Shown: positions 1-64,000 of the stretch, in pieces | Numbering within the stretch: position 1 is the first letter of the stretch | How the letters are laid out: the number at the start of each line of letters is the position of its first letter | NCBI GenBank assembly: GCA_050251945.1 | Contig: JBFWLW010000008.1 | Span: 1-64,000 of the forward strand | Origin: Deferribacterales bacterium | GTDB taxonomy: Bacteria > Chrysiogenota > Deferribacteres > Deferribacterales > Geovibrionaceae | Reading direction: 5' to 3' | DNA: 64,000 nucleotides | The notes under the pieces: model-generated | Told to the model about the DNA's origin: nothing | What the model saw: the letters and a program-made list of their open reading frames with translations, nothing else | Databases searched by the model: none | Translations under genes and position numbers: made by a program

Positions 1-107
1 AAGCAAGAACTAAAGACGAACTATGCAATGCCATCGGAAAAGCTCTCGAAAAAGTGACTTACTCTGATTTATATGGATGGTTTAAGCATGCCGGATATAC
101 GACATAA
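1..107 (+). CDS. C-terminal end of IS630-family transposase (partial, runs off window start)
   Basis: Frame 3 reads ARTKDELCNAIGKALEKVTYSDLYGWFKHAGYTT*, with TAA at 105-107. This matches the typical IS630 DDE transposase C-terminus (ART..EL..AI..AL..VT..D..GWF.HAGY). Confidence 0.8.
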   Translation, partial: ARTKDELCNAIGKALEKVTYSDLYGWFKHAGYTT

Positions 108-125
108 ATTTCGTGAAATGCTCTA
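1..125 (+). mobile_element. Right end of IS630-family insertion sequence
   Basis: The transposase tail is followed by ATTTCGTGAAATGCTC-TA. The TA at 124-125 lies in CTAG and is immediately followed by the GTGCT(T/C)CTCGCGAAGAC repeat flank seen at 4617 and 14526. Confidence 0.7.
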
Positions 126-226
126 GTGCTTCTCGCGAAGACGGAAAGGAAAACCTGTCTCTGCGAGGGCTTTAGCCCGAAGCAGTCTAATTGTTTTATA
201 TAAATCCTTAGTTTGTCGACAACCTG
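126..226. mobile_element. Right part of REP-containing MITE (IS1182-like terminal repeat)
   Basis: REP-like inverted pair at 126-188, then TTTGTCGACAACCTG at 212-226 (cf. TTTGTCAACAACCTG at 4696 and 12749), abutting hairpin AGCGGGGCATCTGCTCCGCT (227-246). Confidence 0.65.
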
Positions 227-261
227 AGCGGGGCATCTGCTCCGCTTCTGTTTTCCGGCTG

Positions 262-1518
262 TCAGTGGAAGCTGAGCTCGTCAACCCACACTTTTGCGTT
301 CGTAATCTCTTTGTTCTTATGTTTAGGGAATATGAAGCCGCTAAGCTTCACCATGTCCGGTGAAAATCTCTTATCCCCTTGATTCATTTTGGATTCCTTC
401 TTCATTCCTTTTGAAAGGGTCAGCTCATCGAGGTTCAGCGTGTATTCTTTCCATTCCGTATTAAGCCAGAACGTTCCCGCCCATCTGTCGAAATATTCGG
501 TATTGCCGTCCTCGTCTTCATCATCCACAAAAAACACTCCGGTCATAGATCTGTCCGCTTTCGCCCAGAAATGAACCTGAGTGAATCCGGAAAGGTCTCT
601 TTTTATCTTATTCAGAATAGCCGACGTATCCGTCATCTCACGGTTATTAACCATAAGAAGGATACTTGACGACGTACCGCCCGCTCCTGTTGTTGTATCC
701 AGAACTGTTCTGCCTTTAAAATTCTTTATATCGCCCAGAATCCAGCCTTTGGTCTCCGATGTTTCAAAATTTCCGTAATCTGCCGCAGTTGAGCGGATAT
801 TTCTCGTATCCTCCACCTTGGAGCAGAGAGTGTTTTCTCTGGCTACGCCCAGAATTTTAGATGTGGCGGTGTCTATTACTCTTATATCAAAAACGCAGTT
901 GAATCCTGATTTCAGCATTTCGCCGCTCAGCATAAGATCGGCTTTCAGAATCTTCCCCAGAAGAGAAGCCTGTTCGGGGTCTGTCATACCGTTAAGTTCC
1001 AACGCGTGTTCCTGAAGTATCGCCGAGAGCTCCTTGCGCTCAAGAACGGTGAATCTGCCGGAGTTGGTCAGCTTTTCGGAAAATTCGCCGAAAGCCAGCT
1101 TCCCCACCATGTTTTTTGAATTATCGGTAACTTTCAAGTCGGAAATTATCAGAGTTTTTTTGGGAATAAAAAGCTCTGCCTGATCCCCCGCTTTAAGTCC
1201 GGCGGAGGGTATTATCATAAGCGTGTCCCCTCTTTTTTCGGTAACGGTGACACTCTTGCCGTTGATTGTAGTTCTGGATCCTTCGGTGAGATATGTCAGA
1301 TTAAGTATCTTTGAAGTGAGAACGGCAATGGAGCTGTCCCTGCCGATATTTTCAGGCATAGGCAAAGTCCGGAGAGTGGCTGTGTCGCCGTCAACACGCA
1401 GAACACTCGCCTTTATGTAAAGAGAGCCGGTCGGCGAATCGGACTTCACCAAAGACATATTCGATCCGGTGCATCCAATAACAGCCGCACACACAGCGAG
1501 CAATATTACCTTTTTCAT
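262..1518 (-). CDS. Lipoprotein with CsgG/FlgO-like domain and C-terminal carbohydrate-binding (CBM11/CIA30-like) domain
   Basis: Lipobox (AAVIGC). CsgG-like motif SGRFTVLERKELSAILQEHALEL..LGKILKAD. C-terminal DLSGFTQVHFWAKAD..EWKEYTL..VWVDELSF is typical of CBM11-like jelly rolls. Start moved to MKKV. Confidence 0.7.
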   Translation of the reverse strand: MKKVILLAVCAAVIGCTGSNMSLVKSDSPTGSLYIKASVLRVDGDTATLRTLPMPENIGRDSSIAVLTSKILNLTYLTEGSRTTINGKSVTVTEKRGDTLMIIPSAGLKAGDQAELFIPKKTLIISDLKVTDNSKNMVGKLAFGEFSEKLTNSGRFTVLERKELSAILQEHALELNGMTDPEQASLLGKILKADLMLSGEMLKSGFNCVFDIRVIDTATSKILGVARENTLCSKVEDTRNIRSTAADYGNFETSETKGWILGDIKNFKGRTVLDTTTGAGGTSSSILLMVNNREMTDTSAILNKIKRDLSGFTQVHFWAKADRSMTGVFFVDDEDEDGNTEYFDRWAGTFWLNTEWKEYTLNLDELTLSKGMKKESKMNQGDKRFSPDMVKLSGFIFPKHKNKEITNAKVWVDELSFH

Positions 1519-1581
1519 ATTTTCCCCCATATAAAATTGTATCAGGAGGTATTAAAAAAGCAAACGGTAATTTCTGTCTTA

Positions 1582-2574
1582 TTAAAGCTGCTTTTTAAGC
1601 CTGTCTTTGTCTGCTATGCGTTGTTTTGCCCTGTTTATAGCTTCGCCTATAACTTTGTCAGGTTCCCCGGTCTGCGCGTCGGCTTTCATATAAAGCTCAA
1701 GAGCTTCTTCATATTTCGCTTCGGTCTCGCGGCAAACCCCTGCATTAAAGAGAAACGAAGGAGATTGGGGATATTTCGCCATGCCGTCTTCCCAGATGGC
1801 GCAGGCTCTGTCCATCCTGTCCGCCTCTGCAAACTTCTGCGCGGATTTCAGCATATCTTTGCCGCCGCCGTCCAGACCGCGTTTGCCCGTTAAAAGGGTA
1901 AGCTTTACGTCTGCAGTATACGGAGCTACCTGTCTGCGGAATTCATACATAGCGGAATTTTCAGCGGATTTTATAAGGTCGGCATCGGAAATCAGCGGCG
2001 AACCGCTGTCCTGACACCTTTTATCCTCAGCCGTGCCTGTTATCTTTTCGGAATAGACCACCTGTGCGGTGGAAACGTCTATGAGTTTCGGGATGAACGT
2101 GACCAGCACCTTCTTTTTCATGCACATAACGTTGTAATCATAATATGAAGTGCATTTGCCTTTGCTGTTCGTTGAGCTGCATTTTGTGCGGGATTCGGTA
2201 TAGTTCGACCTGTCGGAAGTCATGTCCGCAGTTCCGGTGAAAATACCCTGTACGCCTACGAGCTTTCCAAGCCTGACCGCTGTGTTTTCGTCCGTCACTC
2301 CCGAAATCTGAAGTTTCTGCTCCGAAATCACCCTGTTGAGGTTCTGTCTGTCCGCAACGTTAAAGTAACGGACACCTCTGACCTCCGCAGTGACAAGGAC
2401 GTTCTCCGCAGAAGGCGCGAGCTGCGTCCCGTAGCTCCCCGAAAAGGGGATGACAACAACGTTTCTGAGTGAAGATATTCCATCGGCTCCCGACGGCATA
2501 AGAACGGACGTGCTGACTTTCGGCGCGCACCCGAAAAGGGCGGCAACAGCTACGCAGGCAAGGATTTTTCTCAT
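1582..2574 (-). CDS. CsgG/HfaB-like lipoprotein with C-terminal TPR
   Basis: Lipobox ALFGC; FNVADRQNLNRVISEQKLQ..AVRLGKLVGV motif; C-terminal TPR (FNAGVCRE..YEEALELYMKA). Confidence 0.7.
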   Translation of the reverse strand: MRKILACVAVAALFGCAPKVSTSVLMPSGADGISSLRNVVVIPFSGSYGTQLAPSAENVLVTAEVRGVRYFNVADRQNLNRVISEQKLQISGVTDENTAVRLGKLVGVQGIFTGTADMTSDRSNYTESRTKCSSTNSKGKCTSYYDYNVMCMKKKVLVTFIPKLIDVSTAQVVYSEKITGTAEDKRCQDSGSPLISDADLIKSAENSAMYEFRRQVAPYTADVKLTLLTGKRGLDGGGKDMLKSAQKFAEADRMDRACAIWEDGMAKYPQSPSFLFNAGVCRETEAKYEEALELYMKADAQTGEPDKVIGEAINRAKQRIADKDRLKKQL

Positions 2575-2641
2575 ATATCACAACCTCATGGCGTATTTAC
2601 ACATAATACCCCATGAGTGTACAGGTAACAATACCAATGCT

Positions 2642-3196
2642 TCAGTAATTATAAGGTCCCGACTCGTTCCATTTATACATATAGCCGTCGTCAGGTCTTT
2701 CAATCTTCTCTATCCTGTCAGGAATAAAAACAAAATCGTTCCTCACTGTAACAGATACCGGAGAGCCTGACATGGTTCTGGACATTTTATCGTTAAGAAC
2801 GGTCTCATCCTCCTTATCTTTGCCTACCCTTTTCGCTTTTCCGTAGACTTTCACCCATGCGCCGTTCTCGATATCTTTCGGCAGATATTTTACAGGTATA
2901 CGGAATCCGGCGGCGATAGTGTCCGCCGCACAGCAGACCATGGCAACTCTCAGAACCCCGAAATACCCCTCTTTTTCAAGCCCGCTGTCAAGGTATACCC
3001 TGCCTCTGAAAACGTAGTCCATATTGTGCATTTTCGACATTTTGTCATCGTTGAGTATCATGTACAGTTCAGCGAGATTGAGTTTTATGTATTTATTCTC
3101 AAACGCCTGCACCTCTTTCCTCTGTCTGTTGTGGAAGATGGAAAATGCAAGCACGACGATCATTATAACGGTTATTGCAGTGGTGATATATTTCAT
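2642..3196 (-). CDS. TIGR03943/YcgQ (DUF1980) C-terminal-domain protein
   Basis: R.AMVCCAAD and W.KV.G motifs of the YcgQ family; adjacent to a YcgR-like permease. Confidence 0.75.
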   Translation of the reverse strand: MKYITTAITVIMIVVLAFSIFHNRQRKEVQAFENKYIKLNLAELYMILNDDKMSKMHNMDYVFRGRVYLDSGLEKEGYFGVLRVAMVCCAADTIAAGFRIPVKYLPKDIENGAWVKVYGKAKRVGKDKEDETVLNDKMSRTMSGSPVSVTVRNDFVFIPDRIEKIERPDDGYMYKWNESGPYNY

Positions 3197-3203
3197 AGCA
3201 TCC

Positions 3204-3488
3204 TCAGAAAGGGGAAAACAGCATGTCGCCCGCGCCGAGTTCCCGCGCGGGAACGCCTAGCATGAGAGCCAGCAGAAGCCCTATCACTAAAGTATAAAAA
3301 ATCCTCACACGTTGGGGCGGATAAACCGTTCCATGCACCCCGTAGATAAGAAGCATCAGGGCGGAAAGAAATGTCAGCCACATGTATTTCGGATTCATGT
3401 AAAGACTGTATCTGCCGCTGAACATCAGAAACAGCAGAAAACATCCGTAAACGGCAAGCAGTATGCCTTCAAGCCTTCTATACATCAT
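3204..3488 (-). CDS. Small membrane protein resembling the YcgQ (DUF1980) N-terminal domain
   Basis: Three hydrophobic segments; SGRYSLYMNPKY resembles the YcgQ G...LYI.P.Y motif; translationally coupled to the permease. Confidence 0.6.
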   Translation of the reverse strand: MMYRRLEGILLAVYGCFLLFLMFSGRYSLYMNPKYMWLTFLSALMLLIYGVHGTVYPPQRVRIFYTLVIGLLLALMLGVPARELGAGDMLFSPF

Positions 3489-4381
3489 CACACCCCGAAT
3501 CCTGCAATATCAAGAAGCAGACAAGCTATGTACACAACAGCCGCCGCGGTAAGCACCATTTTTGTCATGGTGCGGTTTGACATGACTGCTCTGTACATGA
3601 AGACCAGTTTAAGGTCAAAAATAGGCCCGAAATTCACAAAAGCCAGCATTGATGCGGGAGAAAAACGCACAAATGATGCCGCAACGAACGAATCCGCCTC
3701 TGAACATACCGAGAGCAGAACTGCAAACACCATCATAATCGCAATTGCAGCCGCGCCGTGTCCGCTTATGGAATTCATGATGCTTTCCGGCATCAGCACA
3801 TGGAAAGCTCCCGCAAAAAAAGCGCCTATTATCAGATAAACAAGCGTCTGGACAAAATCGTCCCGCGCATGGTTAATTATGTTTACAAAACCGCCCTTTC
3901 CACTGTGGCAGCCGCACGAACAGCCGTGAGCATGGGTTTCCTCTTTAACGGCATAAAAAGGCTCTTTCACGCGCGAGAACAGAAAACCGATGGCAAATGC
4001 GGCAAGGATGCTTATCAGTATACGCATAAGCGTCATTTCGGCATTGCCCTTAAAACCGGCGTAGGTAGCCACCATCACCACAGGGTTTATGACCGGCGAA
4101 GCCACCATATAAGCCGCTGACATCGGAGCCGGAACTCCTTTTGCGTTCAGTCTGCGGACTATCGGCACTATACCGCATTCGCAGGAAGGGATGAAAAGAG
4201 CGAGGAAAATACCGGAGACTATCTGGCGGAAAACGCCTTTCGGCACCGATTTGACAACTGTTTCTTCCGAAACGTAGATATGTATGAGCGAAGAGACAAG
4301 AGACCCCAGCAGGATAAAAGGGAGAGCCTCCATCACGATAGCAGATGATTTCAGGACAAAAACCTGTAGCAGATTATACAC
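3488..4381 (-). CDS. YcgR/DUF318-family permease
   Basis: EALPFILLG, P.CECG..P and LSVCSEADSFVA motifs; His/Cys-rich loop HAHGCSCGCH. Confidence 0.85.
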   Translation of the reverse strand: MYNLLQVFVLKSSAIVMEALPFILLGSLVSSLIHIYVSEETVVKSVPKGVFRQIVSGIFLALFIPSCECGIVPIVRRLNAKGVPAPMSAAYMVASPVINPVVMVATYAGFKGNAEMTLMRILISILAAFAIGFLFSRVKEPFYAVKEETHAHGCSCGCHSGKGGFVNIINHARDDFVQTLVYLIIGAFFAGAFHVLMPESIMNSISGHGAAAIAIMMVFAVLLSVCSEADSFVAASFVRFSPASMLAFVNFGPIFDLKLVFMYRAVMSNRTMTKMVLTAAAVVYIACLLLDIAGFGV

Positions 4382-4479
4382 GGCAAGCCTTCAATAAAAA
4401 AATTATCCGCCAGTCTGCACCCGCAGACAATGGATGTCAATACCCGGATAAAAAAAGGCGGAGGGCAAACCTCCGCCTG

Positions 4480-4710
4480 CAAACTGATGACAAAGTCAGT
4501 AAAATGCGGGATCGCGTCGTCGATTTATTCGATAAATAGTTTAAAGCGGACTCATTTCAGCAAGCTCGGTACAGAAACATTTGCAAAAATAGGCAAATGT
4601 TTTCAGCCTTCGGCTAGTGCTCCTCGCGAAGACAAAAAACGTCTCTGCGAGGGTTTTAACCCGAAGCAGTCTAATGTAAGTCTGTGTAAATTTAGTTTGT
4701 CAACAACCTG
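4480..4710. mobile_element. 231-bp non-autonomous element (IS1182-like MITE) with 25-bp duplicated hairpin target
   Basis: Imperfect terminal inverted repeats CAAACTGATGACAAA (4480-4494) and TTTGTCAACAACCTG (4696-4710). Exact direct repeat AAGGCGGAGGGCAAACCTCCGCCTG at 4455-4479 and 4711-4735. Confidence 0.8.
4526..4616. repeat. 91-bp TA-bounded dispersed repeat, copy 1
   Basis: 89/91 identical to 14435-14525; sits in the loop of a REP-like arm in both copies. Confidence 0.85.
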
Positions 4711-4744
4711 AAGGCGGAGGGCAAACCTCCGCCTGTATGCATTC

Positions 4745-5950
4745 TTACAGTCCGCGGCGCGCAAAGGCTCTTACGCCTGCCACCCTGCCCTGAAAATCCC
4801 CGGCTTCCATCACCTTGACAACTTCGGCAAGCTCGGTGGGGATATCTATCCCCTGCGGGCATTTTTCGACACATTCGCCGCACTCCACACACTGGGATGC
4901 AAATCCCGTGTTGGGGTGCTCTGCGAAACCTTCGCCTGTCTGTATGGCATAACGGAACATCGCGCCGTTGGGATCGTTGAATATGAACATGTTGTTATAA
5001 TGCTCAAAACAAACGGGTATCTTAACGCCCGCCGGACACGGCAGACAGTATTCGCAGGCGGTGCAGTTCACTTTGATAAGTTTTTTAAACTCCGCCTCCG
5101 CCTTATCCATTATCTCAAGCTCCTGCGCAGTGAGCGACAGCGGCTCCGCCACGGATGCTATTCTTATATTCTCCTCAATGTGAGCTTCCTCGTTCATACC
5201 GGAAAGTATCACGCCCACCTCCGGATAGTTCCACACCCAGCGAAGCGCCCATTCAACTGGGGTGCGTTTCTTATCCGCACTGTCAAAGACTGCTTTAACA
5301 GCTTCCGGCTGTTCCGTACTGCCGAGACTTCCGCCGCGCAGAGGCTCCATTACGACAATCCCCATATTTTTCGATGCTGCGTACTTAAGCCCTGAAAGAC
5401 CCGCCTGAAAATCCCTGTCGAGATAGTTGAACTGTATCTGGCAGAAATCGAAATCGTATGAATCCACTATGGGTTCAAACTCATCCGGCGCGCTGTGAAA
5501 CGAAAAACCCACTCTGCGCACGCGCCCGTCAGCTTTTATCCTGTCCATAAAGCCTGTAACGCCCATTTCAAGCATCTTTTTCCATGTGTCCCAGCCTAGG
5601 CTGTGCATCAGATAATAGTCGATGTGGTCAGTTTCAAGGCGTTCAAGCTGCGCCGTCAGATATTTTTCCATATCATCGGGTGTTTTCACCAGCCAGCAGG
5701 GCAGTTTTGTGGCGAGAGATACCTTCTCTCTGTAACCGTCTTTGAGCGCTCTGCCCACAAAAGGTTCGCTGGCGCCGAAGTGATACGGCCATGCGGTATC
5801 GACGTAATTCACACCTTTGTCTATAGCTCCGCGAAGCTGTGCTTTCGCACGCTCTTCGTCTATCTGTCCGTCTTTCATGGGAAGACGCATACACCCGAAC
5901 CCGAGAATTGAGAGTTCGTCCCCCGTTTTAGGCATTTTTCTGTAAAGCAT
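4745..5950 (-). CDS. Aldo/keto reductase with C-terminal 4Fe-4S dicluster domain
   Basis: LGFGCMRLP, GVNYVDTAWPY, VVMEPLRGG; CTACEYCLPCP and CVECGECVEKCP. Start MLYRK has SD GGAGGT. Confidence 0.9.
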   Translation of the reverse strand: MLYRKMPKTGDELSILGFGCMRLPMKDGQIDEERAKAQLRGAIDKGVNYVDTAWPYHFGASEPFVGRALKDGYREKVSLATKLPCWLVKTPDDMEKYLTAQLERLETDHIDYYLMHSLGWDTWKKMLEMGVTGFMDRIKADGRVRRVGFSFHSAPDEFEPIVDSYDFDFCQIQFNYLDRDFQAGLSGLKYAASKNMGIVVMEPLRGGSLGSTEQPEAVKAVFDSADKKRTPVEWALRWVWNYPEVGVILSGMNEEAHIEENIRIASVAEPLSLTAQELEIMDKAEAEFKKLIKVNCTACEYCLPCPAGVKIPVCFEHYNNMFIFNDPNGAMFRYAIQTGEGFAEHPNTGFASQCVECGECVEKCPQGIDIPTELAEVVKVMEAGDFQGRVAGVRAFARRGL

Positions 5951-6099
5951 CCGGCAACCTCCGTAATAAAAATCCTCTGGTGTCAGAATATACTTTATAT
6001 TATCATCTTCAATACTCATTTCTGCCTTTTTCTTGCCTGTTTCTGCAAAAGACTGGAATATTAAATCAGATTGCATTATTGATATCTTCGGAGGAAACG

Positions 6100-6975
6100 A
6101 TGCGAAACATCATGGCAGAACTTCTGAAACAATACGCGCGGAAACCGGGCGTTACCTTTTCACCCATAGACGGAGTGCGGCTCATACGAAGTGACGTTTC
6201 CGTGCGCAAGACACCGCTGGTTTACGAGCCGAATATTTTTATTCTGGCGCAGGGCAGCAAACGTGTATATATGGGTGAAGAGATTTTGCATTACGATCCG
6301 AACCATTTTCTTGTGATGTCTGTTCCGCTTCCTCTGGAGTGCGAAACGTTCGCATCACCTGAAGAACCGCTTCTGGGGATATCCATAAAGGTTGATCCGG
6401 CAACCGTCGGCGAACTGCTTCTGGACATGGATTCCGAAATATACTATCAGCAGAACTTCGCGGGAGCCTTTTCATCCGAACTGACAGAAGAGATGACAGA
6501 TGCCGCCGTAAGGCTTCTCAGATGCATAAACCACGAAAAAGACTGCCGTATTCTGGGACCTCAGATAGTGAGGGAGATACTTTACCGTATCCTCTGCACA
6601 AAACAGGGGGCGGCTCTGCGCGCACTTGCAGTCCGCCACAGCAACTTCAGCCAGATAGCGAGGGTTCTGCGCAGGATGCAGTCGGAGTTTGACAACGATT
6701 TCACTATGGAAGCTCTGGCAAGCGAAGCAAATATGAGTCTGTCGGCATTCCATCATAATTTTAAGGCAGTAACATCAACCTCGCCCCTGCAATATCTGAA
6801 AAGCATCCGTCTGCACAAGGCGCGCCTGATGATGATACAGGACGGGATGAATGCCAGCGACGCATCCGGCAGGGTCGGTTATGCCAGCCCGTCGCAGTTC
6901 AGCAGGGACTTCAAAAAACTCTTCGGCAGAACGCCTGCCAGCGAATCAAGAGAGATACGAACCGGAATAAACTGA
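6100..6975 (+). CDS. AraC-family transcriptional regulator (YqhC-like, AraC_N domain)
   Basis: YEP.I..LAQGSK, ANMSLSAFHHNFKAVTSTSPLQYLK and VGYASPSQFSRDFKKLFG; SD GGAGG before ATG 6100. Confidence 0.9.
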   Translation: MRNIMAELLKQYARKPGVTFSPIDGVRLIRSDVSVRKTPLVYEPNIFILAQGSKRVYMGEEILHYDPNHFLVMSVPLPLECETFASPEEPLLGISIKVDPATVGELLLDMDSEIYYQQNFAGAFSSELTEEMTDAAVRLLRCINHEKDCRILGPQIVREILYRILCTKQGAALRALAVRHSNFSQIARVLRRMQSEFDNDFTMEALASEANMSLSAFHHNFKAVTSTSPLQYLKSIRLHKARLMMIQDGMNASDASGRVGYASPSQFSRDFKKLFGRTPASESREIRTGIN

Positions 6976-6979
6976 TCTA

Positions 6980-8182
6980 TTGGTGGTAAAAGTGATAAAA
7001 AAAGCATTTTCCGCATCCATCGTGATGCTTCTCGCCGCGTCATGCGGTCTCATAGTGGCAAACCTCTACTATGCACAGCCACTCGTGGCGCTTATATCAA
7101 AAGACCTGAACATGGCTCCTGCCGCCGCGGGACTGCTTGTCACGATGTCTCAGGCGGGGTACGGACTGGGACTTCTGTTCGTTGTCCCGACAGGGGATAT
7201 GTTTGAGAACAGACGGCTTATAATAACAATAACCGCACTTGGGATAGTCTCCCTTCTGGGCGCGGCGTTCTCGCAGAATTCCGCACAGTTCATAGCCGCA
7301 TCGTTTCTTATAGGCATAGGCTCCGTCGCCGTACAGATAATCGTTCCCTACGCCGCAAGCATAGCTCCGCAGGAGATTCAGGGGCGCGTTGTGGGCTATG
7401 TCATGAGCGGGCTTCTGCTCGGTGTCATGCTCGCCAGACCATTCGCCAGCATAGTCACAGAGCTTTCCTCATGGCATTACATTTTCATTATCTCGGCGGC
7501 TGTTCTGACACTGCTGATGGCTGTTCTTTATAAGATGATGCCTGAACGCAGACCGCAGGCGACCATGAGTTACGGCGCTCTGCTTGCATCAATGGCAAAA
7601 ATGTTTGTGACAATGCCTGTTCTCCGGCGGAGAGCCGTATATCAGGCGTCTCTCTTCTGTGGGTTCAGCCTCTTCTGGACTGTTACACCCATGTATTTTA
7701 TGAGCGAAACCTACGGCATGACTCAGGGGCATATAGCGATATTCGGACTGGTTGGCGCGGCAGGCGTAATAGCGGCGCCCATAGCCGGCAGGATAGCCGA
7801 CAAAGGCGTAACACAGTTTAAATCAGCCATGGCGATACTCACCGCCGGATTCGGTCTGCTGCTTCCTCACTTTGCAGGCGGACAGGGGATGGCGGAGGTT
7901 CTGCTTCTCGCGGCATGTGCCGTTGTCCTTGATTTCGGAGCTATCGCAAGTCAGGTCATGGGTCAGAGGGTCATATTTTCTCTGGGTGCGCAGTACAGAA
8001 GCCGTGTCAACGGTGTTTACATGGGGGCATTCTTCGCAGGAGGCGCAATAGGTTCGGCGCTGGGCGGCTACGTCTATGCTTCATACGGATTCTACGCCGC
8101 GATGTGGACAGGGTTCGCACTGCCCGTTCTGGCATTTCTTTATCTGCTCACGGAACCGAAAGGGCTGTATACTAAGAAATAA
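6980..8182 (+). CDS. MFS transporter
   Basis: VANLYYAQPL, GDMFENRRL, about 12 hydrophobic segments. The true start may be GTG at 6992. Confidence 0.9.
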   Translation: MVVKVIKKAFSASIVMLLAASCGLIVANLYYAQPLVALISKDLNMAPAAAGLLVTMSQAGYGLGLLFVVPTGDMFENRRLIITITALGIVSLLGAAFSQNSAQFIAASFLIGIGSVAVQIIVPYAASIAPQEIQGRVVGYVMSGLLLGVMLARPFASIVTELSSWHYIFIISAAVLTLLMAVLYKMMPERRPQATMSYGALLASMAKMFVTMPVLRRRAVYQASLFCGFSLFWTVTPMYFMSETYGMTQGHIAIFGLVGAAGVIAAPIAGRIADKGVTQFKSAMAILTAGFGLLLPHFAGGQGMAEVLLLAACAVVLDFGAIASQVMGQRVIFSLGAQYRSRVNGVYMGAFFAGGAIGSALGGYVYASYGFYAAMWTGFALPVLAFLYLLTEPKGLYTKK

Positions 8183-8210
8183 ACTGTTTCACTTTCGCAT
8201 AAAACAGGAA

Positions 8211-8231
8211 AGCCCCGCAGAAAGCGGGGCT
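8211..8231. terminator. Hairpin between convergent genes (probable terminator)
   Basis: AGCCCCGC-AGAAA-GCGGGGCT. Confidence 0.6.
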
Positions 8232-8242
8232 GTTCAGTTAAG

Positions 8243-8887
8243 TTATCCTCTGAAAAGAATCTCCGCGTCGGGATACTTCTCCATCACTTCCTTGCACATA
8301 GCCTCTCCGTCCCCTTTTCCTCTGGAACGTATAACTACCTTTCTCATACCGTCGGTGGCAACGTGTCCGCTGAGTATGCTCTCGATACCGAACCCGTGCG
8401 CCCTGACTATATTTGCCGCCTCTTTGATACTTCCGGAGCGGTCTTCAAGAACGAATGTTATCCTGTATCCCCTCTTGTTTCCGCCTGTTATGTCCACCAT
8501 AGCCTTAAAGATGTCTTTGTCGGATATGATGCCCACAAGCACCCCGTCCTGAACAACGGGCAAACACCCGATGCCTTTGTCAAGCATCTCCATAGCCGCC
8601 TCCTCAATGGGAAGCTGAGGAGGACAGACAATGACCTCGTGCTTCAGCAGTTCCGATATCTTAGTGTTCTCAAGAAGGTAATTCAGCTCGAAAACATCGA
8701 GGCTGGTACCTTTGGACGGCAGATACTCTTTCAGCATCCTGTCGGAAACAAGACCTATCACCTTGCCGTGATCCATAACGGGTACATGTTTTATGTCCAT
8801 GGCATGCATCAGCCTTACCGCCGCCACGACACCATCTTTTATATCAACTGTGTGAACCGTGTGAGTCATCCAGTCTTTAACGTACAT
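8243..8887 (-). CDS. CBS-pair + ACT domain protein (AcuB-like)
   Basis: MYVKDWMT, IKHVPV, GIGCLPVV CBS motifs and C-terminal ACT (LEDRSGSI); commonly linked to liv operons. Confidence 0.85.
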   Translation of the reverse strand: MYVKDWMTHTVHTVDIKDGVVAAVRLMHAMDIKHVPVMDHGKVIGLVSDRMLKEYLPSKGTSLDVFELNYLLENTKISELLKHEVIVCPPQLPIEEAAMEMLDKGIGCLPVVQDGVLVGIISDKDIFKAMVDITGGNKRGYRITFVLEDRSGSIKEAANIVRAHGFGIESILSGHVATDGMRKVVIRSRGKGDGEAMCKEVMEKYPDAEILFRG

Positions 8888-8902
8888 ATTCCACCTCCGC
8901 TC

Positions 8903-9607
8903 CTATACGCCGAGATATGCGGCTTTGACGTGTTCGTCGTTGGCAAGATCCGCCGCTTTTCCGCTCATAACGATTTTTCCGTTCTCAAGGACATACGCCC
9001 TGTCCGCAATCGCAAGGGTCTGCTTTACGTTCTGCTCAACGATGAGCACCGTCATCCCCTCCGAGCGCACCTGCTCAATAACGCGGAACACCTCTTTGAC
9101 CAGTATTGGTGCCAGCCCGAGAGAGGGTTCGTCCAGCATCATGAGCTTCGGCAGCGACATAAGCCCCCTGCCGATGGCAAGCATCTGCTGTTCGCCGCCT
9201 GAAAGGGTTCCGGCAAGCTGCCTGCGTCTTTCCAAAAGACGCGGAAACAGCTCAAATACCCTGTCCTTGTTCACTTTTCTGTCCTTTTTTGCCTGACCCC
9301 GCAGAGAACCGATATCGAGATTCTCCTCAACGGTCATTTCAGGAAACAGCCTGCGGGCTTCCGGCACATGCACAAGACCAAGCTCAATAAGGCTGTAGTT
9401 GTGCAATTTGTTTATCACATGCCCGTCAAATACGATGTCGCCTTTAACGGGCGGAACAAGACCGGATATCGTCCGCAGTATAGTGGATTTTCCGGCTCCG
9501 TTAGCACCGATAAGCGCAACAACTTCTCCGGTGTTAACACCGAACGACACATCGAATATAACCTGAAGGTCGCTGTAAAATACGTCAATATTCTTAACTT
9601 CAAGCAT
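8903..9607 (-). CDS. livF: Branched-chain amino acid ABC transporter ATPase
   Basis: GANGAGKS, LSGGEQQMLAIGR, LDEPSLGLAP, AYLG C-terminus. Confidence 0.93.
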   Translation of the reverse strand: MLEVKNIDVFYSDLQVIFDVSFGVNTGEVVALIGANGAGKSTILRTISGLVPPVKGDIVFDGHVINKLHNYSLIELGLVHVPEARRLFPEMTVEENLDIGSLRGQAKKDRKVNKDRVFELFPRLLERRRQLAGTLSGGEQQMLAIGRGLMSLPKLMMLDEPSLGLAPILVKEVFRVIEQVRSEGMTVLIVEQNVKQTLAIADRAYVLENGKIVMSGKAADLANDEHVKAAYLGV

Positions 9608-9608
9608 C

Positions 9609-10322
9609 TTACGCCTCCCCCAGATAAGCTTCGATAACCTGCTGGTTGTGCCTTATCTCGTCGGGCGTTCCCTCGGCTATCTTCTGTCCGTATGTCAGCA
9701 CCACTATCCTGTCGGAAATGGACATAATGACCTTCATGTGGTGTTCGATGATCATTACCGTTACTCCGCTCTTTTTGATGTTGCGGATTATCTCTATGGA
9801 CTTATCAAGCTCCGCAGGGTTAAGCCCCGCGAACGATTCGTCCAGAAGAAGAAGTTTCGGTCTGGTAGCAAGCGCCCTCGCTATCTCAAGACGTTTGCGT
9901 TTGCCCAGAGGCAGTCCTTTTGAAAGAATATCCCTGTCCTCGTAAAGGTCTGTGAATTTTAAAACTTCCGTGGCTATTTTCTCCGCCTCCGCCTTATTCT
10001 TCGCCCGCAGAAACGCGGATGCAAGAACATTGTCGAAAACGCTGAGCCTGCGCAATGGGCGCACTATCTGGAAGGTGCGCGCCATGCCCGCCTTGCATAT
10101 CTCATGGGGCTTTTTGCCGCCTATGGATTTGCCGTTCAAAATTATTTCGCCTTTAGAAGGCTTGTAAAAACCGTTTATGACGTTGAACAGAGTGGTCTTG
10201 CCCGCTCCGTTGGGTCCTATGATACCCAGTATCTCGTTTTCGTTCACGTCGAAACTGACGCCGGAAACCGCCGCCAGACCGCCGAAAAACTTTGATACTT
10301 CCTTAACCTGTAAAATGCTCAT
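9609..10322 (-). CDS. livG: Branched-chain amino acid ABC transporter ATPase
   Basis: FGGLAAV, GPNGAGKTT, ARTFQ, IEH, VIEAYLG. Confidence 0.93.
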   Translation of the reverse strand: MSILQVKEVSKFFGGLAAVSGVSFDVNENEILGIIGPNGAGKTTLFNVINGFYKPSKGEIILNGKSIGGKKPHEICKAGMARTFQIVRPLRRLSVFDNVLASAFLRAKNKAEAEKIATEVLKFTDLYEDRDILSKGLPLGKRKRLEIARALATRPKLLLLDESFAGLNPAELDKSIEIIRNIKKSGVTVMIIEHHMKVIMSISDRIVVLTYGQKIAEGTPDEIRHNQQVIEAYLGEA

Positions 10323-11260
10323 GCTCTCACCCTCCCAAGACCAAAGAACCGTTTGATCTTATGGAAATCGCCCACGATACCGTTGGGCAGGAAGATGATT
10401 ATAAATATCAGCAGAAGTCCGAATATCGCCTGATGCAGAGCGCCCAGACTGCCTATCGAACGAACCGCCTCCTGAAGCATTACCATTATCACGGCGCCCA
10501 CAAAAGGTCCCCACTGGGTCGCTACGCCGCCAACCATAACAATCATTATGGTGATGATCGACACGTCGTGGAGTGCGAAGACTATGTGCGGGTCTATGTA
10601 TCCCATATAGTTCATATAAAACGCACCCGCCACACCTGTGATCATACCGCTGACTATAAGCGCTATCGTCTTGTAAAGAGTGGTGTTTATTCCCATGGAC
10701 TCCGCCGCGTCCTGATCTTCGCGTATCGCCACAAAGAAGTAGCCGAGCTTTGAACTCACCAGATATTTCAGGATCAGAAATGTCGCAACCGCTATTGCAA
10801 GAATGATGTAATAATATGGCTCTTTACTCACCCAAAGCCTCTTCTGGAGCATGATGCCCAGAGTTCCGCTGGTGAGCCATTCCATGTTCTCTGCGCTTAC
10901 CCTGAATACCTCGCCGGATGCCAGCGTTGCAAGCGCAAAAAACGGACCGCGAAGCCTGAGCACTATCAGACCTATGATAAAGGCGAACACGCCCACAACG
11001 AATACGCTGAGCGGCAGACCAAACCACGGGGAAACGCCCGCCTTACTGTACAGTATGCCCGCCGTATAGGCTCCGATGCCAAAGAATGTAGCATGACCGA
11101 ACGAAACCTGACCGCAGTATCCTGAAAGCAGGTTCCACGCCATGCCTATCGTTGCCCACATGAGAAGCAGTATGAAAATATGCATCACATAAGTGCTGAA
11201 TCCCAAAAGCGGCAGAACCAGAAGCAGTGCCAGAGTTATGAAAGGATAATATTTTTTCAT
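10319..11260 (-). CDS. livM: Branched-chain amino acid ABC transporter permease
   Basis: WNLLSGYCGQVSFGHA, LRLRG, AIREDQDAAESMGIN. Confidence 0.92.
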   Translation of the reverse strand: MKKYYPFITLALLLVLPLLGFSTYVMHIFILLLMWATIGMAWNLLSGYCGQVSFGHATFFGIGAYTAGILYSKAGVSPWFGLPLSVFVVGVFAFIIGLIVLRLRGPFFALATLASGEVFRVSAENMEWLTSGTLGIMLQKRLWVSKEPYYYIILAIAVATFLILKYLVSSKLGYFFVAIREDQDAAESMGINTTLYKTIALIVSGMITGVAGAFYMNYMGYIDPHIVFALHDVSIITIMIVMVGGVATQWGPFVGAVIMVMLQEAVRSIGSLGALHQAIFGLLLIFIIIFLPNGIVGDFHKIKRFFGLGRVRA

Positions 11261-12180
11261 TTCCCTAACCTCCTGCTTTTAAGGAGTGAGGCTATGCCGC
11301 CGGGAAGAAAGACAAGCGCCGCGATAAATATCACAAACCTGCCCACAGGCGCCCAGCCCATTCCTATGTATGTTGATGTCAGTGACTCGAAAACGCCCAG
11401 TATCAAACCGCCTATGATAGCGCCGATGTTTGAGCCGAGACCGCCGAGAATTGTTATTACGAAAGCAATAAGCGTAAACTGTCCTCCCAACGCCGGGTAC
11501 AGGTAGTACAGGGGGATGAAAAGACAGCCCGCAGCGGCAACTATGGCGGAACCGAGACCGAAGCTGAACGCCCGCACCCTGTTAACATTTATACCCATCA
11601 GAATAGCCGCGTCGCTGTCCTGCGATGTGGCGCGAATCTGCTTGCCTATGTCCGTGCGGCTGAGGAAGAACCACAGCGCAAGGGTGATAAGTATTGAGAA
11701 AATAAACGAAACCGCCCACAGAAGCGAAATCGAAAGTTCTATTGGGCTGCTCTGCCAGAAATCAGACAGATACCATGTCACAGATGCATACTCCACCGGA
11801 GTTGAACGGTAATCGGATTTGAAAAAAACGTTCGCAAGGCTCGCCAGAACCATGCCGATGCCCACTGTCAGAATAACCTGATTTTCCGGCAGAATGGATT
11901 CCACTTTTATAACCGGAGTTATCAGATATTTCTGTATCAGCACACCCAGAATGAACAGAGCGGGCGACGCTATGAACACTGCGACATACGGATCCACACC
12001 GAGAAGAGTGAACAGCCAGTATGCAATGTACATCGCCACCATCATCAGTTCGCCGTGGGCAAGGTTTATGATCTTCATAACACCCATAATGAGCGTCATT
12101 CCGAGACCTATAAGAGCATACAGTCCGCCAAGGAGAAGCCCCGAAACCATTGTTTGTAGAAAGACCTCAAGTTGAACCAC
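11257..12180 (-). CDS. livH: Branched-chain amino acid ABC transporter permease
   Basis: GGLYALIGLGMTLIMGVMKIINLAHGE and GKQIRATSQD. Start reassigned to GTG 12180 (SD AAGGAG), because the ORF-track extension lies in the tandem repeat. Confidence 0.9.
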   Translation of the reverse strand: MVQLEVFLQTMVSGLLLGGLYALIGLGMTLIMGVMKIINLAHGELMMVAMYIAYWLFTLLGVDPYVAVFIASPALFILGVLIQKYLITPVIKVESILPENQVILTVGIGMVLASLANVFFKSDYRSTPVEYASVTWYLSDFWQSSPIELSISLLWAVSFIFSILITLALWFFLSRTDIGKQIRATSQDSDAAILMGINVNRVRAFSFGLGSAIVAAAGCLFIPLYYLYPALGGQFTLIAFVITILGGLGSNIGAIIGGLILGVFESLTSTYIGMGWAPVGRFVIFIAALVFLPGGIASLLKSRRLGK

Positions 12181-12191
12181 CAGAAGCTCCT

Positions 12192-12608
12192 TTATTATAT
12201 TTTTAACAAAATGACCTCGTATCATTTTGTTACTAACGCAAAGCTCAGTCAAACTTCGCTTTGCTCACACTGCGCATGTTTTCATCCATAAATCGGCTGA
12301 AAACATTCTCCGTGAGACACTTCCTGTGTCTTATTATATTTTTAACAAAATGACCTCGTGTCATTTTGTTACCAGCGCAAAGCTCAGTCAAACTTCGCTT
12401 TGCTCACACTGCGCATGTTTTCATCCATAAACCGGCTGAAAACATTCTCCGTGAGACACTTCCTGTGTCTTATTTTATTTTTAACAAAATGACCTCGTAT
12501 CATTTTGTTACTAACGCAAAGCTCAGTCAAACTTCGCTTTGCTCACACTGCGCATGTTTTCATCCATAAATCGGCTGAAAACATTCTCCGTGAGACACTT
12601 CCTGTGTC
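12192..12608. repeat. Tandem array of three 139-bp units, each with four hairpins
   Basis: Units start at 12192, 12331 and 12470 and differ at only a few positions. Internal inverted repeats: TAACAAAATGA/TCATTTTGTTA, GCAAAGC/GCTTTGC, ATGTTTTCA/TGAAAACAT, AGACAC/GTGTCT. Confidence 0.95.
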
Positions 12609-12609
12609 T

Positions 12610-12763
12610 CAGACTGGTGACAAATTGGATTTTACTTTCTATCTCCCCCTTTAGAAAAGGGGGATTAAGGGGGATTTTGATTAAATATCAATCAAATCCA
12701 CCCCAACCCTCCTTTTTCTAAAGGAGGGAGAAAAATGGAAATTACAACTTTGTCAACAACCTG
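12610..12763. mobile_element. 154-bp MITE (IS1182-like ends) with 9-bp target duplication
   Basis: Ends CAGACTGGTGACAAA and TTTGTCAACAACCTG (12/15 complementary). CCTGTGTCT is duplicated at 12601-12609 and 12764-12772. The cargo is a REP-like pair shared with 28581-28671. Confidence 0.8.
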
Positions 12764-12803
12764 CCTGTGTCTTATCCATTATCAAAGTAAATTGCATAAA
12801 CAG

Positions 12804-12833
12804 AAAGGCTCCCTCTGCGAAACAAAAGGAGCC
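12804..12833 (-). terminator. Hairpin downstream of livK
   Basis: GGCTCC...GGAGCC stem followed by a short T-run on the minus strand. Confidence 0.45.
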
Positions 12834-12845
12834 GCAGTATAATGA

Positions 12846-14033
12846 TTACTTCCTCTGTCTCCATTTGGGCATCGGATACAGATATTTAGCGCTCGCCATG
12901 CTCTTGGGCCAGATTGTTTCGTGCTGACCTTTTATGACCTGAAGCGCAAGCGTGGGGATGAAGTTCTGATTCTGATATCCGTTCTTGTCCACAAACTGAA
13001 CGTTACCGAACGCAGTCTGCATCTTCGTTGCTTTCAGAGCATCACGAATATCGTTGGGAGACCACGTTTTCGCACGCTCAAGAGCGTCCTTCGCAACATA
13101 AAGCGCTCCGTATGCTGCAGCACCGTGGTATGAAGGGTAGTCGCCGTACATTTTTTTATACTTTTCAGCGTACTCTTTCGAGCCTTTGTATTTAACCTGC
13201 GGACTCCACAGAGTTGATGTTACAACGTATTCGGATGCGTCTTTCGCGTTGTCCACAAACTCAGGAATTGCGAAACCTGCCGCACCGCCGGCAAAGAGGT
13301 TGGCATCCAGTCTGAGTTCTTTTATCTGTCTCATCAGAAGCGCCGCATCCATAACGTATGAAACCATGTAAACCACATCAGGTCTGAGTGATTTCACTTT
13401 TGTAAGAACGGGTTTGAAGTCAACCGCACCCTTTTCGTATTTCTCTTTCAGAAGCACTTTGATACCAAGCGCTTCGGCGTGTTTTGCCATTTCTTCCGCG
13501 CCGGATGTGCCGAAATCCGAGCTTTCATGCAGGATGGCGATAGTCTTGGGTTTAACAGCCTCTTTCATGAAACCCAGAAGACCGTCGGCATAGTTTGCGT
13601 TGGGAGAGTTAAGTCTGAAAACGTATTTGTAATTCTGCTGAGTGATGTCATCGGCACCGGACACAACAACCATATATGGTGTTTTACGTTCTTCGCTGAC
13701 AGCAGCGACCGCTTTTGCACATGCTGATGTGTATTCACCGATTATTATGGGCTGCTTCTGAACGTCGATGAGCTTTTCGACGATGCCTCTTGCAACCTCA
13801 GGCTTTGCACCCGAATCCTCGAATTTCAGAACAAGGGTTTTACCTTTGATGCCGCCTTTCGCGTTTATTTCGGCAGCGGCAATTTCATAAGACCTTTTCT
13901 GGATATCACCGAACTTCGCCTGCGTGCCCGTGAGTGGCAGAGGGATGGTAAGGTTGAGATCCTCGGCGTATGCGAACATAGCGCCGAAAGCGAATAACAT
14001 GGTAAACAGAGCAGATGTGATCGCTTTTCTCAT
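12846..14033 (-). CDS. livK: Branched-chain amino acid ABC transporter substrate-binding protein
   Basis: Signal peptide, PLTG, EINAKGGIKGK, YVFRL and DF..VLTKVK motifs; start MRKAI with SD GGAGG. Confidence 0.9.
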   Translation of the reverse strand: MRKAITSALFTMLFAFGAMFAYAEDLNLTIPLPLTGTQAKFGDIQKRSYEIAAAEINAKGGIKGKTLVLKFEDSGAKPEVARGIVEKLIDVQKQPIIIGEYTSACAKAVAAVSEERKTPYMVVVSGADDITQQNYKYVFRLNSPNANYADGLLGFMKEAVKPKTIAILHESSDFGTSGAEEMAKHAEALGIKVLLKEKYEKGAVDFKPVLTKVKSLRPDVVYMVSYVMDAALLMRQIKELRLDANLFAGGAAGFAIPEFVDNAKDASEYVVTSTLWSPQVKYKGSKEYAEKYKKMYGDYPSYHGAAAYGALYVAKDALERAKTWSPNDIRDALKATKMQTAFGNVQFVDKNGYQNQNFIPTLALQVIKGQHETIWPKSMASAKYLYPMPKWRQRK

Positions 14034-14361
14034 ATAATTAACCTCCGTATAATCGTCCCCGATTATTATCATTAATTATATAACATTATTATGGATATTC
14101 CAGCAAAATTATAGTTTTAACATGCCATGTTTTACTTTATTACAGCTCATTTCAGCTTTTTGTACTCTCTATTAATTTTCTATCTATTATAATTACATAA
14201 TAGCGTTTGAATATATCTTATAGTGAATATTAGCACTGGCTATCGAATCCATTCATCAGACATCTTTAATTAATCTGCTTAACTGATAATATTGAATTTT
14301 TTGAATTAAACTCTACAAAACGCTGTCAGCAGAGTATTTGGAGCGTTTTTCAAAAGTAAGT

Positions 14362-14590
14362 CGTCTTTGCGAGCGGAGCGAAGAAATCTGCACCGCATAG
14401 AACATGCTGAAGATGTCAGATCGCTTCGTCGCTCTATTCGACAAATAGTTTAAAGTGGACTCATTTCAGCAAGCTCGGTACAGAAACATTTGCAAAAATA
14501 GGCAAATGTTTTCAGCCTTCGGCTAGTGCTTCCTGCGAAGACGGAATAAAAATCACGTCTCTGCGAACCCAGCCATGGGTGAAGCAGTCC
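14362..14590. repeat. REP-like palindrome cluster containing copy 2 of the 91-bp repeat (14435-14525)
   Basis: GTCTTTGCGAG..CGAAGAAATCT, AGATCGCTTCG..TGCGAAGAC and GTCTCTGCGA..GAAGCAGTC arms; core near-identical to 4526-4616. Confidence 0.8.
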
Positions 14591-14635
14591 CGTATTTCGA
14601 TTTGCGACATTACTTATAAAAAATGCACCAGGGCG

Positions 14636-14668
14636 AAAAAAAGGGGAACCCTTTTCAGGATTCCCCTT
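14636..14668 (-). terminator. Rho-independent terminator ending the cytochrome operon
   Basis: AAGGGGAA(T/C)C stem with a T7 tail on the minus strand, 25 bp after the last stop codon. Confidence 0.75.
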
Positions 14669-14693
14669 ATATATTTTAAGTGAAAAAATGCTG

Positions 14694-15740
14694 TCAGAAC
14701 AGACCGTTCACGCTCGTACCATATCCGGCACCGTGGTAATGGCAATCAGTACAGGTTGAGGAGTATGTGCTGGTATGCACAACTTCTTTCAGCCCGTTGG
14801 TCGTGTCTGCACCGCTGTCGTTTGTGTGGCACACAGCGCAAAGCTCGGAGAAGTTGTTCTCCGTGACGCTTACTGATGCGCTTTTTGCCGTGTCGTCAGC
14901 GAGAGTCGCCGTTTTGCCGGATTTCGTTATGAGATACGGGTTATCGGATGAATGCACCTGATGACAGCTTAAGCACGGAAGTTCCATATCGTTGGCGTAG
15001 CTTCCGCGGAATACGCCGAAGCTCTGTCCCTGACCGATTTTCGCGCCGTGGATGTCCGCCGTGGACTTCATTTCGCTCTCTGTGCTTCCAGTACCCATGA
15101 AGGTTGCGTATATATTCGTCTGCTCAGTGTCAAACGCAAGGACAGGCGGCATGATGCTGAAAGCTCCGTTGCCGTCATGACAGTTGAGACAAAAATCGTT
15201 TGTGCTTGCATATGTTGTGCCTGATTGTGTCAAATCAACAGCTACCTCAAGCGTACCGTCCATATCTGACCAATCGTGGCATATCACGCAGTCGGAGTTG
15301 CCTATTTTGCCGTCGCCGTCCAGATCGTGTATTTCCGACCCGCCGAACATGTCGTGGGAAGATACTATATCAGAATCGGCATGACAGGTGAGACACTGGT
15401 ATGTGTCGGCCGTGATGCCTTCAATTCCGTTTGAACCGTGGCAGTAGAGACACGCGCCAATGTCTGTCTCGCCCACTTTTCCGAAGCTCTCGGCGAGTTC
15501 AGGGCTGTAGTCGTGTATATCCTGAAGCTTTTTGATATTGTGGCAGAGGTAGCATTTGTCGTTGCCCCATGCGGTGCCGCCGTAGTGAGCCTCCGGCACA
15601 GTCAGCTGAGGAGCGTCCCCTGTTCTGGTCGTTTTGGGTGAGTCGCTGTCACTTGAGTTTGACCCTCCGCCGCAGGCGGCAGTAACGGCGACGATTGCTA
15701 TAATAGCTATATATGTCAGAGCTTTATAAAATGTCTTCAT
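14694..15740 (-). CDS. Octaheme c-type cytochrome lipoprotein
   Basis: Lipobox TAAC followed by a Gly/Ser linker; 8 CXXCH motifs; acidic, with a DLDGDG motif. Confidence 0.85.
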   Translation of the reverse strand: MKTFYKALTYIAIIAIVAVTAACGGGSNSSDSDSPKTTRTGDAPQLTVPEAHYGGTAWGNDKCYLCHNIKKLQDIHDYSPELAESFGKVGETDIGACLYCHGSNGIEGITADTYQCLTCHADSDIVSSHDMFGGSEIHDLDGDGKIGNSDCVICHDWSDMDGTLEVAVDLTQSGTTYASTNDFCLNCHDGNGAFSIMPPVLAFDTEQTNIYATFMGTGSTESEMKSTADIHGAKIGQGQSFGVFRGSYANDMELPCLSCHQVHSSDNPYLITKSGKTATLADDTAKSASVSVTENNFSELCAVCHTNDSGADTTNGLKEVVHTSTYSSTCTDCHYHGAGYGTSVNGLF

Positions 15741-15742
15741 AA

Positions 15743-16312
15743 TCAGTCCTTCCTGTGACAAGAGATACAGAACTCAACCCTGTGGCATGTGTCGCACGAA
15801 CCTGGGTCTATTGAAGCCTCCAGCGAGTGTTTCAGCTTGAACGAGCGGCTGTGTCTCATGTTCTCCATAGAATTCTGTTTGCTGTGGCAGCTTTCGCAAT
15901 ACCACTGGTCGTGACATGTTTCGCATGCCCTGCTGTCCAGAGTTGCGGGTGCGGCGTGCATCTCTTTCCAGTTGTTAAGGTGATCCGCGGGTTTCAGCAC
16001 TTTCATGTTCTCATGGCATGTGGAACAGTTCTGGGGAGCGGATGCCACCCTTGTTTCGATGTCCCTGTGGCACGAGTGGCATTTGCCGTCTATCTTGAGG
16101 TCGGCGGCAATCTTAAGCTCTCCGCCCTGTTTGATCATAGTCTCAATTGACGGAAGTTTATGACAGTGGAAACAGTCCTTTTTCTGTTGAAAAAGGATGT
16201 CCACATGTTTCTCGTGGTTAAATTTAGTCACGGGGGACTGATAATAAAACTGCGTACATCCGAAGATGACAGGAACGATCAGCAATAGCAGCCATGATAA
16301 CTTCTTAATCAT
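15743..16312 (-). CDS. Heptaheme c-type cytochrome (probable lipoprotein)
   Basis: IFGC lipobox; FNHEKH; 7 CXXCH motifs in 189 aa. Confidence 0.85.
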   Translation of the reverse strand: MIKKLSWLLLLIVPVIFGCTQFYYQSPVTKFNHEKHVDILFQQKKDCFHCHKLPSIETMIKQGGELKIAADLKIDGKCHSCHRDIETRVASAPQNCSTCHENMKVLKPADHLNNWKEMHAAPATLDSRACETCHDQWYCESCHSKQNSMENMRHSRSFKLKHSLEASIDPGSCDTCHRVEFCISCHRKD

Positions 16313-16336
16313 TATATCCTCTTCTCTGGCAATGGT

Positions 16337-17581
16337 TTAAAAATTGTATGCGGCTTTTACGCCATACCTGTTCTCCGGCAGATACCTTGTCTCCCGGCTG
16401 TTTTCCGCATAAATGCTGAGTGTCAGGTCTTTCATTATGTCGTATTCCGCATCGGCATAGAGCGAGTAGATGTTCTCATCCGTCGCGTAGTTTTCAAGTC
16501 TGAGCATCTCGCCCTCGAACGTAACACGGAATTCTTTTGTAAGGCTCCAGTCAAGCGCGGCGCTTGCGCCTTTGGCGTTGGAACTCTCGCTGTCGTAGTA
16601 ATAGCCTTCGATGTTGGCAGAGACTCCCTTTGTCTTAAACCAGTCAAAGTCCACTCCCGCCTTATATATCTGCCCGTCTACTATGTCTCCGCTCTCCTGC
16701 TCTATCTTGGAGTGGACAACGCTGACATACGGGGATACGTTCTCTGTGAATGCATACTGCACCGTAAACGCCATCTTCTCTTCCTGTCCGGTGGAAAAGT
16801 TGCTTATGATGAGTACGTCGTCGTAATTCGTACCGTCTTTAACGTTATATTTCGAGCCTTCCGCTATCAGTCTGAGAGCGTCGCGTTTGAGATACGCTCT
16901 TATCGTGCCTCTGTAGAAGTTATGTTCCAGCATGTCATATTCGCCTTTTGCGTCAACATTTAAAATGTTTTTGCCTGAAAGAGCGAACACCCTGCCGAGA
17001 CCCATGCCTGCAAACTCCTGATATGTGAGGTCGCTGTCGTATTCTTTAGAGTATGAAACGTAGCCTGTCGTATCCTTAACACCGTTAAGGAACACGCGTC
17101 CGCCATACATCTTGTCGCCTGTTTTGCGGAAATCTTCGTTTATGTGTCTGCCGTCGGCATCAAAATACTGGGGCTTGCCCGCAAACGCCGTAACGCCGAA
17201 TTTATAATCCGTGCGAACTGTTGCAAGCGCACCGTCCAGCGTAAGGAATCTGTTGCCGATGTATGAGAAACGTCCTGCCTTGACCTCAACGGCGTTCTGG
17301 AAGCTGGTGTAGTCCAGATATGCTGAATATACGTCGGACTGGCTGTCGCTGTCCTCTTCTGAATCAGTTGCGAAGCGTCCGTAAAAGTTGAAACCGAGAT
17401 ACGGGTCGTATATCTTCGCGTTGTCAATGTTCAGATAGTTTTCCCAGAGGGTTTCCGAACTTTCGCCCTTGTCCTTTGAAACTTCGAGGGCGGTTGAAAA
17501 GAATCCGTCAACATTGTATGCGTATGCGGAAAAACCTGAACACACTATTGACGCAGCTAAGAAAAATTTAAAAAATTTCAC
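16337..17581 (-). CDS. Outer-membrane beta-barrel protein (porin of a porin-cytochrome complex)
   Basis: Signal peptide, alternating aromatic/hydrophobic beta-strand pattern and C-terminal beta-signal YGVKAAYNF; lies between cytochrome genes. Confidence 0.8.
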   Translation of the reverse strand: MKFFKFFLAASIVCSGFSAYAYNVDGFFSTALEVSKDKGESSETLWENYLNIDNAKIYDPYLGFNFYGRFATDSEEDSDSQSDVYSAYLDYTSFQNAVEVKAGRFSYIGNRFLTLDGALATVRTDYKFGVTAFAGKPQYFDADGRHINEDFRKTGDKMYGGRVFLNGVKDTTGYVSYSKEYDSDLTYQEFAGMGLGRVFALSGKNILNVDAKGEYDMLEHNFYRGTIRAYLKRDALRLIAEGSKYNVKDGTNYDDVLIISNFSTGQEEKMAFTVQYAFTENVSPYVSVVHSKIEQESGDIVDGQIYKAGVDFDWFKTKGVSANIEGYYYDSESSNAKGASAALDWSLTKEFRVTFEGEMLRLENYATDENIYSLYADAEYDIMKDLTLSIYAENSRETRYLPENRYGVKAAYNF

Positions 17582-17599
17582 CGGCTTTCTCCCGTTTTA

Positions 17600-19717
17600 T
17601 CAGTTTGCCGCCAGGTCGGCGATGGAAAGATCTAAAAGTAACGCTGCATAATTGGGGTTATGGAAACCGCCGCTTCTGTCGTACAGAAGATAATTATAGT
17701 TGTATGCCGCACGGTTGAGTGCTGTTGTGAGCGCTGTTGTCGATGCACTGTAGCTCGCTGCTATCGCAGTGCCGGAAGCAACTCCCGCTTTTGCATTGAT
17801 GGCAGCTTTAAGCTGATCCATTTTGTCTCTCACGTCTGCAACCCGTCCGTCATATTCGTAATGTCCGTCGGTATATGTGGGCGAAGTTGTGTGACATCCG
17901 GAAACCACGCAGTTTGTAATACGTGCCGCGGGGTCGTCGTGCATATCAAGTTCGTGTGTCGCTTCTCCGTTCTCTTTCATGTGGCAAGTGGCACACTGAG
18001 CGCCAAGACCGGAGTGAATGGACTTTGTATAGCCAAGGCTTTCACCGTATTCATAACCGCCGATACCCTGCATGAATTCTGCCTGAGTGTTGTGCGGGAT
18101 AGTTCCCACAGATGGAAGCGATACTTCCGCGTTGTGGCAGTAATAGCAGAGCTTGCTTGTTCCGACGCTGGCAGTGGTGCCGTCGGGAAGAGTGTAACTT
18201 CCGGTTGTTCTAAGCTGTGAAGCAAGTCCGCTTTCGCCGTGGGGGTCATGGCATACGGAACAGCCGATACCGGATATGCTTTCGGTATTCGACGGGGTTG
18301 TGTCAACGTTAAAGATACGTCCCATCATGCCTTCGCCGGTGTGGCATTTGAAGCATGATGAGTTTCTTGCAACGTTGCCGTTTGCGAGAGTATGAGATTT
18401 ATCATGAGTATCTGAATATTTAAATTCATGCCCGCTCACACCGCTGTAATCGTGGCATGTGAGGCACACGTTGGAAGTTGTGGGTGTTTTGTCATAGTGC
18501 CTGTCGAAGAACCCGCCGCTCACCCCTGCGTTGGGTCCGTGGCAAGCCTCGCAAGTGACACCCTGAAGGTGTGTCGCGCCTGTCGCCGCCATGGTCGTCC
18601 AGTTGGTTACCTTCTCGTCGTAACCTGCGGCAGCGTAGCCGTCATATCTGAAACCTGTGGCATGGCACTGATAGCAAGTTGAATCCGTTTCACCTGAAAT
18701 ATCTGCGAACGCCTGACCGTGGGCGGATGCACCCCACGGAGTGACCATATCGCGCAGAAGCTGACGTCCGTATTTGTCAACTACTGTTGATGAAGCGTAT
18801 GCTCCTGTGTGACATTCCAGATAGCACATTGCTGTGCCTGCGCCCTGATCGGCAGTGTATGTGAGAGCAAATATATTCTTTGTTTCCGTGGTGGTTGTGC
18901 CGTTTACGCCGTTAAGAGTGAGGCTGAGTTTGTATGTTCCCGCAACGTCAGGAACCAGATAAACGCCTGTTCCGCTGTATGTCAGTGTTGCGGACGAACC
19001 TGACGGTTTGGAAGCCAGTGTCCATATATAAGATGAAACGCTTTCGCCGAAGACGACCTCATCAATATCGGCGAAAATACTTTCGCCTGTCTGAACGTGG
19101 TCAATACCGCGCGAAGTGTCAGGAAGCGAGTTGCCCGACGGGTCAAGAAGCGTTGATGTTGCGGCTGAATAGCTGACAGCTTCCAGTTTTATTATGCCGG
19201 ATAAAGATGATTCCGATGTCTGGCTTTTGTATCCTGCGAAATAATCTCCAACAAGTGAAGCGGTCGCAGAAACGTCACTGCCGGAACCGTGTGCAGTGGT
19301 AAACTCCGTTACGCTGTCTCCCAGCGAGCAGAAAACTGAATCCGACGCAGAGCCGCCTTCCGAAGCCAGTATGTTTGCATCATAAGGCACTGTTATGGTT
19401 GCCGGAACGGTGCTTTCCAGCCCGTCCACGGTAATTTTATAAAGTGAGGAGAGCGATATATATCCGCCAACGGAATAGCTTGCCTCCGCTTTTTCAATCG
19501 TGACCGTTTTCCCGGCAAGTTCGTCAGAAGTGGCGCTGACGGAAAATCCTTCCAAATCGCCGCTGCCGACGTAGTTCAGCACACCGTCAGAACCGACCTG
19601 CACGGTTACGATTATACTTGTATCATCATTTATGGAGCTTTTAACGTCTCCGTTGCCCAAACAGCCCGTCAGGGCAAAAAGCGACATAGCTGCAAGCAGA
19701 AATTTAATAAATCTCAT
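17600..19717 (-). CDS. Large multiheme cytochrome lipoprotein (7 CXXCH + CX3CH + CX4CH) with N-terminal Ig/PKD-like beta domains
   Basis: Lipobox LTGC; YIWTLASKPSGSSATL PKD-like motif; heme motifs including CYLECH and CVVSGCH; helical C-terminus D.SGGFHN. Confidence 0.85.
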   Translation of the reverse strand: MRFIKFLLAAMSLFALTGCLGNGDVKSSINDDTSIIVTVQVGSDGVLNYVGSGDLEGFSVSATSDELAGKTVTIEKAEASYSVGGYISLSSLYKITVDGLESTVPATITVPYDANILASEGGSASDSVFCSLGDSVTEFTTAHGSGSDVSATASLVGDYFAGYKSQTSESSLSGIIKLEAVSYSAATSTLLDPSGNSLPDTSRGIDHVQTGESIFADIDEVVFGESVSSYIWTLASKPSGSSATLTYSGTGVYLVPDVAGTYKLSLTLNGVNGTTTTETKNIFALTYTADQGAGTAMCYLECHTGAYASSTVVDKYGRQLLRDMVTPWGASAHGQAFADISGETDSTCYQCHATGFRYDGYAAAGYDEKVTNWTTMAATGATHLQGVTCEACHGPNAGVSGGFFDRHYDKTPTTSNVCLTCHDYSGVSGHEFKYSDTHDKSHTLANGNVARNSSCFKCHTGEGMMGRIFNVDTTPSNTESISGIGCSVCHDPHGESGLASQLRTTGSYTLPDGTTASVGTSKLCYYCHNAEVSLPSVGTIPHNTQAEFMQGIGGYEYGESLGYTKSIHSGLGAQCATCHMKENGEATHELDMHDDPAARITNCVVSGCHTTSPTYTDGHYEYDGRVADVRDKMDQLKAAINAKAGVASGTAIAASYSASTTALTTALNRAAYNYNYLLYDRSGGFHNPNYAALLLDLSIADLAAN

Positions 19718-19735
19718 ATCATCCTCTTTTTGCCG

Positions 19736-20701
19736 TTACTCGGAAGACATGTCTTCCAGAGCCTCCAGCAGATCCTTTGCTTCTTCCGGGTCGTGGCATT
19801 TTGCACAGAGCGCCTCGCGTCCGCCTTCAACAGACAGCAGTTTATCGTTGTCCGAGAAGTGGGGGCTGTGGCAGTCCGCACAGTCGATATCTTTATTAAG
19901 CTTTTCCACCTTCACTCCGGACGTGGGGTGAGTTTTCATATAGCTTGTGCTGTGTATGCTCTCTGAATCGTGACATTCAAAGCAAAGCTCGCCCGGCTGC
20001 TTTCTCAGGTGTGTCCTGTTGGTGGATTTATGGGGCGAATGGCATATGGTGCAGTAACCCTCTATAACGGGAGCGTGTACCATAGGCATTGTATCAATCT
20101 TCTCTTTCATCGTCGTGTGGCACTTAAGGCAGGTATCGGCAAACGGTTCCTGCGGAATAAAGTTGTTCTCTTTTTCGTGGCAGAAGAAACATTTTGCCTC
20201 CGCAACGGGTTTATGCACCCATGCGCCAAGGAATTTGTCGCTGTGGCAGTTCACGCAGTCGCTGAGATTCTCAAACTTATGACAATTAAGGCATATCTCT
20301 TTGTTGGTGCTTGAGTGAAACCCGTTAACCCCTTCTGTCCAGTCGGCAACCTTAGCCGCGGAATCGATCCTGTTGATTACAAACTTCTGAACATCGTCCC
20401 CCTGCGTGATAGTGATGTTGTTTACACCGTCGTCAAGACGCAGGATGGTCATCAGCATATAATAGTCACTGCCCTCTTTATCTTTGGCGCGTATCAGCTT
20501 TTTATCCATGATACTGCCGTTTATGTCTATGCGCACGGGCAGTGTGCTGTCCGAACGCCCGATAACGTGCATGTTGCTGACAGCCTTCATGTTCTGAGAC
20601 ATGGGAAAGATTACTTCCATCTTCGCCCACGCGGAAGAAGCAAAAAGCAGACTACTCAGAATCAATATTAAAGTTATCGGGAAGTTTGATCTCGTCCGCA
20701 T
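19736..20701 (-). CDS. Octaheme c-type cytochrome (paired-CXXCH type) with N-terminal beta domain
   Basis: 8 CXXCH motifs, with H.PV..G.C..CH.PH pattern; signal peptide ending AWA. The start overlaps the upstream TPR gene by 50 nt. Confidence 0.85.
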   Translation of the reverse strand: MRTRSNFPITLILILSSLLFASSAWAKMEVIFPMSQNMKAVSNMHVIGRSDSTLPVRIDINGSIMDKKLIRAKDKEGSDYYMLMTILRLDDGVNNITITQGDDVQKFVINRIDSAAKVADWTEGVNGFHSSTNKEICLNCHKFENLSDCVNCHSDKFLGAWVHKPVAEAKCFFCHEKENNFIPQEPFADTCLKCHTTMKEKIDTMPMVHAPVIEGYCTICHSPHKSTNRTHLRKQPGELCFECHDSESIHSTSYMKTHPTSGVKVEKLNKDIDCADCHSPHFSDNDKLLSVEGGREALCAKCHDPEEAKDLLEALEDMSSE

Positions 20702-21527
20702 GCTTCTTGTCTCCATTTGCTTCATAAATAGTTTTCAAATAATAATTAAGTCTGTTTTCAGATCTGTATTTTCCTTTAAGCCCTGTAAGTATCTCAAGAG
20801 CTTTCTTATTGTCGCCTCCGAGATAGTAGGCGAGTCCGGTGTAGAACTTACATTCGTTGTCCGTGCAGGTTGAAAGAACCTCAAGCGCCTTGTCGGGCGA
20901 TTTGAGCCTGAGATACGTCTGACCGAAAAGGAGTTTGCCCTTGTCGTCAAGTTTTGACGCGTCTATTGAGTTGAGTTCCTTAAGCGCCGCTTCCGTCTCG
21001 CCCTTTTTGGCGAGAAGAAGAACGAAGTTCATTCGGGGGACTATCTTTTTATAGTTCTCCGCGCTCTCCGCCATTTTCAGTTTATCTTCAAGCTCTTTTG
21101 CATCCATTCTGCCTGAAATGAAATCCAGATAGATGCCGACCTTGATGTTAAAACTGCTTTCGCTGTCTATAGAGCCTATCAGTTTGTTCTTTTTATAAAA
21201 CTCCATATAGGGCAGGTGTTTATCTGTAACACCTTTATAGATGAAGCTTTCGTCTCTGCTGCCTCTGAACCCGTCTGCAACGTTTTCAAACGTGGAAGCC
21301 GAGCTTTCGGCGCCGACACACGTCACGGCGTTGTGCGCTTCGCACTCTTTCAGAAAGTCTGCGAACAGACTGACGTTAAATCTGTTATTACTGTCAAAAT
21401 ACAGTACAGCGCGGTTCTCGCTTAAAGGTTTTGATGTCTTAAAAACTGGTTTAAGTTCATCCGCCGCCGCCGCCTGAGAAAATATCAGCGCCGCAGCAAG
21501 CATTCCTGCCGGTATTCTCAGTTTCAC
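20652..21527 (-). CDS. Secreted TPR-repeat protein
   Basis: Signal peptide (AAA-AD); TPR helices FGQTYLRLK..KALEVL and YTGLAYYLGG..KALEIL. Confidence 0.75.
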   Translation of the reverse strand: MKLRIPAGMLAAALIFSQAAAADELKPVFKTSKPLSENRAVLYFDSNNRFNVSLFADFLKECEAHNAVTCVGAESSASTFENVADGFRGSRDESFIYKGVTDKHLPYMEFYKKNKLIGSIDSESSFNIKVGIYLDFISGRMDAKELEDKLKMAESAENYKKIVPRMNFVLLLAKKGETEAALKELNSIDASKLDDKGKLLFGQTYLRLKSPDKALEVLSTCTDNECKFYTGLAYYLGGDNKKALEILTGLKGKYRSENRLNYYLKTIYEANGDKKHADEIKLPDNFNIDSE

Positions 21528-24500
21528 TTTTGCCCCTCTATTTTTTCAAGGTTGCGCTGTATCTCAAAAAGATTTTTGAGCACTTCAGCTTCCAGCATCT
21601 TTCTGTTGATCAGACTTCTGCTGTCCCTGAATTTCTTATCGTGATATTTCTCAAACAGGTCTTTCGCCTGCGTTTCGCCATGGCAAACAGAACAGAATTT
21701 CGCTTTAACATCTTTCTTAAGGAAGCTGTTGCTCAGGTCTCCTTCAACGCTGTAAGACGCCGCCATTGTGCCGCCCGCTTTCCAGACGTGGGGATTGTGG
21801 CATGTCTGACATGTGATGGAACCTTCAGCCGAAACAGTTCCCTTATCGTCGAACAGGTTCTCTTTGAATCTCTCCCTATAGGGGAATATCTTGAATATCC
21901 TGTCGTGCGTTATCTTTTCAGGTATTTTTTTATAGCCTACGCCGTCCGCTTTGTGGCAGTCGGTACACATTTCAAACGAGAACGGTGTCTTTCCATCCGG
22001 TTTGTATGCCCACATAAGCCTGTTATCCTTATGGAAGTTGTGGGGTGTGTGACAGGCATAACATACGTTCGCAGCAGCTTTCTTCTTATCATTTTCGTTC
22101 AGATAGTCAAGCTTTGCGAGGTTGTGCTTGGTCATATCCACAAGTTTCTGATCCTCGTGACATGCGAAGCATATGTTCTTTTCGCCCAAATCTCTGAGCA
22201 TACCCTTCTCAGGTCCGTGAGGTTCGTGGCAAGTTGCACACACAATGTTTCCGTCCTGAAGGTATATCTTCATATCTTTTTTCGGCTTCACATTCATCTT
22301 GTGGCTTGACGTGATGGCTGTTTTGGAAGCTATGCCGTCTGTGCTGTGGCAGCTTGAGCATATTTTTTCAAAGTCTTTGCCGTAGGACTTGCTGAAAAGA
22401 TAGTAGCCGCCGTCGCCGTGAACCTCATGACATGCGCCGCATGTATCGTCGGCAGCTTTAAGTTTGGCAACCTTGTCACTGTTCTTTTCAAATTTCTGCA
22501 CGTTGTGCGGTGAAGTTTTCAGAGTTTTCTGATCCTCGTGGCATCCGGCGCAGAAGTTACCGTTAACGGCAGTTATCTTCTTGTCAAGGAAGCTGTTCTG
22601 CACCGTACCCTCGTCACCCTTCTTCGGTCCGTTGTTGTGGACTGTGTGACAGGTCGAGCAGTAGATGAAGTATTCGCCGTCCTTTTGTGTCAGATATTTA
22701 TATTTGTCGTGTGCCTCTATCTTGCCCATCTTGTGTCCGCCGTCCACAGCTTTTTTGTCTGCGGAACCTTTCGGATTGTGGCAAGCGATGCAATTATCGT
22801 CTTTTGTTTTGTATGCGTATTCCACTGTCATCATGTTCACGTTGGTCTTTGCGTTGTGAACGCTGTGACACTGGGCGCATACCGGATCGGTATCCTTCTT
22901 GCGCACGTCGTGATCTGATCCGGCAACCTCTTTCTGTGTCTGGTGACATGCTGAACAGAACGAATCCTGATCGGCAAAGCCGCCCCTCATGAAGTCTTTA
23001 TCCAATGTGCCTTTCTTGGACTGTTTATGCGGATCGTGACAGCTCACGCATGTGAAGGTGCCGTCTTTTGTTGTTTTAAAGTCGCCTGTCATCTGCATTT
23101 TCGTCTTCATGTTGACAGGGTGGGAGTGTTCGCCTATGACCATCTTCTCTGCACTGCCGCCTTTTTTGTGGCAGTCCATACATCCGTCGTTCTCCGGCAC
23201 GGCAAGAAGTCTTTCGCTGTCGCTGTTGTGTACCTTGTGGCATGACAGACAGCTCTTCTCGTTCTTCTTGTCGCCGTGGGAAGTTTTGGCGATCATCTCT
23301 TTCTCTTTGTGACAGGTGATGCAGAGTGTGCCGTTCTGAGCGTCAATGCGAAGAGAATTCTTCTCTTTGCCGTGAACGTCGTGACATGTGGCGCACGTTA
23401 TCTCTGTTTTGCTGTCGTCAGAACCAAGCGTGGTGAAGAATCTTATTATCTTCTGGAACAGAGGCAGTTTTTCATTCTTCGGCATATCCTTTTTCAGGAC
23501 TTTGCCCACTGAGTGATTGAACTTTTTGGTATCGATTATCTTTTTATTGGCTATTCCGCCCTCGGAGTGACATCCGATGCATCCTTTTGTAAGGAGGTCA
23601 CCGTCACCCGCAAGACCGACGGACCAGCCGTGGGGAGCGTGGCAGCTCTGACATGTTCCCGCCTGCTGTGCGGATTTGCCGTCTTTCGTACGGAATCCTT
23701 TAGCAGTCAGCATGTCGTGTTTGCCGCCTACGATATCTTTCTTGTTATTGTGGCATGCGTAGCAGAGTTTGCTTTCTGCGTTGTCTTCAACAAGCAGTCC
23801 TTCCGCTTTTGCCTTGTGGGTGGAGTGGCATGTGGAGCAGATTACTTTTCCGTCCTTGCCGTATTTTCCGCCCTCGTTAACCATCGCCTGCATCTCAGCC
23901 TGTCTTCCGTGTTTCACGTTCACAGGGTGGTTCAGCAGCCCTTTCACATATTCGCCGCTGTTGGCATCAACAACGTTTTCGTGGCAGACGCCGCACACCT
24001 TGCCGCCGTCAAGGGGTTCGATAAGCAGTTTTTCGCCTTTTGGCGAGTGTGCAACGTGACAGCTTTCACAGACAACCTGTCCTTTGCTGCCGAGTTTGCC
24101 GTATCTGGATTTAACGGCAGCCGCCATACCGTCATAACCGCTCTGGGGCGCTTTCAGGGGGTGGCTTATGTTGCCGTCGTGACCTATGTCCTTGTGACAT
24201 GCCATACAGAGCTGTGAGTCGTAGTTCTCCATGCGGAGGAAAATGCTCTTGTCAATTCTGTCGTTTCTGGGATCGCCTGTGGAGTGCGCCGAGTGGCACG
24301 TGCGGCAGGCTATCTTACCTTTTTCAAGGGGGAGATTATTGGGGATGTTCATGTGTTCGGGTATCTTGTCGGAGAGTTTGTGCATACCGCCGGACCATAC
24401 CTGTACGCGGCTGTCGCCGACTGTTCCGTTGTGACAGCTGTAACACATTTTTTCCGCCGCAACCACCTTATCTTTCTGATAAGGAACAACTTCCGTTCCT

Positions 24501-24775
24501 TTCAGGTCGAAGAGGAACTGGGGCATCCATTCATAGTGGCAAAGCGCGCACTCTTTGGATGAATCAGGGTTGCTCTTTGTTATGTCAGCCGCAAAAGCGG
24601 ATGGGGAAGCAAACTCTGAAAATCTGTCAAAAACAGATTGAGATTGCTTCGCTGCGCTCGCAAAGACAGTCTGTCTCTGCGAGGAACAGAGTGACGAAGC
24701 AGTCTCGTTTATCTGAATAAAGCCTGTAAATGCCGACACAATTGTTATAACCAGTGCAAGGAGGAGCTTTTTCAT
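21524..24775 (-). CDS. Giant 28-heme c-type cytochrome (tandem paired-CXXCH repeats)
   Basis: 28 CXXCH motifs counted in 1083 aa, with recurring C..CH..H ... LC..CH units; Lys-rich; N-terminal hydrophobic segment. Confidence 0.92.
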   Translation of the reverse strand: MKKLLLALVITIVSAFTGFIQINETASSLCSSQRQTVFASAAKQSQSVFDRFSEFASPSAFAADITKSNPDSSKECALCHYEWMPQFLFDLKGTEVVPYQKDKVVAAEKMCYSCHNGTVGDSRVQVWSGGMHKLSDKIPEHMNIPNNLPLEKGKIACRTCHSAHSTGDPRNDRIDKSIFLRMENYDSQLCMACHKDIGHDGNISHPLKAPQSGYDGMAAAVKSRYGKLGSKGQVVCESCHVAHSPKGEKLLIEPLDGGKVCGVCHENVVDANSGEYVKGLLNHPVNVKHGRQAEMQAMVNEGGKYGKDGKVICSTCHSTHKAKAEGLLVEDNAESKLCYACHNNKKDIVGGKHDMLTAKGFRTKDGKSAQQAGTCQSCHAPHGWSVGLAGDGDLLTKGCIGCHSEGGIANKKIIDTKKFNHSVGKVLKKDMPKNEKLPLFQKIIRFFTTLGSDDSKTEITCATCHDVHGKEKNSLRIDAQNGTLCITCHKEKEMIAKTSHGDKKNEKSCLSCHKVHNSDSERLLAVPENDGCMDCHKKGGSAEKMVIGEHSHPVNMKTKMQMTGDFKTTKDGTFTCVSCHDPHKQSKKGTLDKDFMRGGFADQDSFCSACHQTQKEVAGSDHDVRKKDTDPVCAQCHSVHNAKTNVNMMTVEYAYKTKDDNCIACHNPKGSADKKAVDGGHKMGKIEAHDKYKYLTQKDGEYFIYCSTCHTVHNNGPKKGDEGTVQNSFLDKKITAVNGNFCAGCHEDQKTLKTSPHNVQKFEKNSDKVAKLKAADDTCGACHEVHGDGGYYLFSKSYGKDFEKICSSCHSTDGIASKTAITSSHKMNVKPKKDMKIYLQDGNIVCATCHEPHGPEKGMLRDLGEKNICFACHEDQKLVDMTKHNLAKLDYLNENDKKKAAANVCYACHTPHNFHKDNRLMWAYKPDGKTPFSFEMCTDCHKADGVGYKKIPEKITHDRIFKIFPYRERFKENLFDDKGTVSAEGSITCQTCHNPHVWKAGGTMAASYSVEGDLSNSFLKKDVKAKFCSVCHGETQAKDLFEKYHDKKFRDSRSLINRKMLEAEVLKNLFEIQRNLEKIEGQK
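24610..24726. mobile_element. In-frame 117-bp decayed REP-carrying element inside the 28-heme cytochrome gene
   Basis: Core 24640-24706 is the same palindromic repeat as 57641-57703. Outer ends CAAACT.. and ..CCTG match the terminal bases of the MITE at 4480-4710. Confidence 0.7.
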
Positions 24776-25656
24776 TTTGTCCCCCTCAGTTCGTATACTG
24801 AAACGGTTCTGGCAAAGCCGTCGACAACAGCCATGTAGCGTCCGTTTATTCTCATGTGTGTAACTGATTCAAAAATTACTTTTTTGCCGTTCTTATCTTT
24901 CAGAACGCCCATATATTTGCCGTCTGCATCGAAATACTGCACGGTTCCGTTGTATCCGTCGCCGACAAAAAGTATTTCACCGTTGAGCAGGGCTATCCCT
25001 GTGGGTCTGTAGAACTGCCCCTTGTCAATACCCCACTGTCCGATGAACTCATAGAACTTGAAATCCTTGGTTATCTTCTGTACGCGGGTTCCCAGAACCT
25101 CAGAAACATAAAGAACGCCTTTTTTATCCATCGCCATCGCAAAAGGATACCAGAACTGCAGTTTGTCCTGTCCATAGCCGCCAACAACGGCTTCCACAGC
25201 CTTTGTCCCCATATGGGTTTTGAGTATCCGGTGGTTGTCGTTATCCGCCGAATAAACGTAGCCTCCGGAAACAACGGCATCGGTGGGGTCATATTTCCCC
25301 TTAAGCCCGTGCGCGCCGAACGAACTGAACTTGTCCAGACCGCCTGTCAGCATGTCCAGAGTGTTTTCTGTACTGTTGCAGAAAAGGAAATAATTGCCGC
25401 TTTTAACAAGGCATGTGCCGCCCTTTAAAAAAGCCTTCTGTGTCGATCTGACAGCCTTTCCGTTTCTGTAAACCGTATACGAACCTGAATAGGCGTCGTA
25501 TATCCCTGTGCTTGAATCGCTTTCGACAACCGCATCTGCCGGAGCGGATTTATCGCCCAGCTTCACTTTATAGAGAAGTGATGCTGTCACCTGGGCAGCA
25601 TCACTTATTGCGGTAATACCAAAAAGCAGTAATACGGCGATTATCTTAATTTTCAC
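24772..25656 (-). CDS. Secreted NHL-repeat beta-propeller protein
   Basis: VYSADNDNHRI, FWYPFAMAMD and GQFYRPTGIA NHL motifs; signal peptide. Confidence 0.85.
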   Translation of the reverse strand: MKIKIIAVLLLFGITAISDAAQVTASLLYKVKLGDKSAPADAVVESDSSTGIYDAYSGSYTVYRNGKAVRSTQKAFLKGGTCLVKSGNYFLFCNSTENTLDMLTGGLDKFSSFGAHGLKGKYDPTDAVVSGGYVYSADNDNHRILKTHMGTKAVEAVVGGYGQDKLQFWYPFAMAMDKKGVLYVSEVLGTRVQKITKDFKFYEFIGQWGIDKGQFYRPTGIALLNGEILFVGDGYNGTVQYFDADGKYMGVLKDKNGKKVIFESVTHMRINGRYMAVVDGFARTVSVYELRGTK

Positions 25657-26506
25657 TCTCTGTTCCCTCTGCAGGTTTCAGGAAATTAGGTATATAGAAC
25701 TCTTTATACTTGTTGACCATACCCACAACCTCGTTGCCGACGAGCTGATTTGCTCTCCTTTCGGGATAGCCTATCTTCTCGAAAGGCAGATATGCCTTCA
25801 TACGGTCGGGAGTGTGGCAGTTCTCGCAGTTGACAGCGTTTTTAAGCTCTGTCATAGGTCTGTGGATAACCTTCATGGCGGCGCTTTTCGCTGTGGGAGC
25901 CATGTTGTTTACCTGACTTTTAAACTCGTCAACGTATTTTATCATCTGCTCGTTGTCATAAAGTCTGCTGCCGTCCGCATTCAGAGGCAGAAGCTTGTAA
26001 GGAGTGTCTTTCAGATAGGTTGCAAGGTCTATCTTGTCCACCTGTTTTCCGGTGGTTTTTTCATACCATACAAACTTTGTGGTCATGGTGTTGTTCACTT
26101 TTATGTGGCAAGTTTCGCAAGCCATGAAATATGCGTGCATGTTCAGGAAAGCTCTGACCTCTTTCTTTTTATCGTGAGGAACGTCTCCGTGGCATGAAAC
26201 GCAGAGGTTCTGTGAATCCTGAATCGCTTTTCTGTTTGTATCGTGGAAGTCGTAAAGCTTGTGGCTGCTGTTGATATCGACAACAGGCGCACCGTGTCCG
26301 CCCTCCTGACTTACGCCGGAAATCATCTCCTGATAGAGCTTATCCTCTTTTGAAAGTCCGGCTTCCGAATGCTCCGCATGAGGAGCCTTGTGCCAGATAT
26401 GCATCACAAGTATCTCAACTATGTAACCGCAGTAGACCATTATGGCTATGCCCAGAAGGCAGTAAATTATTCTTTTAGGTCCGACCTTAACGTGTTGGTG
26501 AGACAT
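25646..26506 (-). CDS. Membrane-anchored triheme c-type cytochrome
   Basis: N-terminal TM helix; CVSCH, CETCH, CENCH. Confidence 0.8.
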   Translation of the reverse strand: MSHQHVKVGPKRIIYCLLGIAIMVYCGYIVEILVMHIWHKAPHAEHSEAGLSKEDKLYQEMISGVSQEGGHGAPVVDINSSHKLYDFHDTNRKAIQDSQNLCVSCHGDVPHDKKKEVRAFLNMHAYFMACETCHIKVNNTMTTKFVWYEKTTGKQVDKIDLATYLKDTPYKLLPLNADGSRLYDNEQMIKYVDEFKSQVNNMAPTAKSAAMKVIHRPMTELKNAVNCENCHTPDRMKAYLPFEKIGYPERRANQLVGNEVVGMVNKYKEFYIPNFLKPAEGTESEN

Positions 26507-27408
26507 TATTTATCCCCCTTATCGTTCTTTTCGCTCTCCTGAAGGAAGCTTATCTGGTCTCTGATGATTTCGAGTTTCTCTTCATCTTCGAGTTTCTGCG
26601 CTTCCTGCTGTGCGTCAACGTCAAGCATGTATGTAGGGTCTTTTTCAACTATTTTGTTGATACGCGCCCATTCCACATAATATTCGTGCTTCATCAGGTT
26701 CTCCGGCAGATAGCCTGTAATGAACAGGTTTGATGCGGGGAACTTGTCATAGTTGACGTGGGCATTGTACATGTGCCAGATAAAGATAACGCTGACCGCA
26801 AGCATGGCCTCATCTGAGTGAGCGATGTAGCTTATGTTGACAGCCCAGCCCGGCATGAACGATGCTGCCCAGACAGGGAACCACAGAAAAACGCCTGTGA
26901 TACCGAGAACGGGAATACCCCAAAACACTGCCCAGTAGTCGAACTTCTCTCTCCAGTGGAATCTTTCGTGCTTCGGTCTCTCATCAGAGATGAAAAGCGC
27001 AAATTTAACAAAGTCCGCAATGTCCTTTCCGTCTTTTGCACGGGGACACATGGGCGAGTAGTATACGAAGAGCAGAAGCTCTTTCCAAGAGAAGGTTCCG
27101 CTTCTTTTCGCGGGACCATAGTAGTAGTTGTAAATGTTTTTGATCAGGTAATACCAGTGGTAAAAGAACAGACCGCACATGGTAACGCCTGCTATCCTGT
27201 GAAGTATTCTTGTAACATGCAGCCCGCCGAAGAAATCTATGATGGCAGGAGCCCAGTCATAGTAATGGAACTTCAGAGGGAATCCGGTGAGGGTCAGCAT
27301 CAGAAACGTCGTCATAAGGATATAGTGCTGAGCCTTCTGGTTGCCTGTTATCTTCAGGTAATGTTTTTTACCGTCTTTAATTTTTATCAGCGGCAGTTTT
27401 CTCATCAT
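26506..27408 (-). CDS. Integral membrane cytochrome b (FdnI/CbcB-like)
   Basis: QH..LM..F..L.LTGFP, LHRIAG, EKFDYWAVFWG, AHSDEA.LA and IWHMYN; conserved heme-b His residues in TM helices. Confidence 0.88.
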   Translation of the reverse strand: MMRKLPLIKIKDGKKHYLKITGNQKAQHYILMTTFLMLTLTGFPLKFHYYDWAPAIIDFFGGLHVTRILHRIAGVTMCGLFFYHWYYLIKNIYNYYYGPAKRSGTFSWKELLLFVYYSPMCPRAKDGKDIADFVKFALFISDERPKHERFHWREKFDYWAVFWGIPVLGITGVFLWFPVWAASFMPGWAVNISYIAHSDEAMLAVSVIFIWHMYNAHVNYDKFPASNLFITGYLPENLMKHEYYVEWARINKIVEKDPTYMLDVDAQQEAQKLEDEEKLEIIRDQISFLQESEKNDKGDK

Positions 27409-27420
27409 ATCGGTACCCTC

Positions 27421-28470
27421 TTAATCCTTTTTTTTGCGTCTGAGGCTGAAATTCGGGAACATCTCTCTGATAAGTTCCAGAATCATCAGCACAAGCAGCG
27501 GATAGAATGCACCGATTGTCAGAATGGTGAAACCGAGCGCTACATAGAATTCGACAGGATAAATGTCTTTGTCGATGACAGAGTGCATCCTGATCATACC
27601 GAATTGCTGTGAAGCGTTAGCGTGGCAGTCGGCATCTTCACAGGTTTTATACCTGTTGGCTTCGTAAGTTGCACTTACCGGGTTTCTCCAGCTCTGAATG
27701 TTGTGTGCGGAGTCTCCTTTTTTAACGTGGCAGTCGATACAGCTCGGCGCATGTGGCATTCCGAACTCGACAGCCTTGCCGTGGAACGTATCCAGATATG
27801 TTGCCGCGGCGTTTTTCATTTTATGCTTGGTTGCCATTTCCTCTCTGGAGTGACATTTGCTGCAAGTTTTTACAACGTCCTCCGAAGGGGCAAGGTTCTT
27901 TATCCTGTGCGTGACGTGGTTGAAGAAATATTTATAGTCGACGTTATTGTCGTGGCACACTGCGCATTTCTGCAGAACACGCTCTTTGTGCCGTGCCTCG
28001 CTTACGGTCTCAACGTCGCCCGGGTCAAACCTGTATACAGGGTTTTTATGGCAGTTTGTACAGGAGGGGAAATCCTCTACAATTCGCGCCCTTACGTCAG
28101 GATTGTCAGGGTTATGGATACTTTTCTTAAGGGTATCAAGAATTTTCTTGTGAGAGAAAGGCTTTTCCGAACCGGCATTCTTGATGTGGCATTCGGTTGA
28201 ACAGTCAACAGGTTTCATCTCTTTGTGCGGGATTTCTGTTATGTCGGTGTGACATCCGGTACACTTGACTTTTGTGTGGACAGTGTGTGCGTAGTTGTCG
28301 GAGTCGACATAGAACACCCGAAGATAACCTTCGTCATTGACGCGGGTCAGTCCGGGATACTTGTGGCACATCATGCAGTTTTCACCATCCGTGACGGCTG
28401 CACCTGCCAACCCGCAGGTCAGAAAGAGACTGAAGACCATGACGGCAATAAAACAATATATTCTCATCAT
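27421..28470 (-). CDS. Multiheme c-type cytochrome with C-terminal membrane anchor (CbcA-like)
   Basis: 6 CXXCH plus CSTECH and CEDADCH; YLDTFHGKA motif; signal peptide and C-terminal TM helix; directly upstream of the cytochrome b. Confidence 0.85.
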   Translation of the reverse strand: MMRIYCFIAVMVFSLFLTCGLAGAAVTDGENCMMCHKYPGLTRVNDEGYLRVFYVDSDNYAHTVHTKVKCTGCHTDITEIPHKEMKPVDCSTECHIKNAGSEKPFSHKKILDTLKKSIHNPDNPDVRARIVEDFPSCTNCHKNPVYRFDPGDVETVSEARHKERVLQKCAVCHDNNVDYKYFFNHVTHRIKNLAPSEDVVKTCSKCHSREEMATKHKMKNAAATYLDTFHGKAVEFGMPHAPSCIDCHVKKGDSAHNIQSWRNPVSATYEANRYKTCEDADCHANASQQFGMIRMHSVIDKDIYPVEFYVALGFTILTIGAFYPLLVLMILELIREMFPNFSLRRKKKD

Positions 28471-28580
28471 CAGCTCCAAAAATATAGATGATTAACACTG
28501 ACTTTCGGCAAAATCTGTTAAGCTCCTGTCTCTCCATTCAAACATCGGGGAATAAAGTACCTGAGAGCCTGCTTATTCCC

Positions 28581-28671
28581 ATCTCCCCCTTTGACGAAGG
28601 GAGATTAAGGGGGATTTATATTAAATATTAATCAAATCCACCCCGACCCTCCTTTAGCTAAAGGAGGGAGA
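28581..28671. repeat. REP-like inverted pair, family 2
   Basis: ATCTCCCCCTTT..AAGGG.GATTAAGGGGGATTT..AAATCCACCCC.ACCCTCCTTT..TAAAGGAGGGAGA is colinear with 12641-12731; a partial third arm lies near 28740-28770. Confidence 0.85.
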
Positions 28672-28839
28672 GAAAACAGATATTGTGTATTCACACAATC
28701 TGAAATACAAGATCTGCTTTTGGCATTATCTCCTCAAGCAAATCCACCCCAGCCTTCTTTCGGAAAAGGAAAACAAGACATAAAGTTTCAACCTTGCCAT
28801 AAAGTCTATTAACACAGCCTAAAATCCGGCTATTGCCAT

Positions 28840-28868
28840 AGACTAGAATAGGTCACGGTTATTGTCAA
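28840..28868 (-). promoter_or_regulatory. Sigma70-type promoter for the cbcA-like-to-octaheme operon
   Basis: TTGACA-17 bp-TAGTCT on the minus strand. Confidence 0.6.
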
Positions 28869-29073
28869 CATAAGATAGCCCGACATGTGTCCTAAATTGT
28901 AAATTTTATTAAGATAGCAAAATTTGAATATTCAGAAAACGTTACAGCGGTTTTTTAAGATAATTTCAGGGTATTTTTAAGTGACTGGTTTCAAAATTAA
29001 TTTATTGTTTAATTAATCTGTAATGAAACTTACAAAAAACACAAAACGTGTTTTTCATAGATTAACATTTTTT

Positions 29074-29098
29074 AAAAGGGCGCCCCGAAAGGCGCCCT
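29074..29098 (-). terminator. Terminator after the OmcA/MtrC-like gene
   Basis: AGGGCGCC/GGCGCCCT stem followed by TTTT on the minus strand. Confidence 0.75.
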
Positions 29099-29118
29099 GA
29101 AATTTCAGCGATGTCCGA

Positions 29119-31524
29119 TTAGAACATTGCCATTACTGTTTCAATGATGGTGTCAAGTACACCGTCTGCATCAGTTATAAGGTAACCGAAAGATGCAACG
29201 TGTGCATTGAGTGTAGTAAGATCGCCTGCTTCATCTTCATTGATGTATTTAGTTCTGTGGCAAGAACCGCATGCACGTGAACCGGGACCTGAATCGTAGC
29301 TGGGGATAGTTCCGATGTTTCTGTCCTTAGTCCAAGTGTAAGAAGCAGAGAACTTACCGGGCAGTGATTCTGACTGATCCGGAACATCATATGTGCCTGC
29401 TTCGTGGCAAGACTCACAGTTCATGATTGTGAAGTTAGGATATGTGCTTTCAACATGGTGATCATATTCCATAGCTTCAACATCATCTGTCCAGTCGATG
29501 TTTTTAGTATCGAAAGGCTGCATAGAGTGAATTGCGTGTACGTATGAGTCGATAGAACGTGACTGCATCTCAAGGTGAGAGCCGCCGGACATAGGTGTGT
29601 GACACATACGGCATACAGTTATCTTACCGCCGTAAGAAGGGCTGTGGAATGTTGTTGCAAGCTGAGCGTGACAAGCGTTACATTTAGCTTCGTCAACCAC
29701 TTTGGCAGCACCTTGGAAGTAGTCGGCGACAAGAGCGTTTCCAGACAGGTCAAATGTTGCAGATGCAGCACTTGCGGCAACTACAGTGTCTGTTCCAACG
29801 ATGACTTTAGGCAGAACACCAATCTCTACCTTTGTGATTGCGCCGGAAGTCACAAGACCTGTGTAGTCAAGGGCTTTCATGTCGTAAGTTGCTGTCCAGA
29901 CTGTGCTTGTTGCGTTACCGGTTTTTGTTATGCCGGTGAAGTTAGCTACAGTTGCAGTTGTGCTGAGAGCACCTTCACCAACTCTTACGCCGCTTACCGT
30001 GTTGTGACCTGAAACTATAAAGTTCTTAGTGTCATATCCGTAACCGGAGATGAGAACTGTGGGAACCATAGCTGTCATGTCAGCAACACTGTTTGTTGCA
30101 GCAGCAGTGAACTGGAATGTAAGTGCTTTTGTTGTTGAGTTGTAAGAAGCAGAGTCAACAGTTATGGTTATGTTGTCTGCATACTTAGTCGTTCCGTCTT
30201 TGTAGATTGTTGAGTTATATCCTGTGTGGATAGTGTCAAACTCAACGCCTGAACCGTCCTGGTGACAGCTTGTGTTACAAGCGGCAGAAGATACGGAAAG
30301 CGTGGGGTGGTTTGCGTAAGCAGCCTGTGCTTTCTCGTTCAGGTTGTCAATAGCGTGGCAGCTCTGGCAAGTTGCGATTACGAAGTTATCGTTATCAAGG
30401 ATTTCAGTAAGTTTTCCTTCGTGGCAAGTTACGCAGTTAGCCATGCTTTGAGGATATGCAAATTCCATGTTGTGTGACATGTGAACGTCAGCCATTACGC
30501 TGCGTTTGTAAGCATATTTTGTGTTCTGGTCAGTGGTGGTAACTCCGTCCTGTGCAGCATAAGCTTCAGGATCGTCGTACAGAAGCTGCCAACCAGTGTG
30601 TCCGCCTGCAGTTGTGTCAATGTGACATGCTTTACAAGCAACGAAATCGGGAAGGTTGCCTACAACAGCTTCACGATAGCCGTGCTTTCTGTAAGGTGCG
30701 CCGTGGCAGCCTTCGCAACCTGCTACGTTAGCAGTTGAAGTATAGCCGGTTGTGGCATCATTGGGGTCATCAGCACCGAGAGCGAGAGCTGCACTTGCCA
30801 TGTTGTCATAAAGCTTGATGCTTCCGCCTGTACGAACACCGTTCTGGTCAGCAAGTGAAGTAAGCTGATCTTTTGCAAGGTAGCCGTAAGCGAAAGAATA
30901 GTAAGTTTCAGGAACAACAGACAGACCTGTCTTTGTAATTGTATACACGCCTGTGGCAGCATTGGTAACATCTACAGTTGTTGACGAAATTGAATATGAA
31001 GTCGAAGCTGTAAACTGACCTGTTGTTGCGTCATACAGAGCTACATAGAATGTTTTCTGGGGAAAAGCAGCTACAAAATCAGCAGCAGTAGAGAAAACAT
31101 AAGGAGTGTTGTCGTCATGAAGCACTGTAATTGTCATGACAGATGAAATAGTGGGAGCGGTACCTGCTGAAACAACACTGTTAATTGTAAGTTTGATATC
31201 GCTTACGTTAGTGCCGTCTGTGTCAGTATATTTTGCATATTCTGCCTGGTGAGCAGAACCGTCAAACTGAACAGTACCGTTGTGGCAAGTTGAACAGGAT
31301 TCACCCTGAGCAACTTTATCAGTGATCATCTCTTCCTGAAGAGCGGCGATAGCAGCCTCGTACTCTTCAATTGTGATCAGCCCGGCATCGAGTTGTGCCT
31401 GGAGTTCTGCAATCTGTGCAGAAGCGTCAGCATCTGAGCCATCTGAGCCGTCGTCGCCGCAACCTACGAGCATAAACGCGCAGGTGAAAGCGAGCATTAA
31501 AAGAAATAAAATTCTTCTCGACAT
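29119..31524 (-). CDS. OmcA/MtrC-family decaheme outer-surface cytochrome lipoprotein
   Basis: Lipobox LVGC; 9 CXXCH plus CNTSCH; family-like segments VVDEAKCNACH..FH..VCRMCH, YPQSMANCVTCH and ACGSCH; SD AAGGAGG. Confidence 0.85.
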   Translation of the reverse strand: MSRRILFLLMLAFTCAFMLVGCGDDGSDGSDADASAQIAELQAQLDAGLITIEEYEAAIAALQEEMITDKVAQGESCSTCHNGTVQFDGSAHQAEYAKYTDTDGTNVSDIKLTINSVVSAGTAPTISSVMTITVLHDDNTPYVFSTAADFVAAFPQKTFYVALYDATTGQFTASTSYSISSTTVDVTNAATGVYTITKTGLSVVPETYYSFAYGYLAKDQLTSLADQNGVRTGGSIKLYDNMASAALALGADDPNDATTGYTSTANVAGCEGCHGAPYRKHGYREAVVGNLPDFVACKACHIDTTAGGHTGWQLLYDDPEAYAAQDGVTTTDQNTKYAYKRSVMADVHMSHNMEFAYPQSMANCVTCHEGKLTEILDNDNFVIATCQSCHAIDNLNEKAQAAYANHPTLSVSSAACNTSCHQDGSGVEFDTIHTGYNSTIYKDGTTKYADNITITVDSASYNSTTKALTFQFTAAATNSVADMTAMVPTVLISGYGYDTKNFIVSGHNTVSGVRVGEGALSTTATVANFTGITKTGNATSTVWTATYDMKALDYTGLVTSGAITKVEIGVLPKVIVGTDTVVAASAASATFDLSGNALVADYFQGAAKVVDEAKCNACHAQLATTFHSPSYGGKITVCRMCHTPMSGGSHLEMQSRSIDSYVHAIHSMQPFDTKNIDWTDDVEAMEYDHHVESTYPNFTIMNCESCHEAGTYDVPDQSESLPGKFSASYTWTKDRNIGTIPSYDSGPGSRACGSCHRTKYINEDEAGDLTTLNAHVASFGYLITDADGVLDTIIETVMAMF

Positions 31525-31638
31525 AAATTTAGCCTCCTTTTGCTTTATGTCAAATACTGCCTGTGTCATCAGACATTCTATTGTTTACAGAGGATGCCTG
31601 ATAAGCGCAGGTTTTTTGCTCAATCAAAAATTCAAAAC

Positions 31639-31699
31639 ACACGGTCATTAAAATCTACACGGTCATTTTACACGGTCATTAAAAATTTACACGGTCATT
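31639..31699. repeat. Four direct repeats ACACGGTCATT in the leader of the MtrC-like gene
   Basis: Exact 11-mers starting at 31639, 31657, 31670 and 31689. Confidence 0.9.
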
Positions 31700-31712
31700 A
31701 CTTTTTTTACAA

Positions 31713-31740
31713 AGTATACCAAATAAAATTCAGATGTCAA
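31713..31740 (-). promoter_or_regulatory. Near-consensus sigma70 promoter of the MtrC-like gene
   Basis: TTGACA-16 bp-TATACT with extended -10 TG on the minus strand. Confidence 0.7.
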
Positions 31741-32032
31741 ATATAACTTAACTAAGGCTAATTGGCATATGCCCGTAATTTTTAACCCAAGTTCATAAAA
31801 TTAGCATACTACCGAATTCATCAAACATTAAATTTACTATATATCAAGTACTACCGAAGATTGTTTTTTATATATTGTGTTAATTGAATATTTATATGTT
31901 TTACTTAGGCATATATCACAATTCAATCATACTAAACTTTAGGGTTTTACAATAAGTACAAACATGCATTTTACCGAATATTTCAATTACATAATATTCA
32001 TAAAATATCAGAGTGAAAAAAATTATTGATTA

Positions 32033-33418
32033 TCAGTTAGATTTTAGACGCTTGTGCAGAGCCTGACGTGTTATTCCCAATAGTTTTGCCGCCGAACTGA
32101 TGTTACCATCCGATTCTTTCAGTGCCGAGTCGACAACGTAATGTTCAATTTCCTTTAAAGTAGGGAAGTCACCAAAATATGAAAATGTCTTAACATTCGT
32201 GTTCAACGAACCGTTCACTTTCAGTCCGTGCCTGCTGAAAAAAGACGCCGCTTCATATTCGGAAGGCTTCCTGTCGCCGAAAACCATAGCCATATCAGAC
32301 ATAATTGCCTGTAGCTGGCGCACGTTTCCGGGGAAATCATAGCTTTTGATCATCCTTATTATATATGCCGGAATGCCGCTGACGGCAGCAAGACCGACCT
32401 CCGTTAACGCTCTGTTGTAGAACATGAGCGCAAGATGCTCGACATCGCAGATCCTTTCGCGCAGAGGCGGAATTGAAAGTTTATGAGTAGAAAGCCTGTA
32501 AAAAAGATCCTGACGAAATTTTCCGGAACGCACGCTTTCTTCAAGATCGGCATTTGTTGCGGCAACTATTCTGACGCTCGCGTTCATGTATCTGTCAGAA
32601 CCCAGAGGTGAATAAACCTTCTCCTGCAAGAGTCTGAGAAGTTTGACCTGCGCACTCTCCGCCATGTCCCCTATCTCGTCCAGAAAAAGCGTTCCTCTTT
32701 CCGCCGCGGCGACAAGCCCCTGCCTTGGCTTATCTGCGCCCGTGAAAGCACCTTTGACGTGACCGAAAAGGGTATCGGAAAACATAGTGTCGTCCAGCCC
32801 GGCAACGTTGACGGGAACGAACTGCCCTTTCCGCCCGCTGCATTCGTGTACTGCACGGGCAAAAAGTTCTTTGCCGACACCTGTTTCCCCTGTAATAAGC
32901 ACAGGAAAACTGCTTTTTGAGACCGATTCAATATATCTGAAAACTTCTTTCATCCTGCCGTCGGCAGTCATAATTCCGTGAAAGTCAACCAGATCGCTGT
33001 TTTCGTCCGTACGCAGGGCATTTCTGAGAGCCTCTATCTCCATATGCATCTGAAAAGCGTTCACTGCCGCATGATATGCCGCGGCAAATCTGTCGCTGTC
33101 CAGAGGTTTTACAAGGAAGTTCAGCGCCCCGTTCTGTATGCACCGGACAGCCGTACTGATGTCGTTGTTTCCGGTTACTATTATAACAGATGCCGCCGGA
33201 TGCCTCTTCTTTATCATATCAAGAAGTTCCTCTCCTGTATGATAAGGCATCTGCAGGTCAACAAAAACCGCCATGGGGTTTATTGAGTCTATAGTCTCAA
33301 CAAACTCTCTGGGGTCGTTATGGATGACATAATCAGCTATGCCGTTTCTTTTCATAAAGATGGCATAGGAATCGGTTATCATTTTTTCATCATCAATGAT
33401 GACGACCTTTGATGTCAT
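32033..33418 (-). CDS. Sigma54-dependent NtrC-family response regulator
   Basis: REC domain; GETGVGKE, LFGHVKGAFTGA, LFLDEIG and FPGNVRQL; Fis-type HTH. Confidence 0.95.
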   Translation of the reverse strand: MTSKVVIIDDEKMITDSYAIFMKRNGIADYVIHNDPREFVETIDSINPMAVFVDLQMPYHTGEELLDMIKKRHPAASVIIVTGNNDISTAVRCIQNGALNFLVKPLDSDRFAAAYHAAVNAFQMHMEIEALRNALRTDENSDLVDFHGIMTADGRMKEVFRYIESVSKSSFPVLITGETGVGKELFARAVHECSGRKGQFVPVNVAGLDDTMFSDTLFGHVKGAFTGADKPRQGLVAAAERGTLFLDEIGDMAESAQVKLLRLLQEKVYSPLGSDRYMNASVRIVAATNADLEESVRSGKFRQDLFYRLSTHKLSIPPLRERICDVEHLALMFYNRALTEVGLAAVSGIPAYIIRMIKSYDFPGNVRQLQAIMSDMAMVFGDRKPSEYEAASFFSRHGLKVNGSLNTNVKTFSYFGDFPTLKEIEHYVVDSALKESDGNISSAAKLLGITRQALHKRLKSN

Positions 33419-35256
33419 ACACCCGTACCCGCAGGTATGCTTATAGTGACGACGGTACCTTTATTCTTTTCTGATGCAACATGAAATCCGCCGTTATGAT
33501 CCAGCACAATGGTATATGCAATGGAAAGCCCGAGCCCTGTTCCGCCCTCTGCCTGTTTGGTTGTAAAGAACGGCTCTGTGATGCGCTGTATATCCTCTCC
33601 ACGGATGCCTACACCGCAGTCCTTCACCTCTGTAACGACATGTCCGTCCTTGACAAAGCACCTGACCGACACAGGCAGATGCCTGCCCGGCGTTGCCTCC
33701 AGAGCGTTCATGATTATGTTGATAAAAACCTGTTCAAGTTTCTGACTGTTGCCCATGACAGGCGGCAGATCAGTCTCTATATCCTCCGCAAAACAGTCGG
33801 TGCTTTTATTAATTTTATGGGCGAGAATGTGTATCGCCGCCTTCAGCGGAACCTCAACCGAAAGAAGCTGGTGCACCGCAACAGTGTCCTGACGTGCGAA
33901 ACTTTTCAGATCGAGGACGATGTCTCTTATCCTTTCAGAGCCTTTGTATATGCCTTCAAGAAGCTGGATCATGTCGCCTTTCGCCTCGGTATAAGGCGTA
34001 TTGCCGATCATAAGCTCTCCCCTCTCCTGTTCCATCTCATCCAGCAGGTTCATAAAATCGCTGATATATTCTTTGATTATGGAGCTGTTGAACATTATGA
34101 AGTTGTTGGGGTTGTTAAGCTCGTGAGCGACACCGGAAACAAGCGTCCCCAGCGCAGCCATTTTATTGGTCTGTATCATGCGCATCTTAAGTTCTTTCTC
34201 TATGGTCTCAAGACGGACTTTCTCGGAAACGTCTTCAATATCTATCATGACAAATTCAGTGCTGCCTTCAGAGATCACGTTCCCCCTGAAATCCGCAATG
34301 AAGTTTCTGCCCGAACGGCTTACCTGTTCCACTCTCGGAAGTTCAAAATATGGCTGCTCCCGCGCGAGATCCTGAACTTTAAGCGCGACAGCTTCCCCGA
34401 CCAGTGACAGCAAAGGAACTCCTTCAGAATCGGATGCCAGCGAATAAAGCCGCATCAGAGCTTCATTACAGTCTTTAATATAAAGACCGTCCATTGACAC
34501 TATCAGCCCCGGAATGAATCTTTTCTGGAAAATGCTGACAAACTTTTTCTCCGCAATATTCAGCTCGGTCTTAAAAAGTTCGGTCTGCGTTATATCGGTG
34601 AGGGTAACGATGCTCCCGTTGTTAAAGCGCCCAACGCCCATAACGGCGGTTTTCTTCTCTTTGCCGTTGTCCAGACAGATGACGGAAGAGTATGTACCGT
34701 GGGTATATCCGCCGAGAATATCTCTTATATTCCTGCCTGTTTCGCAGTTTGACAGACCTGTAATGCCGCAGAATGTTTCATTAAGAAGACTTACAGTGTA
34801 GTCCTCGTCAATGACGGCAATACCGTCGGAAGTGTGCTCAAGCACGCTCTGAACAAGCTTGCTCTTCTCTATGGTCGTGCGTTCAAGCTCAATTCTTGTA
34901 AAAGACAAAGATACAGTGGCAAGAAGCGACTGCGATGTGAAAGGCTTTATTATATATCCATACGGGGACGTCGCCATAGACCTGCCGATAGTGGCGGGGT
35001 CTGAATAGCTTGTAATGTACACGACAGGAATCTTTTCGGTTTTGTGTATCTGCGTGACAAGTTCAATGCCGTCAACAGATGACTTCAGACTGATATCCAT
35101 CAACATGAGATCAGGTTTCTCTTTATTGATGGCAGCCAGAGCCTCTTCGTCGTCAACGGCAAGCCCGACAACCGTATAGCCGTTGCGTTCAAGTCTGGAA
35201 GCTATGTCCAGTCCGATTACTGCTTCATCTTCAACAATTAGTATTCTCTTCGCCAT
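33415..35256 (-). CDS. REC-PAS histidine kinase
   Basis: N-terminal receiver (ILIVEDE, DISL, KPF); H-box GVAHELNNP; EPFFTTK and GTGLGL. Confidence 0.92.
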   Translation of the reverse strand: MAKRILIVEDEAVIGLDIASRLERNGYTVVGLAVDDEEALAAINKEKPDLMLMDISLKSSVDGIELVTQIHKTEKIPVVYITSYSDPATIGRSMATSPYGYIIKPFTSQSLLATVSLSFTRIELERTTIEKSKLVQSVLEHTSDGIAVIDEDYTVSLLNETFCGITGLSNCETGRNIRDILGGYTHGTYSSVICLDNGKEKKTAVMGVGRFNNGSIVTLTDITQTELFKTELNIAEKKFVSIFQKRFIPGLIVSMDGLYIKDCNEALMRLYSLASDSEGVPLLSLVGEAVALKVQDLAREQPYFELPRVEQVSRSGRNFIADFRGNVISEGSTEFVMIDIEDVSEKVRLETIEKELKMRMIQTNKMAALGTLVSGVAHELNNPNNFIMFNSSIIKEYISDFMNLLDEMEQERGELMIGNTPYTEAKGDMIQLLEGIYKGSERIRDIVLDLKSFARQDTVAVHQLLSVEVPLKAAIHILAHKINKSTDCFAEDIETDLPPVMGNSQKLEQVFINIIMNALEATPGRHLPVSVRCFVKDGHVVTEVKDCGVGIRGEDIQRITEPFFTTKQAEGGTGLGLSIAYTIVLDHNGGFHVASEKNKGTVVTISIPAGTGV

Positions 35257-35315
35257 ATCAGCCTCGAGCGTAATAAACACGGTGCATGTATAATTTTTCA
35301 TTACAAAAACGAAAG

Positions 35316-35398
35316 TGTCAACTTTATTTTACACAACAAAATCTTTTTATATAGGCAAGTTAGCCATATTTAAACAGGGATGTCAACTTTGATTAACA
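35316..35398. promoter_or_regulatory. Two candidate enhancer (UAS) sites TGTCAACTTT-N2-TT(T/A)ACA
   Basis: TGTCAACTTTATTTTACA (35316-35333) and TGTCAACTTTGATTAACA (35381-35398) lie upstream of a -24/-12 promoter. Confidence 0.55.
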
Positions 35399-35451
35399 CT
35401 TTCCCTTTAGCCTCTAATCACCAACATATTGGTATATAAGAACTTCTATTT

Positions 35452-35466
35452 TGGCATGAACGTTGC
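35452..35466 (+). promoter_or_regulatory. Sigma54 -24/-12 promoter
   Basis: TGGCATGAACGTTGC fits TGGCA..N..TTGC with GG-N10-GC spacing. Confidence 0.8.
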
Positions 35467-35478
35467 GTATAATTCACC

Positions 35479-35901
35479 ATGAGAAAAAAAGTACTTCTTA
35501 TAGACGATGAGGAACATTTCAGAAACAGCGTGAAAATCGCCCTGAAAAGAGAGGGTATTCAGGTCACGGACGAGCAGGACGGCTCCGACGGACTCAGAAA
35601 CATCATCCTCAGCATGGCGACAGGGAGTCTGTATGACCTCATAATACTGGACATAATGATGCCCGGACTGACAGGGATAGACATCCTTGAGTTCTTTATA
35701 CAGAACGAGCTCAGTATCCCCGTGATTGTTGTGACCGGGTACATGGACTATGATCTCAGATTTTTCTGCTCAAACATAAAAAAAATAAAGGTTATGGAGA
35801 AGCCTTTTAGCCACGACAAACTGGTCAGTCAGGTTCTTGAGATGTTAAAGACTGAAGGCACAGCTACAAACTCCGGAGGACGGGATGGATTATATCAATA
35901 A
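35479..35901 (+). CDS. Single-domain response regulator
   Basis: VLLIDDE, LDIMMP, VTG and KPF. Confidence 0.88.
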
Positions 35902-37099
35902 GAATAAGGCTGCAGTGGTCGTAGTCATCACACTTATACAGGCTGGCGTACTCTATCTTGATTCAGCGGCGCTGAGATACGTTCTCAGCGCCATACTGCT
36001 CTCCGCCACATTCATTGTGCTGAAGCTGATGACAAACGACATAAAAAAAAGAGCGGAATACGAGGTCAGAAAAAGCTGCGACAGCCTCGCAGGTTCGATA
36101 AATAAAAAGTTCACCCCCGTAAGCAAGGTTCTGGACGACTACGCCACTCTTCTGACAGTCTTTCAGGAACAGCTCAGGAGCGTGAATTCAGACAGCGAAG
36201 ACGCTACAAATATAATAAGCGGCAATTTTACAGGTATTGTCGATAAAGCTATAGGTCAGTCCAGGATGGCAGGCGACGCACTGTCCAGCTTCACAGGCGA
36301 CACAGGTGAAGAGGGTCAGGGATTTGTGCAGAACAGCCGCCACACTCTGGTGAGCGTCATTACCGAAATGCAGAAAATGGGCGAATATGCCACAAAATCC
36401 AATGACAGTCTGAACGAAGTAATGACCGAGGTGGAGAATATCCGCACAATAGTCGCCAACGTGGGCTATATAGCAGACCAGACAAACCTGCTGGCTCTCA
36501 ACGCCGCAATTGAGGCGGCAAGAGCGGGAGAACACGGCAGAGGATTTGCCGTTGTTGCCGACGAGATACGCAAACTCTCCGAAAAATCAAACGAGTTTGC
36601 AACAGAGATAAAAAAGGCAGTGGACAGCATTTCAGGCAAGGTGAAAACAATCCACGGTCAGTCTGCGAAAGAGGTTGCCAACATCACAAAAGTGACATCA
36701 GACGCACATGCCGACGTGGACAGCACGCTCAACAGACTGGACGAAGCCCTTGAACGCTCCCACAGCATAATAAGCGAAATCCAGCAAAGCTCCATGCAGC
36801 TTGCAGAAGACATAAACGCAATGGTTGTCTCAATGCAGTATCAGGACATAAACAGACAGAGAATAGAACACGTCATAGATCCCCTCGGTATAATGAAATG
36901 TGACATAGACACCATCTCCGGCGGTCTGAAAGACATATCAGAGGTTGGCAAAGGGCTTAACGTACGCGAGCTTACAGACCACCTCAACAGCATATATACG
37001 ATGGAATCCGAACGCGACCTTATAAAGAACGTATCCATCGACGGGAAAAACAGGAAATCGGGCAAACATAAACCAAACGACAACGTCGAACTTTTTTAA
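35885..37099 (+). CDS. Methyl-accepting chemotaxis protein, McpA/CttP-like
   Basis: [51 protein letters not shown]-terminal NVELF. Confidence 0.9.
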
Positions 37100-37115
37100 G
37101 GAAATGAGGTGCTTT

Positions 37116-37460
37116 ATGAACATACATATCGAAAAAACAGAAGACAAACTGAACGCTGTACTCACACTGTCAGGCGACATAAAAGTTCAGCACGCATCCG
37201 AACTGTGCTCTGTGCTGAATGAAGCCGCCAACGAAGAGATTGACACTGCAGTCAATGTCAGCGGCATCGAGAGTGTTGATATGACGTTCTTCCAGCTTAT
37301 GTGCAGCGCACACAGAACATTCAGTGCAAAAGACAGACAGTTCATACTGACAGACGGAAAAAACAGTCTGCTGAAAAAAGGCGCGGCGGCAGGTTTTGTC
37401 CGCCACAAAGGATGTTCAAGAGACAAATACGGCACATGTGCAATGGTTATGGAGAATTAA
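37116..37460 (+). CDS. STAS-domain protein
   Basis: LTLSGDI and VSGIESVD..FFQLMCSAHRT; typical position before cheY. Confidence 0.8.
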   Translation: MNIHIEKTEDKLNAVLTLSGDIKVQHASELCSVLNEAANEEIDTAVNVSGIESVDMTFFQLMCSAHRTFSAKDRQFILTDGKNSLLKKGAAAGFVRHKGCSRDKYGTCAMVMEN

Positions 37461-37463
37461 ATA

Positions 37464-37829
37464 ATGGCAAAAACAATACTTACGGTGGACGATTCCGCCA
37501 GCATCAGACAGATGGTGAAATTTACACTTACGAAAGAAGGATATAACATAATCGAGGCATCAGACGGCAAGGATGCGCTCGCTAAGACGGGCGGCTCGAA
37601 GATCGACATGGTGGTAACCGACCTCAACATGCCCAACATGGACGGCATCACCCTGATAAAAGAGCTTCGGGCCAAGCCCGAATTCCGCTTCACTCCTATC
37701 ATAATGCTTACCACAGAGTCGCAGGACTCTAAAAAAATGGAGGGCAAGGCTGCAGGAGCAACAGGCTGGATAGTTAAACCTTTTCAGCCGGAACAGCTTG
37801 TTACGGTTACTAAAAAAGTTCTGGGGTGA
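37464..37829 (+). CDS. cheY: Chemotaxis response regulator CheY
   Basis: ILTVDDSASIRQMV, TDLNMPNMDG and GATGWIVKPF. Confidence 0.95.
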   Translation: MAKTILTVDDSASIRQMVKFTLTKEGYNIIEASDGKDALAKTGGSKIDMVVTDLNMPNMDGITLIKELRAKPEFRFTPIIMLTTESQDSKKMEGKAAGATGWIVKPFQPEQLVTVTKKVLG

Positions 37830-37832
37830 CAT

Positions 37833-39902
37833 ATGTCAACGGACGTGCATCAGGATGTATTCATTCAGGAGGCGACCGAGCTTTTGCAGGAGCTTGAACA
37901 GTCACTTCTGGAGCTTGAGGACAACTGCGAAGATATGGAGCTGGTGGCGCGGGTTTTCCGTGCCATGCACACCATAAAAGGCTCTGGCGCGATGTTCGGT
38001 TTCGAGAATATCGCCGCGCTGGTACACAGCATTGAAACGTCGTACGATCTGGTGCGCAACGGCAAACTCAACATCACAAAACCGATGCTCGATTACTCGC
38101 TGAAGGCGTGCGACATCATAAAAGAGATGCTGACGGATCCGTCGATGAAAGCGGATTCTCCACTTGCGCTCAAAATATCTGCATTTTTCACGGAAACCGG
38201 CGGTCAGGTTCCTGCTAAAAAACAACACGAACCCGTAAAAAAAGAAGAACTGCTCACCAGACAGAACCTGACAACTTTCCGCATAACTTTCAAGCCTTCG
38301 CCAGACATCCTTCTTTTCGGTTCAAATCCGGAACTTCTGGTTGGTGAACTGGCGGCACTTGGAGAAGCGAGCGTATCCGCGCTGACGACCAACATGCCGC
38401 TTCTTGACGGGATGGAACCGGAAAAATGTTATACATACTGGGAGATAATACTAACAACCGACAAAACTGAAAACGACATACGCGACATCTTTATCTTTGT
38501 TCAGGACGAAAGCGAAATCAATATCAGCGTCATAGACGATTTCACCGGAGGAAGCGAAAGCCTTAAAAAAATAGGCGAAATACTCCTTGAAAAAGGAGAC
38601 ATATCACAGGACGAGCTGAAAGCTCTGATGGATAACCGCAAACTCATAGGCGAGGTCATGGTTGAAAAGGGTATTGTTTCGCAGGACGCTCTGGATGCCG
38701 CCCTGAAAGAACAGCAGCACGTCCGCAACGTGCGCGAGCAGAAAACGGCGGCGGAGAACATCTCATCCGTACGCGTCCCCTCGGAAAGACTGGATTTCCT
38801 CGTCGATCTCGTGGGCGAGCTGGTAACGGTACAGGCAAGACTCAGCCAGATAGCCGTTAAAGAGAACAATCAGGAGATGCTGAAAGTCGCCGAAGAGGTG
38901 GAAAGGCTCGTGTGGGAACTCCGCGACAACACGATGAGCATCCGCATGCTTGAAATAGGCTCCACGTTCAGCAAGTTTAAAAGACTGGTGCGCGATCTGT
39001 CTGCGGAACTCGGTAAAGAAATCGAACTGGTCACACACGGCGGCGAAACGGAAATAGACAAGACTGTCATAGAAAAACTCGGCGATCCGCTGGTGCATCT
39101 CATCCGCAACAGCATAGACCACGGCATTGAAACGCCGCAGGAGCGCGTCGCCGCAGGCAAAGACCCTAAGGGTTATATAAGCCTCTCCGCAACACATTCC
39201 GGCGGGAGCGTGCTTATTGAAATAGCTGACGACGGCAATGGTATCAACAAAGATGCAGTGCTGAAAAAGGCAAAATCAAAAGGACTGATACCTGAAAACG
39301 CCGAACTTTCCGACAAAGAGGTTTTCGATCTCATATTTGCGTCGGGCTTCTCCACCGCAGAAAAGGTTTCCAGCGTCTCCGGCAGGGGTGTCGGTATGGA
39401 TGTGGTGCGCAGAAACATCGAATCCCTGCGCGGCACAATAGACATATCAAGCGTTCAGGGCAAAGGTACCACCATAACACTGAAACTGCCGCTGACGCTC
39501 GCAATAATCGACGGACTGCTGGTGGTCATCGGCGGACAGTTCTTCATCATCCCTCTTTCAATCGTCAACGAATGTATAGAGTTCAACGAAGCCGCACATA
39601 AAAGCAGCTCCGGACGCAGAATCATCATGGTTCGCAACGAACTCATTCCTTACGTCCATCTGCGCAGTTTTTTTAACATTTACGAAGAGGCGCCGGAGAT
39701 TCAGCAGATAGTAATAATAGAGATAGAGAACAGGCGCGTCGGTTTCGTCGTTGATAATGTGGTGGGTGACCATCAGACTGTCATAAAATCACTTGGCAAG
39801 GCTTTCAGAGACATAGAGTGCATTTCCGGCGCGTCGGTACTCGGCGACGGGTCAGTGGCGCTCATTGTTGATGTTCAAAAAATATACACAGGAATCGAGT
39901 AA
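37833..39902 (+). CDS. cheA: Chemotaxis histidine kinase CheA
   Basis: Hpt FRAMHTIKGS; DPLVHLIRNSIDHG; SGRGVGMDVV; LPLTLAI. Confidence 0.97.
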   Translation: MSTDVHQDVFIQEATELLQELEQSLLELEDNCEDMELVARVFRAMHTIKGSGAMFGFENIAALVHSIETSYDLVRNGKLNITKPMLDYSLKACDIIKEMLTDPSMKADSPLALKISAFFTETGGQVPAKKQHEPVKKEELLTRQNLTTFRITFKPSPDILLFGSNPELLVGELAALGEASVSALTTNMPLLDGMEPEKCYTYWEIILTTDKTENDIRDIFIFVQDESEINISVIDDFTGGSESLKKIGEILLEKGDISQDELKALMDNRKLIGEVMVEKGIVSQDALDAALKEQQHVRNVREQKTAAENISSVRVPSERLDFLVDLVGELVTVQARLSQIAVKENNQEMLKVAEEVERLVWELRDNTMSIRMLEIGSTFSKFKRLVRDLSAELGKEIELVTHGGETEIDKTVIEKLGDPLVHLIRNSIDHGIETPQERVAAGKDPKGYISLSATHSGGSVLIEIADDGNGINKDAVLKKAKSKGLIPENAELSDKEVFDLIFASGFSTAEKVSSVSGRGVGMDVVRRNIESLRGTIDISSVQGKGTTITLKLPLTLAIIDGLLVVIGGQFFIIPLSIVNECIEFNEAAHKSSSGRRIIMVRNELIPYVHLRSFFNIYEEAPEIQQIVIIEIENRRVGFVVDNVVGDHQTVIKSLGKAFRDIECISGASVLGDGSVALIVDVQKIYTGIE

Positions 39903-39923
39903 TTTTTTTAATCGGGGGCTATT

Positions 39924-41858
39924 ATGCTTAAGAATCTTAAACTTGGATTGAAGCTTTTCGTAGGCTTCGGACTTCTTATCATCCTGATTATCCTTTCAGG
40001 ATACATGGGTTTCAGCGGTCTTCATAAGGTTGAGGACCGTGCGGAAAAGAACAATGATCTGGCTCAGGTAGTCAGACTGTTTCTGGAAAGCAGACAGCAG
40101 GAGAAGAACTTCATCATGCGTAAGGACTTCGCCACTGCAGAGCTTGTGGACAAAAAAGCTCAGGAGATAATGGAAACTGCCACAAAACTTAAAAACGCTT
40201 TTACCGATCCGGTGAATAAGAAGCAGATGGACGACATAATGTCAAATGCTGACGCATATATCAAATCATTTGACAATTATGTAATTATAGAAAAAGAAAA
40301 AATTGCTCTCATGGAAGGCGTGAACGTCAACTCGAACGATCTGGTAAAGTCTTCCGACAGAGCCATGACAACCTTCAATTCCATTGACGCACAAAAATTC
40401 GTCAGCCAGTTTCTGAAAGTAAGACTCGCCGGAAAAGAGTATATAATCTCACACGACGAGCAGTATCTTCAACAGTATAACGAAAACTACGAGATCGCCG
40501 CAGAAGTCGCCCGCGCACTTTCAGCGGAACATCCGGGCGAACTGACGTCCAACATTGTTAAAGAACTGGGAGAATACAAGACCTCCATAGATGCTTACTT
40601 CGCAAAGATAAAAGAACAGATAACAATAGAAAAAACTCTTGTCGAAAACGCGCGGCTTGCAATGGATGTGGTATCCATGACTGCGGAAGACCAGAAAGGG
40701 AAGATGATGAGCGAAATTGCAGGCGCAATCACCATGATAGTCATATTCGCAGTGGCAGGCATTGCACTCGGACTTTTCATAGGCTTCCTGCTCACCAGAT
40801 CAATCACCGGTCCGCTGTTCAAAGGCGTTAACTTCGCCCAGCAGCTTGCCGAAGGAAACCTCGACGCGCAGCTTGACGTTGATCAGAAAGATGAGGTCGG
40901 TCAGCTTGCCATAGCACTTAAAAATATGGTCAGCAAACTCAGAAGCATCATAACCGACGTGCGGACATCCGCCGACAACGTTGCCGCAGGCTCCAGAGAG
41001 CTCTCAAGCGCTGCACAGGACATGTCCCAAGGCGCAACCGAACAGGCGGCAAGTGCGGAAGAAGCATCCGCGTCCATGGAAGAGATGGCATCCAACATCA
41101 GCCAGAACGCCGACAACGCCCTTCAGACAGAAAAGATAGCGCTGAAAGCGGCAGGCGACGCGAAAGAGGGCGGTCAGGCTGTTCAGCAGACAGTGAAAGC
41201 GATGAAAGAGATAGCCGACAAGATATCCATCATAGAAGAAATAGCACGCCAGACAAACCTGCTGGCTCTCAACGCGGCGATAGAGGCGGCAAGAGCGGGC
41301 GAACACGGAAAAGGTTTCGCGGTTGTTGCGGCGGAGGTTCGCAAGCTTGCAGAGCGCAGTCAGGAAGCGGCGCGTGAGATAAGCGACCTTTCATCATCCA
41401 GCGTTGACATCGCTGAAAAGGCAGGCGGACTGCTCATGCAGATTCTTCCAGACATCCAGAAAACTGCGGAACTTGTTCAGGAGATAACCGCAGGAAGCAG
41501 CGAGATGCGCACAGGCGGCGAACAGATCAACACCGCAATTCAGCAGCTTGATCAGGTGATACAGCGCAACGCGGGAGCATCCGAAGAGATGGCGGCGACT
41601 GCGGAAGAACTCTCCAGCCAATCGGAATCACTTCAGCACGCAGTATCGTTCTTTAAGATGAAAGGGGACGGAAGCTTCAGCGCAAAATACGCATCGCTGA
41701 CAAAAAAAGCCACAAAGACGGCGCTCACAAACAAACATATTGAAAAACCCACAATGGCGGCAAACAAGCCTTCCGCTAAAAAAGACGGCGAAGGTGTACA
41801 CCTTGATCTTTCAGAGGGCAAGAAAGACAACATCGACCTCGATTTTGAAAGCTTCTGA
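39924..41858 (+). CDS. Transmembrane methyl-accepting chemotaxis protein with C-terminal pentapeptide
   Basis: Two TM helices, helical periplasmic domain, HAMP and MA domain; ends DFESF. Confidence 0.95.
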
Positions 41859-41870
41859 AAGGAGTGAGAC

Positions 41871-42386
41871 ATGGAACAAAACACAGCCGTAAAGAACGGC
41901 ACCGATTGTCAGGTTCTGACATTCAGACTGGAGGAAGAGGTTTACGGGGTGGATATAATGTCCGTTCGCGAGGTGCTTGACTTCTCCAGTGTTACAAAGG
42001 TTCCGCATACCCCCGATTTCATGGTCGGGGTAATAAACCTGCGGGGAAACGTCGTACCTGTCGTTGACCTGAAAAAGAAATTCCGCATGGGTGTAACGGA
42101 GCGCAGTGTCAACACATGCATCATAATCGTTGAGGTGCAGATAGACGGTGAATCCACAATTCTGGGCGCACTGGCTGACTCAGTGCAGGAGGTTGTGGAG
42201 TTTGAGAACAACGTCATCGAAGATGCGCCGAGAATCGGCACACAACTCAACACCGCCTTCATAGCGGGCATGGCAAAGCGCGAGACGGGGTTTGTGATAA
42301 TTCTTAACGTGAACGCGGTGTTTTCAATGGGCGAGCTGTCGTCAATAACACAAACACAGCAGCCCGCAGAAGAACATTCGGAATAA
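41871..42386 (+). CDS. cheW: Chemotaxis protein CheW
   Basis: GVINLRGNVVPVVDL. Confidence 0.95.
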   Translation: MEQNTAVKNGTDCQVLTFRLEEEVYGVDIMSVREVLDFSSVTKVPHTPDFMVGVINLRGNVVPVVDLKKKFRMGVTERSVNTCIIIVEVQIDGESTILGALADSVQEVVEFENNVIEDAPRIGTQLNTAFIAGMAKRETGFVIILNVNAVFSMGELSSITQTQQPAEEHSE

Positions 42387-42397
42387 GGAAGGAAACT

Positions 42398-43258
42398 ATG
42401 GATGCGGAACTGATGAACGACCTTTACAATCAGAAACTGACATCCGACGAATTCGGCATCATCCAGACATATATACAAGAAAAATGCGGAATCAGACTGC
42501 CTTTGACCAAAAAAGACATGGTCGAAGGCAGAATCCGCAAACGACTCAAGGCTCTTAGCCTTTCGACATACGGGGACTACATTGCGCTGGTTTTTGACAG
42601 CGCAAACCCCGTGTCCGAAAGAGAACAGCTAAACCTCATCGACACCATCACAACAAATAAGACAGACTTTTTCCGCGAACCGAATCACTTTGAATTTCTT
42701 GCGCAGAAGGTGCTGCCTGAACTGGAAAAACAGGGATACGGCACTGAACGCACTCTGAACGTGTGGAGTTCCGCCTGTTCCACAGGCGAGGAACCATACA
42801 CTCTCGCCATGGTGCTGGCGGAATATTTCGGAATCAAAGGTAACTTTCGGGTATATGCCAGCGACATAAGCTACTCCGTTCTTGAACGTGCAACGAAAGC
42901 AGTTTATACAGAGGAAAAGGCGCTCGGTGTTCCGCATGACCTGAAAAAGAAATATATGCTCCGCTCCAAAGATCAGACCTCCGGTCTGGTGCGTGTCAAA
43001 CCGGAGCTGCGGCAAAAGGTCTCCTTCGGAAGACTGAACCTTATGAACGATAACTATAACCTTCCTGTGGAAATGAACGTAGTTTTCTGCCGGAATGTGA
43101 TAATTTACTTTAATCATCAGACCCAGTATGAGATAATTGGAAAAATATGCCATTATATGCTTAAAGGAGCCTGCCTGTTTCTCGGGCATTCGGAATCCAT
43201 CCACGGGATGGATCTTCCGTTAAGCACGATGGCACCAACTGTCTTTTACAGGATCTGA
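42398..43258 (+). CDS. cheR: Chemotaxis methyltransferase CheR
   Basis: TTNKTDFFRE, WSSACSTGEEPY, FCRNVIIYF and GHSES. Confidence 0.95.
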   Translation: MDAELMNDLYNQKLTSDEFGIIQTYIQEKCGIRLPLTKKDMVEGRIRKRLKALSLSTYGDYIALVFDSANPVSEREQLNLIDTITTNKTDFFREPNHFEFLAQKVLPELEKQGYGTERTLNVWSSACSTGEEPYTLAMVLAEYFGIKGNFRVYASDISYSVLERATKAVYTEEKALGVPHDLKKKYMLRSKDQTSGLVRVKPELRQKVSFGRLNLMNDNYNLPVEMNVVFCRNVIIYFNHQTQYEIIGKICHYMLKGACLFLGHSESIHGMDLPLSTMAPTVFYRI

Positions 43259-43260
43259 GA

Positions 43261-43746
43261 ATGATAAACCATGCCGAAAGTCTTTATCTGAAACCGGGAG
43301 AAATATTTTATGCCGATACGCCTATGGTGGTGAACACTGTCCTTGGCTCATGTGTCAGCATAACAATGTATGCCCACAGACTGGGCATAGGCATGATGAG
43401 CCACTGTATGCTCCCCTCCTCCACCGAATCCATAAAGCGGGGCGAGGACATAATGAAATACGTTGACTGCGCTGTATTGTATATGAACAAAACTATGCTT
43501 AACGCAGGTGCAAATAAAAAAGAGATAGAAGTGAAGCTGTTCGGCGGCAGCAATATGTTCTCGGTCTCGGATGAAGATTCGGGCGTGGGCAACAGAAATA
43601 TCACAGCTTCCGTCAGCATATTGAAAAGTTTGGGCTATACTATCATATCCAGCGACACGGGCGGGCAGTTTACCAGAAAGCTTTACTTCTCACTTGATAC
43701 AGGAACTGTTTACCTGAGAAAGATATCAAAAATACAGGGGTTGTAA
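43261..43746 (+). CDS. cheD: Chemoreceptor deamidase CheD
   Basis: TVLGSCVS, HCMLP, KLFGG and DTGG. Confidence 0.92.
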   Translation: MINHAESLYLKPGEIFYADTPMVVNTVLGSCVSITMYAHRLGIGMMSHCMLPSSTESIKRGEDIMKYVDCAVLYMNKTMLNAGANKKEIEVKLFGGSNMFSVSDEDSGVGNRNITASVSILKSLGYTIISSDTGGQFTRKLYFSLDTGTVYLRKISKIQGL

Positions 43747-43749
43747 CAT

Positions 43750-44832
43750 ATGCCGGGCGAAAACGGAAAACTCAAAGTTCTGGTTATCGACGATTCAGCG
43801 GTCGTACGGCAGGTTTTAACGGAGATACTGCTGTCCGATCCGTCCATAGAAACTGTTGTTGCATGCAGCGACCCTTTCGCCGCAGCGGAGAGGATGAAAA
43901 CGTTCATTCCGAATGTGATCACACTCGACGTTGAAATGCCGAAGATGGACGGCATCACATTTCTTAAAAAACTTATGTGTCAGCACCCCATTCCCGTGGT
44001 GATGTGTTCCAGCCTTACAGAAGAAAACTCCGCAACTGCGCTGAAAGCTATCGAATGCGGTGCAGTTGATATAATACAAAAGCCGAGATCCGGCACGAAA
44101 GCGTTTCTTGAAGAATCCCGGATAATGGTCTGCGACGCGGTTAAGGCGGCGTCAAAGGTTAAAGTGACGCAGATGTGCAACGTTTTCCACGAGATACCGC
44201 CGAAACTCACCGCTGATGCAGTTCTTGAGGCGCCGAGGGGCAACTCCATGATAAAGACCACCGAAAAAGTGATCCTTGTCGGAGCCTCCACAGGCGGAAC
44301 TGAAGCTCTCAGCGTATTCCTGCAGGGACTTCCGGCAGACAGCCCGGGCGTTGTCATTGTTCAGCATATGCCGGAAAACTTCACCGCATCATTTGCAAAC
44401 AGACTGAACGGTCTCTGCCGGGTCACCGTTAAACAGGCGGACGACAGCGACACCGTTATTCCCGGCAGGGTTCTCATAGCGCCCGGCAACAAGCATTTGC
44501 TTATCAAAAGAAGCGGCGCAAGATATTACGTTGAAGTGAAGGACGGTCCTCTCGTCAGCAGACACAGACCGTCGGTGGACGTGCTTTTCCGAAGCGGTGC
44601 CAGATACGTCGGAAAGAACGCGATAGGTGTCATACTCACCGGCATGGGGGACGACGGCGCGAAGGGCATGAAGGAAATGAAAGATGCGGGGGCATTTAAC
44701 ATAGCACAGGATGAAAGAACCAGCGTCGTTTTCGGCATGCCTAAAATGGCGATAGAGGCGGGAGCAGCCGACATTGTTCTGCCGCTGGAAACCATCTCAT
44801 CCGCCGTAATGAAACACTGCATAACAGGATAA
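43750..44832 (+). CDS. cheB: Chemotaxis methylesterase CheB
   Basis: REC domain; [20 protein letters not shown] and LTGMGDDG. Confidence 0.97.
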
Positions 44833-44836
44833 TAAC

Positions 44837-47191
44837 ATGTTCCATCTGCTCAACGACTCGGTGACAGTGATAATAGCGGCGATAACGCTTTCGTTCACTT
44901 TTCTGTTCATCTATTATTCCGAGGGCAAACACTATCTGCTGCTTTGGAGCATAGGGTGGGGCGTCAACTCCATATCGGTGCTTTTCCGCGCACTCCCCAT
45001 GATAGCCCCCGGTATAGATGACTTCATATTAATATCAATGGTGCTGAACTATATAAGCAGTATATTCATCGGGCTTGGCGTATATCATTTCGTCTACGGA
45101 AAAGGACCGTCGGTAAAACTCGTGTCCATGCTGATACCTCTCACCCTATTCCCCGGTCTGGCACGTCTTGATAATCCTGAAAACGCTTTTGTGGCTATAG
45201 TCTACACCTTCGCAGGCTCCGTATTCCTCCTTTCGGGACTGGTTCTCATCAGAAAAATAAAAGGCATAGGAAGCCGCGTGGCAGGCATGTCGTTCATCGC
45301 GTGGAGCATCATGATGTTCACTGTCATAATAACCCACAGGAATGTTGAAACGGCATACGAAAATATGCAGATTACTGTATTTCTCACACTGGTTTCCGCT
45401 CTCGGCATAGTCATGATGCACTTTGAAAAGATGCGGTCGGAACTTGACAGTACAAATATGATACTGAAACAGCTCACGGAAACCAATAAAGACATGGTAT
45501 TTTCAATAAAACTGAAACCGAAGCCTTTTGTTGAATACATAAGCATGTCATGCATAAAGCTGACCGGTTATTCTCCGGAAGAGATCATAGGCAGTCCGGC
45601 TTTTCTTGAAAAGATAATGGACAGCGAAAGGATAAGCATTTTAAACAAACTGGCAAACGGTCAGGATGTCAAAAAATACATACACGACGCCTCCACTATC
45701 AAGGCTAAGAACGGTGCCGTGCTTACGTTCGACCTGAACCAGACGATAATCTACGGACTGGACGGAAAACCGGAAAGCGTTATAGGCATTGCACGGGACG
45801 TCACTGAAAAAGCCATGGAAATGGACAGGCTCGCATCGGAAAAAACATGGTACGAACTTATTTTCAAACGATCCAACATCATGACGATGCTTGTGGACAG
45901 CGGCACCATGACCGTAATTGACACCAATTATGCGATGACAAGCTTCTACTGTTACCCGCAGGACGGTATGCAGGGGATGCATATAAGAAAAATGTTCTTT
46001 AACGAAGAGGATTATCTCGATTTCCTGAACAGTGCCGACGAAGGCGCACCCTTCCACTGCGAAAACGTTCTGGCAGACGGAACCAGAATACACGTCACGA
46101 TGCATGCGTCTTTCCTGAAATTCGACAATAAAAACTACATTTTCGTAACCATTCTGGACAAGACCAGCGAAAACTTCCTCGCATACGAACTTTCCAACAT
46201 ACGCGACCTTCACAGGTCTATTCTGGAATCTTTGAACGAAGGGGTCATAGGAATTAATCAGGACGGAACTATTTTCTTCATAAACAACTCGGCAGCGGAA
46301 AAGCTCGGATACCAACCGGACGAACTTATATACAAGGATCATCACAGCACCATACATTACAAAAACACTGACGGCGTACTGACCGATTCCAACTGCGAAA
46401 TACTCTCCTGCCTCCGTAAAGGCGGTTCCGTGAGGAACAAACGGGAGCATTTAGTACATAAGAGCGGGCATGTCATTCCGGTGGTTTTCAATTTCAGTAC
46501 TCTGAAGAATGAGGGCAACATAAACATGGGTGTGCTCATCTTCCGCGATATCACGGAGGAACTGAACGCAGAGGAGCTGATACTTAGCTCTCTGGAAGAG
46601 AACAAAGTGCTGCTGAAAGAACTCCACCACAGGGTCAAGAACAACTTCCAGATGATATGCAGTCTGCTCTCGCTACATGCTGAGGAGCTGGGAGATTCAC
46701 CGGAAAAAGACTTCATAAACGAATGTGTACTCAAGATACTCTCTATGTCGCTCACCCACGAGCTTCTTTTCGAGACAAACAGCTTCTCGAAGCTGGGCGC
46801 AAAACTGTACTTTGAAAAAATGCTCGACAACCTTCTGCGCGCCAGCAACAATACCGGTGAAATATCCCTGATAACCGACATTCAGGATATAAGTCTTATA
46901 CTTGACGAGGCTGTACCCTGCGCACTGATAATAAATGAGCTGTTCACAAATTCAGTCAAATACGCAAAGACCGACCACAAAAAACTGGAGCTGTTCATAC
47001 GGTTTTATGAAGAAAAAGGCGAAAAAATACTGATATTCTGCGACAACGGAACCGGTATCGACGGTATTGAGGATTTCGGCAAAGAAACTTCATACGGTCT
47101 TATGATAATCAAGTCGCTCACACGTCAGGTGAAAGGTTCGATTATGTTTGAAAACAGGGGAGGTCTTCAAGTCACCCTCCGGTATAAATAA
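44837..47191 (+). CDS. Membrane multi-PAS sensor histidine kinase (HisKA_2 type)
   Basis: About 7 N-terminal TM helices; PAS domains; ELHHRVKNNFQ, NELFTNS and DNG.G. Confidence 0.9.
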   Translation: MFHLLNDSVTVIIAAITLSFTFLFIYYSEGKHYLLLWSIGWGVNSISVLFRALPMIAPGIDDFILISMVLNYISSIFIGLGVYHFVYGKGPSVKLVSMLIPLTLFPGLARLDNPENAFVAIVYTFAGSVFLLSGLVLIRKIKGIGSRVAGMSFIAWSIMMFTVIITHRNVETAYENMQITVFLTLVSALGIVMMHFEKMRSELDSTNMILKQLTETNKDMVFSIKLKPKPFVEYISMSCIKLTGYSPEEIIGSPAFLEKIMDSERISILNKLANGQDVKKYIHDASTIKAKNGAVLTFDLNQTIIYGLDGKPESVIGIARDVTEKAMEMDRLASEKTWYELIFKRSNIMTMLVDSGTMTVIDTNYAMTSFYCYPQDGMQGMHIRKMFFNEEDYLDFLNSADEGAPFHCENVLADGTRIHVTMHASFLKFDNKNYIFVTILDKTSENFLAYELSNIRDLHRSILESLNEGVIGINQDGTIFFINNSAAEKLGYQPDELIYKDHHSTIHYKNTDGVLTDSNCEILSCLRKGGSVRNKREHLVHKSGHVIPVVFNFSTLKNEGNINMGVLIFRDITEELNAEELILSSLEENKVLLKELHHRVKNNFQMICSLLSLHAEELGDSPEKDFINECVLKILSMSLTHELLFETNSFSKLGAKLYFEKMLDNLLRASNNTGEISLITDIQDISLILDEAVPCALIINELFTNSVKYAKTDHKKLELFIRFYEEKGEKILIFCDNGTGIDGIEDFGKETSYGLMIIKSLTRQVKGSIMFENRGGLQVTLRYK

Positions 47192-47197
47192 GAAAAG

Positions 47198-47274
47198 GTC
47201 AGATCGCCGCGCTCCTCGCGAAGACGCAAATTGCTGTCTCTGCGAGGAAGCTTTCAGGCTGACGCGGCAGTCTC
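47198..47274. repeat. REP-like inverted pair, family 1
   Basis: AGATCGCCGCG..CTCGCGAAGAC / GTCTCTGCGAGG..CGCGGCAGTCT; a degenerate MITE end TTTATCAACAACCA follows at 47291-47304. Confidence 0.8.
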
Positions 47275-47310
47275 ATTATATTTTAATAAGTTTATCAACA
47301 ACCAAAGCTT

Positions 47311-48552
47311 TTAAGAAACCTTTTCCTGCCTGTATCCGAAAAGATCCTCAAGCTGATTTAAAAATCTTGTACATTGAAAATAATCGCCCGCTTTGATACC
47401 GGTGGGGTATTCTTTGTCGGCTTTGACCTTTATGTCGCTTGTGACACAAACCCTGCCGCCCCTTGCATATGAACAGTCCCCTTTGCCGCAAAGCATACGC
47501 ACGGATGCCGCGCTTCCCTGCGCTCCCCATATAACAGGCTTAAATCTGCATATCTGTCTGAGTCTGCGCGCCATCTCAAGCCCTTTGAATCTGCTTTCCG
47601 CCAGAAACAGTCTGCCAAGGCGTGAAACTGCCGCATCGTCGGCATATCCGGCATCTGCCAGATAATTCATGGATATATGCGCGTCGCCGGACGAAAGGGT
47701 CTTTCCGCCTTTTTCGAGAAGTTTTATAAAAATATGGGCAGTTACAATACTTTTAACGACAGTGTTCTCTGTGTTTGCGGAACCGAAAACAGGCAGAGGA
47801 ATCGGGTTTGAACATATCTCAAGCGCCCTTTTCAATTCATCATCCTTTGCACACACGGAAAGATGTCCCCTGCCGTGTTTCAGCAGTGAATGAAAAATAA
47901 GCGATGCGTTCATAAGTTTTTGTATAGGAGCGGAGTCAGATTTGAGAACAGATACGGACCTCTGCATATTCAGTATCATACTTCCCGTAACTACCGCCAT
48001 TGCCGCCGCATCCTCAAGCAGAGAAGGACTGTTCTGAAGGTCAAGAAGTATCCTCATCCCGTCGCGGACACCCGCAGTTGATGAAAAAAGTTTGAGGAAA
48101 GATGTGTTCACAAGCCCTTCAAAGCGCCTGTCCTTCTGCATCAGCTTTGACGCGAAGATTCCGAAAACCGGATGTTTCTGCGCGGCACCCACCACTACGT
48201 CAGAGACCCTTTTGGCTATATAGTGTCTCGAACCTGTGATTGCCGTGTCCTTGATCTCGATCACGATGGGAGATGTAGCAAAATTTTCATCCGCTCTGTG
48301 CAGACCCAGCAAAAGAGAAATATGCTTAAAAAGCGGGCGGGAACTGTCCAGTATCTTTATCTTTCCCCGCGCATCGGTGAGCGTTTCAGCGAGAACTGTA
48401 TCAGTGGAATACATCTCTCTCCCGAATGAACGAAGAAGTGATGAAACAGATTCAACTCCTTCGCTGCGAAGCTTCTCACGAATAACAGATTCCCTTATAC
48501 CGGTTGTGGCAGAAAAATAATCGAAAATGTTTGAATATGTCAGCGTTTCCAT
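47311..48552 (-). CDS. Hypothetical protein
   Basis: 413-codon ORF filling the gap, with SD GGAG before METLT; no family recognised; Cys cluster at the C-terminus. Confidence 0.65.
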   Translation of the reverse strand: METLTYSNIFDYFSATTGIRESVIREKLRSEGVESVSSLLRSFGREMYSTDTVLAETLTDARGKIKILDSSRPLFKHISLLLGLHRADENFATSPIVIEIKDTAITGSRHYIAKRVSDVVVGAAQKHPVFGIFASKLMQKDRRFEGLVNTSFLKLFSSTAGVRDGMRILLDLQNSPSLLEDAAAMAVVTGSMILNMQRSVSVLKSDSAPIQKLMNASLIFHSLLKHGRGHLSVCAKDDELKRALEICSNPIPLPVFGSANTENTVVKSIVTAHIFIKLLEKGGKTLSSGDAHISMNYLADAGYADDAAVSRLGRLFLAESRFKGLEMARRLRQICRFKPVIWGAQGSAASVRMLCGKGDCSYARGGRVCVTSDIKVKADKEYPTGIKAGDYFQCTRFLNQLEDLFGYRQEKVS

Positions 48553-48867
48553 AATAATACTCCGTCTCTCTTGTGTATACGTCATAATATGTGAAATACC
48601 TGAAAAAAAGCCAGATAAATTATGTAAATTTTTGTTGCAAAAGAATTAAGACATAATTAATCTTATAAATAATGTATCGGTTAACAGAATGATATTTCAG
48701 AAAAATACACATTAAGCATATGTTTAACTTGGCAAACTTTTTACATAAAAAAAATTTAAAATCCACCGTCAAAGGAACCTGTCTGCGGCATATTTCGGTA
48801 GATTTTAAACTTTGTAAAGTGTAAAATCATCCATATATTATCTTCAAAACTGAAGGGGAGCTTCAAT

Positions 48868-51771
48868 ATGCTCAGATTATTATTTTCGACACTATTGGCT
48901 GCCGCTTCAATCTTTTCATCTCTGCCCGACGCATGGGCAAAACCGATGTTTACTCAGCAGGAACAGGAATATATAGAAAAAAATAAAGCTGTAATCGTCG
49001 GCGTTGTGAACGACAACGAACCCTACTCCTTTTTCCGTGACGGCGCCGAAAAGGGCTTTTCGGTTGATTTTCTGCACATGATGGAGAAGGAATCGGGACT
49101 GAAATTCAAAATACGCATGGGCAACTGGACGGACATATACAACGCATTCCTCGCCGGACAGATAGATGTCATAGACGAGATATCATACACGAAAGAACGC
49201 GCGGAAAAGATACTCTTCACGGAGCCGTATCACTACAGAAGGACGGTTTTTTTCAAACGTGCTGACGACAGCCGCTTCACGGCACTCTCCCCGCAGGATC
49301 TCAAAGGCAGAAAAATAGGTGTTATCAAAGATATATTTTATCTTCCGGTACTCCGCGAAGCAGGTCTGCATATAGTCGAATATACGAGCTATGCCGACCA
49401 GATGAAGGCTCTCGCCTTCGGCTGGGTGGACGCTGTTGTATTGAGCGATCTTTCAGGCAGATTTATCGCGAGGGAAGTCGGGCTGCCGAACGTTCAGGCG
49501 GTGGGCAATGCCGGCATTAACAAGCTTAAGGACGAGGATTTCAGACTGGGTGTACAAAAAGGAAACCCCGTACTTTTCTCTGTAATTGACAAGACGCTGA
49601 ATTCCATTCCCAAATCCGGGATATCCGATCTGGAAAAGTGCTGGGCAACTTTCAGCGGCAGAGAGATAACAAAGCCGGACAAAATAAAGCTCACGCATGA
49701 AGAGGAAAGCTTCATAAGGTCACATCCCGCTTTTTCTGTGGGTATTATGCCCGACTATTCACCGTTCAGCTTCGTTTCAAACGGCGAGGTCACGGGATAC
49801 ACCCGCTCCCTTCTGGATATCATCAGCAGACAGACAGGCATAACCTTCCTCTATTCCGTAAACAACTGGTCGGCTCTTCTGCATAATTTCGGCAACGGGA
49901 AACTGGACGTTATCGCCGACATAACATACACAAAAGAAAGAACAAAATACACGCTTTTCACCGATGAGTATTTCAGGGTTCCCAACGTTATCTTCGTTCG
50001 GGACGATTTCGGCAGATACGAAGGAATAAATTCACTGAAAAACAAGCGCGTAGGGATAATGTCGGATATTTTCTATGAAAAAAACCTGAACGAGCTGCTT
50101 GAAAAACCTGCAAAGAAATATCTTTCTCAGGACGAGATGATGCGGGATCTCGCATTCGGAAATCTGGATGCGGTGATAACCGCCATCAACGCAGGAAACA
50201 ACGTCATAAAAAAATATACGCTGGTAAATCTGAAAATAGCCGAAGCTTTCAGAACTCAGGAAATAAACATGGAAGATCTGCGCTTCGGAGTAAACCCGAA
50301 GTATCCGCTTCTGTACTCCGTAATGAAAAAAGCAATGTTAAGCATCGAACCCGAAGAGAAATTACAGCTTGAAAACCAGTGGCTGACCGCCAAAGCACCG
50401 GAAACGGAAAACCCGCGCAATCTTTTCACCGAAGACGAGATACGTTATCTGAAAGATAAAAAAGTGATCCGCATGTGTGTCGATCCCGACTGGATGCCTT
50501 TTGAACAGCTTAAGAACGGGAAGAAGCATATGGGTATAGCTGCGGACTTCTTCGCACTGATACGCCCGAAGCTCCCTGCAAAACTGGTTATAGTTCCCAC
50601 TGCATCGTGGGAAGAAACACTGCTGGCGGTTAAAAGCCGTAAGTGCGACATCCTCTCCCTCGCCATGCAAACCGAAGAGCGAAGCAAGTATCTCAATTTC
50701 ACAAAACCTTATCTCATAGTACCCAACGTAATAGCCACGTCGGTTAACGAACCCTTCATAGACGGATTAGAAAGCGTGATGGACAGGAAATTCGGGTCTG
50801 TCAAAGGTTATGCGATAACTGAACTGCTGAAACAGCAGTACCCTGAGCTTAAGCTTGTGGAGGTCAGCAACGACGAAGAGGGCATCCGCATGCTCCAGCA
50901 GGGCAGAATATACGGCTATATCGGCACAATGCCATCCATAGGCTACCAGCTGGGTCAGCAGAAGATAACAGATATAAAGATATCGGCAAGGCTGCCACGC
51001 GACTGGGAGATGGGCGTTGCCGCCAGGAACGACGAACCCCGGCTTGCCGTCATATTCCAGAAGCTGATAAACACAGTCAGCGAAGCGGAAAAGAATAAAA
51101 TACTCGGCAACTGGCTCAGCATCCGTTACGATCAGCGTATAAATTATGCCCTTCTTACCCGTATCGCGCTGATCGCGGCACTGTTCATTGCCGTCATGCT
51201 CTATTGGAGCACAAAGCTTAAGCGCGTTAACACAAAGCTCACCGAGGCAAACATAAAATTACAGGAATTAAGCGAAAAAGACAGTCTGACGGGACTTTAC
51301 AACCGCAGATACTTTTCGTCGAACGCCGTTCAGGTGTTCGGCACCTGCCGCAGAGAGGGCGTGCGGTTCTCTATGGCAATACTTGACCTCGACCACTTCA
51401 AAAGAATCAACGATACATACGGACACGTCGCAGGGGATATATGTCTCCAGCGCGCGGCGGACGTTATAAAGAGCCATTTCCAGCGGGATAACGATACGGC
51501 TGCAAGATACGGCGGAGAGGAATTTGCCATGTACACTACGGGCGGTGAAGAAACGTCACTCACAACACATATGGAAACTCTCAGAAAGGACATTGAAACC
51601 ATCCGTGTGAATGTTGAAGGAAAAAGCATCAGCATGACCGTCAGCATAGGTGTTTTCAGCCTGATGCCGGACAGCGGCGACACTCTCGACGACGTTGTGA
51701 GAAAGGCGGACGATGCACTCTACAAAGCCAAAGAGAACGGCAGAAACCGCGTTGAAACCTATTCCGGCTGA
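48868..51771 (+). CDS. Diguanylate cyclase with three periplasmic substrate-binding (SBP family 3) domains
   Basis: Three repeats of the P.S...G...G...D..L motif; TM helix; DSLTGLYNRR, RDND I-site and GGEEF. Confidence 0.92.
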   Translation: MLRLLFSTLLAAASIFSSLPDAWAKPMFTQQEQEYIEKNKAVIVGVVNDNEPYSFFRDGAEKGFSVDFLHMMEKESGLKFKIRMGNWTDIYNAFLAGQIDVIDEISYTKERAEKILFTEPYHYRRTVFFKRADDSRFTALSPQDLKGRKIGVIKDIFYLPVLREAGLHIVEYTSYADQMKALAFGWVDAVVLSDLSGRFIAREVGLPNVQAVGNAGINKLKDEDFRLGVQKGNPVLFSVIDKTLNSIPKSGISDLEKCWATFSGREITKPDKIKLTHEEESFIRSHPAFSVGIMPDYSPFSFVSNGEVTGYTRSLLDIISRQTGITFLYSVNNWSALLHNFGNGKLDVIADITYTKERTKYTLFTDEYFRVPNVIFVRDDFGRYEGINSLKNKRVGIMSDIFYEKNLNELLEKPAKKYLSQDEMMRDLAFGNLDAVITAINAGNNVIKKYTLVNLKIAEAFRTQEINMEDLRFGVNPKYPLLYSVMKKAMLSIEPEEKLQLENQWLTAKAPETENPRNLFTEDEIRYLKDKKVIRMCVDPDWMPFEQLKNGKKHMGIAADFFALIRPKLPAKLVIVPTASWEETLLAVKSRKCDILSLAMQTEERSKYLNFTKPYLIVPNVIATSVNEPFIDGLESVMDRKFGSVKGYAITELLKQQYPELKLVEVSNDEEGIRMLQQGRIYGYIGTMPSIGYQLGQQKITDIKISARLPRDWEMGVAARNDEPRLAVIFQKLINTVSEAEKNKILGNWLSIRYDQRINYALLTRIALIAALFIAVMLYWSTKLKRVNTKLTEANIKLQELSEKDSLTGLYNRRYFSSNAVQVFGTCRREGVRFSMAILDLDHFKRINDTYGHVAGDICLQRAADVIKSHFQRDNDTAARYGGEEFAMYTTGGEETSLTTHMETLRKDIETIRVNVEGKSISMTVSIGVFSLMPDSGDTLDDVVRKADDALYKAKENGRNRVETYSG

Positions 51772-53120
51772 TCTGCGGATATCACCCTGTTGCGGCCGCT
51801 TCCTTTCGCAGCGTACAATCTGTCGTCAGCTTTTCTTAAAAGCCCGTCAAGGTTTGTTATGCCTTCGCCGACACCGGTGACACCGATACTCACAGTACAG
51901 CTTATCCTTTCCCCATGGTGTTCCGTAACCGCGAATTCTATACTCCGCCTTATCCTTTCGGAAATATCCACGGCATCCTTCAGACTTGCGTTCGGCAGAA
52001 GGATAACGAATTCCTCACCGCCGATGCGTGCGAAGATATCGTCTTTGCGAAGATGTTTCGCGACAGTGGCTGCGACCATTACAAGGACTTTGTCACCCAC
52101 GGAGTGACCGTATCTGTCGTTTATCTTTTTGAAAAAATCTATATCAAACATGGCTGCGGCAAGCTCCGAACCGTCTTTTCTGCTTTTGGCTATCAGCTGA
52201 GCCCCCTTGTCCTCGAAATAGCGTCTGTTGTAAAGACCTGTCAGCGGATCGGTGGTGGCTAGCATTTTAAGCACTTTGTTGGCGTTCTTAAGCTGAACCT
52301 CAATCTCGTGCTTGGATGTCATGTCGCAAAAGGCTATGACAACACCGCTGACCTTTTCACCATCCTTTATGGGGGTTGCAATGGCACGCACGGGGAATTT
52401 TTCACCGTTCTTTTTAAACAGCCATGTTATCTCATCCGCGCGGGTATTTTTTGACAGCGAGCGGTGGATTATGCAGTCACTCTTTTCATAGATGCTTCCG
52501 TCCTCATGGTGGTGGTGAAACAGAGCGTGGGTCTCTTTGCCTATGACCTCGTGCTCTTCATAGCCGAGGATATGCAGTGCCTCATGGTTTATAAATGTGC
52601 AGTTGCCGTTAAGATCCACACCGTAAAGCCCTTCGCCGATGCTGTTAAAAATAAGCTCCCGCTCTTTCAGACGCTCCATCTCATATATTTCCCTGCGCAG
52701 GTCCTCCTCCGCCTGAACAAGCCGCGTAACGTCTATAACAAGAACCGTCACACCGATTATGTTCCCGTCCTTATAAACAGGCTGATATCTGTCTTCCCAG
52801 AACCTCCCGCCGTAAACCTCTCTTTCGGTGAAACATCCGCCGGAAAGCGCTCTTTCAAAATTACTCTTTGCCCGCTCCTTTTCGTTTGGTACCGAAATAT
52901 AATCCAGTATGCAGGTGCCAAGTTCGATATCGCAGTTCCAAATGGCTTTCATGGCATTCTTGTGACTGAGGGAAAAGGACGTGTACCTGTAATCCCTGTC
53001 CAGCGCGAAGATTATAACCCCGTCGGGATCGGTCATCAGCGAGCGGAACAACAGAATATCGTTGTCTGATACTGTAAAGCCGGTATTGTTTTTTGGTGTG
53101 GCTCCGCCGCTGGTTTTCAT
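51759..53120 (-). CDS. PAS-PAS diguanylate cyclase
   Basis: Two PAS domains; DPLTGLYNRR, RKDD I-site and GGEEF. Confidence 0.92.
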   Translation of the reverse strand: MKTSGGATPKNNTGFTVSDNDILLFRSLMTDPDGVIIFALDRDYRYTSFSLSHKNAMKAIWNCDIELGTCILDYISVPNEKERAKSNFERALSGGCFTEREVYGGRFWEDRYQPVYKDGNIIGVTVLVIDVTRLVQAEEDLRREIYEMERLKERELIFNSIGEGLYGVDLNGNCTFINHEALHILGYEEHEVIGKETHALFHHHHEDGSIYEKSDCIIHRSLSKNTRADEITWLFKKNGEKFPVRAIATPIKDGEKVSGVVIAFCDMTSKHEIEVQLKNANKVLKMLATTDPLTGLYNRRYFEDKGAQLIAKSRKDGSELAAAMFDIDFFKKINDRYGHSVGDKVLVMVAATVAKHLRKDDIFARIGGEEFVILLPNASLKDAVDISERIRRSIEFAVTEHHGERISCTVSIGVTGVGEGITNLDGLLRKADDRLYAAKGSGRNRVISADQPE

Positions 53121-53330
53121 AACACACCTCAATGAGATAAAAATAGTCTGCTTGTTAATTAATATTATACTTGCACAAAAATTAATCAAGCTGTCATGAG
53201 TTTAAAATTTAACAAAGAGGTATTTTTCACATTATGCTTTCACAGGATCGTGCAAAGAATTTGCATAAACCGCACTTACAATATTTAAGTCTTTGACTAT
53301 ATTCTCTATTCAGATAACACGGAGGGATGC

Positions 53331-54482
53331 ATGACTACATTCGACAATTTTAACTATTACAACCCCACGAGGATAGTTTTCGGTAAGGATACCATCGGTT
53401 CGCTGGCAACTCTTATACCCAAAGACAAAAGAGTTCTTTTCATATACGGCGGCGGCTCAATCAAAACCAACGGGGTCTACGCGCAGGTGGCGGATGCCCT
53501 GAAAGAATATACCGTTTTTGAGTTTTCAGGCGTTGAGGCAAACCCTCACTATGAAACACTGAACAAAGCCGTTCAGCTTGTGCGTGAGAACAATATAGAC
53601 TTCATTCTTGCCGTTGGCGGCGGCTCTGTTATAGACGGCGCTAAATACGTTGCGGCGGCGGCGCTTTATGAAAGCGAAGGATGGGACATACTGGAATGGA
53701 AACATATTGTAACTGAAGCACTGCCTATCGGTGCCGTGCTGACGCTTCCGGCAACAGGTTCCGAATCCAACGGCGGTTCTGTCATAACAAAAGCTGAAAC
53801 TCATGAAAAACGTTTCTTCAAGTCCGAAGCGGTATACCCTGTGTTCGCCGTTATGGACTATACCGTCATGACAACACTGAGCGACAGACAGCTTGCAAAC
53901 GGCATGGTGGACACTTTTGTCCACACCACGGAGCAATACCTCACTTGCCCCGTCGACGGCATGGTGCAGGACGGATATGCGGAAGTGCTGCTTCGCAACG
54001 TTGCGGCGCTGGCGAAGGACTGGGGCAACAGACGCACGGAAAGCTGGCAGAAGAACCTTATGTGGACTTCAAATCAGGCACTCAACGGACTCATCGGTCT
54101 CGGCGTTCCGCAGGACTGGGCAACCCACATGATAGGACACGAACTCACCGCCATCTACGGGCTTGACCACGGACAGACACTGGCAATAATCCTTCCCGCG
54201 GTTCTGCGCCAGATGAGACTGCAAAAATCGAAAAAACTTCTGAAAATGGGCAGAAACGTGTTCGGGCTGGAAGGCGCCGCACTCTCTGAAGAACACACTA
54301 TTGATAAAATAGAGGAACTTTTCCGCAGTATCGACGTTAAGCTGACGCTGAGCGAATACGGCATAAAAGCGGATGTCGAGGCTGTTGTGAACGCACTGAA
54401 GAGCCACGGCATGACAGCGCTTGGCGAAACGGGAGCCATCACCCCCGATATTTCGGCATGCATACTGCAAAGAGCGCTTTAA
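53331..54482 (+). CDS. yqhD: NADPH-dependent iron-containing alcohol/aldehyde reductase
   Basis: YGGGSIK, GGGSVIDG, TLPATGSESN and QDWATHMIGHELTA. Confidence 0.9.
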   Translation: MTTFDNFNYYNPTRIVFGKDTIGSLATLIPKDKRVLFIYGGGSIKTNGVYAQVADALKEYTVFEFSGVEANPHYETLNKAVQLVRENNIDFILAVGGGSVIDGAKYVAAAALYESEGWDILEWKHIVTEALPIGAVLTLPATGSESNGGSVITKAETHEKRFFKSEAVYPVFAVMDYTVMTTLSDRQLANGMVDTFVHTTEQYLTCPVDGMVQDGYAEVLLRNVAALAKDWGNRRTESWQKNLMWTSNQALNGLIGLGVPQDWATHMIGHELTAIYGLDHGQTLAIILPAVLRQMRLQKSKKLLKMGRNVFGLEGAALSEEHTIDKIEELFRSIDVKLTLSEYGIKADVEAVVNALKSHGMTALGETGAITPDISACILQRAL

Positions 54483-54492
54483 AAACCAATAT

Positions 54493-54570
54493 AGACTGCT
54501 TCGTCGCAAAACTCCTCGCAGAGACAGCTATACGTCTTCGCGAGGAGCGCCAGCGACGCGGCGATCTGAC
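54493..54570. repeat. REP-like inverted pair, family 1
   Basis: AGACTGCTTCGTCG..CTCGCAGAGAC / GTCTTCGCGAGG..CGACGCGGCGATCT. Confidence 0.8.
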
Positions 54571-54618
54571 TTATTCTTTTCGCTTTACTGATCATACTTC
54601 AATCTGTATTATACCCCC

Positions 54619-54846
54619 ATGAACAACAACGATATACTCCGCCGCATACGCTACGCGATGAACCTTAACGACAACAAAATCCTGAAAATACTGGACATGG
54701 GCGGAAGTCCCATGAAACGTGAGGATATCCCCGCGCTTATGTCAAAAGAAGAAGACGAGAACTATCAGGAAACGTCCGACGAACTTCTGAACGCCTTTCT
54801 TGACGGCTTCATCACATTCAAAAGGGGCGCCAAAGATGATAAATAA
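54619..54846 (+). CDS. DUF1456 (YehS N-half-like) protein
   Basis: MNNNDILRRIRYAM..FLDGFI..KRG. Confidence 0.8.
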   Translation: MNNNDILRRIRYAMNLNDNKILKILDMGGSPMKREDIPALMSKEEDENYQETSDELLNAFLDGFITFKRGAKDDK

Positions 54847-55048
54847 CGATATAGTTAAAAAACTGCGCGTTGCGCTTGAGCTTAAAGACACCGACATCAT
54901 AGAAATATTTGAAATGGGCGGAGCGAAAGTTACAAAATCAGAAGTATCCGCATACTTCCGCAGACCCGACCACCGCAATTTTCAGTCTCTGGGTGATCAG
55001 CATATGCGGAAATTTCTCAACGGTCTCACAAAAAAATATCGCGAGTAA
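54836..55048 (+). CDS. DUF1456 (YehS C-half-like) protein
   Basis: MINNDIVKKLRVALEL..SEVSAYFRRPDHRNF..GDQ.MRKFLNGL; start ATG 54836. Confidence 0.8.
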   Translation: MINNDIVKKLRVALELKDTDIIEIFEMGGAKVTKSEVSAYFRRPDHRNFQSLGDQHMRKFLNGLTKKYRE

Positions 55049-55286
55049 AACTGCTTTCCGGAAAATAATCAAACAACGTTTTGCATGACTATCAAAAAAA
55101 ACCTTTTTCAAGCCTACAACTATTTACAAATATCTGTTTTGAGCCATATTAAAAAATAGCATATTCTATATTCATAAATTAAAACACTATTAGGCGGAAC
55201 ACACCTGCGCAGCGTTCATAAACATCTTGCATTTAAAGAAAAATTGCATGAAATTAGCTCTTTCCGACTAACAGACGAGGTAAGCA

Positions 55287-56141
55287 ATGAGCAAAGTATT
55301 AAAGAAAACTCAGCTTTCGCGCGACGTATTTCAGCTTGTGCTTGAAGCACCTGAAATAGCGAGAGAGAGACGTGCCGGACAGTTCGTCATTTTGCAGGCG
55401 GACAGTGATTACAGCGAGAGGATTCCCCTCACCATTGCCGACGCCGACGAAACGGCCGGCAGCATTACCGTTATCTTTCAGGTTGTGGGCAAATCCACAC
55501 TGAAACTGGCGCAGCTTAATGCGGGAGATGTTGTGGAGAATGTTCTGGGACCTTTGGGGATGCCCACACACATTGAAAAATTCGGCACGGTTGTATGTGT
55601 CGGCGGCGGTATCGGCGTCGCACCGATGCACCCCATCGCACAGGCGATGAAAAAGGCGGGAAACAAAGTCATCATCATCATGGGAGCAAGGACAAAAGGA
55701 CTTCTCATCCTTGAGGACGAGATGCGAGCCATAGCGGACGAGTTCATAGTCTGCACAGACGACGGTTCATACGGACGCAAGGATCTTGTCACAGCACCCC
55801 TGAAAGAGATATGCGAAAAGGGCGGCGTTGACCTTGCGGTTGCCATAGGTCCCGCGATAATGATGAAATTCTGTGCGGAAACCACACGCCCGTTCGGAGT
55901 GAAAACTTTCGCATCGCTTAACACCATAATGGTGGACGGCACAGGAATGTGCGGCGGATGCCGTGTCACCGTGGGCGGCAAAACAAAGTTCGTCTGTGTT
56001 GACGGACCCGAATTTGACGCGCACGAGGTGGATTTTGACAACATGATGCTCCGCCAGCGCTCATATAAGCCGCAGGAACAGGATGCAAACCATAAATGCC
56101 GTCTTCAGGAGGCGGTGGAACAACTTCAGGAGCAGAAATAA
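55287..56141 (+). CDS. nfnA: Electron-bifurcating transhydrogenase small subunit (NfnA/SudB-like)
   Basis: GQFVI..ERIPLT, GGGIGVAP, TDDGSYG and MVDGTGMCGGCR..CVDGPEFD. Confidence 0.88.
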   Translation: MSKVLKKTQLSRDVFQLVLEAPEIARERRAGQFVILQADSDYSERIPLTIADADETAGSITVIFQVVGKSTLKLAQLNAGDVVENVLGPLGMPTHIEKFGTVVCVGGGIGVAPMHPIAQAMKKAGNKVIIIMGARTKGLLILEDEMRAIADEFIVCTDDGSYGRKDLVTAPLKEICEKGGVDLAVAIGPAIMMKFCAETTRPFGVKTFASLNTIMVDGTGMCGGCRVTVGGKTKFVCVDGPEFDAHEVDFDNMMLRQRSYKPQEQDANHKCRLQEAVEQLQEQK

Positions 56142-57625
56142 TGTCATACATACCCGCAGAAGAACTGCGCAAAGAGGCGCAGGAACTCGTTAATAAGATA
56201 GATTTCTCTGCGCTGAAACCAAAAGACAGGCTTGCCATCCCTATGCAGGAGATGCCCGCACAGGAACCGGAAGTCCGCGCGAAGAATATTCAGGAAGTAT
56301 CCATAGGCTACTTTGAGGAACAGGTCAAACTTGAGGCGGAAAGATGCCTCCAGTGCAAAAACGCGCCCTGCATAAAGGGATGTCCGGTGGCAATTGATAT
56401 CCCCGGTTTCATCAAAGCGGCGGCAGAAGGCGATTATCAGAAGTCAGTGAATATAATCAAAAAGAACAGTATGCTTCCGGCAATATGCGGACGTGTCTGC
56501 CCTCAGGAGACACAGTGCATGGCGGAATGTACCGTGGGCAAATCGCTTAAAGATATGGATAAATCAGTGGCAATCGGACGCATCGAGCGTTTCGTTGCAG
56601 ACTGGGAACGCGAACAGGGCAGGATGTCTCTGCCTGAGATAGCACCCGCCACGGGCAAAAAAGTAGCTGTCATAGGTTCAGGTCCCGCAGGGCTCACGGC
56701 GGCGGCGGACGTGCGCAAGGCAGGACACGAGGTCGTGCTTTTCGAGGCGTTCCACAAGCTCGGCGGCGTTATGATCTACGGTATTCCGGAGTTCCGTCTC
56801 CCGAAGATCATCCTAGACAAAGAAATAGAAAACCTCCTTTCAATGGGAGTGACCATTAAAAAGAACTTTCTTGTGGGACGTACCAGAAAGCTTTCCGACC
56901 TGCTTGAAAAAGACGGATTTGACGCTGTGTTCGTCGGAACAGGCGCAGGGCTTCCCAACTTTATGAACATCGAGGGCGAAGGGCTGGTGGGCGTTTCATC
57001 TGCAAACGAATTCCTCACCCGCGCAAACCTCATGAAAGCCTATACACCAGACAAGGCGGACACTCCTATATTTACAGGTAAAAAGACTGCTGTGGTGGGC
57101 GGCGGGAACGTTGCCATGGACGCGGCGCGTATGGCTCTGCGTGTTGGCGCGGAAGAGGTTTACGTTATCTACCGCAGAACGGAAAAAGAGATGCCCGCAA
57201 GGCGCGAGGAGATAGCCCACGCCAAAGAGGAAGGCATAACTTTCCTTTTCCTCACAAATCCGAAACGCATCATAGGCGACAAGGACGGAAAAGTTACGGG
57301 TATCGAATGTCTGAAATACGAGCTGGGCGAACCGGACGATTCAGGCAGGCGCAAACCTGTAGAGATAAAAGGCAGTGAGTTCGTTCTTGATATGGACAGC
57401 GTTATCATGGCGCTGGGCAACTCATCCAACCCGCTCATAAGCCAGACAACGCCTGAGATAAACGTCAACAAATGGGGCAATATCCTTGCAAACGACGACC
57501 AGAAAACTTCAATGGAAAGGGTTTATGCCGGAGGAGACATAGTTCTCGGCGCGGCGACGGTGATTCTTGCCATGGGCGAGGGGCGCAAGGCGGCAGAATC
57601 CATAAACAAACTTTTAGCTGAATAG
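56141..57625 (+). CDS. nfnB: Electron-bifurcating transhydrogenase large subunit (NfnB/SudA, GltD-like)
   Basis: RCLQCK..C..GCP, CGRVCPQETQC, GSGPAG and GGGNVAMD; coupled to nfnA, with no gltB nearby. Confidence 0.85.
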   Translation: MSYIPAEELRKEAQELVNKIDFSALKPKDRLAIPMQEMPAQEPEVRAKNIQEVSIGYFEEQVKLEAERCLQCKNAPCIKGCPVAIDIPGFIKAAAEGDYQKSVNIIKKNSMLPAICGRVCPQETQCMAECTVGKSLKDMDKSVAIGRIERFVADWEREQGRMSLPEIAPATGKKVAVIGSGPAGLTAAADVRKAGHEVVLFEAFHKLGGVMIYGIPEFRLPKIILDKEIENLLSMGVTIKKNFLVGRTRKLSDLLEKDGFDAVFVGTGAGLPNFMNIEGEGLVGVSSANEFLTRANLMKAYTPDKADTPIFTGKKTAVVGGGNVAMDAARMALRVGAEEVYVIYRRTEKEMPARREEIAHAKEEGITFLFLTNPKRIIGDKDGKVTGIECLKYELGEPDDSGRRKPVEIKGSEFVLDMDSVIMALGNSSNPLISQTTPEINVNKWGNILANDDQKTSMERVYAGGDIVLGAATVILAMGEGRKAAESINKLLAE

Positions 57626-57640
57626 CAAAAAATATATGAT

Positions 57641-57703
57641 GAGATTGCTTCGCCTGCGGCTCGCAAAGACGTCTCTGCGAGGACGCAAGGACGAAGCAGT
57701 CTC
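57641..57703. repeat. REP-like inverted pair, family 1
   Basis: GAGATTGCTTCG..CTCGCAAAGAC / GTCTCTGCGAG..CGAAGCAGTCTC between convergent genes. Confidence 0.85.
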
Positions 57704-57709
57704 ATTGTT

Positions 57710-58870
57710 TTATGCTTTATGCAGTGTCAGAAGGGTTATCTCCGAAGGAACTCCGGCGCGCATGGGCGGTCCCCAGTATCCAGTTCCGGTGTTCACATAC
57801 ACCCACATATCTTTATGTCGGTTAAGTCCCTTATAATACTTCTGAAAAAATGGGATCAGCAGGCTGAACGGAAAATACTGCCCCGCATGGGTATGCCCGG
57901 AAAGCTGTAAGTCCACACCCGCTTTATAAGCCTCTTCATAGCTGTTGGGCTGGTGGGCAAGCAGTATCTTGGTCATGCTTTCAGGCACTCCGTCGAAAGC
58001 TTTTTTCGGGCTTGATGCATGCAGTGCGCCGTAATTCCTTGTTGAATAATCGCTCACCCCGCCAAGCGCTATCTCGGCACCGCCGACGTTTAGCTTTTCA
58101 TGTTTGTTTATCAGCGGTTTCGCGCCCATCTTCTCAAATTCCTCAACCCAGCCGACGGCATCCCAGTAATATTCGTGGTTGCCTGTGACATAGTAAACGC
58201 CGTATTTCGATTTAAGTTCGGCTATGGGAGCTATGTCGTTTTTGAGGTCTTTGACATGTCCGTCCGTAAAATCTCCGGTCAGAGCCACTATGTCGGCATC
58301 CAGCAAGTTCACACGGTTGACCACAGTCTGCGCGAACCTGCGCCCTATGGTGGGTCCGACGTGCAGATCCGAAATCTGCGCTATGCGGAACCCCTCGAAC
58401 TGCTCCGGAAGGTCTTTGATAGGCACCTTCACCTCTTTAACGTTCGGTTCAGCGTGCGCCTGCCCTATTCCAAGCACCGTGGAGCCGACGGTCAGCACGC
58501 CCAGCGTGAGAAGTACGCGCCGCTCCATATCCACAGCATCCGTAGGCGGTGCTATGAAACGCCACACCATAGCACCGACATCAGTTATAATGCCGTATGC
58601 CGCCAGAAGCGTAACCATGCCGAAAACAGTGTATGAAACCCAGTTTACGGCTATGAACAGCCATGCCATACCCAGCTCGCTCTTAAGACGCGGCAGAAAC
58701 ATTCTGTCGCCAAGAGGTGCGAGCAGTTCCAGCATAAATATCAGCACTACAACCGACCATGCAACCGCATAATGCTCTTTTGCCCATTGCCATCTGGTTA
58801 TTATTCTTGAAAACGCGTAAACGTTCATTATTGCAAAAATACTGATGAATATAATAAATCTAAGATTCAT
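57710..58870 (-). CDS. Membrane metallophosphoesterase (YkuE-like)
   Basis: ISDLH, LTGD, GNHE, LAHQP and SGHTHAGQ. Confidence 0.92.
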   Translation of the reverse strand: MNLRFIIFISIFAIMNVYAFSRIITRWQWAKEHYAVAWSVVVLIFMLELLAPLGDRMFLPRLKSELGMAWLFIAVNWVSYTVFGMVTLLAAYGIITDVGAMVWRFIAPPTDAVDMERRVLLTLGVLTVGSTVLGIGQAHAEPNVKEVKVPIKDLPEQFEGFRIAQISDLHVGPTIGRRFAQTVVNRVNLLDADIVALTGDFTDGHVKDLKNDIAPIAELKSKYGVYYVTGNHEYYWDAVGWVEEFEKMGAKPLINKHEKLNVGGAEIALGGVSDYSTRNYGALHASSPKKAFDGVPESMTKILLAHQPNSYEEAYKAGVDLQLSGHTHAGQYFPFSLLIPFFQKYYKGLNRHKDMWVYVNTGTGYWGPPMRAGVPSEITLLTLHKA

Positions 58871-58959
58871 CTCTCCCTCTCGTTAATCAATCGTTTATTT
58901 AAACCTGTGTCGTTTCTGTTCTTATTGCAAGAACATATTTAAGTTGTATACAATAACAG

Positions 58960-59163
58960 ATGGGAAACGTTAAAGTTCATGTAATAACAGAAAAATGCAA
59001 AGGCTGCGGCGCATGTGTCACCCACTGCCCCACAGGTGCAATTCTGCTTTACACTGACAAAACGAACAGAAAAGTTATAGTCATCAGAACAGAAACGTGC
59101 ACCGGATGCGGAGAATGCATACCGTTCTGCCGATACGGCGCGCTTATTTTTAAGGGGGAATAA
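58960..59163 (+). CDS. 2x[4Fe-4S] ferredoxin
   Basis: CKGCGACVTHCP and CTGCGECIPFCR. Confidence 0.85.
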   Translation: MGNVKVHVITEKCKGCGACVTHCPTGAILLYTDKTNRKVIVIRTETCTGCGECIPFCRYGALIFKGE

Positions 59164-59922
59164 ATGGAACATCTCGGACACGGCGAACAGAAAGAATTCT
59201 GGAACAAAAAGGCGCAGGAGTTTCCCAGATACGAAAACAGAGAGGGAAACTATGAGCTTGGCATCCTTGACCGCATACGGAAAATGGGTGTGGATTTCAA
59301 AGGCAAAACAGTCATCGACGCAGGATGCGGAACGGGCATGTATTCTCTGCACATAGCGCAGGAGGCGAAATCCGTTCTCGGAGTTGACATCTCCGACGAT
59401 ATGCTTCGGTTTCTGAACGAGGATGCCGCCGCAAACGGCATTAAAAACATTACAACAGTGCGTTCTGACTGGAACGAATATAAACCGGACAAAACGTTCG
59501 ATATCGCATTCTGCACCATGTCTCCTGCACTTCGCGCAAGTGAGGCGAGGAAAAAACTTAACGACTGTGCTACAGAGTGTGTCGTTTACATGGGGTTTGA
59601 CGGACTGCGTTCCTCCGACGTGCTTGAACACCTCTGCCCTATCTTCGGCATAACCCCTAAAAACTTCTGCGACGCACACAAAATGCGCGCATGGCTTGAG
59701 GAGAACGGCATAGCGTACAAATGTGAAAACGTTGAAGGAGAGTGGAAGCACACAAAATCTCTGGAAGACCTCACCGAAAGCTCAATGAACATGCTCATGG
59801 CATACGACGTACCCATTGACAGGGAAAAGGTTAAAGCAAATCTCGAAAAATTCGGAAACGCTGACGGAACTTACACCGAAACGGTAAGATACAGAAGCGT
59901 GATAATAGTTTGGAATAAATGA
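59164..59922 (+). CDS. Class I SAM-dependent methyltransferase
   Basis: VIDAGCGTG and GVDISDDML. Confidence 0.88.
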   Translation: MEHLGHGEQKEFWNKKAQEFPRYENREGNYELGILDRIRKMGVDFKGKTVIDAGCGTGMYSLHIAQEAKSVLGVDISDDMLRFLNEDAAANGIKNITTVRSDWNEYKPDKTFDIAFCTMSPALRASEARKKLNDCATECVVYMGFDGLRSSDVLEHLCPIFGITPKNFCDAHKMRAWLEENGIAYKCENVEGEWKHTKSLEDLTESSMNMLMAYDVPIDREKVKANLEKFGNADGTYTETVRYRSVIIVWNK

Positions 59923-60165
59923 TCATCCCACTTTAAACAGTTTGGCGACGCACTGCTCCACGTCCCTTGTACTGGAAAAAAGATTCCCGCAGCCGACGTC
60001 GCCGAACGGTTCGTAATTTTCCAGATGATCTATCAGTTCGCGGATAAGTTCCGGATCGGAATTTTTCCCTTCACAGATGAACCTGATGCTGGCAAACAGC
60101 GTGTCAGGAAGATCCTGTTCGTTTGAAGCCTTAAGAGCCGCCTGAAAAAGTTTTTCATATATCAT
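59923..60165 (-). CDS. Hypothetical protein
   Basis: 80-aa ORF with SD GAGGTG; fills the gap between genes. Confidence 0.55.
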   Translation of the reverse strand: MIYEKLFQAALKASNEQDLPDTLFASIRFICEGKNSDPELIRELIDHLENYEPFGDVGCGNLFSSTRDVEQCVAKLFKVG

Positions 60166-60295
60166 TTCAGCACCTCGTCTGCACTTTTGTTTATAACATT
60201 ACGAAGCAGTGCCGCGCAATGCCAAAAAAACCACTTGAGAATTATACCTGACAGGTACTATTGTTAGTATATTATTTTATTATTGGAGGATGCTT

Positions 60296-61348
60296 ATGTC
60301 AGAATTATTTAAACCAGTCTCGCTGAACGGCGTCACTCTCCGCAACCGCGTGGTTATCCCGCCCATGTGTCAATACAGCGCAAATGAAGGACTCCCTAAC
60401 GACTGGCACCTTGTCCATTACGGATCAATGGCAGCGGGGGGAGCAGGCGCAGTCATTATAGAAGCTACCGCAATCACTCCTGAAGGGCGCATAAGCCCCT
60501 ACGACCTTGGTCTGTGGAACGATACACAGGCGGACAGGTTCGCGCGCATCTTTTCCTTTATCGAGTCACAGGGCGCAATTCCCGCCGTTCAGATAGCTCA
60601 TGCGGGCAGAAAAGCCTGCACCGACAAACCATGGCTCGGCGGCAAGCCCCTTAAAGACTGGACAAACCTTTTTGCACCCAGCGCCATACCTTTCGACGAA
60701 AACTCGCAGACGCCCGCGGCTCTGACCGTTTCGCATATACACGAACTCACTGAAAAATTTGCCGAATCAGCAATTCGCGCCGTCCGTGCCGGAGCGCAGA
60801 TAGTTGAACTGCACGCCGCCCACGGCTATCTCCTGAGCGAGTTCATCTCACCCGTCTCCAATAAACGCGAGGACAAATACGGCGGCAATCTTGAAAACAG
60901 GGCGCGCTTCCTTATAGAGACTGTTAAAGCGGTGCAGTCTGCCATTGGTGCCAGCGTACCTATATCCGTTCGCATAAGCGCCACGGACTGGCTTCCCGAC
61001 GGACAGCAGCCGGAAGATTCCGTTAAACTTGTTAATATGCTGAAACCTATGGGCGTGGCTCTGATAAACGTTTCCACGGCAGGTGTGGCACCGGCAAAAA
61101 TCCCAGCAGGACCCGGATTTCAGGTGCCTTTCGCAGAAAAAATAAAAAAAGAGACCGGAATGACCACTTCGGCGGTCGGACTCATCACCGAACCACAGCA
61201 AGCCGAAAACATCATTGCCGAAGGTAAAGCCGACATAGTTATGATAGGCAGAGGACATCTGCAAAACCATCAGTGGGCTATACACGCCGCAAGAGCGCTT
61301 GGAGCGGAAGCACCCATTCCGCCGCAATACCTGCGAAGTTATAGATGA
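60296..61348 (+). CDS. namA: NADH:flavin oxidoreductase (Old Yellow Enzyme, YqjM/NamA type)
   Basis: PMCQYS, EGRISP, QIAHAGRK, HAAHGYLL and PQY.R. Confidence 0.9.
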   Translation: MSELFKPVSLNGVTLRNRVVIPPMCQYSANEGLPNDWHLVHYGSMAAGGAGAVIIEATAITPEGRISPYDLGLWNDTQADRFARIFSFIESQGAIPAVQIAHAGRKACTDKPWLGGKPLKDWTNLFAPSAIPFDENSQTPAALTVSHIHELTEKFAESAIRAVRAGAQIVELHAAHGYLLSEFISPVSNKREDKYGGNLENRARFLIETVKAVQSAIGASVPISVRISATDWLPDGQQPEDSVKLVNMLKPMGVALINVSTAGVAPAKIPAGPGFQVPFAEKIKKETGMTTSAVGLITEPQQAENIIAEGKADIVMIGRGHLQNHQWAIHAARALGAEAPIPPQYLRSYR

Positions 61349-62499
61349 AACAGAGCAGAGAATTTCTTATCCTGCTGTTCGCAACGGTGATGACCATCTC
61401 GTCACTGTATGCCCCGCAGCCCGTTCAACCGATTATCGCGGAGGAATTCAGTCTGACCATGTCGCAGGCGTCACTTCTGACCACAGCCACAATGGTTCCC
61501 CTTGCAGTCGCACCCGTATTTTACGGCTACATACTGGAATCAGTGTCCGCCGGACGCGTTCTGCTGTTTTCGCTGGCGTTTCTGTCAGTCTGCCAGTTCA
61601 TGTTCTTTTTCTCAAACACGTTCTATCTGCTGGTGGCTGTCCGCTTTTTGCAGGGATGCGCAATCCCCGCGGTTCTGACAGGCATCATGACCTATATTGC
61701 CGACACTTCTGAAAAAAGCAATATTCAGAAAAACATGGCGCTTTACATATCCGCAACCATTTTCGGAGGCTTTGCCGGACGTTTCTTCTCCGGCATGATA
61801 GCGCACTACGCCGGATGGCGCGTTATGTTCCTGATTTTGGGCATAAGTCTCGCTTTTGCAGTTTATCTAATCAGAACTCTGCCGGAAAACAAAACCACAC
61901 TGGCAAAAATGAACCCCAGAGCTGCTGCGGATATATTATCACAACGTCTCTTCACGATGATTTATATAATGATTTTCTTCATGTTCTTCATGTTCGCCGC
62001 TGTACTCAATTTCGTGCCTTTCCGTCTGCGCCAGATCGACCCGAACTCAGGTGAACTGGTTATCGGCATCATGTACACAGGCTATATAATGGGCATTATA
62101 ATGTCGGTTAACGTCATGAAGATAATCAAATATCTCGGTTCGGAACTGCGTACCGTTTTTGCGGGGCTGACAAGCTTCGTGCTTTCGCTGGTACTGTTCG
62201 TGTCCGGCGACACGCGGCTAATGTTCCTCGGAATGTTCGTCTTCTGCGCGAGCATGTTTCTGGCACACACTGCCGCGGCTGGCTATGTGAACAAGATAGC
62301 GGACAAACACAAAGGTGTGACCAACGGGCTTTATGTTGCGTTTTACTATGCAGGCGGTGCACTGGGCTCAGTTCTGCCCGGGCTTATCTATGAAGATTTC
62401 GGCTGGCGCAGTTTTATCCTGCTTCTGGGTGTGCTTATGACATCAGCAATACTTATGGGGCGATTTGTTCTCAGGGGTTATATGATAAAACACACATAA
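61345..62499 (+). CDS. MFS transporter (YnfM-like)
   Basis: LYAPQPVQP and NGLYVAFYYAGG; about 12 TM helices. Confidence 0.88.
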   Translation: MKQSREFLILLFATVMTISSLYAPQPVQPIIAEEFSLTMSQASLLTTATMVPLAVAPVFYGYILESVSAGRVLLFSLAFLSVCQFMFFFSNTFYLLVAVRFLQGCAIPAVLTGIMTYIADTSEKSNIQKNMALYISATIFGGFAGRFFSGMIAHYAGWRVMFLILGISLAFAVYLIRTLPENKTTLAKMNPRAAADILSQRLFTMIYIMIFFMFFMFAAVLNFVPFRLRQIDPNSGELVIGIMYTGYIMGIIMSVNVMKIIKYLGSELRTVFAGLTSFVLSLVLFVSGDTRLMFLGMFVFCASMFLAHTAAAGYVNKIADKHKGVTNGLYVAFYYAGGALGSVLPGLIYEDFGWRSFILLLGVLMTSAILMGRFVLRGYMIKHT

Positions 62500-62505
62500 T
62501 ACGCC

Positions 62506-62534
62506 TTGAATTTACACAGCATAATGTGTAACTT
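62506..62534 (+). promoter_or_regulatory. vapBC promoter with operator palindrome
   Basis: TTGAAT-17-TAACTT overlapping TTACACA-N6-TGTGTAA (62512-62531). Confidence 0.6.
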
Positions 62535-62551
62535 AGTTTATGGAGGCTGTT

Positions 62552-62752
62552 ATGGCTACAAATCTTGCGATAGACGACGAACTCCTTAAAGAAGCACAGC
62601 AGATAAGCGGTTTAAAAACTAAAAAGGATACTGTTAATACTGCGCTGAAAGAGTTCATAACTAAAAGAAAACAGGAAGAGATCATTGATCTTTTCGGAAC
62701 AGTGGATTACGACGACGATTATGATTACAAAAAGCTGAGAAATCGCGGATGA
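62552..62752 (+). CDS. vapB: VapB-family antitoxin
   Basis: MATNLAIDDELL..A..KTKKDTVN.AL.E; ATGA overlap with the PIN gene. Confidence 0.88.
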   Translation: MATNLAIDDELLKEAQQISGLKTKKDTVNTALKEFITKRKQEEIIDLFGTVDYDDDYDYKKLRNRG

Positions 62753-63150
62753 AAGTTCTGATAGATACTTCCGTCTGGTCACTCGCCCTGCGCAAACACG
62801 CAAATACGGAAAGTGATATTAAAACCGTATCCCGTCTCACCGATCTGGTCAGGGATTCCCGTGCCGCAATCATCGGAGCGGTACGTCAGGAGCTTCTCTC
62901 CGGTATATCTTCAGGTGGAAAATTTAAACTTTTAAAAGAAAAGATGCGTGCCTTTGAAGACCTTTCCATAAACACTGATATCTATGAACTCGCCGCTGAA
63001 TTTTCCAATAAATGCCGAACAGGCGGTATTCAGGGTTCACACACCGACTTTCTGATATGTGCTGTTGCCGCACATTACGACATTCCGGTCTTCACACTGG
63101 ACAAAGATTTTGAAAACTACAAAAGCTGCATAGATTTGAAATTGTATTGA
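62749..63150 (+). CDS. vapC: VapC PIN-domain toxin
   Basis: VLIDTSVW, QELLSG, DFLICAVA and TLDKDF. Confidence 0.9.
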   Translation: MKVLIDTSVWSLALRKHANTESDIKTVSRLTDLVRDSRAAIIGAVRQELLSGISSGGKFKLLKEKMRAFEDLSINTDIYELAAEFSNKCRTGGIQGSHTDFLICAVAAHYDIPVFTLDKDFENYKSCIDLKLY

Positions 63151-63155
63151 AATGA

Positions 63156-63179
63156 GACTGCCCCCGAAAGGAGGCAGCC
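63156..63179. terminator. Hairpin between convergent vapC and ccmD
   Basis: CTGCC.CCGAAAGG.GGCAG. Confidence 0.5.
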
Positions 63180-63190
63180 GTATTAATAAG

Positions 63191-63319
63191 TTATTTGTTC
63201 TCCAGAGATTCAACCCTTGTTTCAAGGTTGTTCAGACGTGAACCGAGGCTGAAAAAATATGCCCCGAGAAGCACGAAGATAACTGTATAACCTGCGAAAA
63301 GATATCCGAAATTAGCCAT
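63191..63319 (-). CDS. ccmD: CcmD-like heme exporter subunit (42 aa, absent from the ORF track)
   Basis: MANFGYLFAGYTVIFVLLGAYFFSLGSRLNNLETRVESLENK*; SD AGGAG; overlaps the ccmC stop; single TM helix plus coiled tail. Confidence 0.8.
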   Translation of the reverse strand: MANFGYLFAGYTVIFVLLGAYFFSLGSRLNNLETRVESLENK

Positions 63320-63980
63320 TGTTCTCTCCTAAAGCATCAATTTTTCTTGAGAGTGACGCAATGCGCACTCTTTTCAGCATCATAGCGACATAAAGCACGG
63401 AAAATGCGAGGATAGCGAAAAGCATCGCTTTCAGCATGTCCGGATGCAGACCGCCGCCGCCCTTCTGTACCACGTTGGGGTGGATTGTTCTCCACCAGCG
63501 GATTGAAAAGAAGACTATCGGTACGTCGATGAAACCGATAATACCTATCGCCGCCGCAAACTTGGCGCGTTTGTCCGCCTCTTCGATGAACTTGCGAAGC
63601 ATAATGTAACCCGCATAAATGAACCACAGTATGGTCGTTGTCGTAAGACGCGGATCCCATGTCCACCACACTCCCCAGATGGGTCTTGCCCAGATGGGTC
63701 CTGTGATAAGCACTATCGTACAGAACATAATGCCTATCTCTGCGGAGCTTTCAGCTATGTCGTCAAACAGGAAATTCTGTTTGGCAAGAAACAGGATGCT
63801 GAAAACGAACGTCACAAAGAAAGCGAAAAAAGCTATCCATGCGGACGCAACGTGGAAATAGAAAATCTTCTGCACGGCGCCCATCACCCTCTCAAGGGGT
63901 GCAAACATGAATGCCATGTAAAGCGCCGCTATGATAAACAGTATCGCGGCGATATCCAGAAACTTTTGTAACTTCTTCAT
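63312..63980 (-). CDS. ccmC: Cytochrome c biogenesis heme exporter CcmC
   Basis: IFYFHV, WARPIWGVWWTWDPRLT (WWD domain) and WWRTIHP. Confidence 0.92.
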   Translation of the reverse strand: MKKLQKFLDIAAILFIIAALYMAFMFAPLERVMGAVQKIFYFHVASAWIAFFAFFVTFVFSILFLAKQNFLFDDIAESSAEIGIMFCTIVLITGPIWARPIWGVWWTWDPRLTTTTILWFIYAGYIMLRKFIEEADKRAKFAAAIGIIGFIDVPIVFFSIRWWRTIHPNVVQKGGGGLHPDMLKAMLFAILAFSVLYVAMMLKRVRIASLSRKIDALGENNG

Positions 63981-63981
63981 A

Positions 63982-64000
63982 TCAATCCTCTACAATGAAA
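63982..64000 (-). CDS. Probable C-terminal tail of CcmB (partial)
   Basis: ..FIVED* ends 1 nt before the ccmC start; assigned by position only. Confidence 0.35.

Follow-up and report, generated by a model that had tools for sequence, protein, structure and literature searches.

Organization of the gene cluster

The window (the whole 64,000-nt stretch of DNA analysed) contains twelve co-oriented ORFs on the minus strand, between positions 14694 and 31569. All features described below are on this strand. The genes, named A to L, carry 9, 6, 0, 3, 0, 28, 0, 8, 7, 0, 7 and 8 CXXCH motifs, respectively. With five extended CX3-4CH motifs (1+2+2), these 76 motifs give a total of 81 haem-binding sites. 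The recount is identical to the preliminary description of the locus in gene number, common strand and both motif counts. As a control for chance, both strands were counted over these 16.9 kb: CXXCH occurs 76 times in the minus frames and never in the three plus frames. The CXXCK motif is absent from all 12 proteins. A lipobox was recognized by pattern in the 816-, 705- and 189-aa proteins; the 355-aa protein has a cysteine after a hydrophobic stretch yet does not match the pattern used.

Gene A is separated from the other eleven genes by 640 bp, which the preliminary description did not mention. This gap contains a terminator-like hairpin (29074..29098; -18 kcal/mol, z -3.6; 1 of 200 shuffles equally good) that is missing from the consensus terminator scan and whose T-tail has only 4 T. 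In 6/6 loci examined, the gene occupying the position of gene A is followed by a hairpin and a T-tail. A predicted sigma70-type promoter of gene A (31713..31740; 11/12 consensus, extended -10) is the best site of a scan that performed at chance level overall; its sequence is identical upstream in L002 and L004. The other genes have a conserved predicted promoter of their own (28840..28934), with TTGACA-17-TAGTCT at 28868-28840 and a TGAATAT box upstream at 28934-28925. Among 10 aligned upstream regions, TTGACA is found in eight and the TGAATA box in nine. A second terminator-like hairpin marks the operon end (14641..14668; z -4.1, 0/200 shuffles). A sigma54 regulator lies nearby; its adjacency is limited to loci of the same genus. 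The order B-L is uniform in 9 of the 11 family regions fetched. The conserved unit is the 11-gene block B-L, predicted to form one operon; gene A, first described as part of a self-contained 12-gene hybrid, is followed by a predicted terminator of its own and is a neighbour that varies among relatives.

Inner-membrane module

Gene B (27421..28479) encodes an octaheme (6+2) cytochrome with a C-terminal membrane anchor, according to motifs and alignment. Gene C (26506..27408) encodes an FdnI-type di-heme cytochrome b. It scores over the PF01292 cut-off, matches FdnI (1KQF, E 0.0025) and TIGR01583, and has four invariant histidines (H28, H70, H197 and H212) in an alignment of 16 sequences. Gene D (25646..26506) encodes an N-terminally anchored triheme cytochrome and occurs in 26/68 genomes of the phylum. 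Fusions designate it as the third subunit of the module: B-C fusions occur in 43 and C-D fusions in four of 65 longer homologues, and a C-D fusion is also found in L044. As judged from sequence, B, C and D are a putative split CbcL/FdnI-type quinol oxidoreductase, with B as its c-type half.

A CbcBA-like module had been proposed at first; the histidine pattern of gene C is of the FdnI/CbcL type. In CbcBA, the cytochrome b has three histidines and the fourth ligand comes from the C-terminal part of CbcA. Here, C itself has four invariant histidines, and the invariant H299 of B stands before its anchor helix. Because this helix contains no histidine, the module is not CbcBA. CbcBA also has a seven-heme c subunit, compared with 6+2 motifs in B, and a BccR/sigma54-controlled operon, compared with the predicted sigma70-like promoter of B-L. 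CbcL combines a multiheme c domain and a six-helix b domain in one polypeptide, whereas B and C are split; its formate-dehydrogenase-like histidine pair in one helix corresponds to H197 and H212 of gene C. Named CbcL proteins are absent among the 65 longer-homologue matches. Like Geobacter CbcL/CbcBA (bioRxiv 2021.04.15.440034), B-D associate b-type and multiheme c-type cytochromes at the inner membrane, but with three genes instead of one and an extra anchored triheme subunit. The C-D fusion is labelled CbcL-like in PMC12545173.

Periplasmic proteins

Gene E (24772..25656; PF01436) encodes an exported NHL beta-propeller. It follows D in the examined loci and is missing in L041. Gene F (21524..24775) encodes a 28-heme cytochrome, by motif count, made of paired-CXXCH repeats and predicted to be a periplasmic wire; orthologues at 35-41% identity keep the 28 motifs. 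Gene G (20652..21527) encodes a TPR accessory protein whose TPR matches are weak here and strong in orthologues. It is absent from L012 and L013 and was not seen in L044. Gene H (19736..20725; PF09699) encodes a predicted periplasmic octaheme cytochrome.

Outer-membrane module

Gene I (17600..19717) encodes a nonaheme (7+2) lipoprotein, a candidate surface reductase. An Ig/PKD-like N-terminal part precedes a region of the OcwA/NrfA-fold group (profile matches: 6I5B, E 1e-20; 6QVM, 3e-6; KIAA0319-like, 5e-4). NrfA and octaheme nitrite reductases use a CXXCK active-site motif; gene I has none. The profile of gene I gave no match in families f2-f10, and the conduit is present without gene I in L012/L013. 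OcwA of Thermincola (6I5B; PMC6703420) shares with gene I its nine hemes and NrfA-like C-terminal region. Gene I differs as a porin-linked diderm lipoprotein with ~280 extra N-terminal residues.

Gene J (16337..17581) encodes a 22-stranded outer-membrane barrel with no plug (model pLDDT 85.9). Its fold is closer to 22-strand transporters (Z 18.8) than to MtrB (Z 14.1). J is 56% identical to Dacet_0793, which the supplement of PMC4245776 lists as a Pcc porin together with cytochrome Dacet_0794, and is an orthologue of the Pcc group III porins, for which that source gives 18-22 strands. Dacet_0794 is most likely the K orthologue, since its locus tag follows Dacet_0793. The tables of PMC4245776 give no outer-membrane cytochrome for this organism, and its text omits the inner module, the wire, I, L and A. 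A 6+2-heme/cytochrome b fusion, Dester_0351 (equivalent to B+C), is reported there beside other group III clusters.

Gene K (15743..16312) encodes a heptaheme cytochrome that is itself a conserved lipoprotein, a feature missing from the preliminary description; at least 90% of 22 aligned rows share G18/C19. As a lipoprotein it differs from the published Pcc group III clusters and resembles ExtC/ExtF as described in PMC6148476. Pcc clusters have an adjacent 5-14-heme cytochrome that inserts in the barrel; K has 7 hemes and, from alignment and a complex model, is predicted to thread J. The J+K model scored 0.69 and the best of 3 controls 0.00, with a score mark attained by 116/157 solved pairs and 2/215 mismatched pairs; it was built without hemes, and likeness to MtrAB may account for the passing score. 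The runs agree on at least 46% of contacts with a partner pLDDT of at least 62, and one run scored 0.44. Contacts involve alternating residues along most strands, corresponding to the lumen. The cytochrome-threaded barrel of the preliminary description is thereby supported. Gene L (14694..15761) encodes an octaheme predicted lipoprotein, a candidate outer-face cytochrome on the basis of motifs and conservation. I and L both have lipoprotein-type N-termini.

PCC3 (PMC5566968) has in common with the cluster the concept of a one-locus conduit, with a cytochrome b-like protein, a large periplasmic cytochrome and a porin. Its inner-membrane protein carries two WX3HX13H motifs that are lacking in gene C, as judged by eye from the alignment, and is unlike the three-subunit module found here. 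Its extracellular cytochrome is of the 30-heme class, with about 34 hemes, compared with 8-10 hemes for the surface candidates of the cluster.

The MtrC-fold lipoprotein

Gene A (29119..31524) encodes a decaheme lipoprotein of MtrC/OmcA/UndA fold, outside the conserved block. The 15 top Foldseek matches of its model (pLDDT 87.3) are all MtrC/OmcA/UndA/MtrF (E 4e-16 to 8e-11), and structure comparison with MtrC/OmcA/UndA gave Z 12.5-13.8 (best Z 13.8, rmsd 5.1, 518 aligned). The fold initially assigned to this gene is thus borne out. TIGR03507 matches with 159.2 bits, under its 209.3 cut-off. MtrC, OmcA and UndA hold ten hemes as 5+5 and have a redox-active disulfide. Gene A shares their four-domain fold, but its hemes are spaced 1+5+4 and the disulfide cysteines are absent, because its 22 cysteines belong to the hemes (20) or the leader (2). 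Its nearest named relatives, from Anaeromyxobacter and similar organisms, are 43-48% identical, versus 13-20% for the Shewanella proteins, which does not support the Shewanella-like origin suggested at first. No MtrB was found, in line with the preliminary description: PF11854 is present in 0/16 family genomes, with all control genomes also below cut-off.

The slot upstream of the block in 10 relatives contains an MtrC-like gene in four cases, another cytochrome in one and no cytochrome in five. In a quick tree, the slot genes do not form one clade. MtrC-like genes occur in 9/12 family genomes with cytochrome b and barrel and in 0/4 without, these genomes being kin and not independent; a TIGR03507 match is lacking in 3/12 conduit genomes. 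A homologue of gene A lies near the cluster in three arrangements (the window, L044 and L050). Gene A belongs to a set of four paralogues and is an optional, putative surface cytochrome, probably under separate regulation. It may draw electrons from the B-L conduit.

Related clusters in other bacteria

In eight of the eight other-family genomes read, the genes for cytochrome b, the triheme, the propeller and the 28-heme protein stand in this order, and G and H come next in seven. In D. thermophilus contig L042, B, C, D, E and F have the same order (48, 61, 43, 30 and 37% identity). The 19-gene Deferribacter cytochrome cluster DEFDS_0741-60 (PMC6896113, PMC13186404) shares the inner module, propeller and 28-heme gene; the latter source annotates its cytochrome b as formate dehydrogenase. 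I and J were not found in the Deferribacter cluster; in their stead it contains a two-component pair, a gene with 13 heme motifs and an outer module resembling Uet. The inner module is joined to such a module (three tetrahemes, ~793-aa protein, PPIase, propeller, 10-11-heme cytochrome) in 5/8 other-family genomes read, the likeness to Uet being one of gene kinds and order, not of sequence. At E 1e-8, nothing in the G000 proteome matched its distal tetrahemes, ~793-aa protein, PPIase, propeller and decaheme.

In L044, from another phylum, all modules are present but rearranged, with a shorter wire (20 motifs); 3.4 kb upstream lies a homologue of gene A (43%). In Desulfurivibrio alkaliphilus, the C-D fusion WP_013164303 is 45% identical to C and 25% to D. 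According to PMC12545173, it is DA_2141, last of six genes (DA_2136-2141). Their heme counts are 9, 0 (porin), 7, 8, 8 and 3 and their sizes match; one gene is tied to the cluster by sequence, while order, size and heme count link the others to I, J, K, L and B. The same data show all six up on ferrihydrite, with log2FC of 2.4-3.9 vs sulfide+nitrate and 1.4-2.0 vs sulfur disproportionation; expression is lowest on sulfide+nitrate and highest in 3/3 ferrihydrite conditions. Two supplements of that paper gave no entry for the genes that follow DA_2141, which are likely the propeller and the wire. Induction of an OmcS-like gene elsewhere in the genome is far stronger, reaching a log2FC of 11.3. 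The D. dismutans locus RS02815-02855 has a homologous C-D fusion and neighbours that match I, J, K, L and B in the same way, followed by an NHL gene and one for an 837-aa cytochrome. Both Desulfurivibrio loci differ from the cluster in having the outer module first and C and D fused; G was not seen. They are in print with MtrA-like/OmaC-like/CbcL-like labels or as a proposed nitrite reductase, with no link to Deferribacterota.

Discussion

We consider it likely that B-L is a heme conduit from quinol to the cell surface that serves Fe(III) oxide or other insoluble acceptors. The preliminary description had the same view, which the conserved block, the fusions, the J-K model and the ferrihydrite-induced counterpart back. 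From the genes, motifs, conservation and fusions established by the analysis, and from the predicted folds, J-K threading and promoters, we infer protein locations, carrier order, electron direction and acceptor as follows. Quinol would be oxidized by cytochrome b C, which would pass electrons to the anchored cytochromes B and D. The 28-heme F and octaheme H would carry them across the periplasm, and propeller E and TPR protein G would act as a scaffold or in assembly. F/H would then reduce heptaheme K inside the 22-strand barrel J, and K the lipoprotein cytochromes L and I outside.

It is unlikely that the conduit instead serves soluble or colloidal acceptors at the outer membrane (nitrite, Se or As oxyanions, polysulfide), with I as the catalyst. 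OcwA does reduce nitrite in vitro (PMC6703420), and for Pcc clusters in organisms that do not reduce metals, PMC4245776 proposed a role with Se oxyanions or sulfur. The D. dismutans locus is expressed far higher with formate+nitrate than with sulfur (log2FC -4.6 for RS02855 and -3.5 for RS02850; the C-D fusion and the propeller were detected with nitrate alone), and the study behind these data suggests a nitrite reductase (PMC12142623); however, donor and acceptor both differ between these conditions. The six D. alkaliphilus genes are lowest on sulfide+nitrate, and gene I has neither CXXCK nor a place in every conduit. Some distributions count against a role in Fe(III) reduction. The inner module is present in D. 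desulfuricans, which reportedly does not reduce iron (PMC6896113), and the barrel in G. thiophilus and S. woodruffii, whose multiheme ratio falls within the range given for non-Fe(III)-reducers in PMC13186404.

Inward flow, from reduced minerals, electrodes or partner cells to the quinone pool, appears very unlikely. Direction is not fixable from sequence, and the inner module adjoins a Uet-like module in 5/8 other-family genomes, Uet having been proposed for electron uptake (bioRxiv 2022.05.06.490989), but that likeness lies in gene kinds and order, and the only condition-resolved data are induction with ferrihydrite as acceptor. Least probable is a single 12-gene unit with the MtrC-like protein as obligatory terminal reductase: the fold, the three arrangements and the confinement of MtrC-like genes to conduit genomes of the family would suit it, but the hairpin and second promoter between A and B, the variable slot and the conduit genomes with no TIGR03507 match speak against it.

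Although the architecture was first thought unrecognized, the porin with its adjacent cytochrome, the inner module and the Desulfurivibrio counterpart are each in print; our literature search found no biochemical characterization of any member. This kind of system is already known. New are the joining of these records as one modular system and the MtrC-fold lipoproteins apparently without MtrAB. As a tentative and less secure extension of the quinol-to-surface conduit, B-L may represent a third modular EET architecture. In Deferribacterota, Desulfobacterota and Betaproteobacteria alike, a conserved core made up of the split CbcL-like triad, the propeller and a wire of 20-28 hemes would dock to either a 22-strand Pcc or a Uet-like conduit, and this non-MtrAB conduit would charge orphan MtrC-fold decahemes (1+5+4) as exchangeable surface reductases. 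Deferribacterota might then have in it their missing pathway for Fe(III) reduction; the system of Deferribacter has been called unresolved (PMC6896113), and PMC13186404 relies on marker genes.

Earlier papers listed the parts separately and did not see them as a single system. The analysis connects the cluster of Deferribacter, the Pcc porin of Denitrovibrio and the Desulfurivibrio cluster induced on ferrihydrite, which would form one modular system that cultured strains possess. Anchored triheme D and barrel J are offered as specific marker genes. If MtrC-fold proteins do use a non-MtrB porin, the orphan mtrC-like genes of many genomes would be explained.

Gene organization

Twelve open reading frames, named A to L in transcription order, lie on the minus strand from A (29119-31524) to L (14694-15761). 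They encode an MtrC-like lipoprotein (A), an anchored octaheme (B), a cytochrome b (C), an anchored triheme (D), an NHL propeller (E), a 28-heme cytochrome (F), a TPR protein (G), an octaheme (H), a nonaheme lipoprotein (I), a barrel (J), a heptaheme lipoprotein (K) and an octaheme lipoprotein (L). The gene positions of the preliminary description and its count of 76 CXXCH and 5 extended motifs were reproduced; the plus-strand frames of the region contain no CXXCH. In the 3.07 Mb genome, whose contig C8 carries the region, 76 of the 246 CXXCH motifs counted in ORFs with at least two motifs belong to this locus. About 32 kb away, two WWD-motif genes (63312-63980 and contig C8 65359-67275) are likely the heme-attachment genes CcmC and CcmF. 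A sigma54 response regulator and a hybrid kinase (32033-35301, minus strand) are found upstream of A and adjoin the locus in same-genus loci only.

The genes had been presented as one 12-gene unit. Our analysis instead separates two, A and the predicted operon B-L, with a hairpin after A and a conserved promoter-type site upstream of B. Neighbours within B-L overlap or are at most 25 bases apart, and the A-B gap measures 640 bases. The hairpin, with a T-tail, lies directly 3’ of A (z -3.6 against shuffles). A T-tailed hairpin was also found 3’ of the gene occupying the slot upstream of B in 6/6 loci examined. Upstream of B, the TTGACA of a TTGACA-17-TAGTCT site is kept in 8/10 aligned regions and a TGAATA box in 9/10; conservation of site and box spans four genera. 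Totals of the promoter/terminator scan were at chance level (23 vs 23.7; 19 vs 18.2), and sites were kept only if conserved or stable against shuffles.

Four copies of ATGACCGTGT upstream of A were considered as an operator array. This was rejected in favor of a local expansion: one copy occurs in the locus of one relative (L002), no exact copy in that of another (L004), and the 4 others in the genome are no excess over the ca 6.5 expected by chance. The A-B gap also contains a dispersed palindromic repeat (28575-28675) with 38 blastn matches in the genome, one of them at 12641-12735.

Conservation of the cluster

J and I are present in 12 of 15 family relatives, C and D in 11. The B-L order is identical in 9 of the 11 family regions fetched; one of the two others stops at a contig edge inside B and one has lost B-E. 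In a twelfth genome the locus is divided over contigs. The slot upstream of B, visible in 10 genomes, holds an MtrC-like gene in four, another multiheme gene in one and no cytochrome in five. Slot genes share 22-45% identity with A; a quick tree (18 rows, no bootstrap) does not recover them as a single clade.

In a same-genus genome that is 99% complete (L003 in G033), the locus is reduced to the 3’ portion of F plus G-L, and C and D were not found in that genome; this reflects either a natural truncation or an assembly fault. Two loci from families f6 and f7 (L012 in G049, L013 in G040) show a compact B-C-D-E-F-J-K-L arrangement without G, H and I, which likely defines the minimal conduit. 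In L048, L is directly followed by an oppositely oriented 13-heme and TPR pair (13178-15430), which also occurs inside the Deferribacter-type cluster.

Inner module

Four histidines of C are invariant and follow the FdnI pattern; the anchor helix of B lacks histidine. In the CbcBA preprint, CbcB is defined by three histidines, complemented by one of CbcA, and CbcL by a formate-dehydrogenase-like pair (bioRxiv 2021.04.15.440034). Against these definitions, the CbcBA assignment made earlier is not retained; the inner module would rather work like a split CbcL, to which it is likened by the described histidine pattern. The 65 longer homologues of C comprise 43 B-C fusions, 4 C-D fusions and 18 others. 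The occurrence of both fusions argues for a putative three-subunit complex of B, C and D.

Across four other families, all 8 genomes read have B-C-D-E-F in this order; a 13-heme gene, G and H come next in 7/8, and a Uet-like module follows in 5/8. In Deferribacter, the named D. thermophilus contig (L042) bears B-F and fits DEFTHER_v1_210005-10 of a published 19-gene cluster (PMC13186404, PMC6896113), whose third gene is annotated there as formate dehydrogenase (PMC13186404). In a MAG labelled Methyloversatilis (L043:8084-14728), two copies of the B-C-D triad flank an NHL gene, with an 11-heme cytochrome nearby.

The 5’ end of the F gene contains a genome-wide repeat (24641-24709, minus strand; ca 70 blastn matches at E<=1e-3). 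It is in frame in the F leader, adds ca 43 residues missing from five orthologues and may change how F is exported in this strain.

Outer module

The model of J is a 22-strand barrel without plug (pLDDT 85.9). Its nearest named relatives are from Seleniivibrio (95% and 77%), Denitrovibrio (Dacet_0793, 56%), Geovibrio (51%) and Limisalsivibrio (47%). Fold searches returned generic barrels with no Pcc porin structure among the matches listed, so one may still exist. Dacet_0793 and Dacet_0794 are listed as group III Pcc porin and cytochrome (PMC4245776).

K is a conserved lipoprotein. Complex prediction favors the proposed cytochrome-threaded barrel: J+K scored 0.69 against 0.00 for the best control, the score mark being reached by 116/157 solved pairs and 2/215 mismatched pairs. 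Runs had at least 46% of contacts in common, with partner pLDDT of at least 62. In the model, which is heme-free and may echo MtrAB, K residues 101-180 contact alternating residues on most J strands. A PDB sequence search with K gave only weak multiheme matches, and Atlas searches with J and with D only unnamed clusters. I is similar to OcwA, a nonaheme surface reductase (6I5B; PMC6703420; profile E 1e-20), and has no CXXCK. A secretin search yielded one match, below cut-off.

L015 (G001) and L014 (G003) encode barrels that are distantly J-like and have different cytochrome partners. Canonical 5+5 MtrC-like genes come after the barrel gene in L015, the second instance of a small barrel with MtrC-type neighbours.

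MtrC-like genes

The MtrC/OmcA fold proposed for A is borne out by its model (pLDDT 87.3), since this matches the structures of MtrC, MtrF, OmcA and UndA. A nevertheless falls below the MtrC family cut-off, with hemes arranged 1+5+4 and no disulfide cysteines; alone, it had no match in a PDB sequence search. Its group counts 571 matches, with named members from Anaeromyxobacter, Desulfuromonas and others at 43-48% identity. Contigs C2 (106819-112266) and C4 (116781-119120) encode three further MtrC-like decaheme lipoproteins, whose hemes are also arranged 1+5+4. No MtrB was found in 16 family genomes by a search run without positive control. MtrC-like genes occur in 9 of the 12 family genomes with C and J and in none of the 4 without, and L044 and L050 also have one close to the cluster, which suggests a loose functional tie to the conduit. 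Mtr, Omc and Pcc parts within one genome have been reported for Desulfobacterota (PMC12133095).

Counterparts beyond the phylum and proposed electron path

One locus from another phylum (L044, source name Deltaproteobacteria; barrel P0099) carries A, I-J-K-L, an octaheme, B, a C-D fusion, E and a 20-heme protein. Its fusion is 45% identical to that of Desulfurivibrio, where the fusion alone was matched by sequence and the other genes by order, size and heme count. In D. alkaliphilus, the fusion DA_2141 is last in a six-gene cluster of 794, 440, 196, 369, 364 and 582 codons with 9, 0, 7, 8, 8 and 3 hemes; all six genes were upregulated under each of three ferrihydrite conditions (PMC12545173). 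Sampling beyond the phylum is thin, because the single-protein genome scan covered 10 loci and the metagenome scan 9 loci with one pattern. Among the sequencing runs listed by our search, no RNA dataset contained the locus.

Conduits encoded at a single locus are already well established: PCC3 (PMC5566968), ExtABCD (PMC6148476), Uet (bioRxiv 2022.05.06.490989) and the SEEP-SRB operons (PMC5539420, PMC10553843). The SEEP-SRB 16/26-heme operon, as described in the latter two papers, was set apart by its description, no PPIase being present at our locus. Every module is already in print separately. Neither the whole 11-gene operon nor a link between these records was found in the text of the open-access papers searched.

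A chain that reduces nitrite, oxyanions or polysulfide is unlikely but deserves consideration. In D. dismutans, the locus of the fusion RS02830, for which a nitrite reductase was proposed, is higher on formate plus nitrate than on sulfur (PMC12142623), which speaks for a nitrite or oxyanion acceptor and against a quinol-to-surface path. Also against such a path, an OmcS-like gene of D. alkaliphilus is more strongly induced (PMC12545173), and conduit parts occur in species that have been described as, or grouped with, non-iron-reducers. Inward electron flow and an obligatory 12-gene hybrid both seem very improbable.

We consider a quinol-to-surface conduit probable, and infer the order of carriers, their location and the electron direction as follows. 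Electrons would pass from quinol to C, then to the anchored cytochromes B/D, on to F/H and to K inside barrel J. From there, L/I would deliver them to an insoluble acceptor, with A as an optional surface partner.

Follow-up and report, generated by a model that had tools for sequence, protein, structure and literature searches.

In-frame insertion of a palindromic repeat dimer into the export leader of a 28-heme cytochrome of Seleniivibrio

Introduction

The multiheme cytochrome gene described here carries, within the leader for its export, a palindromic repeat which elsewhere in the same genome lies mostly between genes. This raises the question of how such a repeat came to be read as protein at this locus, and what has become of the exported cytochrome as a result. 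Fusions of RPE and MITE sequences with genes have been reviewed, as far as the accessible parts of the two articles go (PMC10969869, PMC3184786), while the effect of in-frame palindromic insertions on the protein is left open in the accessible text of PMC10969869 and PMC3733652. The window, meaning the whole 64,000-nt stretch of DNA that was analysed, is contig C8 of a 3.07-Mb genome (G000). The nearest named homologue of the cytochrome gene is from Seleniivibrio sp., and the host is a Seleniivibrio bacterium.

Results

The cytochrome ORF (Table 1) contains 28 CxxCH motifs by count and has orthologues of 1035-1067 aa. The genes around it form a series of multiheme-cytochrome, cytochrome b-like, NHL-repeat and TPR-like members. 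A 19-gene cytochrome cluster has been tentatively linked to metal reduction in a review of Deferribacter (PMC13186404, accessible sections). The start codon is placed upstream of the repeat because of the ribosome-binding site, the overlap of the ATG (24775) with the stop codon of the upstream NHL-repeat gene (ATGA), the position of the start in the orthologues and the lack of any in-frame ATG, GTG or TTG between the repeat and the old cleavage site. A real start downstream of the repeat, the error which could have undone the original prediction for this locus, is thus contradicted.

The insert is real and in frame. One independently assembled contig from run X1, perhaps the source sample, covers positions 24300-25100 with 0 differences, and an independently assembled contig from run X2 (again perhaps the source sample) covers 24300-25017. 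Run X3, from another study, matches 24726-24876 with 0 differences, which takes in 33 nt of the allele-specific part.

Table 1. Features of the cytochrome locus, in positions of the window
Feature	Position	Strand	Details
28-heme c-type cytochrome gene, long-leader allele	21524..24775	(-)	1083 aa; cytochrome c3 / doubled-CXXCH domains
Ribosome-binding site GAGGGGG	24781..24787	(-)	same arrangement in G002 and G004
Block non-homologous to nearest short allele, outer limits	24609..24758	(-)	150 nt for 21 nt; joint 24608-24759 in run X4
Hydrophobic stretch, residues 4-22 (h-region, extended by codons 16-22 from the insert flank)	24710..24766	(-)	19-residue mean hydropathy 2.35
Best new signal-peptidase site A15-F16-T17, then G18 (predicted, weak)	24725..24733	(-)	present in both long alleles
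Repeat unit A of head-to-head dimer	24673..24706	(+)	34 nt
Repeat unit B of head-to-head dimer	24640..24667	(-)	28 nt; 5-nt spacer 24668-24672 to unit A
Unique T-rich flank, residues 47-58, polar linker	24602..24637	(-)	no second copy in genome
Ancestral A-x-A cleavage motif, residues 60-62	24590..24598	(-)	now ~40 residues past hydrophobic core

Relative to the nearest short allele the net gain is 129 nt, or 43 codons. An insert of exactly 117 bp (39 codons) had been proposed, with a gap of about 39 aa expected in orthologues; the gap relative to the short alleles is present but its size is 43 codons, and the 117-bp limits start at the second base of codon 17. The reconstruction of a 23-aa ancestral signal peptide is not supported either, the short leaders being 19-20 aa. 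The central claim that a repeat became coding sequence in a signal peptide is supported by orthologues which do not have the insert. The A-F-A site, placed at residue 62 with the insert, does lie at residues 60-62, and the absence of a target duplication is seen equally at the junction compared with the empty allele.

The repeat dimer (24640-24706), translated in frame, gives residues 24-46 of the cytochrome. Both units begin with TGTC, each on its own strand. They fold weakly on their own, as bulged stems of -4.7 and -2.6 kcal/mol, and the 117-nt segment gives z = -5.8 as RNA and -5.2 as DNA, with 0 of 200 shuffles folding equally well. The pair was correctly recognised as the repeat found at 57641, 54493 and 47198, all of the same family, and none of these three copies lies within an open coding frame.

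The ends of the insert had been likened to those of a MITE. On a matrix of real MITE ends, for which 109 of 244 dimer flanks reach at least 15 bits, they score -8.0 and -9.1 bits, ranking 68th and 75th of 132 non-MITE flanks, and in a set of 2000 random windows these scores are equalled by 29% and 35%. The 117-bp MITE model was dropped, as its ends score like random DNA. A match of 18 of 19 nt between the left end and C4:318218 was taken as chance, this being apparently ordinary coding DNA with no repeat adjoining, and Rfam gave two matches, both sub-threshold and due to chance. No donor copy sharing the flanks of the insert was found in the genome, the best flank identity being 69%. The insert belongs to a second class, consisting of the dimer with unique AT-rich flanks, as at sites which are filled in the congener G005 and empty in its sister G004. 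The gain at those sites is 101-164 nt, a size class shared with the cytochrome insert, and neither terminal repeats nor a target duplication could be seen there.

Codons 7-15 differ from those of G002, the nearest orthologue, with a pS of 0.735 and a pN of 0.48, compared with 0.20 and 0.006 for the mature part, and the hydrophobic core therefore belongs to the foreign or remodelled block. It could be either a diverged old core with the 129-nt insertion behind it or sequence brought in by the insert. An origin of the short alleles by precise excision from the long allele was rejected, because codons 7-15 differ from G002 far beyond the rest of the gene, whereas G002 and G004 have short alleles which align collinearly with each other. 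Two further alignments were set aside as post hoc. One would place what is left of the old h-region in the 3' flank (10 matches over 12 nt), but 10 of 242 other repeat flanks do as well; the other, an alternative 5' alignment, is equalled by 14 of 242.

An exact pattern of the repeat unit occurs 350 times in G000, as against 0 times for a reversed control pattern, and loose matches number 520, as against 19 and 26 in two block shuffles. Profile searching gave 278 loci; head-to-head dimers make up 101 of 271 loci, and tail-to-tail arrangements 4. G005 has 271 units, and the sisters of these two genomes have 110 (G002) and 79 (G004). Across the congeners the number of units varies tenfold (33-350), and each of the two sister pairs examined joins a rich genome with a poor one. 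Tandem arrays of 12-17 alternating units are present at C5:41001-41701, C10:338-1245 and C10:67135-67849 of G000, with no nuclease or transposase gene adjoining.

The resident MITE of G000, of ~140 nt, has the same dimer inside, along with 15-bp terminal inverted repeats and long target duplications in terminators. Members of this family (about 107-240 nt, with imperfect 15-bp ends) are found at 4480-4710 and 12610-12763 of the window and at roughly 80 sites genome-wide; most copies contain the repeat dimer and some contain another hairpin. Directly before the second of these copies lie three tandem 139-nt units (12192-12609), 97-99% alike, with an internal palindrome.

Type I signal peptidase cleaves a few residues past the hydrophobic core. 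The long leader has recognisable n- and h-regions, and the 19-residue mean hydropathy is 2.35 and 2.26 in the two long alleles known (see below), compared with 1.86-2.21 in the short alleles. Possible cleavage sites were scored with a home-made matrix built from 44 rule-picked leaders of G000, for which the training is partly circular. For the old site the two long alleles give 4.7 and 3.9, compared with 12.8-16.7 in seven short homologues. Both nevertheless retain the A-x-A motif, which is their second-best site. The best (-3,-1) site, after T17, scores 8.1 and 7.4, close to the 5th percentile of the 44 training sites (7.8) on this matrix. The idea that a cleaved signal was converted into an anchor is thus consistent with the matrix as regards the stranding of the old site; with the new site at the 5th percentile, a permanent anchor is nearly as likely as cleavage. 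The repeat-coded residues probably remain on the exported cytochrome in either case, because the repeat sits behind the hydrophobic core, unlike in the other five leaders described below. The likely outcomes would be cleavage after T17, leaving ~45 extra residues which include one free cysteine, or retention by the anchor. An AlphaFold2 model was uninformative here (pLDDT 23-40 across the insert, mean 46.7). As for the mRNA hairpin that had been suggested, no regulatory effect was seen, the predicted unpaired probability of the start region being 0.54 compared with 0.52.

A search for further copies within genes had been proposed. Every repeat locus was scanned for a stop-free frame continuous with coding sequence. 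Among the 278 loci of G000, 8 passed, of which 3 lie in leaders (the 28-heme cytochrome, a TolC-family gene and a CusB-like adaptor), 4 have a downstream Met which by eye looks like a normal start, and 1 has a weak coding score. For G005, with 2.11 Mb scanned of ~3.0 Mb, 12 of 148 loci passed; 5 are in leaders (the same two efflux genes, two lipoproteins and one further exported protein), 4 have the start of the orthologue downstream, and 3 were dropped (a 15-nt weak match, a low-score frame with no orthologue and a frame beside an N run). Other copies in coding sequences were found in the two efflux leaders of G000, but no in-frame repeat was detected inside a mature domain in G000 or in the 2.11 Mb of G005. 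All six genes with in-gene insertions (3 in G000 and 5 in G005, two being common to both) thus carry them in export leaders. By a rough rule, genes with export leaders number about 401 of 2347, the leaders amounting to ~1.2% of coding DNA, and the chance of six in six is about 2.5e-5 by gene, a figure that takes kin as independent when they are not. For one of the six, the CusB-like adaptor, translation may begin further downstream (P0063).

The efflux pair (G000 C4:253700-256286, L034; G005 L042) has gained 35 codons in the TolC-family gene and 43 in the CusB-like gene. These inserts are common to G000 and G005 and absent from their respective sisters G002 and G004. In the TolC-type insert, comparison of G000 with G005 gives a pN of 0.11 for the repeat core and 0.59 for the flanks, with no indels. 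For the efflux pair, the matrix gives the old cleavage sites scores of 13.3 and 14.6. In all five other leaders the repeat lies ahead of the h-region, the cytochrome being the sole case in which it lies behind the hydrophobic core, and in those five the repeat would probably depart with the cleaved leader, the old site still being used. The downstream flank of the repeat in these leaders tends to code for hydrophobic residues, with a mean of +0.49 compared with -0.49 upstream. The inserts in the two lipoprotein leaders and the further exported-protein leader of G005 lie at C10:180947-181029, C14:396337-396370 and C14:421021, and G000 is without them; that at C10:180947-181029 is a clean gain of 129 nt relative to G004. 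Three measured in-gene inserts are exactly 129 nt each.

Orthologues of the cytochrome were searched for in 41 genomes, of which 30 matched, with a strong orthologue in 23 other genomes. The leader is short in all 22 with an intact gene start. In G005 the orthologue (L036 / L013, C9:76598-77929) is reduced to the final 11 heme motifs, with unrelated genes in place of its 5' part. That of G002 is 95% identical in mature coding DNA and has a 19-residue leader. The three genomes with 0 repeat units (G007, G008 and G013) have short leaders, so that repeat-free genomes do not carry the segment, as an insertion of the repeat implies. The first CxxCH is at residue 76 in both long alleles and at residues 30-46 in 26 other homologues.

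The cytochrome protein belongs to a 90% cluster with 11 members. A second long allele, P0044 (1082 aa, 2 contigs), has the same insert in another clade. It differs from the G000 protein at 10 of the first 65 residues with no indel; 3 of 20 non-repeat flank residues differ, two replacements fall inside the repeat core, and residues 16-23 and 49-56 are identical. The mature part of P0044 shows 104 differences to the G000 protein and only 17 to the short allele P0045, whereas that of the G000 protein has 19 differences to the short allele P0001. In the tree P0044 groups with the short P0045, P0048 and P0042 (support 100/100) and the G000 protein with the short P0001 (98/99), and on either side of the block each long allele tracks its own lineage within a few codons.

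If the leader had descended neutrally from the time of the species split (dS 0.88, measured to G004 as a stand-in for the P0044 clade), ~16 of the 20 flank residues would be expected to differ; the 3 seen fit a divergence of 0.08-0.15. Either the leader therefore moved between the lineages later or it is constrained at the protein level. The long leader has probably crossed species by short-tract recombination after the split, judging by these divergences, but protein-level selection could equally account for the low flank divergence.

Searches for other carriers of the long leader were made at several levels. A back-translated pattern of the flanks gave 3 matches over the species-genome collection, all by chance in unrelated frames, and a metagenome scan gave at least 3 distant loci among the matches listed. 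A protein search with the leader only returned no match among 1.84 billion representatives, and no NCBIfam model (E 0.01) and no Pfam model above its cut-off was found for the 64-aa leader. When the full leader was compared with G001, G002, G004, G005 and G006, nothing matched except the repeat core and the start region.

The mature domain has 52 synonymous and 9 replacement substitutions on the G000 branch, compared with 53 and 10 on the sister branch (Fisher p = 1.0), changes being assigned with G004 as outgroup and 30 remaining ambiguous. All 28 CxxCH motifs are retained in G000. These counts point to a mature cytochrome that is under purifying selection, with no relaxation or decay. The branch-level signal could, however, reflect a period in which the allele was still short, or recombination between it and short alleles.

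A repeat of this family lies within 500 nt of 8 of 16 small GIY-YIG genes examined in the order, compared with 0 of 7 UvrC-like controls, and repeats are present on both sides of the small gene in G005, G006, G018 and G019. Loci of this kind flanked by the repeat family are L085 (G005 C14:459699), L081 (G006), L080 (G001), L071, L076, L083 and L084. In G006, unit A matches the repeat upstream of the gene at 33 of 35 nt, and unit B that downstream of the same gene at 28 of 29 nt. No small GIY-YIG gene was found in G000, G002 or G004, G000 having a UvrC-sized GIY-YIG frame only, and a search of G000 (99.97% complete by marker genes) for a Y1 (IS200/IS605-like) transposase, PF01797, gave 0 matches. 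In G009 a GIY-YIG gene (L077, C1:248346) lies between hairpins of a different variant, and is bordered by two putative histidine-biosynthesis-like genes; apparently the same intergenic site in G000 (C6:51619-51687) holds a dimer with no gene.

Discussion

On balance, and with moderate confidence, the insert is considered to be a tolerated selfish in-frame insertion. The cytochrome would probably still be exported via residues 4-22, and what the repeat encodes would form an unstructured tail at its N-terminus. Cassettes of this kind would insert chiefly into AT-rich DNA close to the ends of genes and, within genes, would survive almost only in leaders, because these are cut off or loosely constrained. 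In the cytochrome the repeat would have fallen behind the hydrophobic core, with the old A-x-A therefore stranded and cleavage probably shifted to the weak site after T17 or made inefficient. A small Ssn-like GIY-YIG nuclease, whose gene in congeners has these repeats on its flanks, probably moves the cassette, although family searches found neither such a gene nor a Y1 transposase in G000, the most repeat-rich genome with 350 units.

Whether the insert has acquired a use may be judged from the leader and its history. The hydrophobic run is longer and stronger than in the short alleles and no strong cleavage site is left, which would suit a permanent inner-membrane anchor (residues 4-22) with a 40-residue linker, selected in its tethered form and for that reason spread between species. 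Residues 16-23 and 49-56 are moreover identical in the long alleles, while the TolC-type flank drifted neutrally, and the leader was retained though both of its sides track each host lineage. However, sister lineages keep short and strongly cleavable leaders, recent transfer accounts for the conservation with no need of selection, the rate of the mature domain is unchanged, and an amphipathic helix at residues 46-56 is marginal in G000 (shuffle p = 0.04) and absent in P0044 (p = 0.35), so that a selected anchor is held to be rather unlikely. A broader proposal, that the Ssn-associated cassettes are portable signal-peptide modules, captured almost exclusively by export leaders and swapped between Seleniivibrio species in tightly bounded blocks, with the cytochrome turned from a released periplasmic protein into one selected for a tether or a new repeat-coded N-terminal arm, is more speculative and is given little weight. 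That the leader has merely become longer, with the A-x-A at residues 60-62 still cut directly or after an upstream cut, the mature cytochrome unchanged and the insert neutral, would agree with the preservation of this second-best site in both long alleles and with the probable behaviour of the other five insertions, which precede the h-region; yet ~40 mostly polar residues part the motif from the hydrophobic core and its score drops from ~15 to 4.7, and this outcome is decidedly improbable.

The insert might instead be kept as nucleic acid, either as an mRNA hairpin stabilising or tuning the operon transcript or as a target in ssDNA through which an Ssn-like nuclease would alter recombination at the locus, the peptide then being a by-product. 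The hairpin is strong and the TolC-type repeat core is far better conserved than its flanks; in the accessible text of PMC11893778, SsnA cuts beside such ssDNA hairpins and lowers transformation in Neisseria. Against this, the accessibility of the start region is unaltered, P0044 has two replacements in the repeat core, no Ssn-like gene was found in G000, and conversion among hundreds of copies could explain the conservation of the core, making such a role highly improbable. That the long allele is a mis-assembly, or a dead allele that is not exported, is scarcely credible: the two runs spanning the insert may be from the source sample, but it is contained whole in a single contig of an independent assembly and in part in data of another study, the second allele is in frame although diverged, and selection is not relaxed. 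Mis-assembly is already largely refuted.

For the preferred reading, a tolerated selfish insertion, what is of interest is less the insertion of palindromes into genes, which is known, than the restriction to leaders, the place of the repeat after the hydrophobic core and the sharing across species. The long and short alleles form matched pairs on mature domains less than 2% different (19 and 17 of ~1017 residues, in two clades), and the effect of the repeat on export, cleavage and localisation is therefore directly testable. The confinement of all six cases to leaders points to signal peptides as an entry door of selfish DNA into proteins. It also serves as a warning for annotators that long leaders of this type are real rather than mis-called starts.

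Comparison with known palindromic elements

In a literature search by titles and the opening lines of abstracts, with subscription papers and preprint supplements mostly outside it, no report was found of repeats in signal peptides or of a bias towards them, nor any description of GIY-YIG genes with REPs. The term 'signal peptide' does not occur in the accessible text of PMC10969869. The resident MITE has the same dimer inside, but the cytochrome insert is without its 15-bp ends, its target duplication and its terminator target. A RAYT-type REPtron differs in that its associated Y1 transposase gene is missing from G000.

With the Ssn system the likeness lies in the single-domain GIY-YIG gene of congeners (~96-103 codons), flanked on both sides by the repeat, and in the spacing of catalytic residues, Y7, Y18 and E65 of the G005 protein corresponding to Y6, Y17 and E64 of SsnA. 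The repeat differs in that it misses the published SRM pattern, which the insert does not match even when 2 mismatches are allowed and which occurs exactly 13 times across G000 and 0 times around the G005 nuclease gene, and in that G000 lacks the nuclease gene. It was therefore regarded as SRM-like with another specificity and not filed as SRM; by analogy it may work like an SRM of such other specificity. In the accessible text of Chenal et al. (2025, PMC11893778), cutting of ssDNA next to its hairpins is demonstrated for SsnA and mobility is hypothesised only, and NTS are seldom in genes (2% in N. meningitidis).

CGTC-tagged REPs were described by Di Nocera et al. (2013) as palindromic units of 20-40 bp with CGTC, often TGTC or CCTC, at one terminus, a perfect 8-9 bp stem and a 4-5 nt loop, in families CGTC-1 to -4, forming head-to-head dimers and having in-gene copies, many N-terminal cases of which are suspected of being mis-annotated starts (PMC3733652, accessible text). 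Four supplementary files of that article gave no match, the consensus sequences themselves lying in a figure, and 'Deferribacter' is absent from its main text, the phylum (that of the Deferribacterales) being a point of difference from both CGTC REPs and RPE. Like the CGTC REPs, the cytochrome units are tagged (with TGTC), short (28 and 34 nt), of high copy number, mostly intergenic and arranged as head-to-head dimers. The cytochrome repeat may resemble CGTC-4 and RPE-4. As with both groups, few copies are read in frame in genes, adding 20-30 residues or more, and, as with RPE, the insert is in frame in a conserved gene and absent from its orthologues. The cytochrome start, in contrast to the suspected starts of CGTC cases, is fixed by translational coupling and by the orthologues. 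The family further departs from both RPE and CGTC REPs in that its in-gene copies are found only in export leaders and none in mature domains, and in that either side of the repeat in the cytochrome insert has 20-50 nt of unique sequence, with bases of the target lost in exchange.
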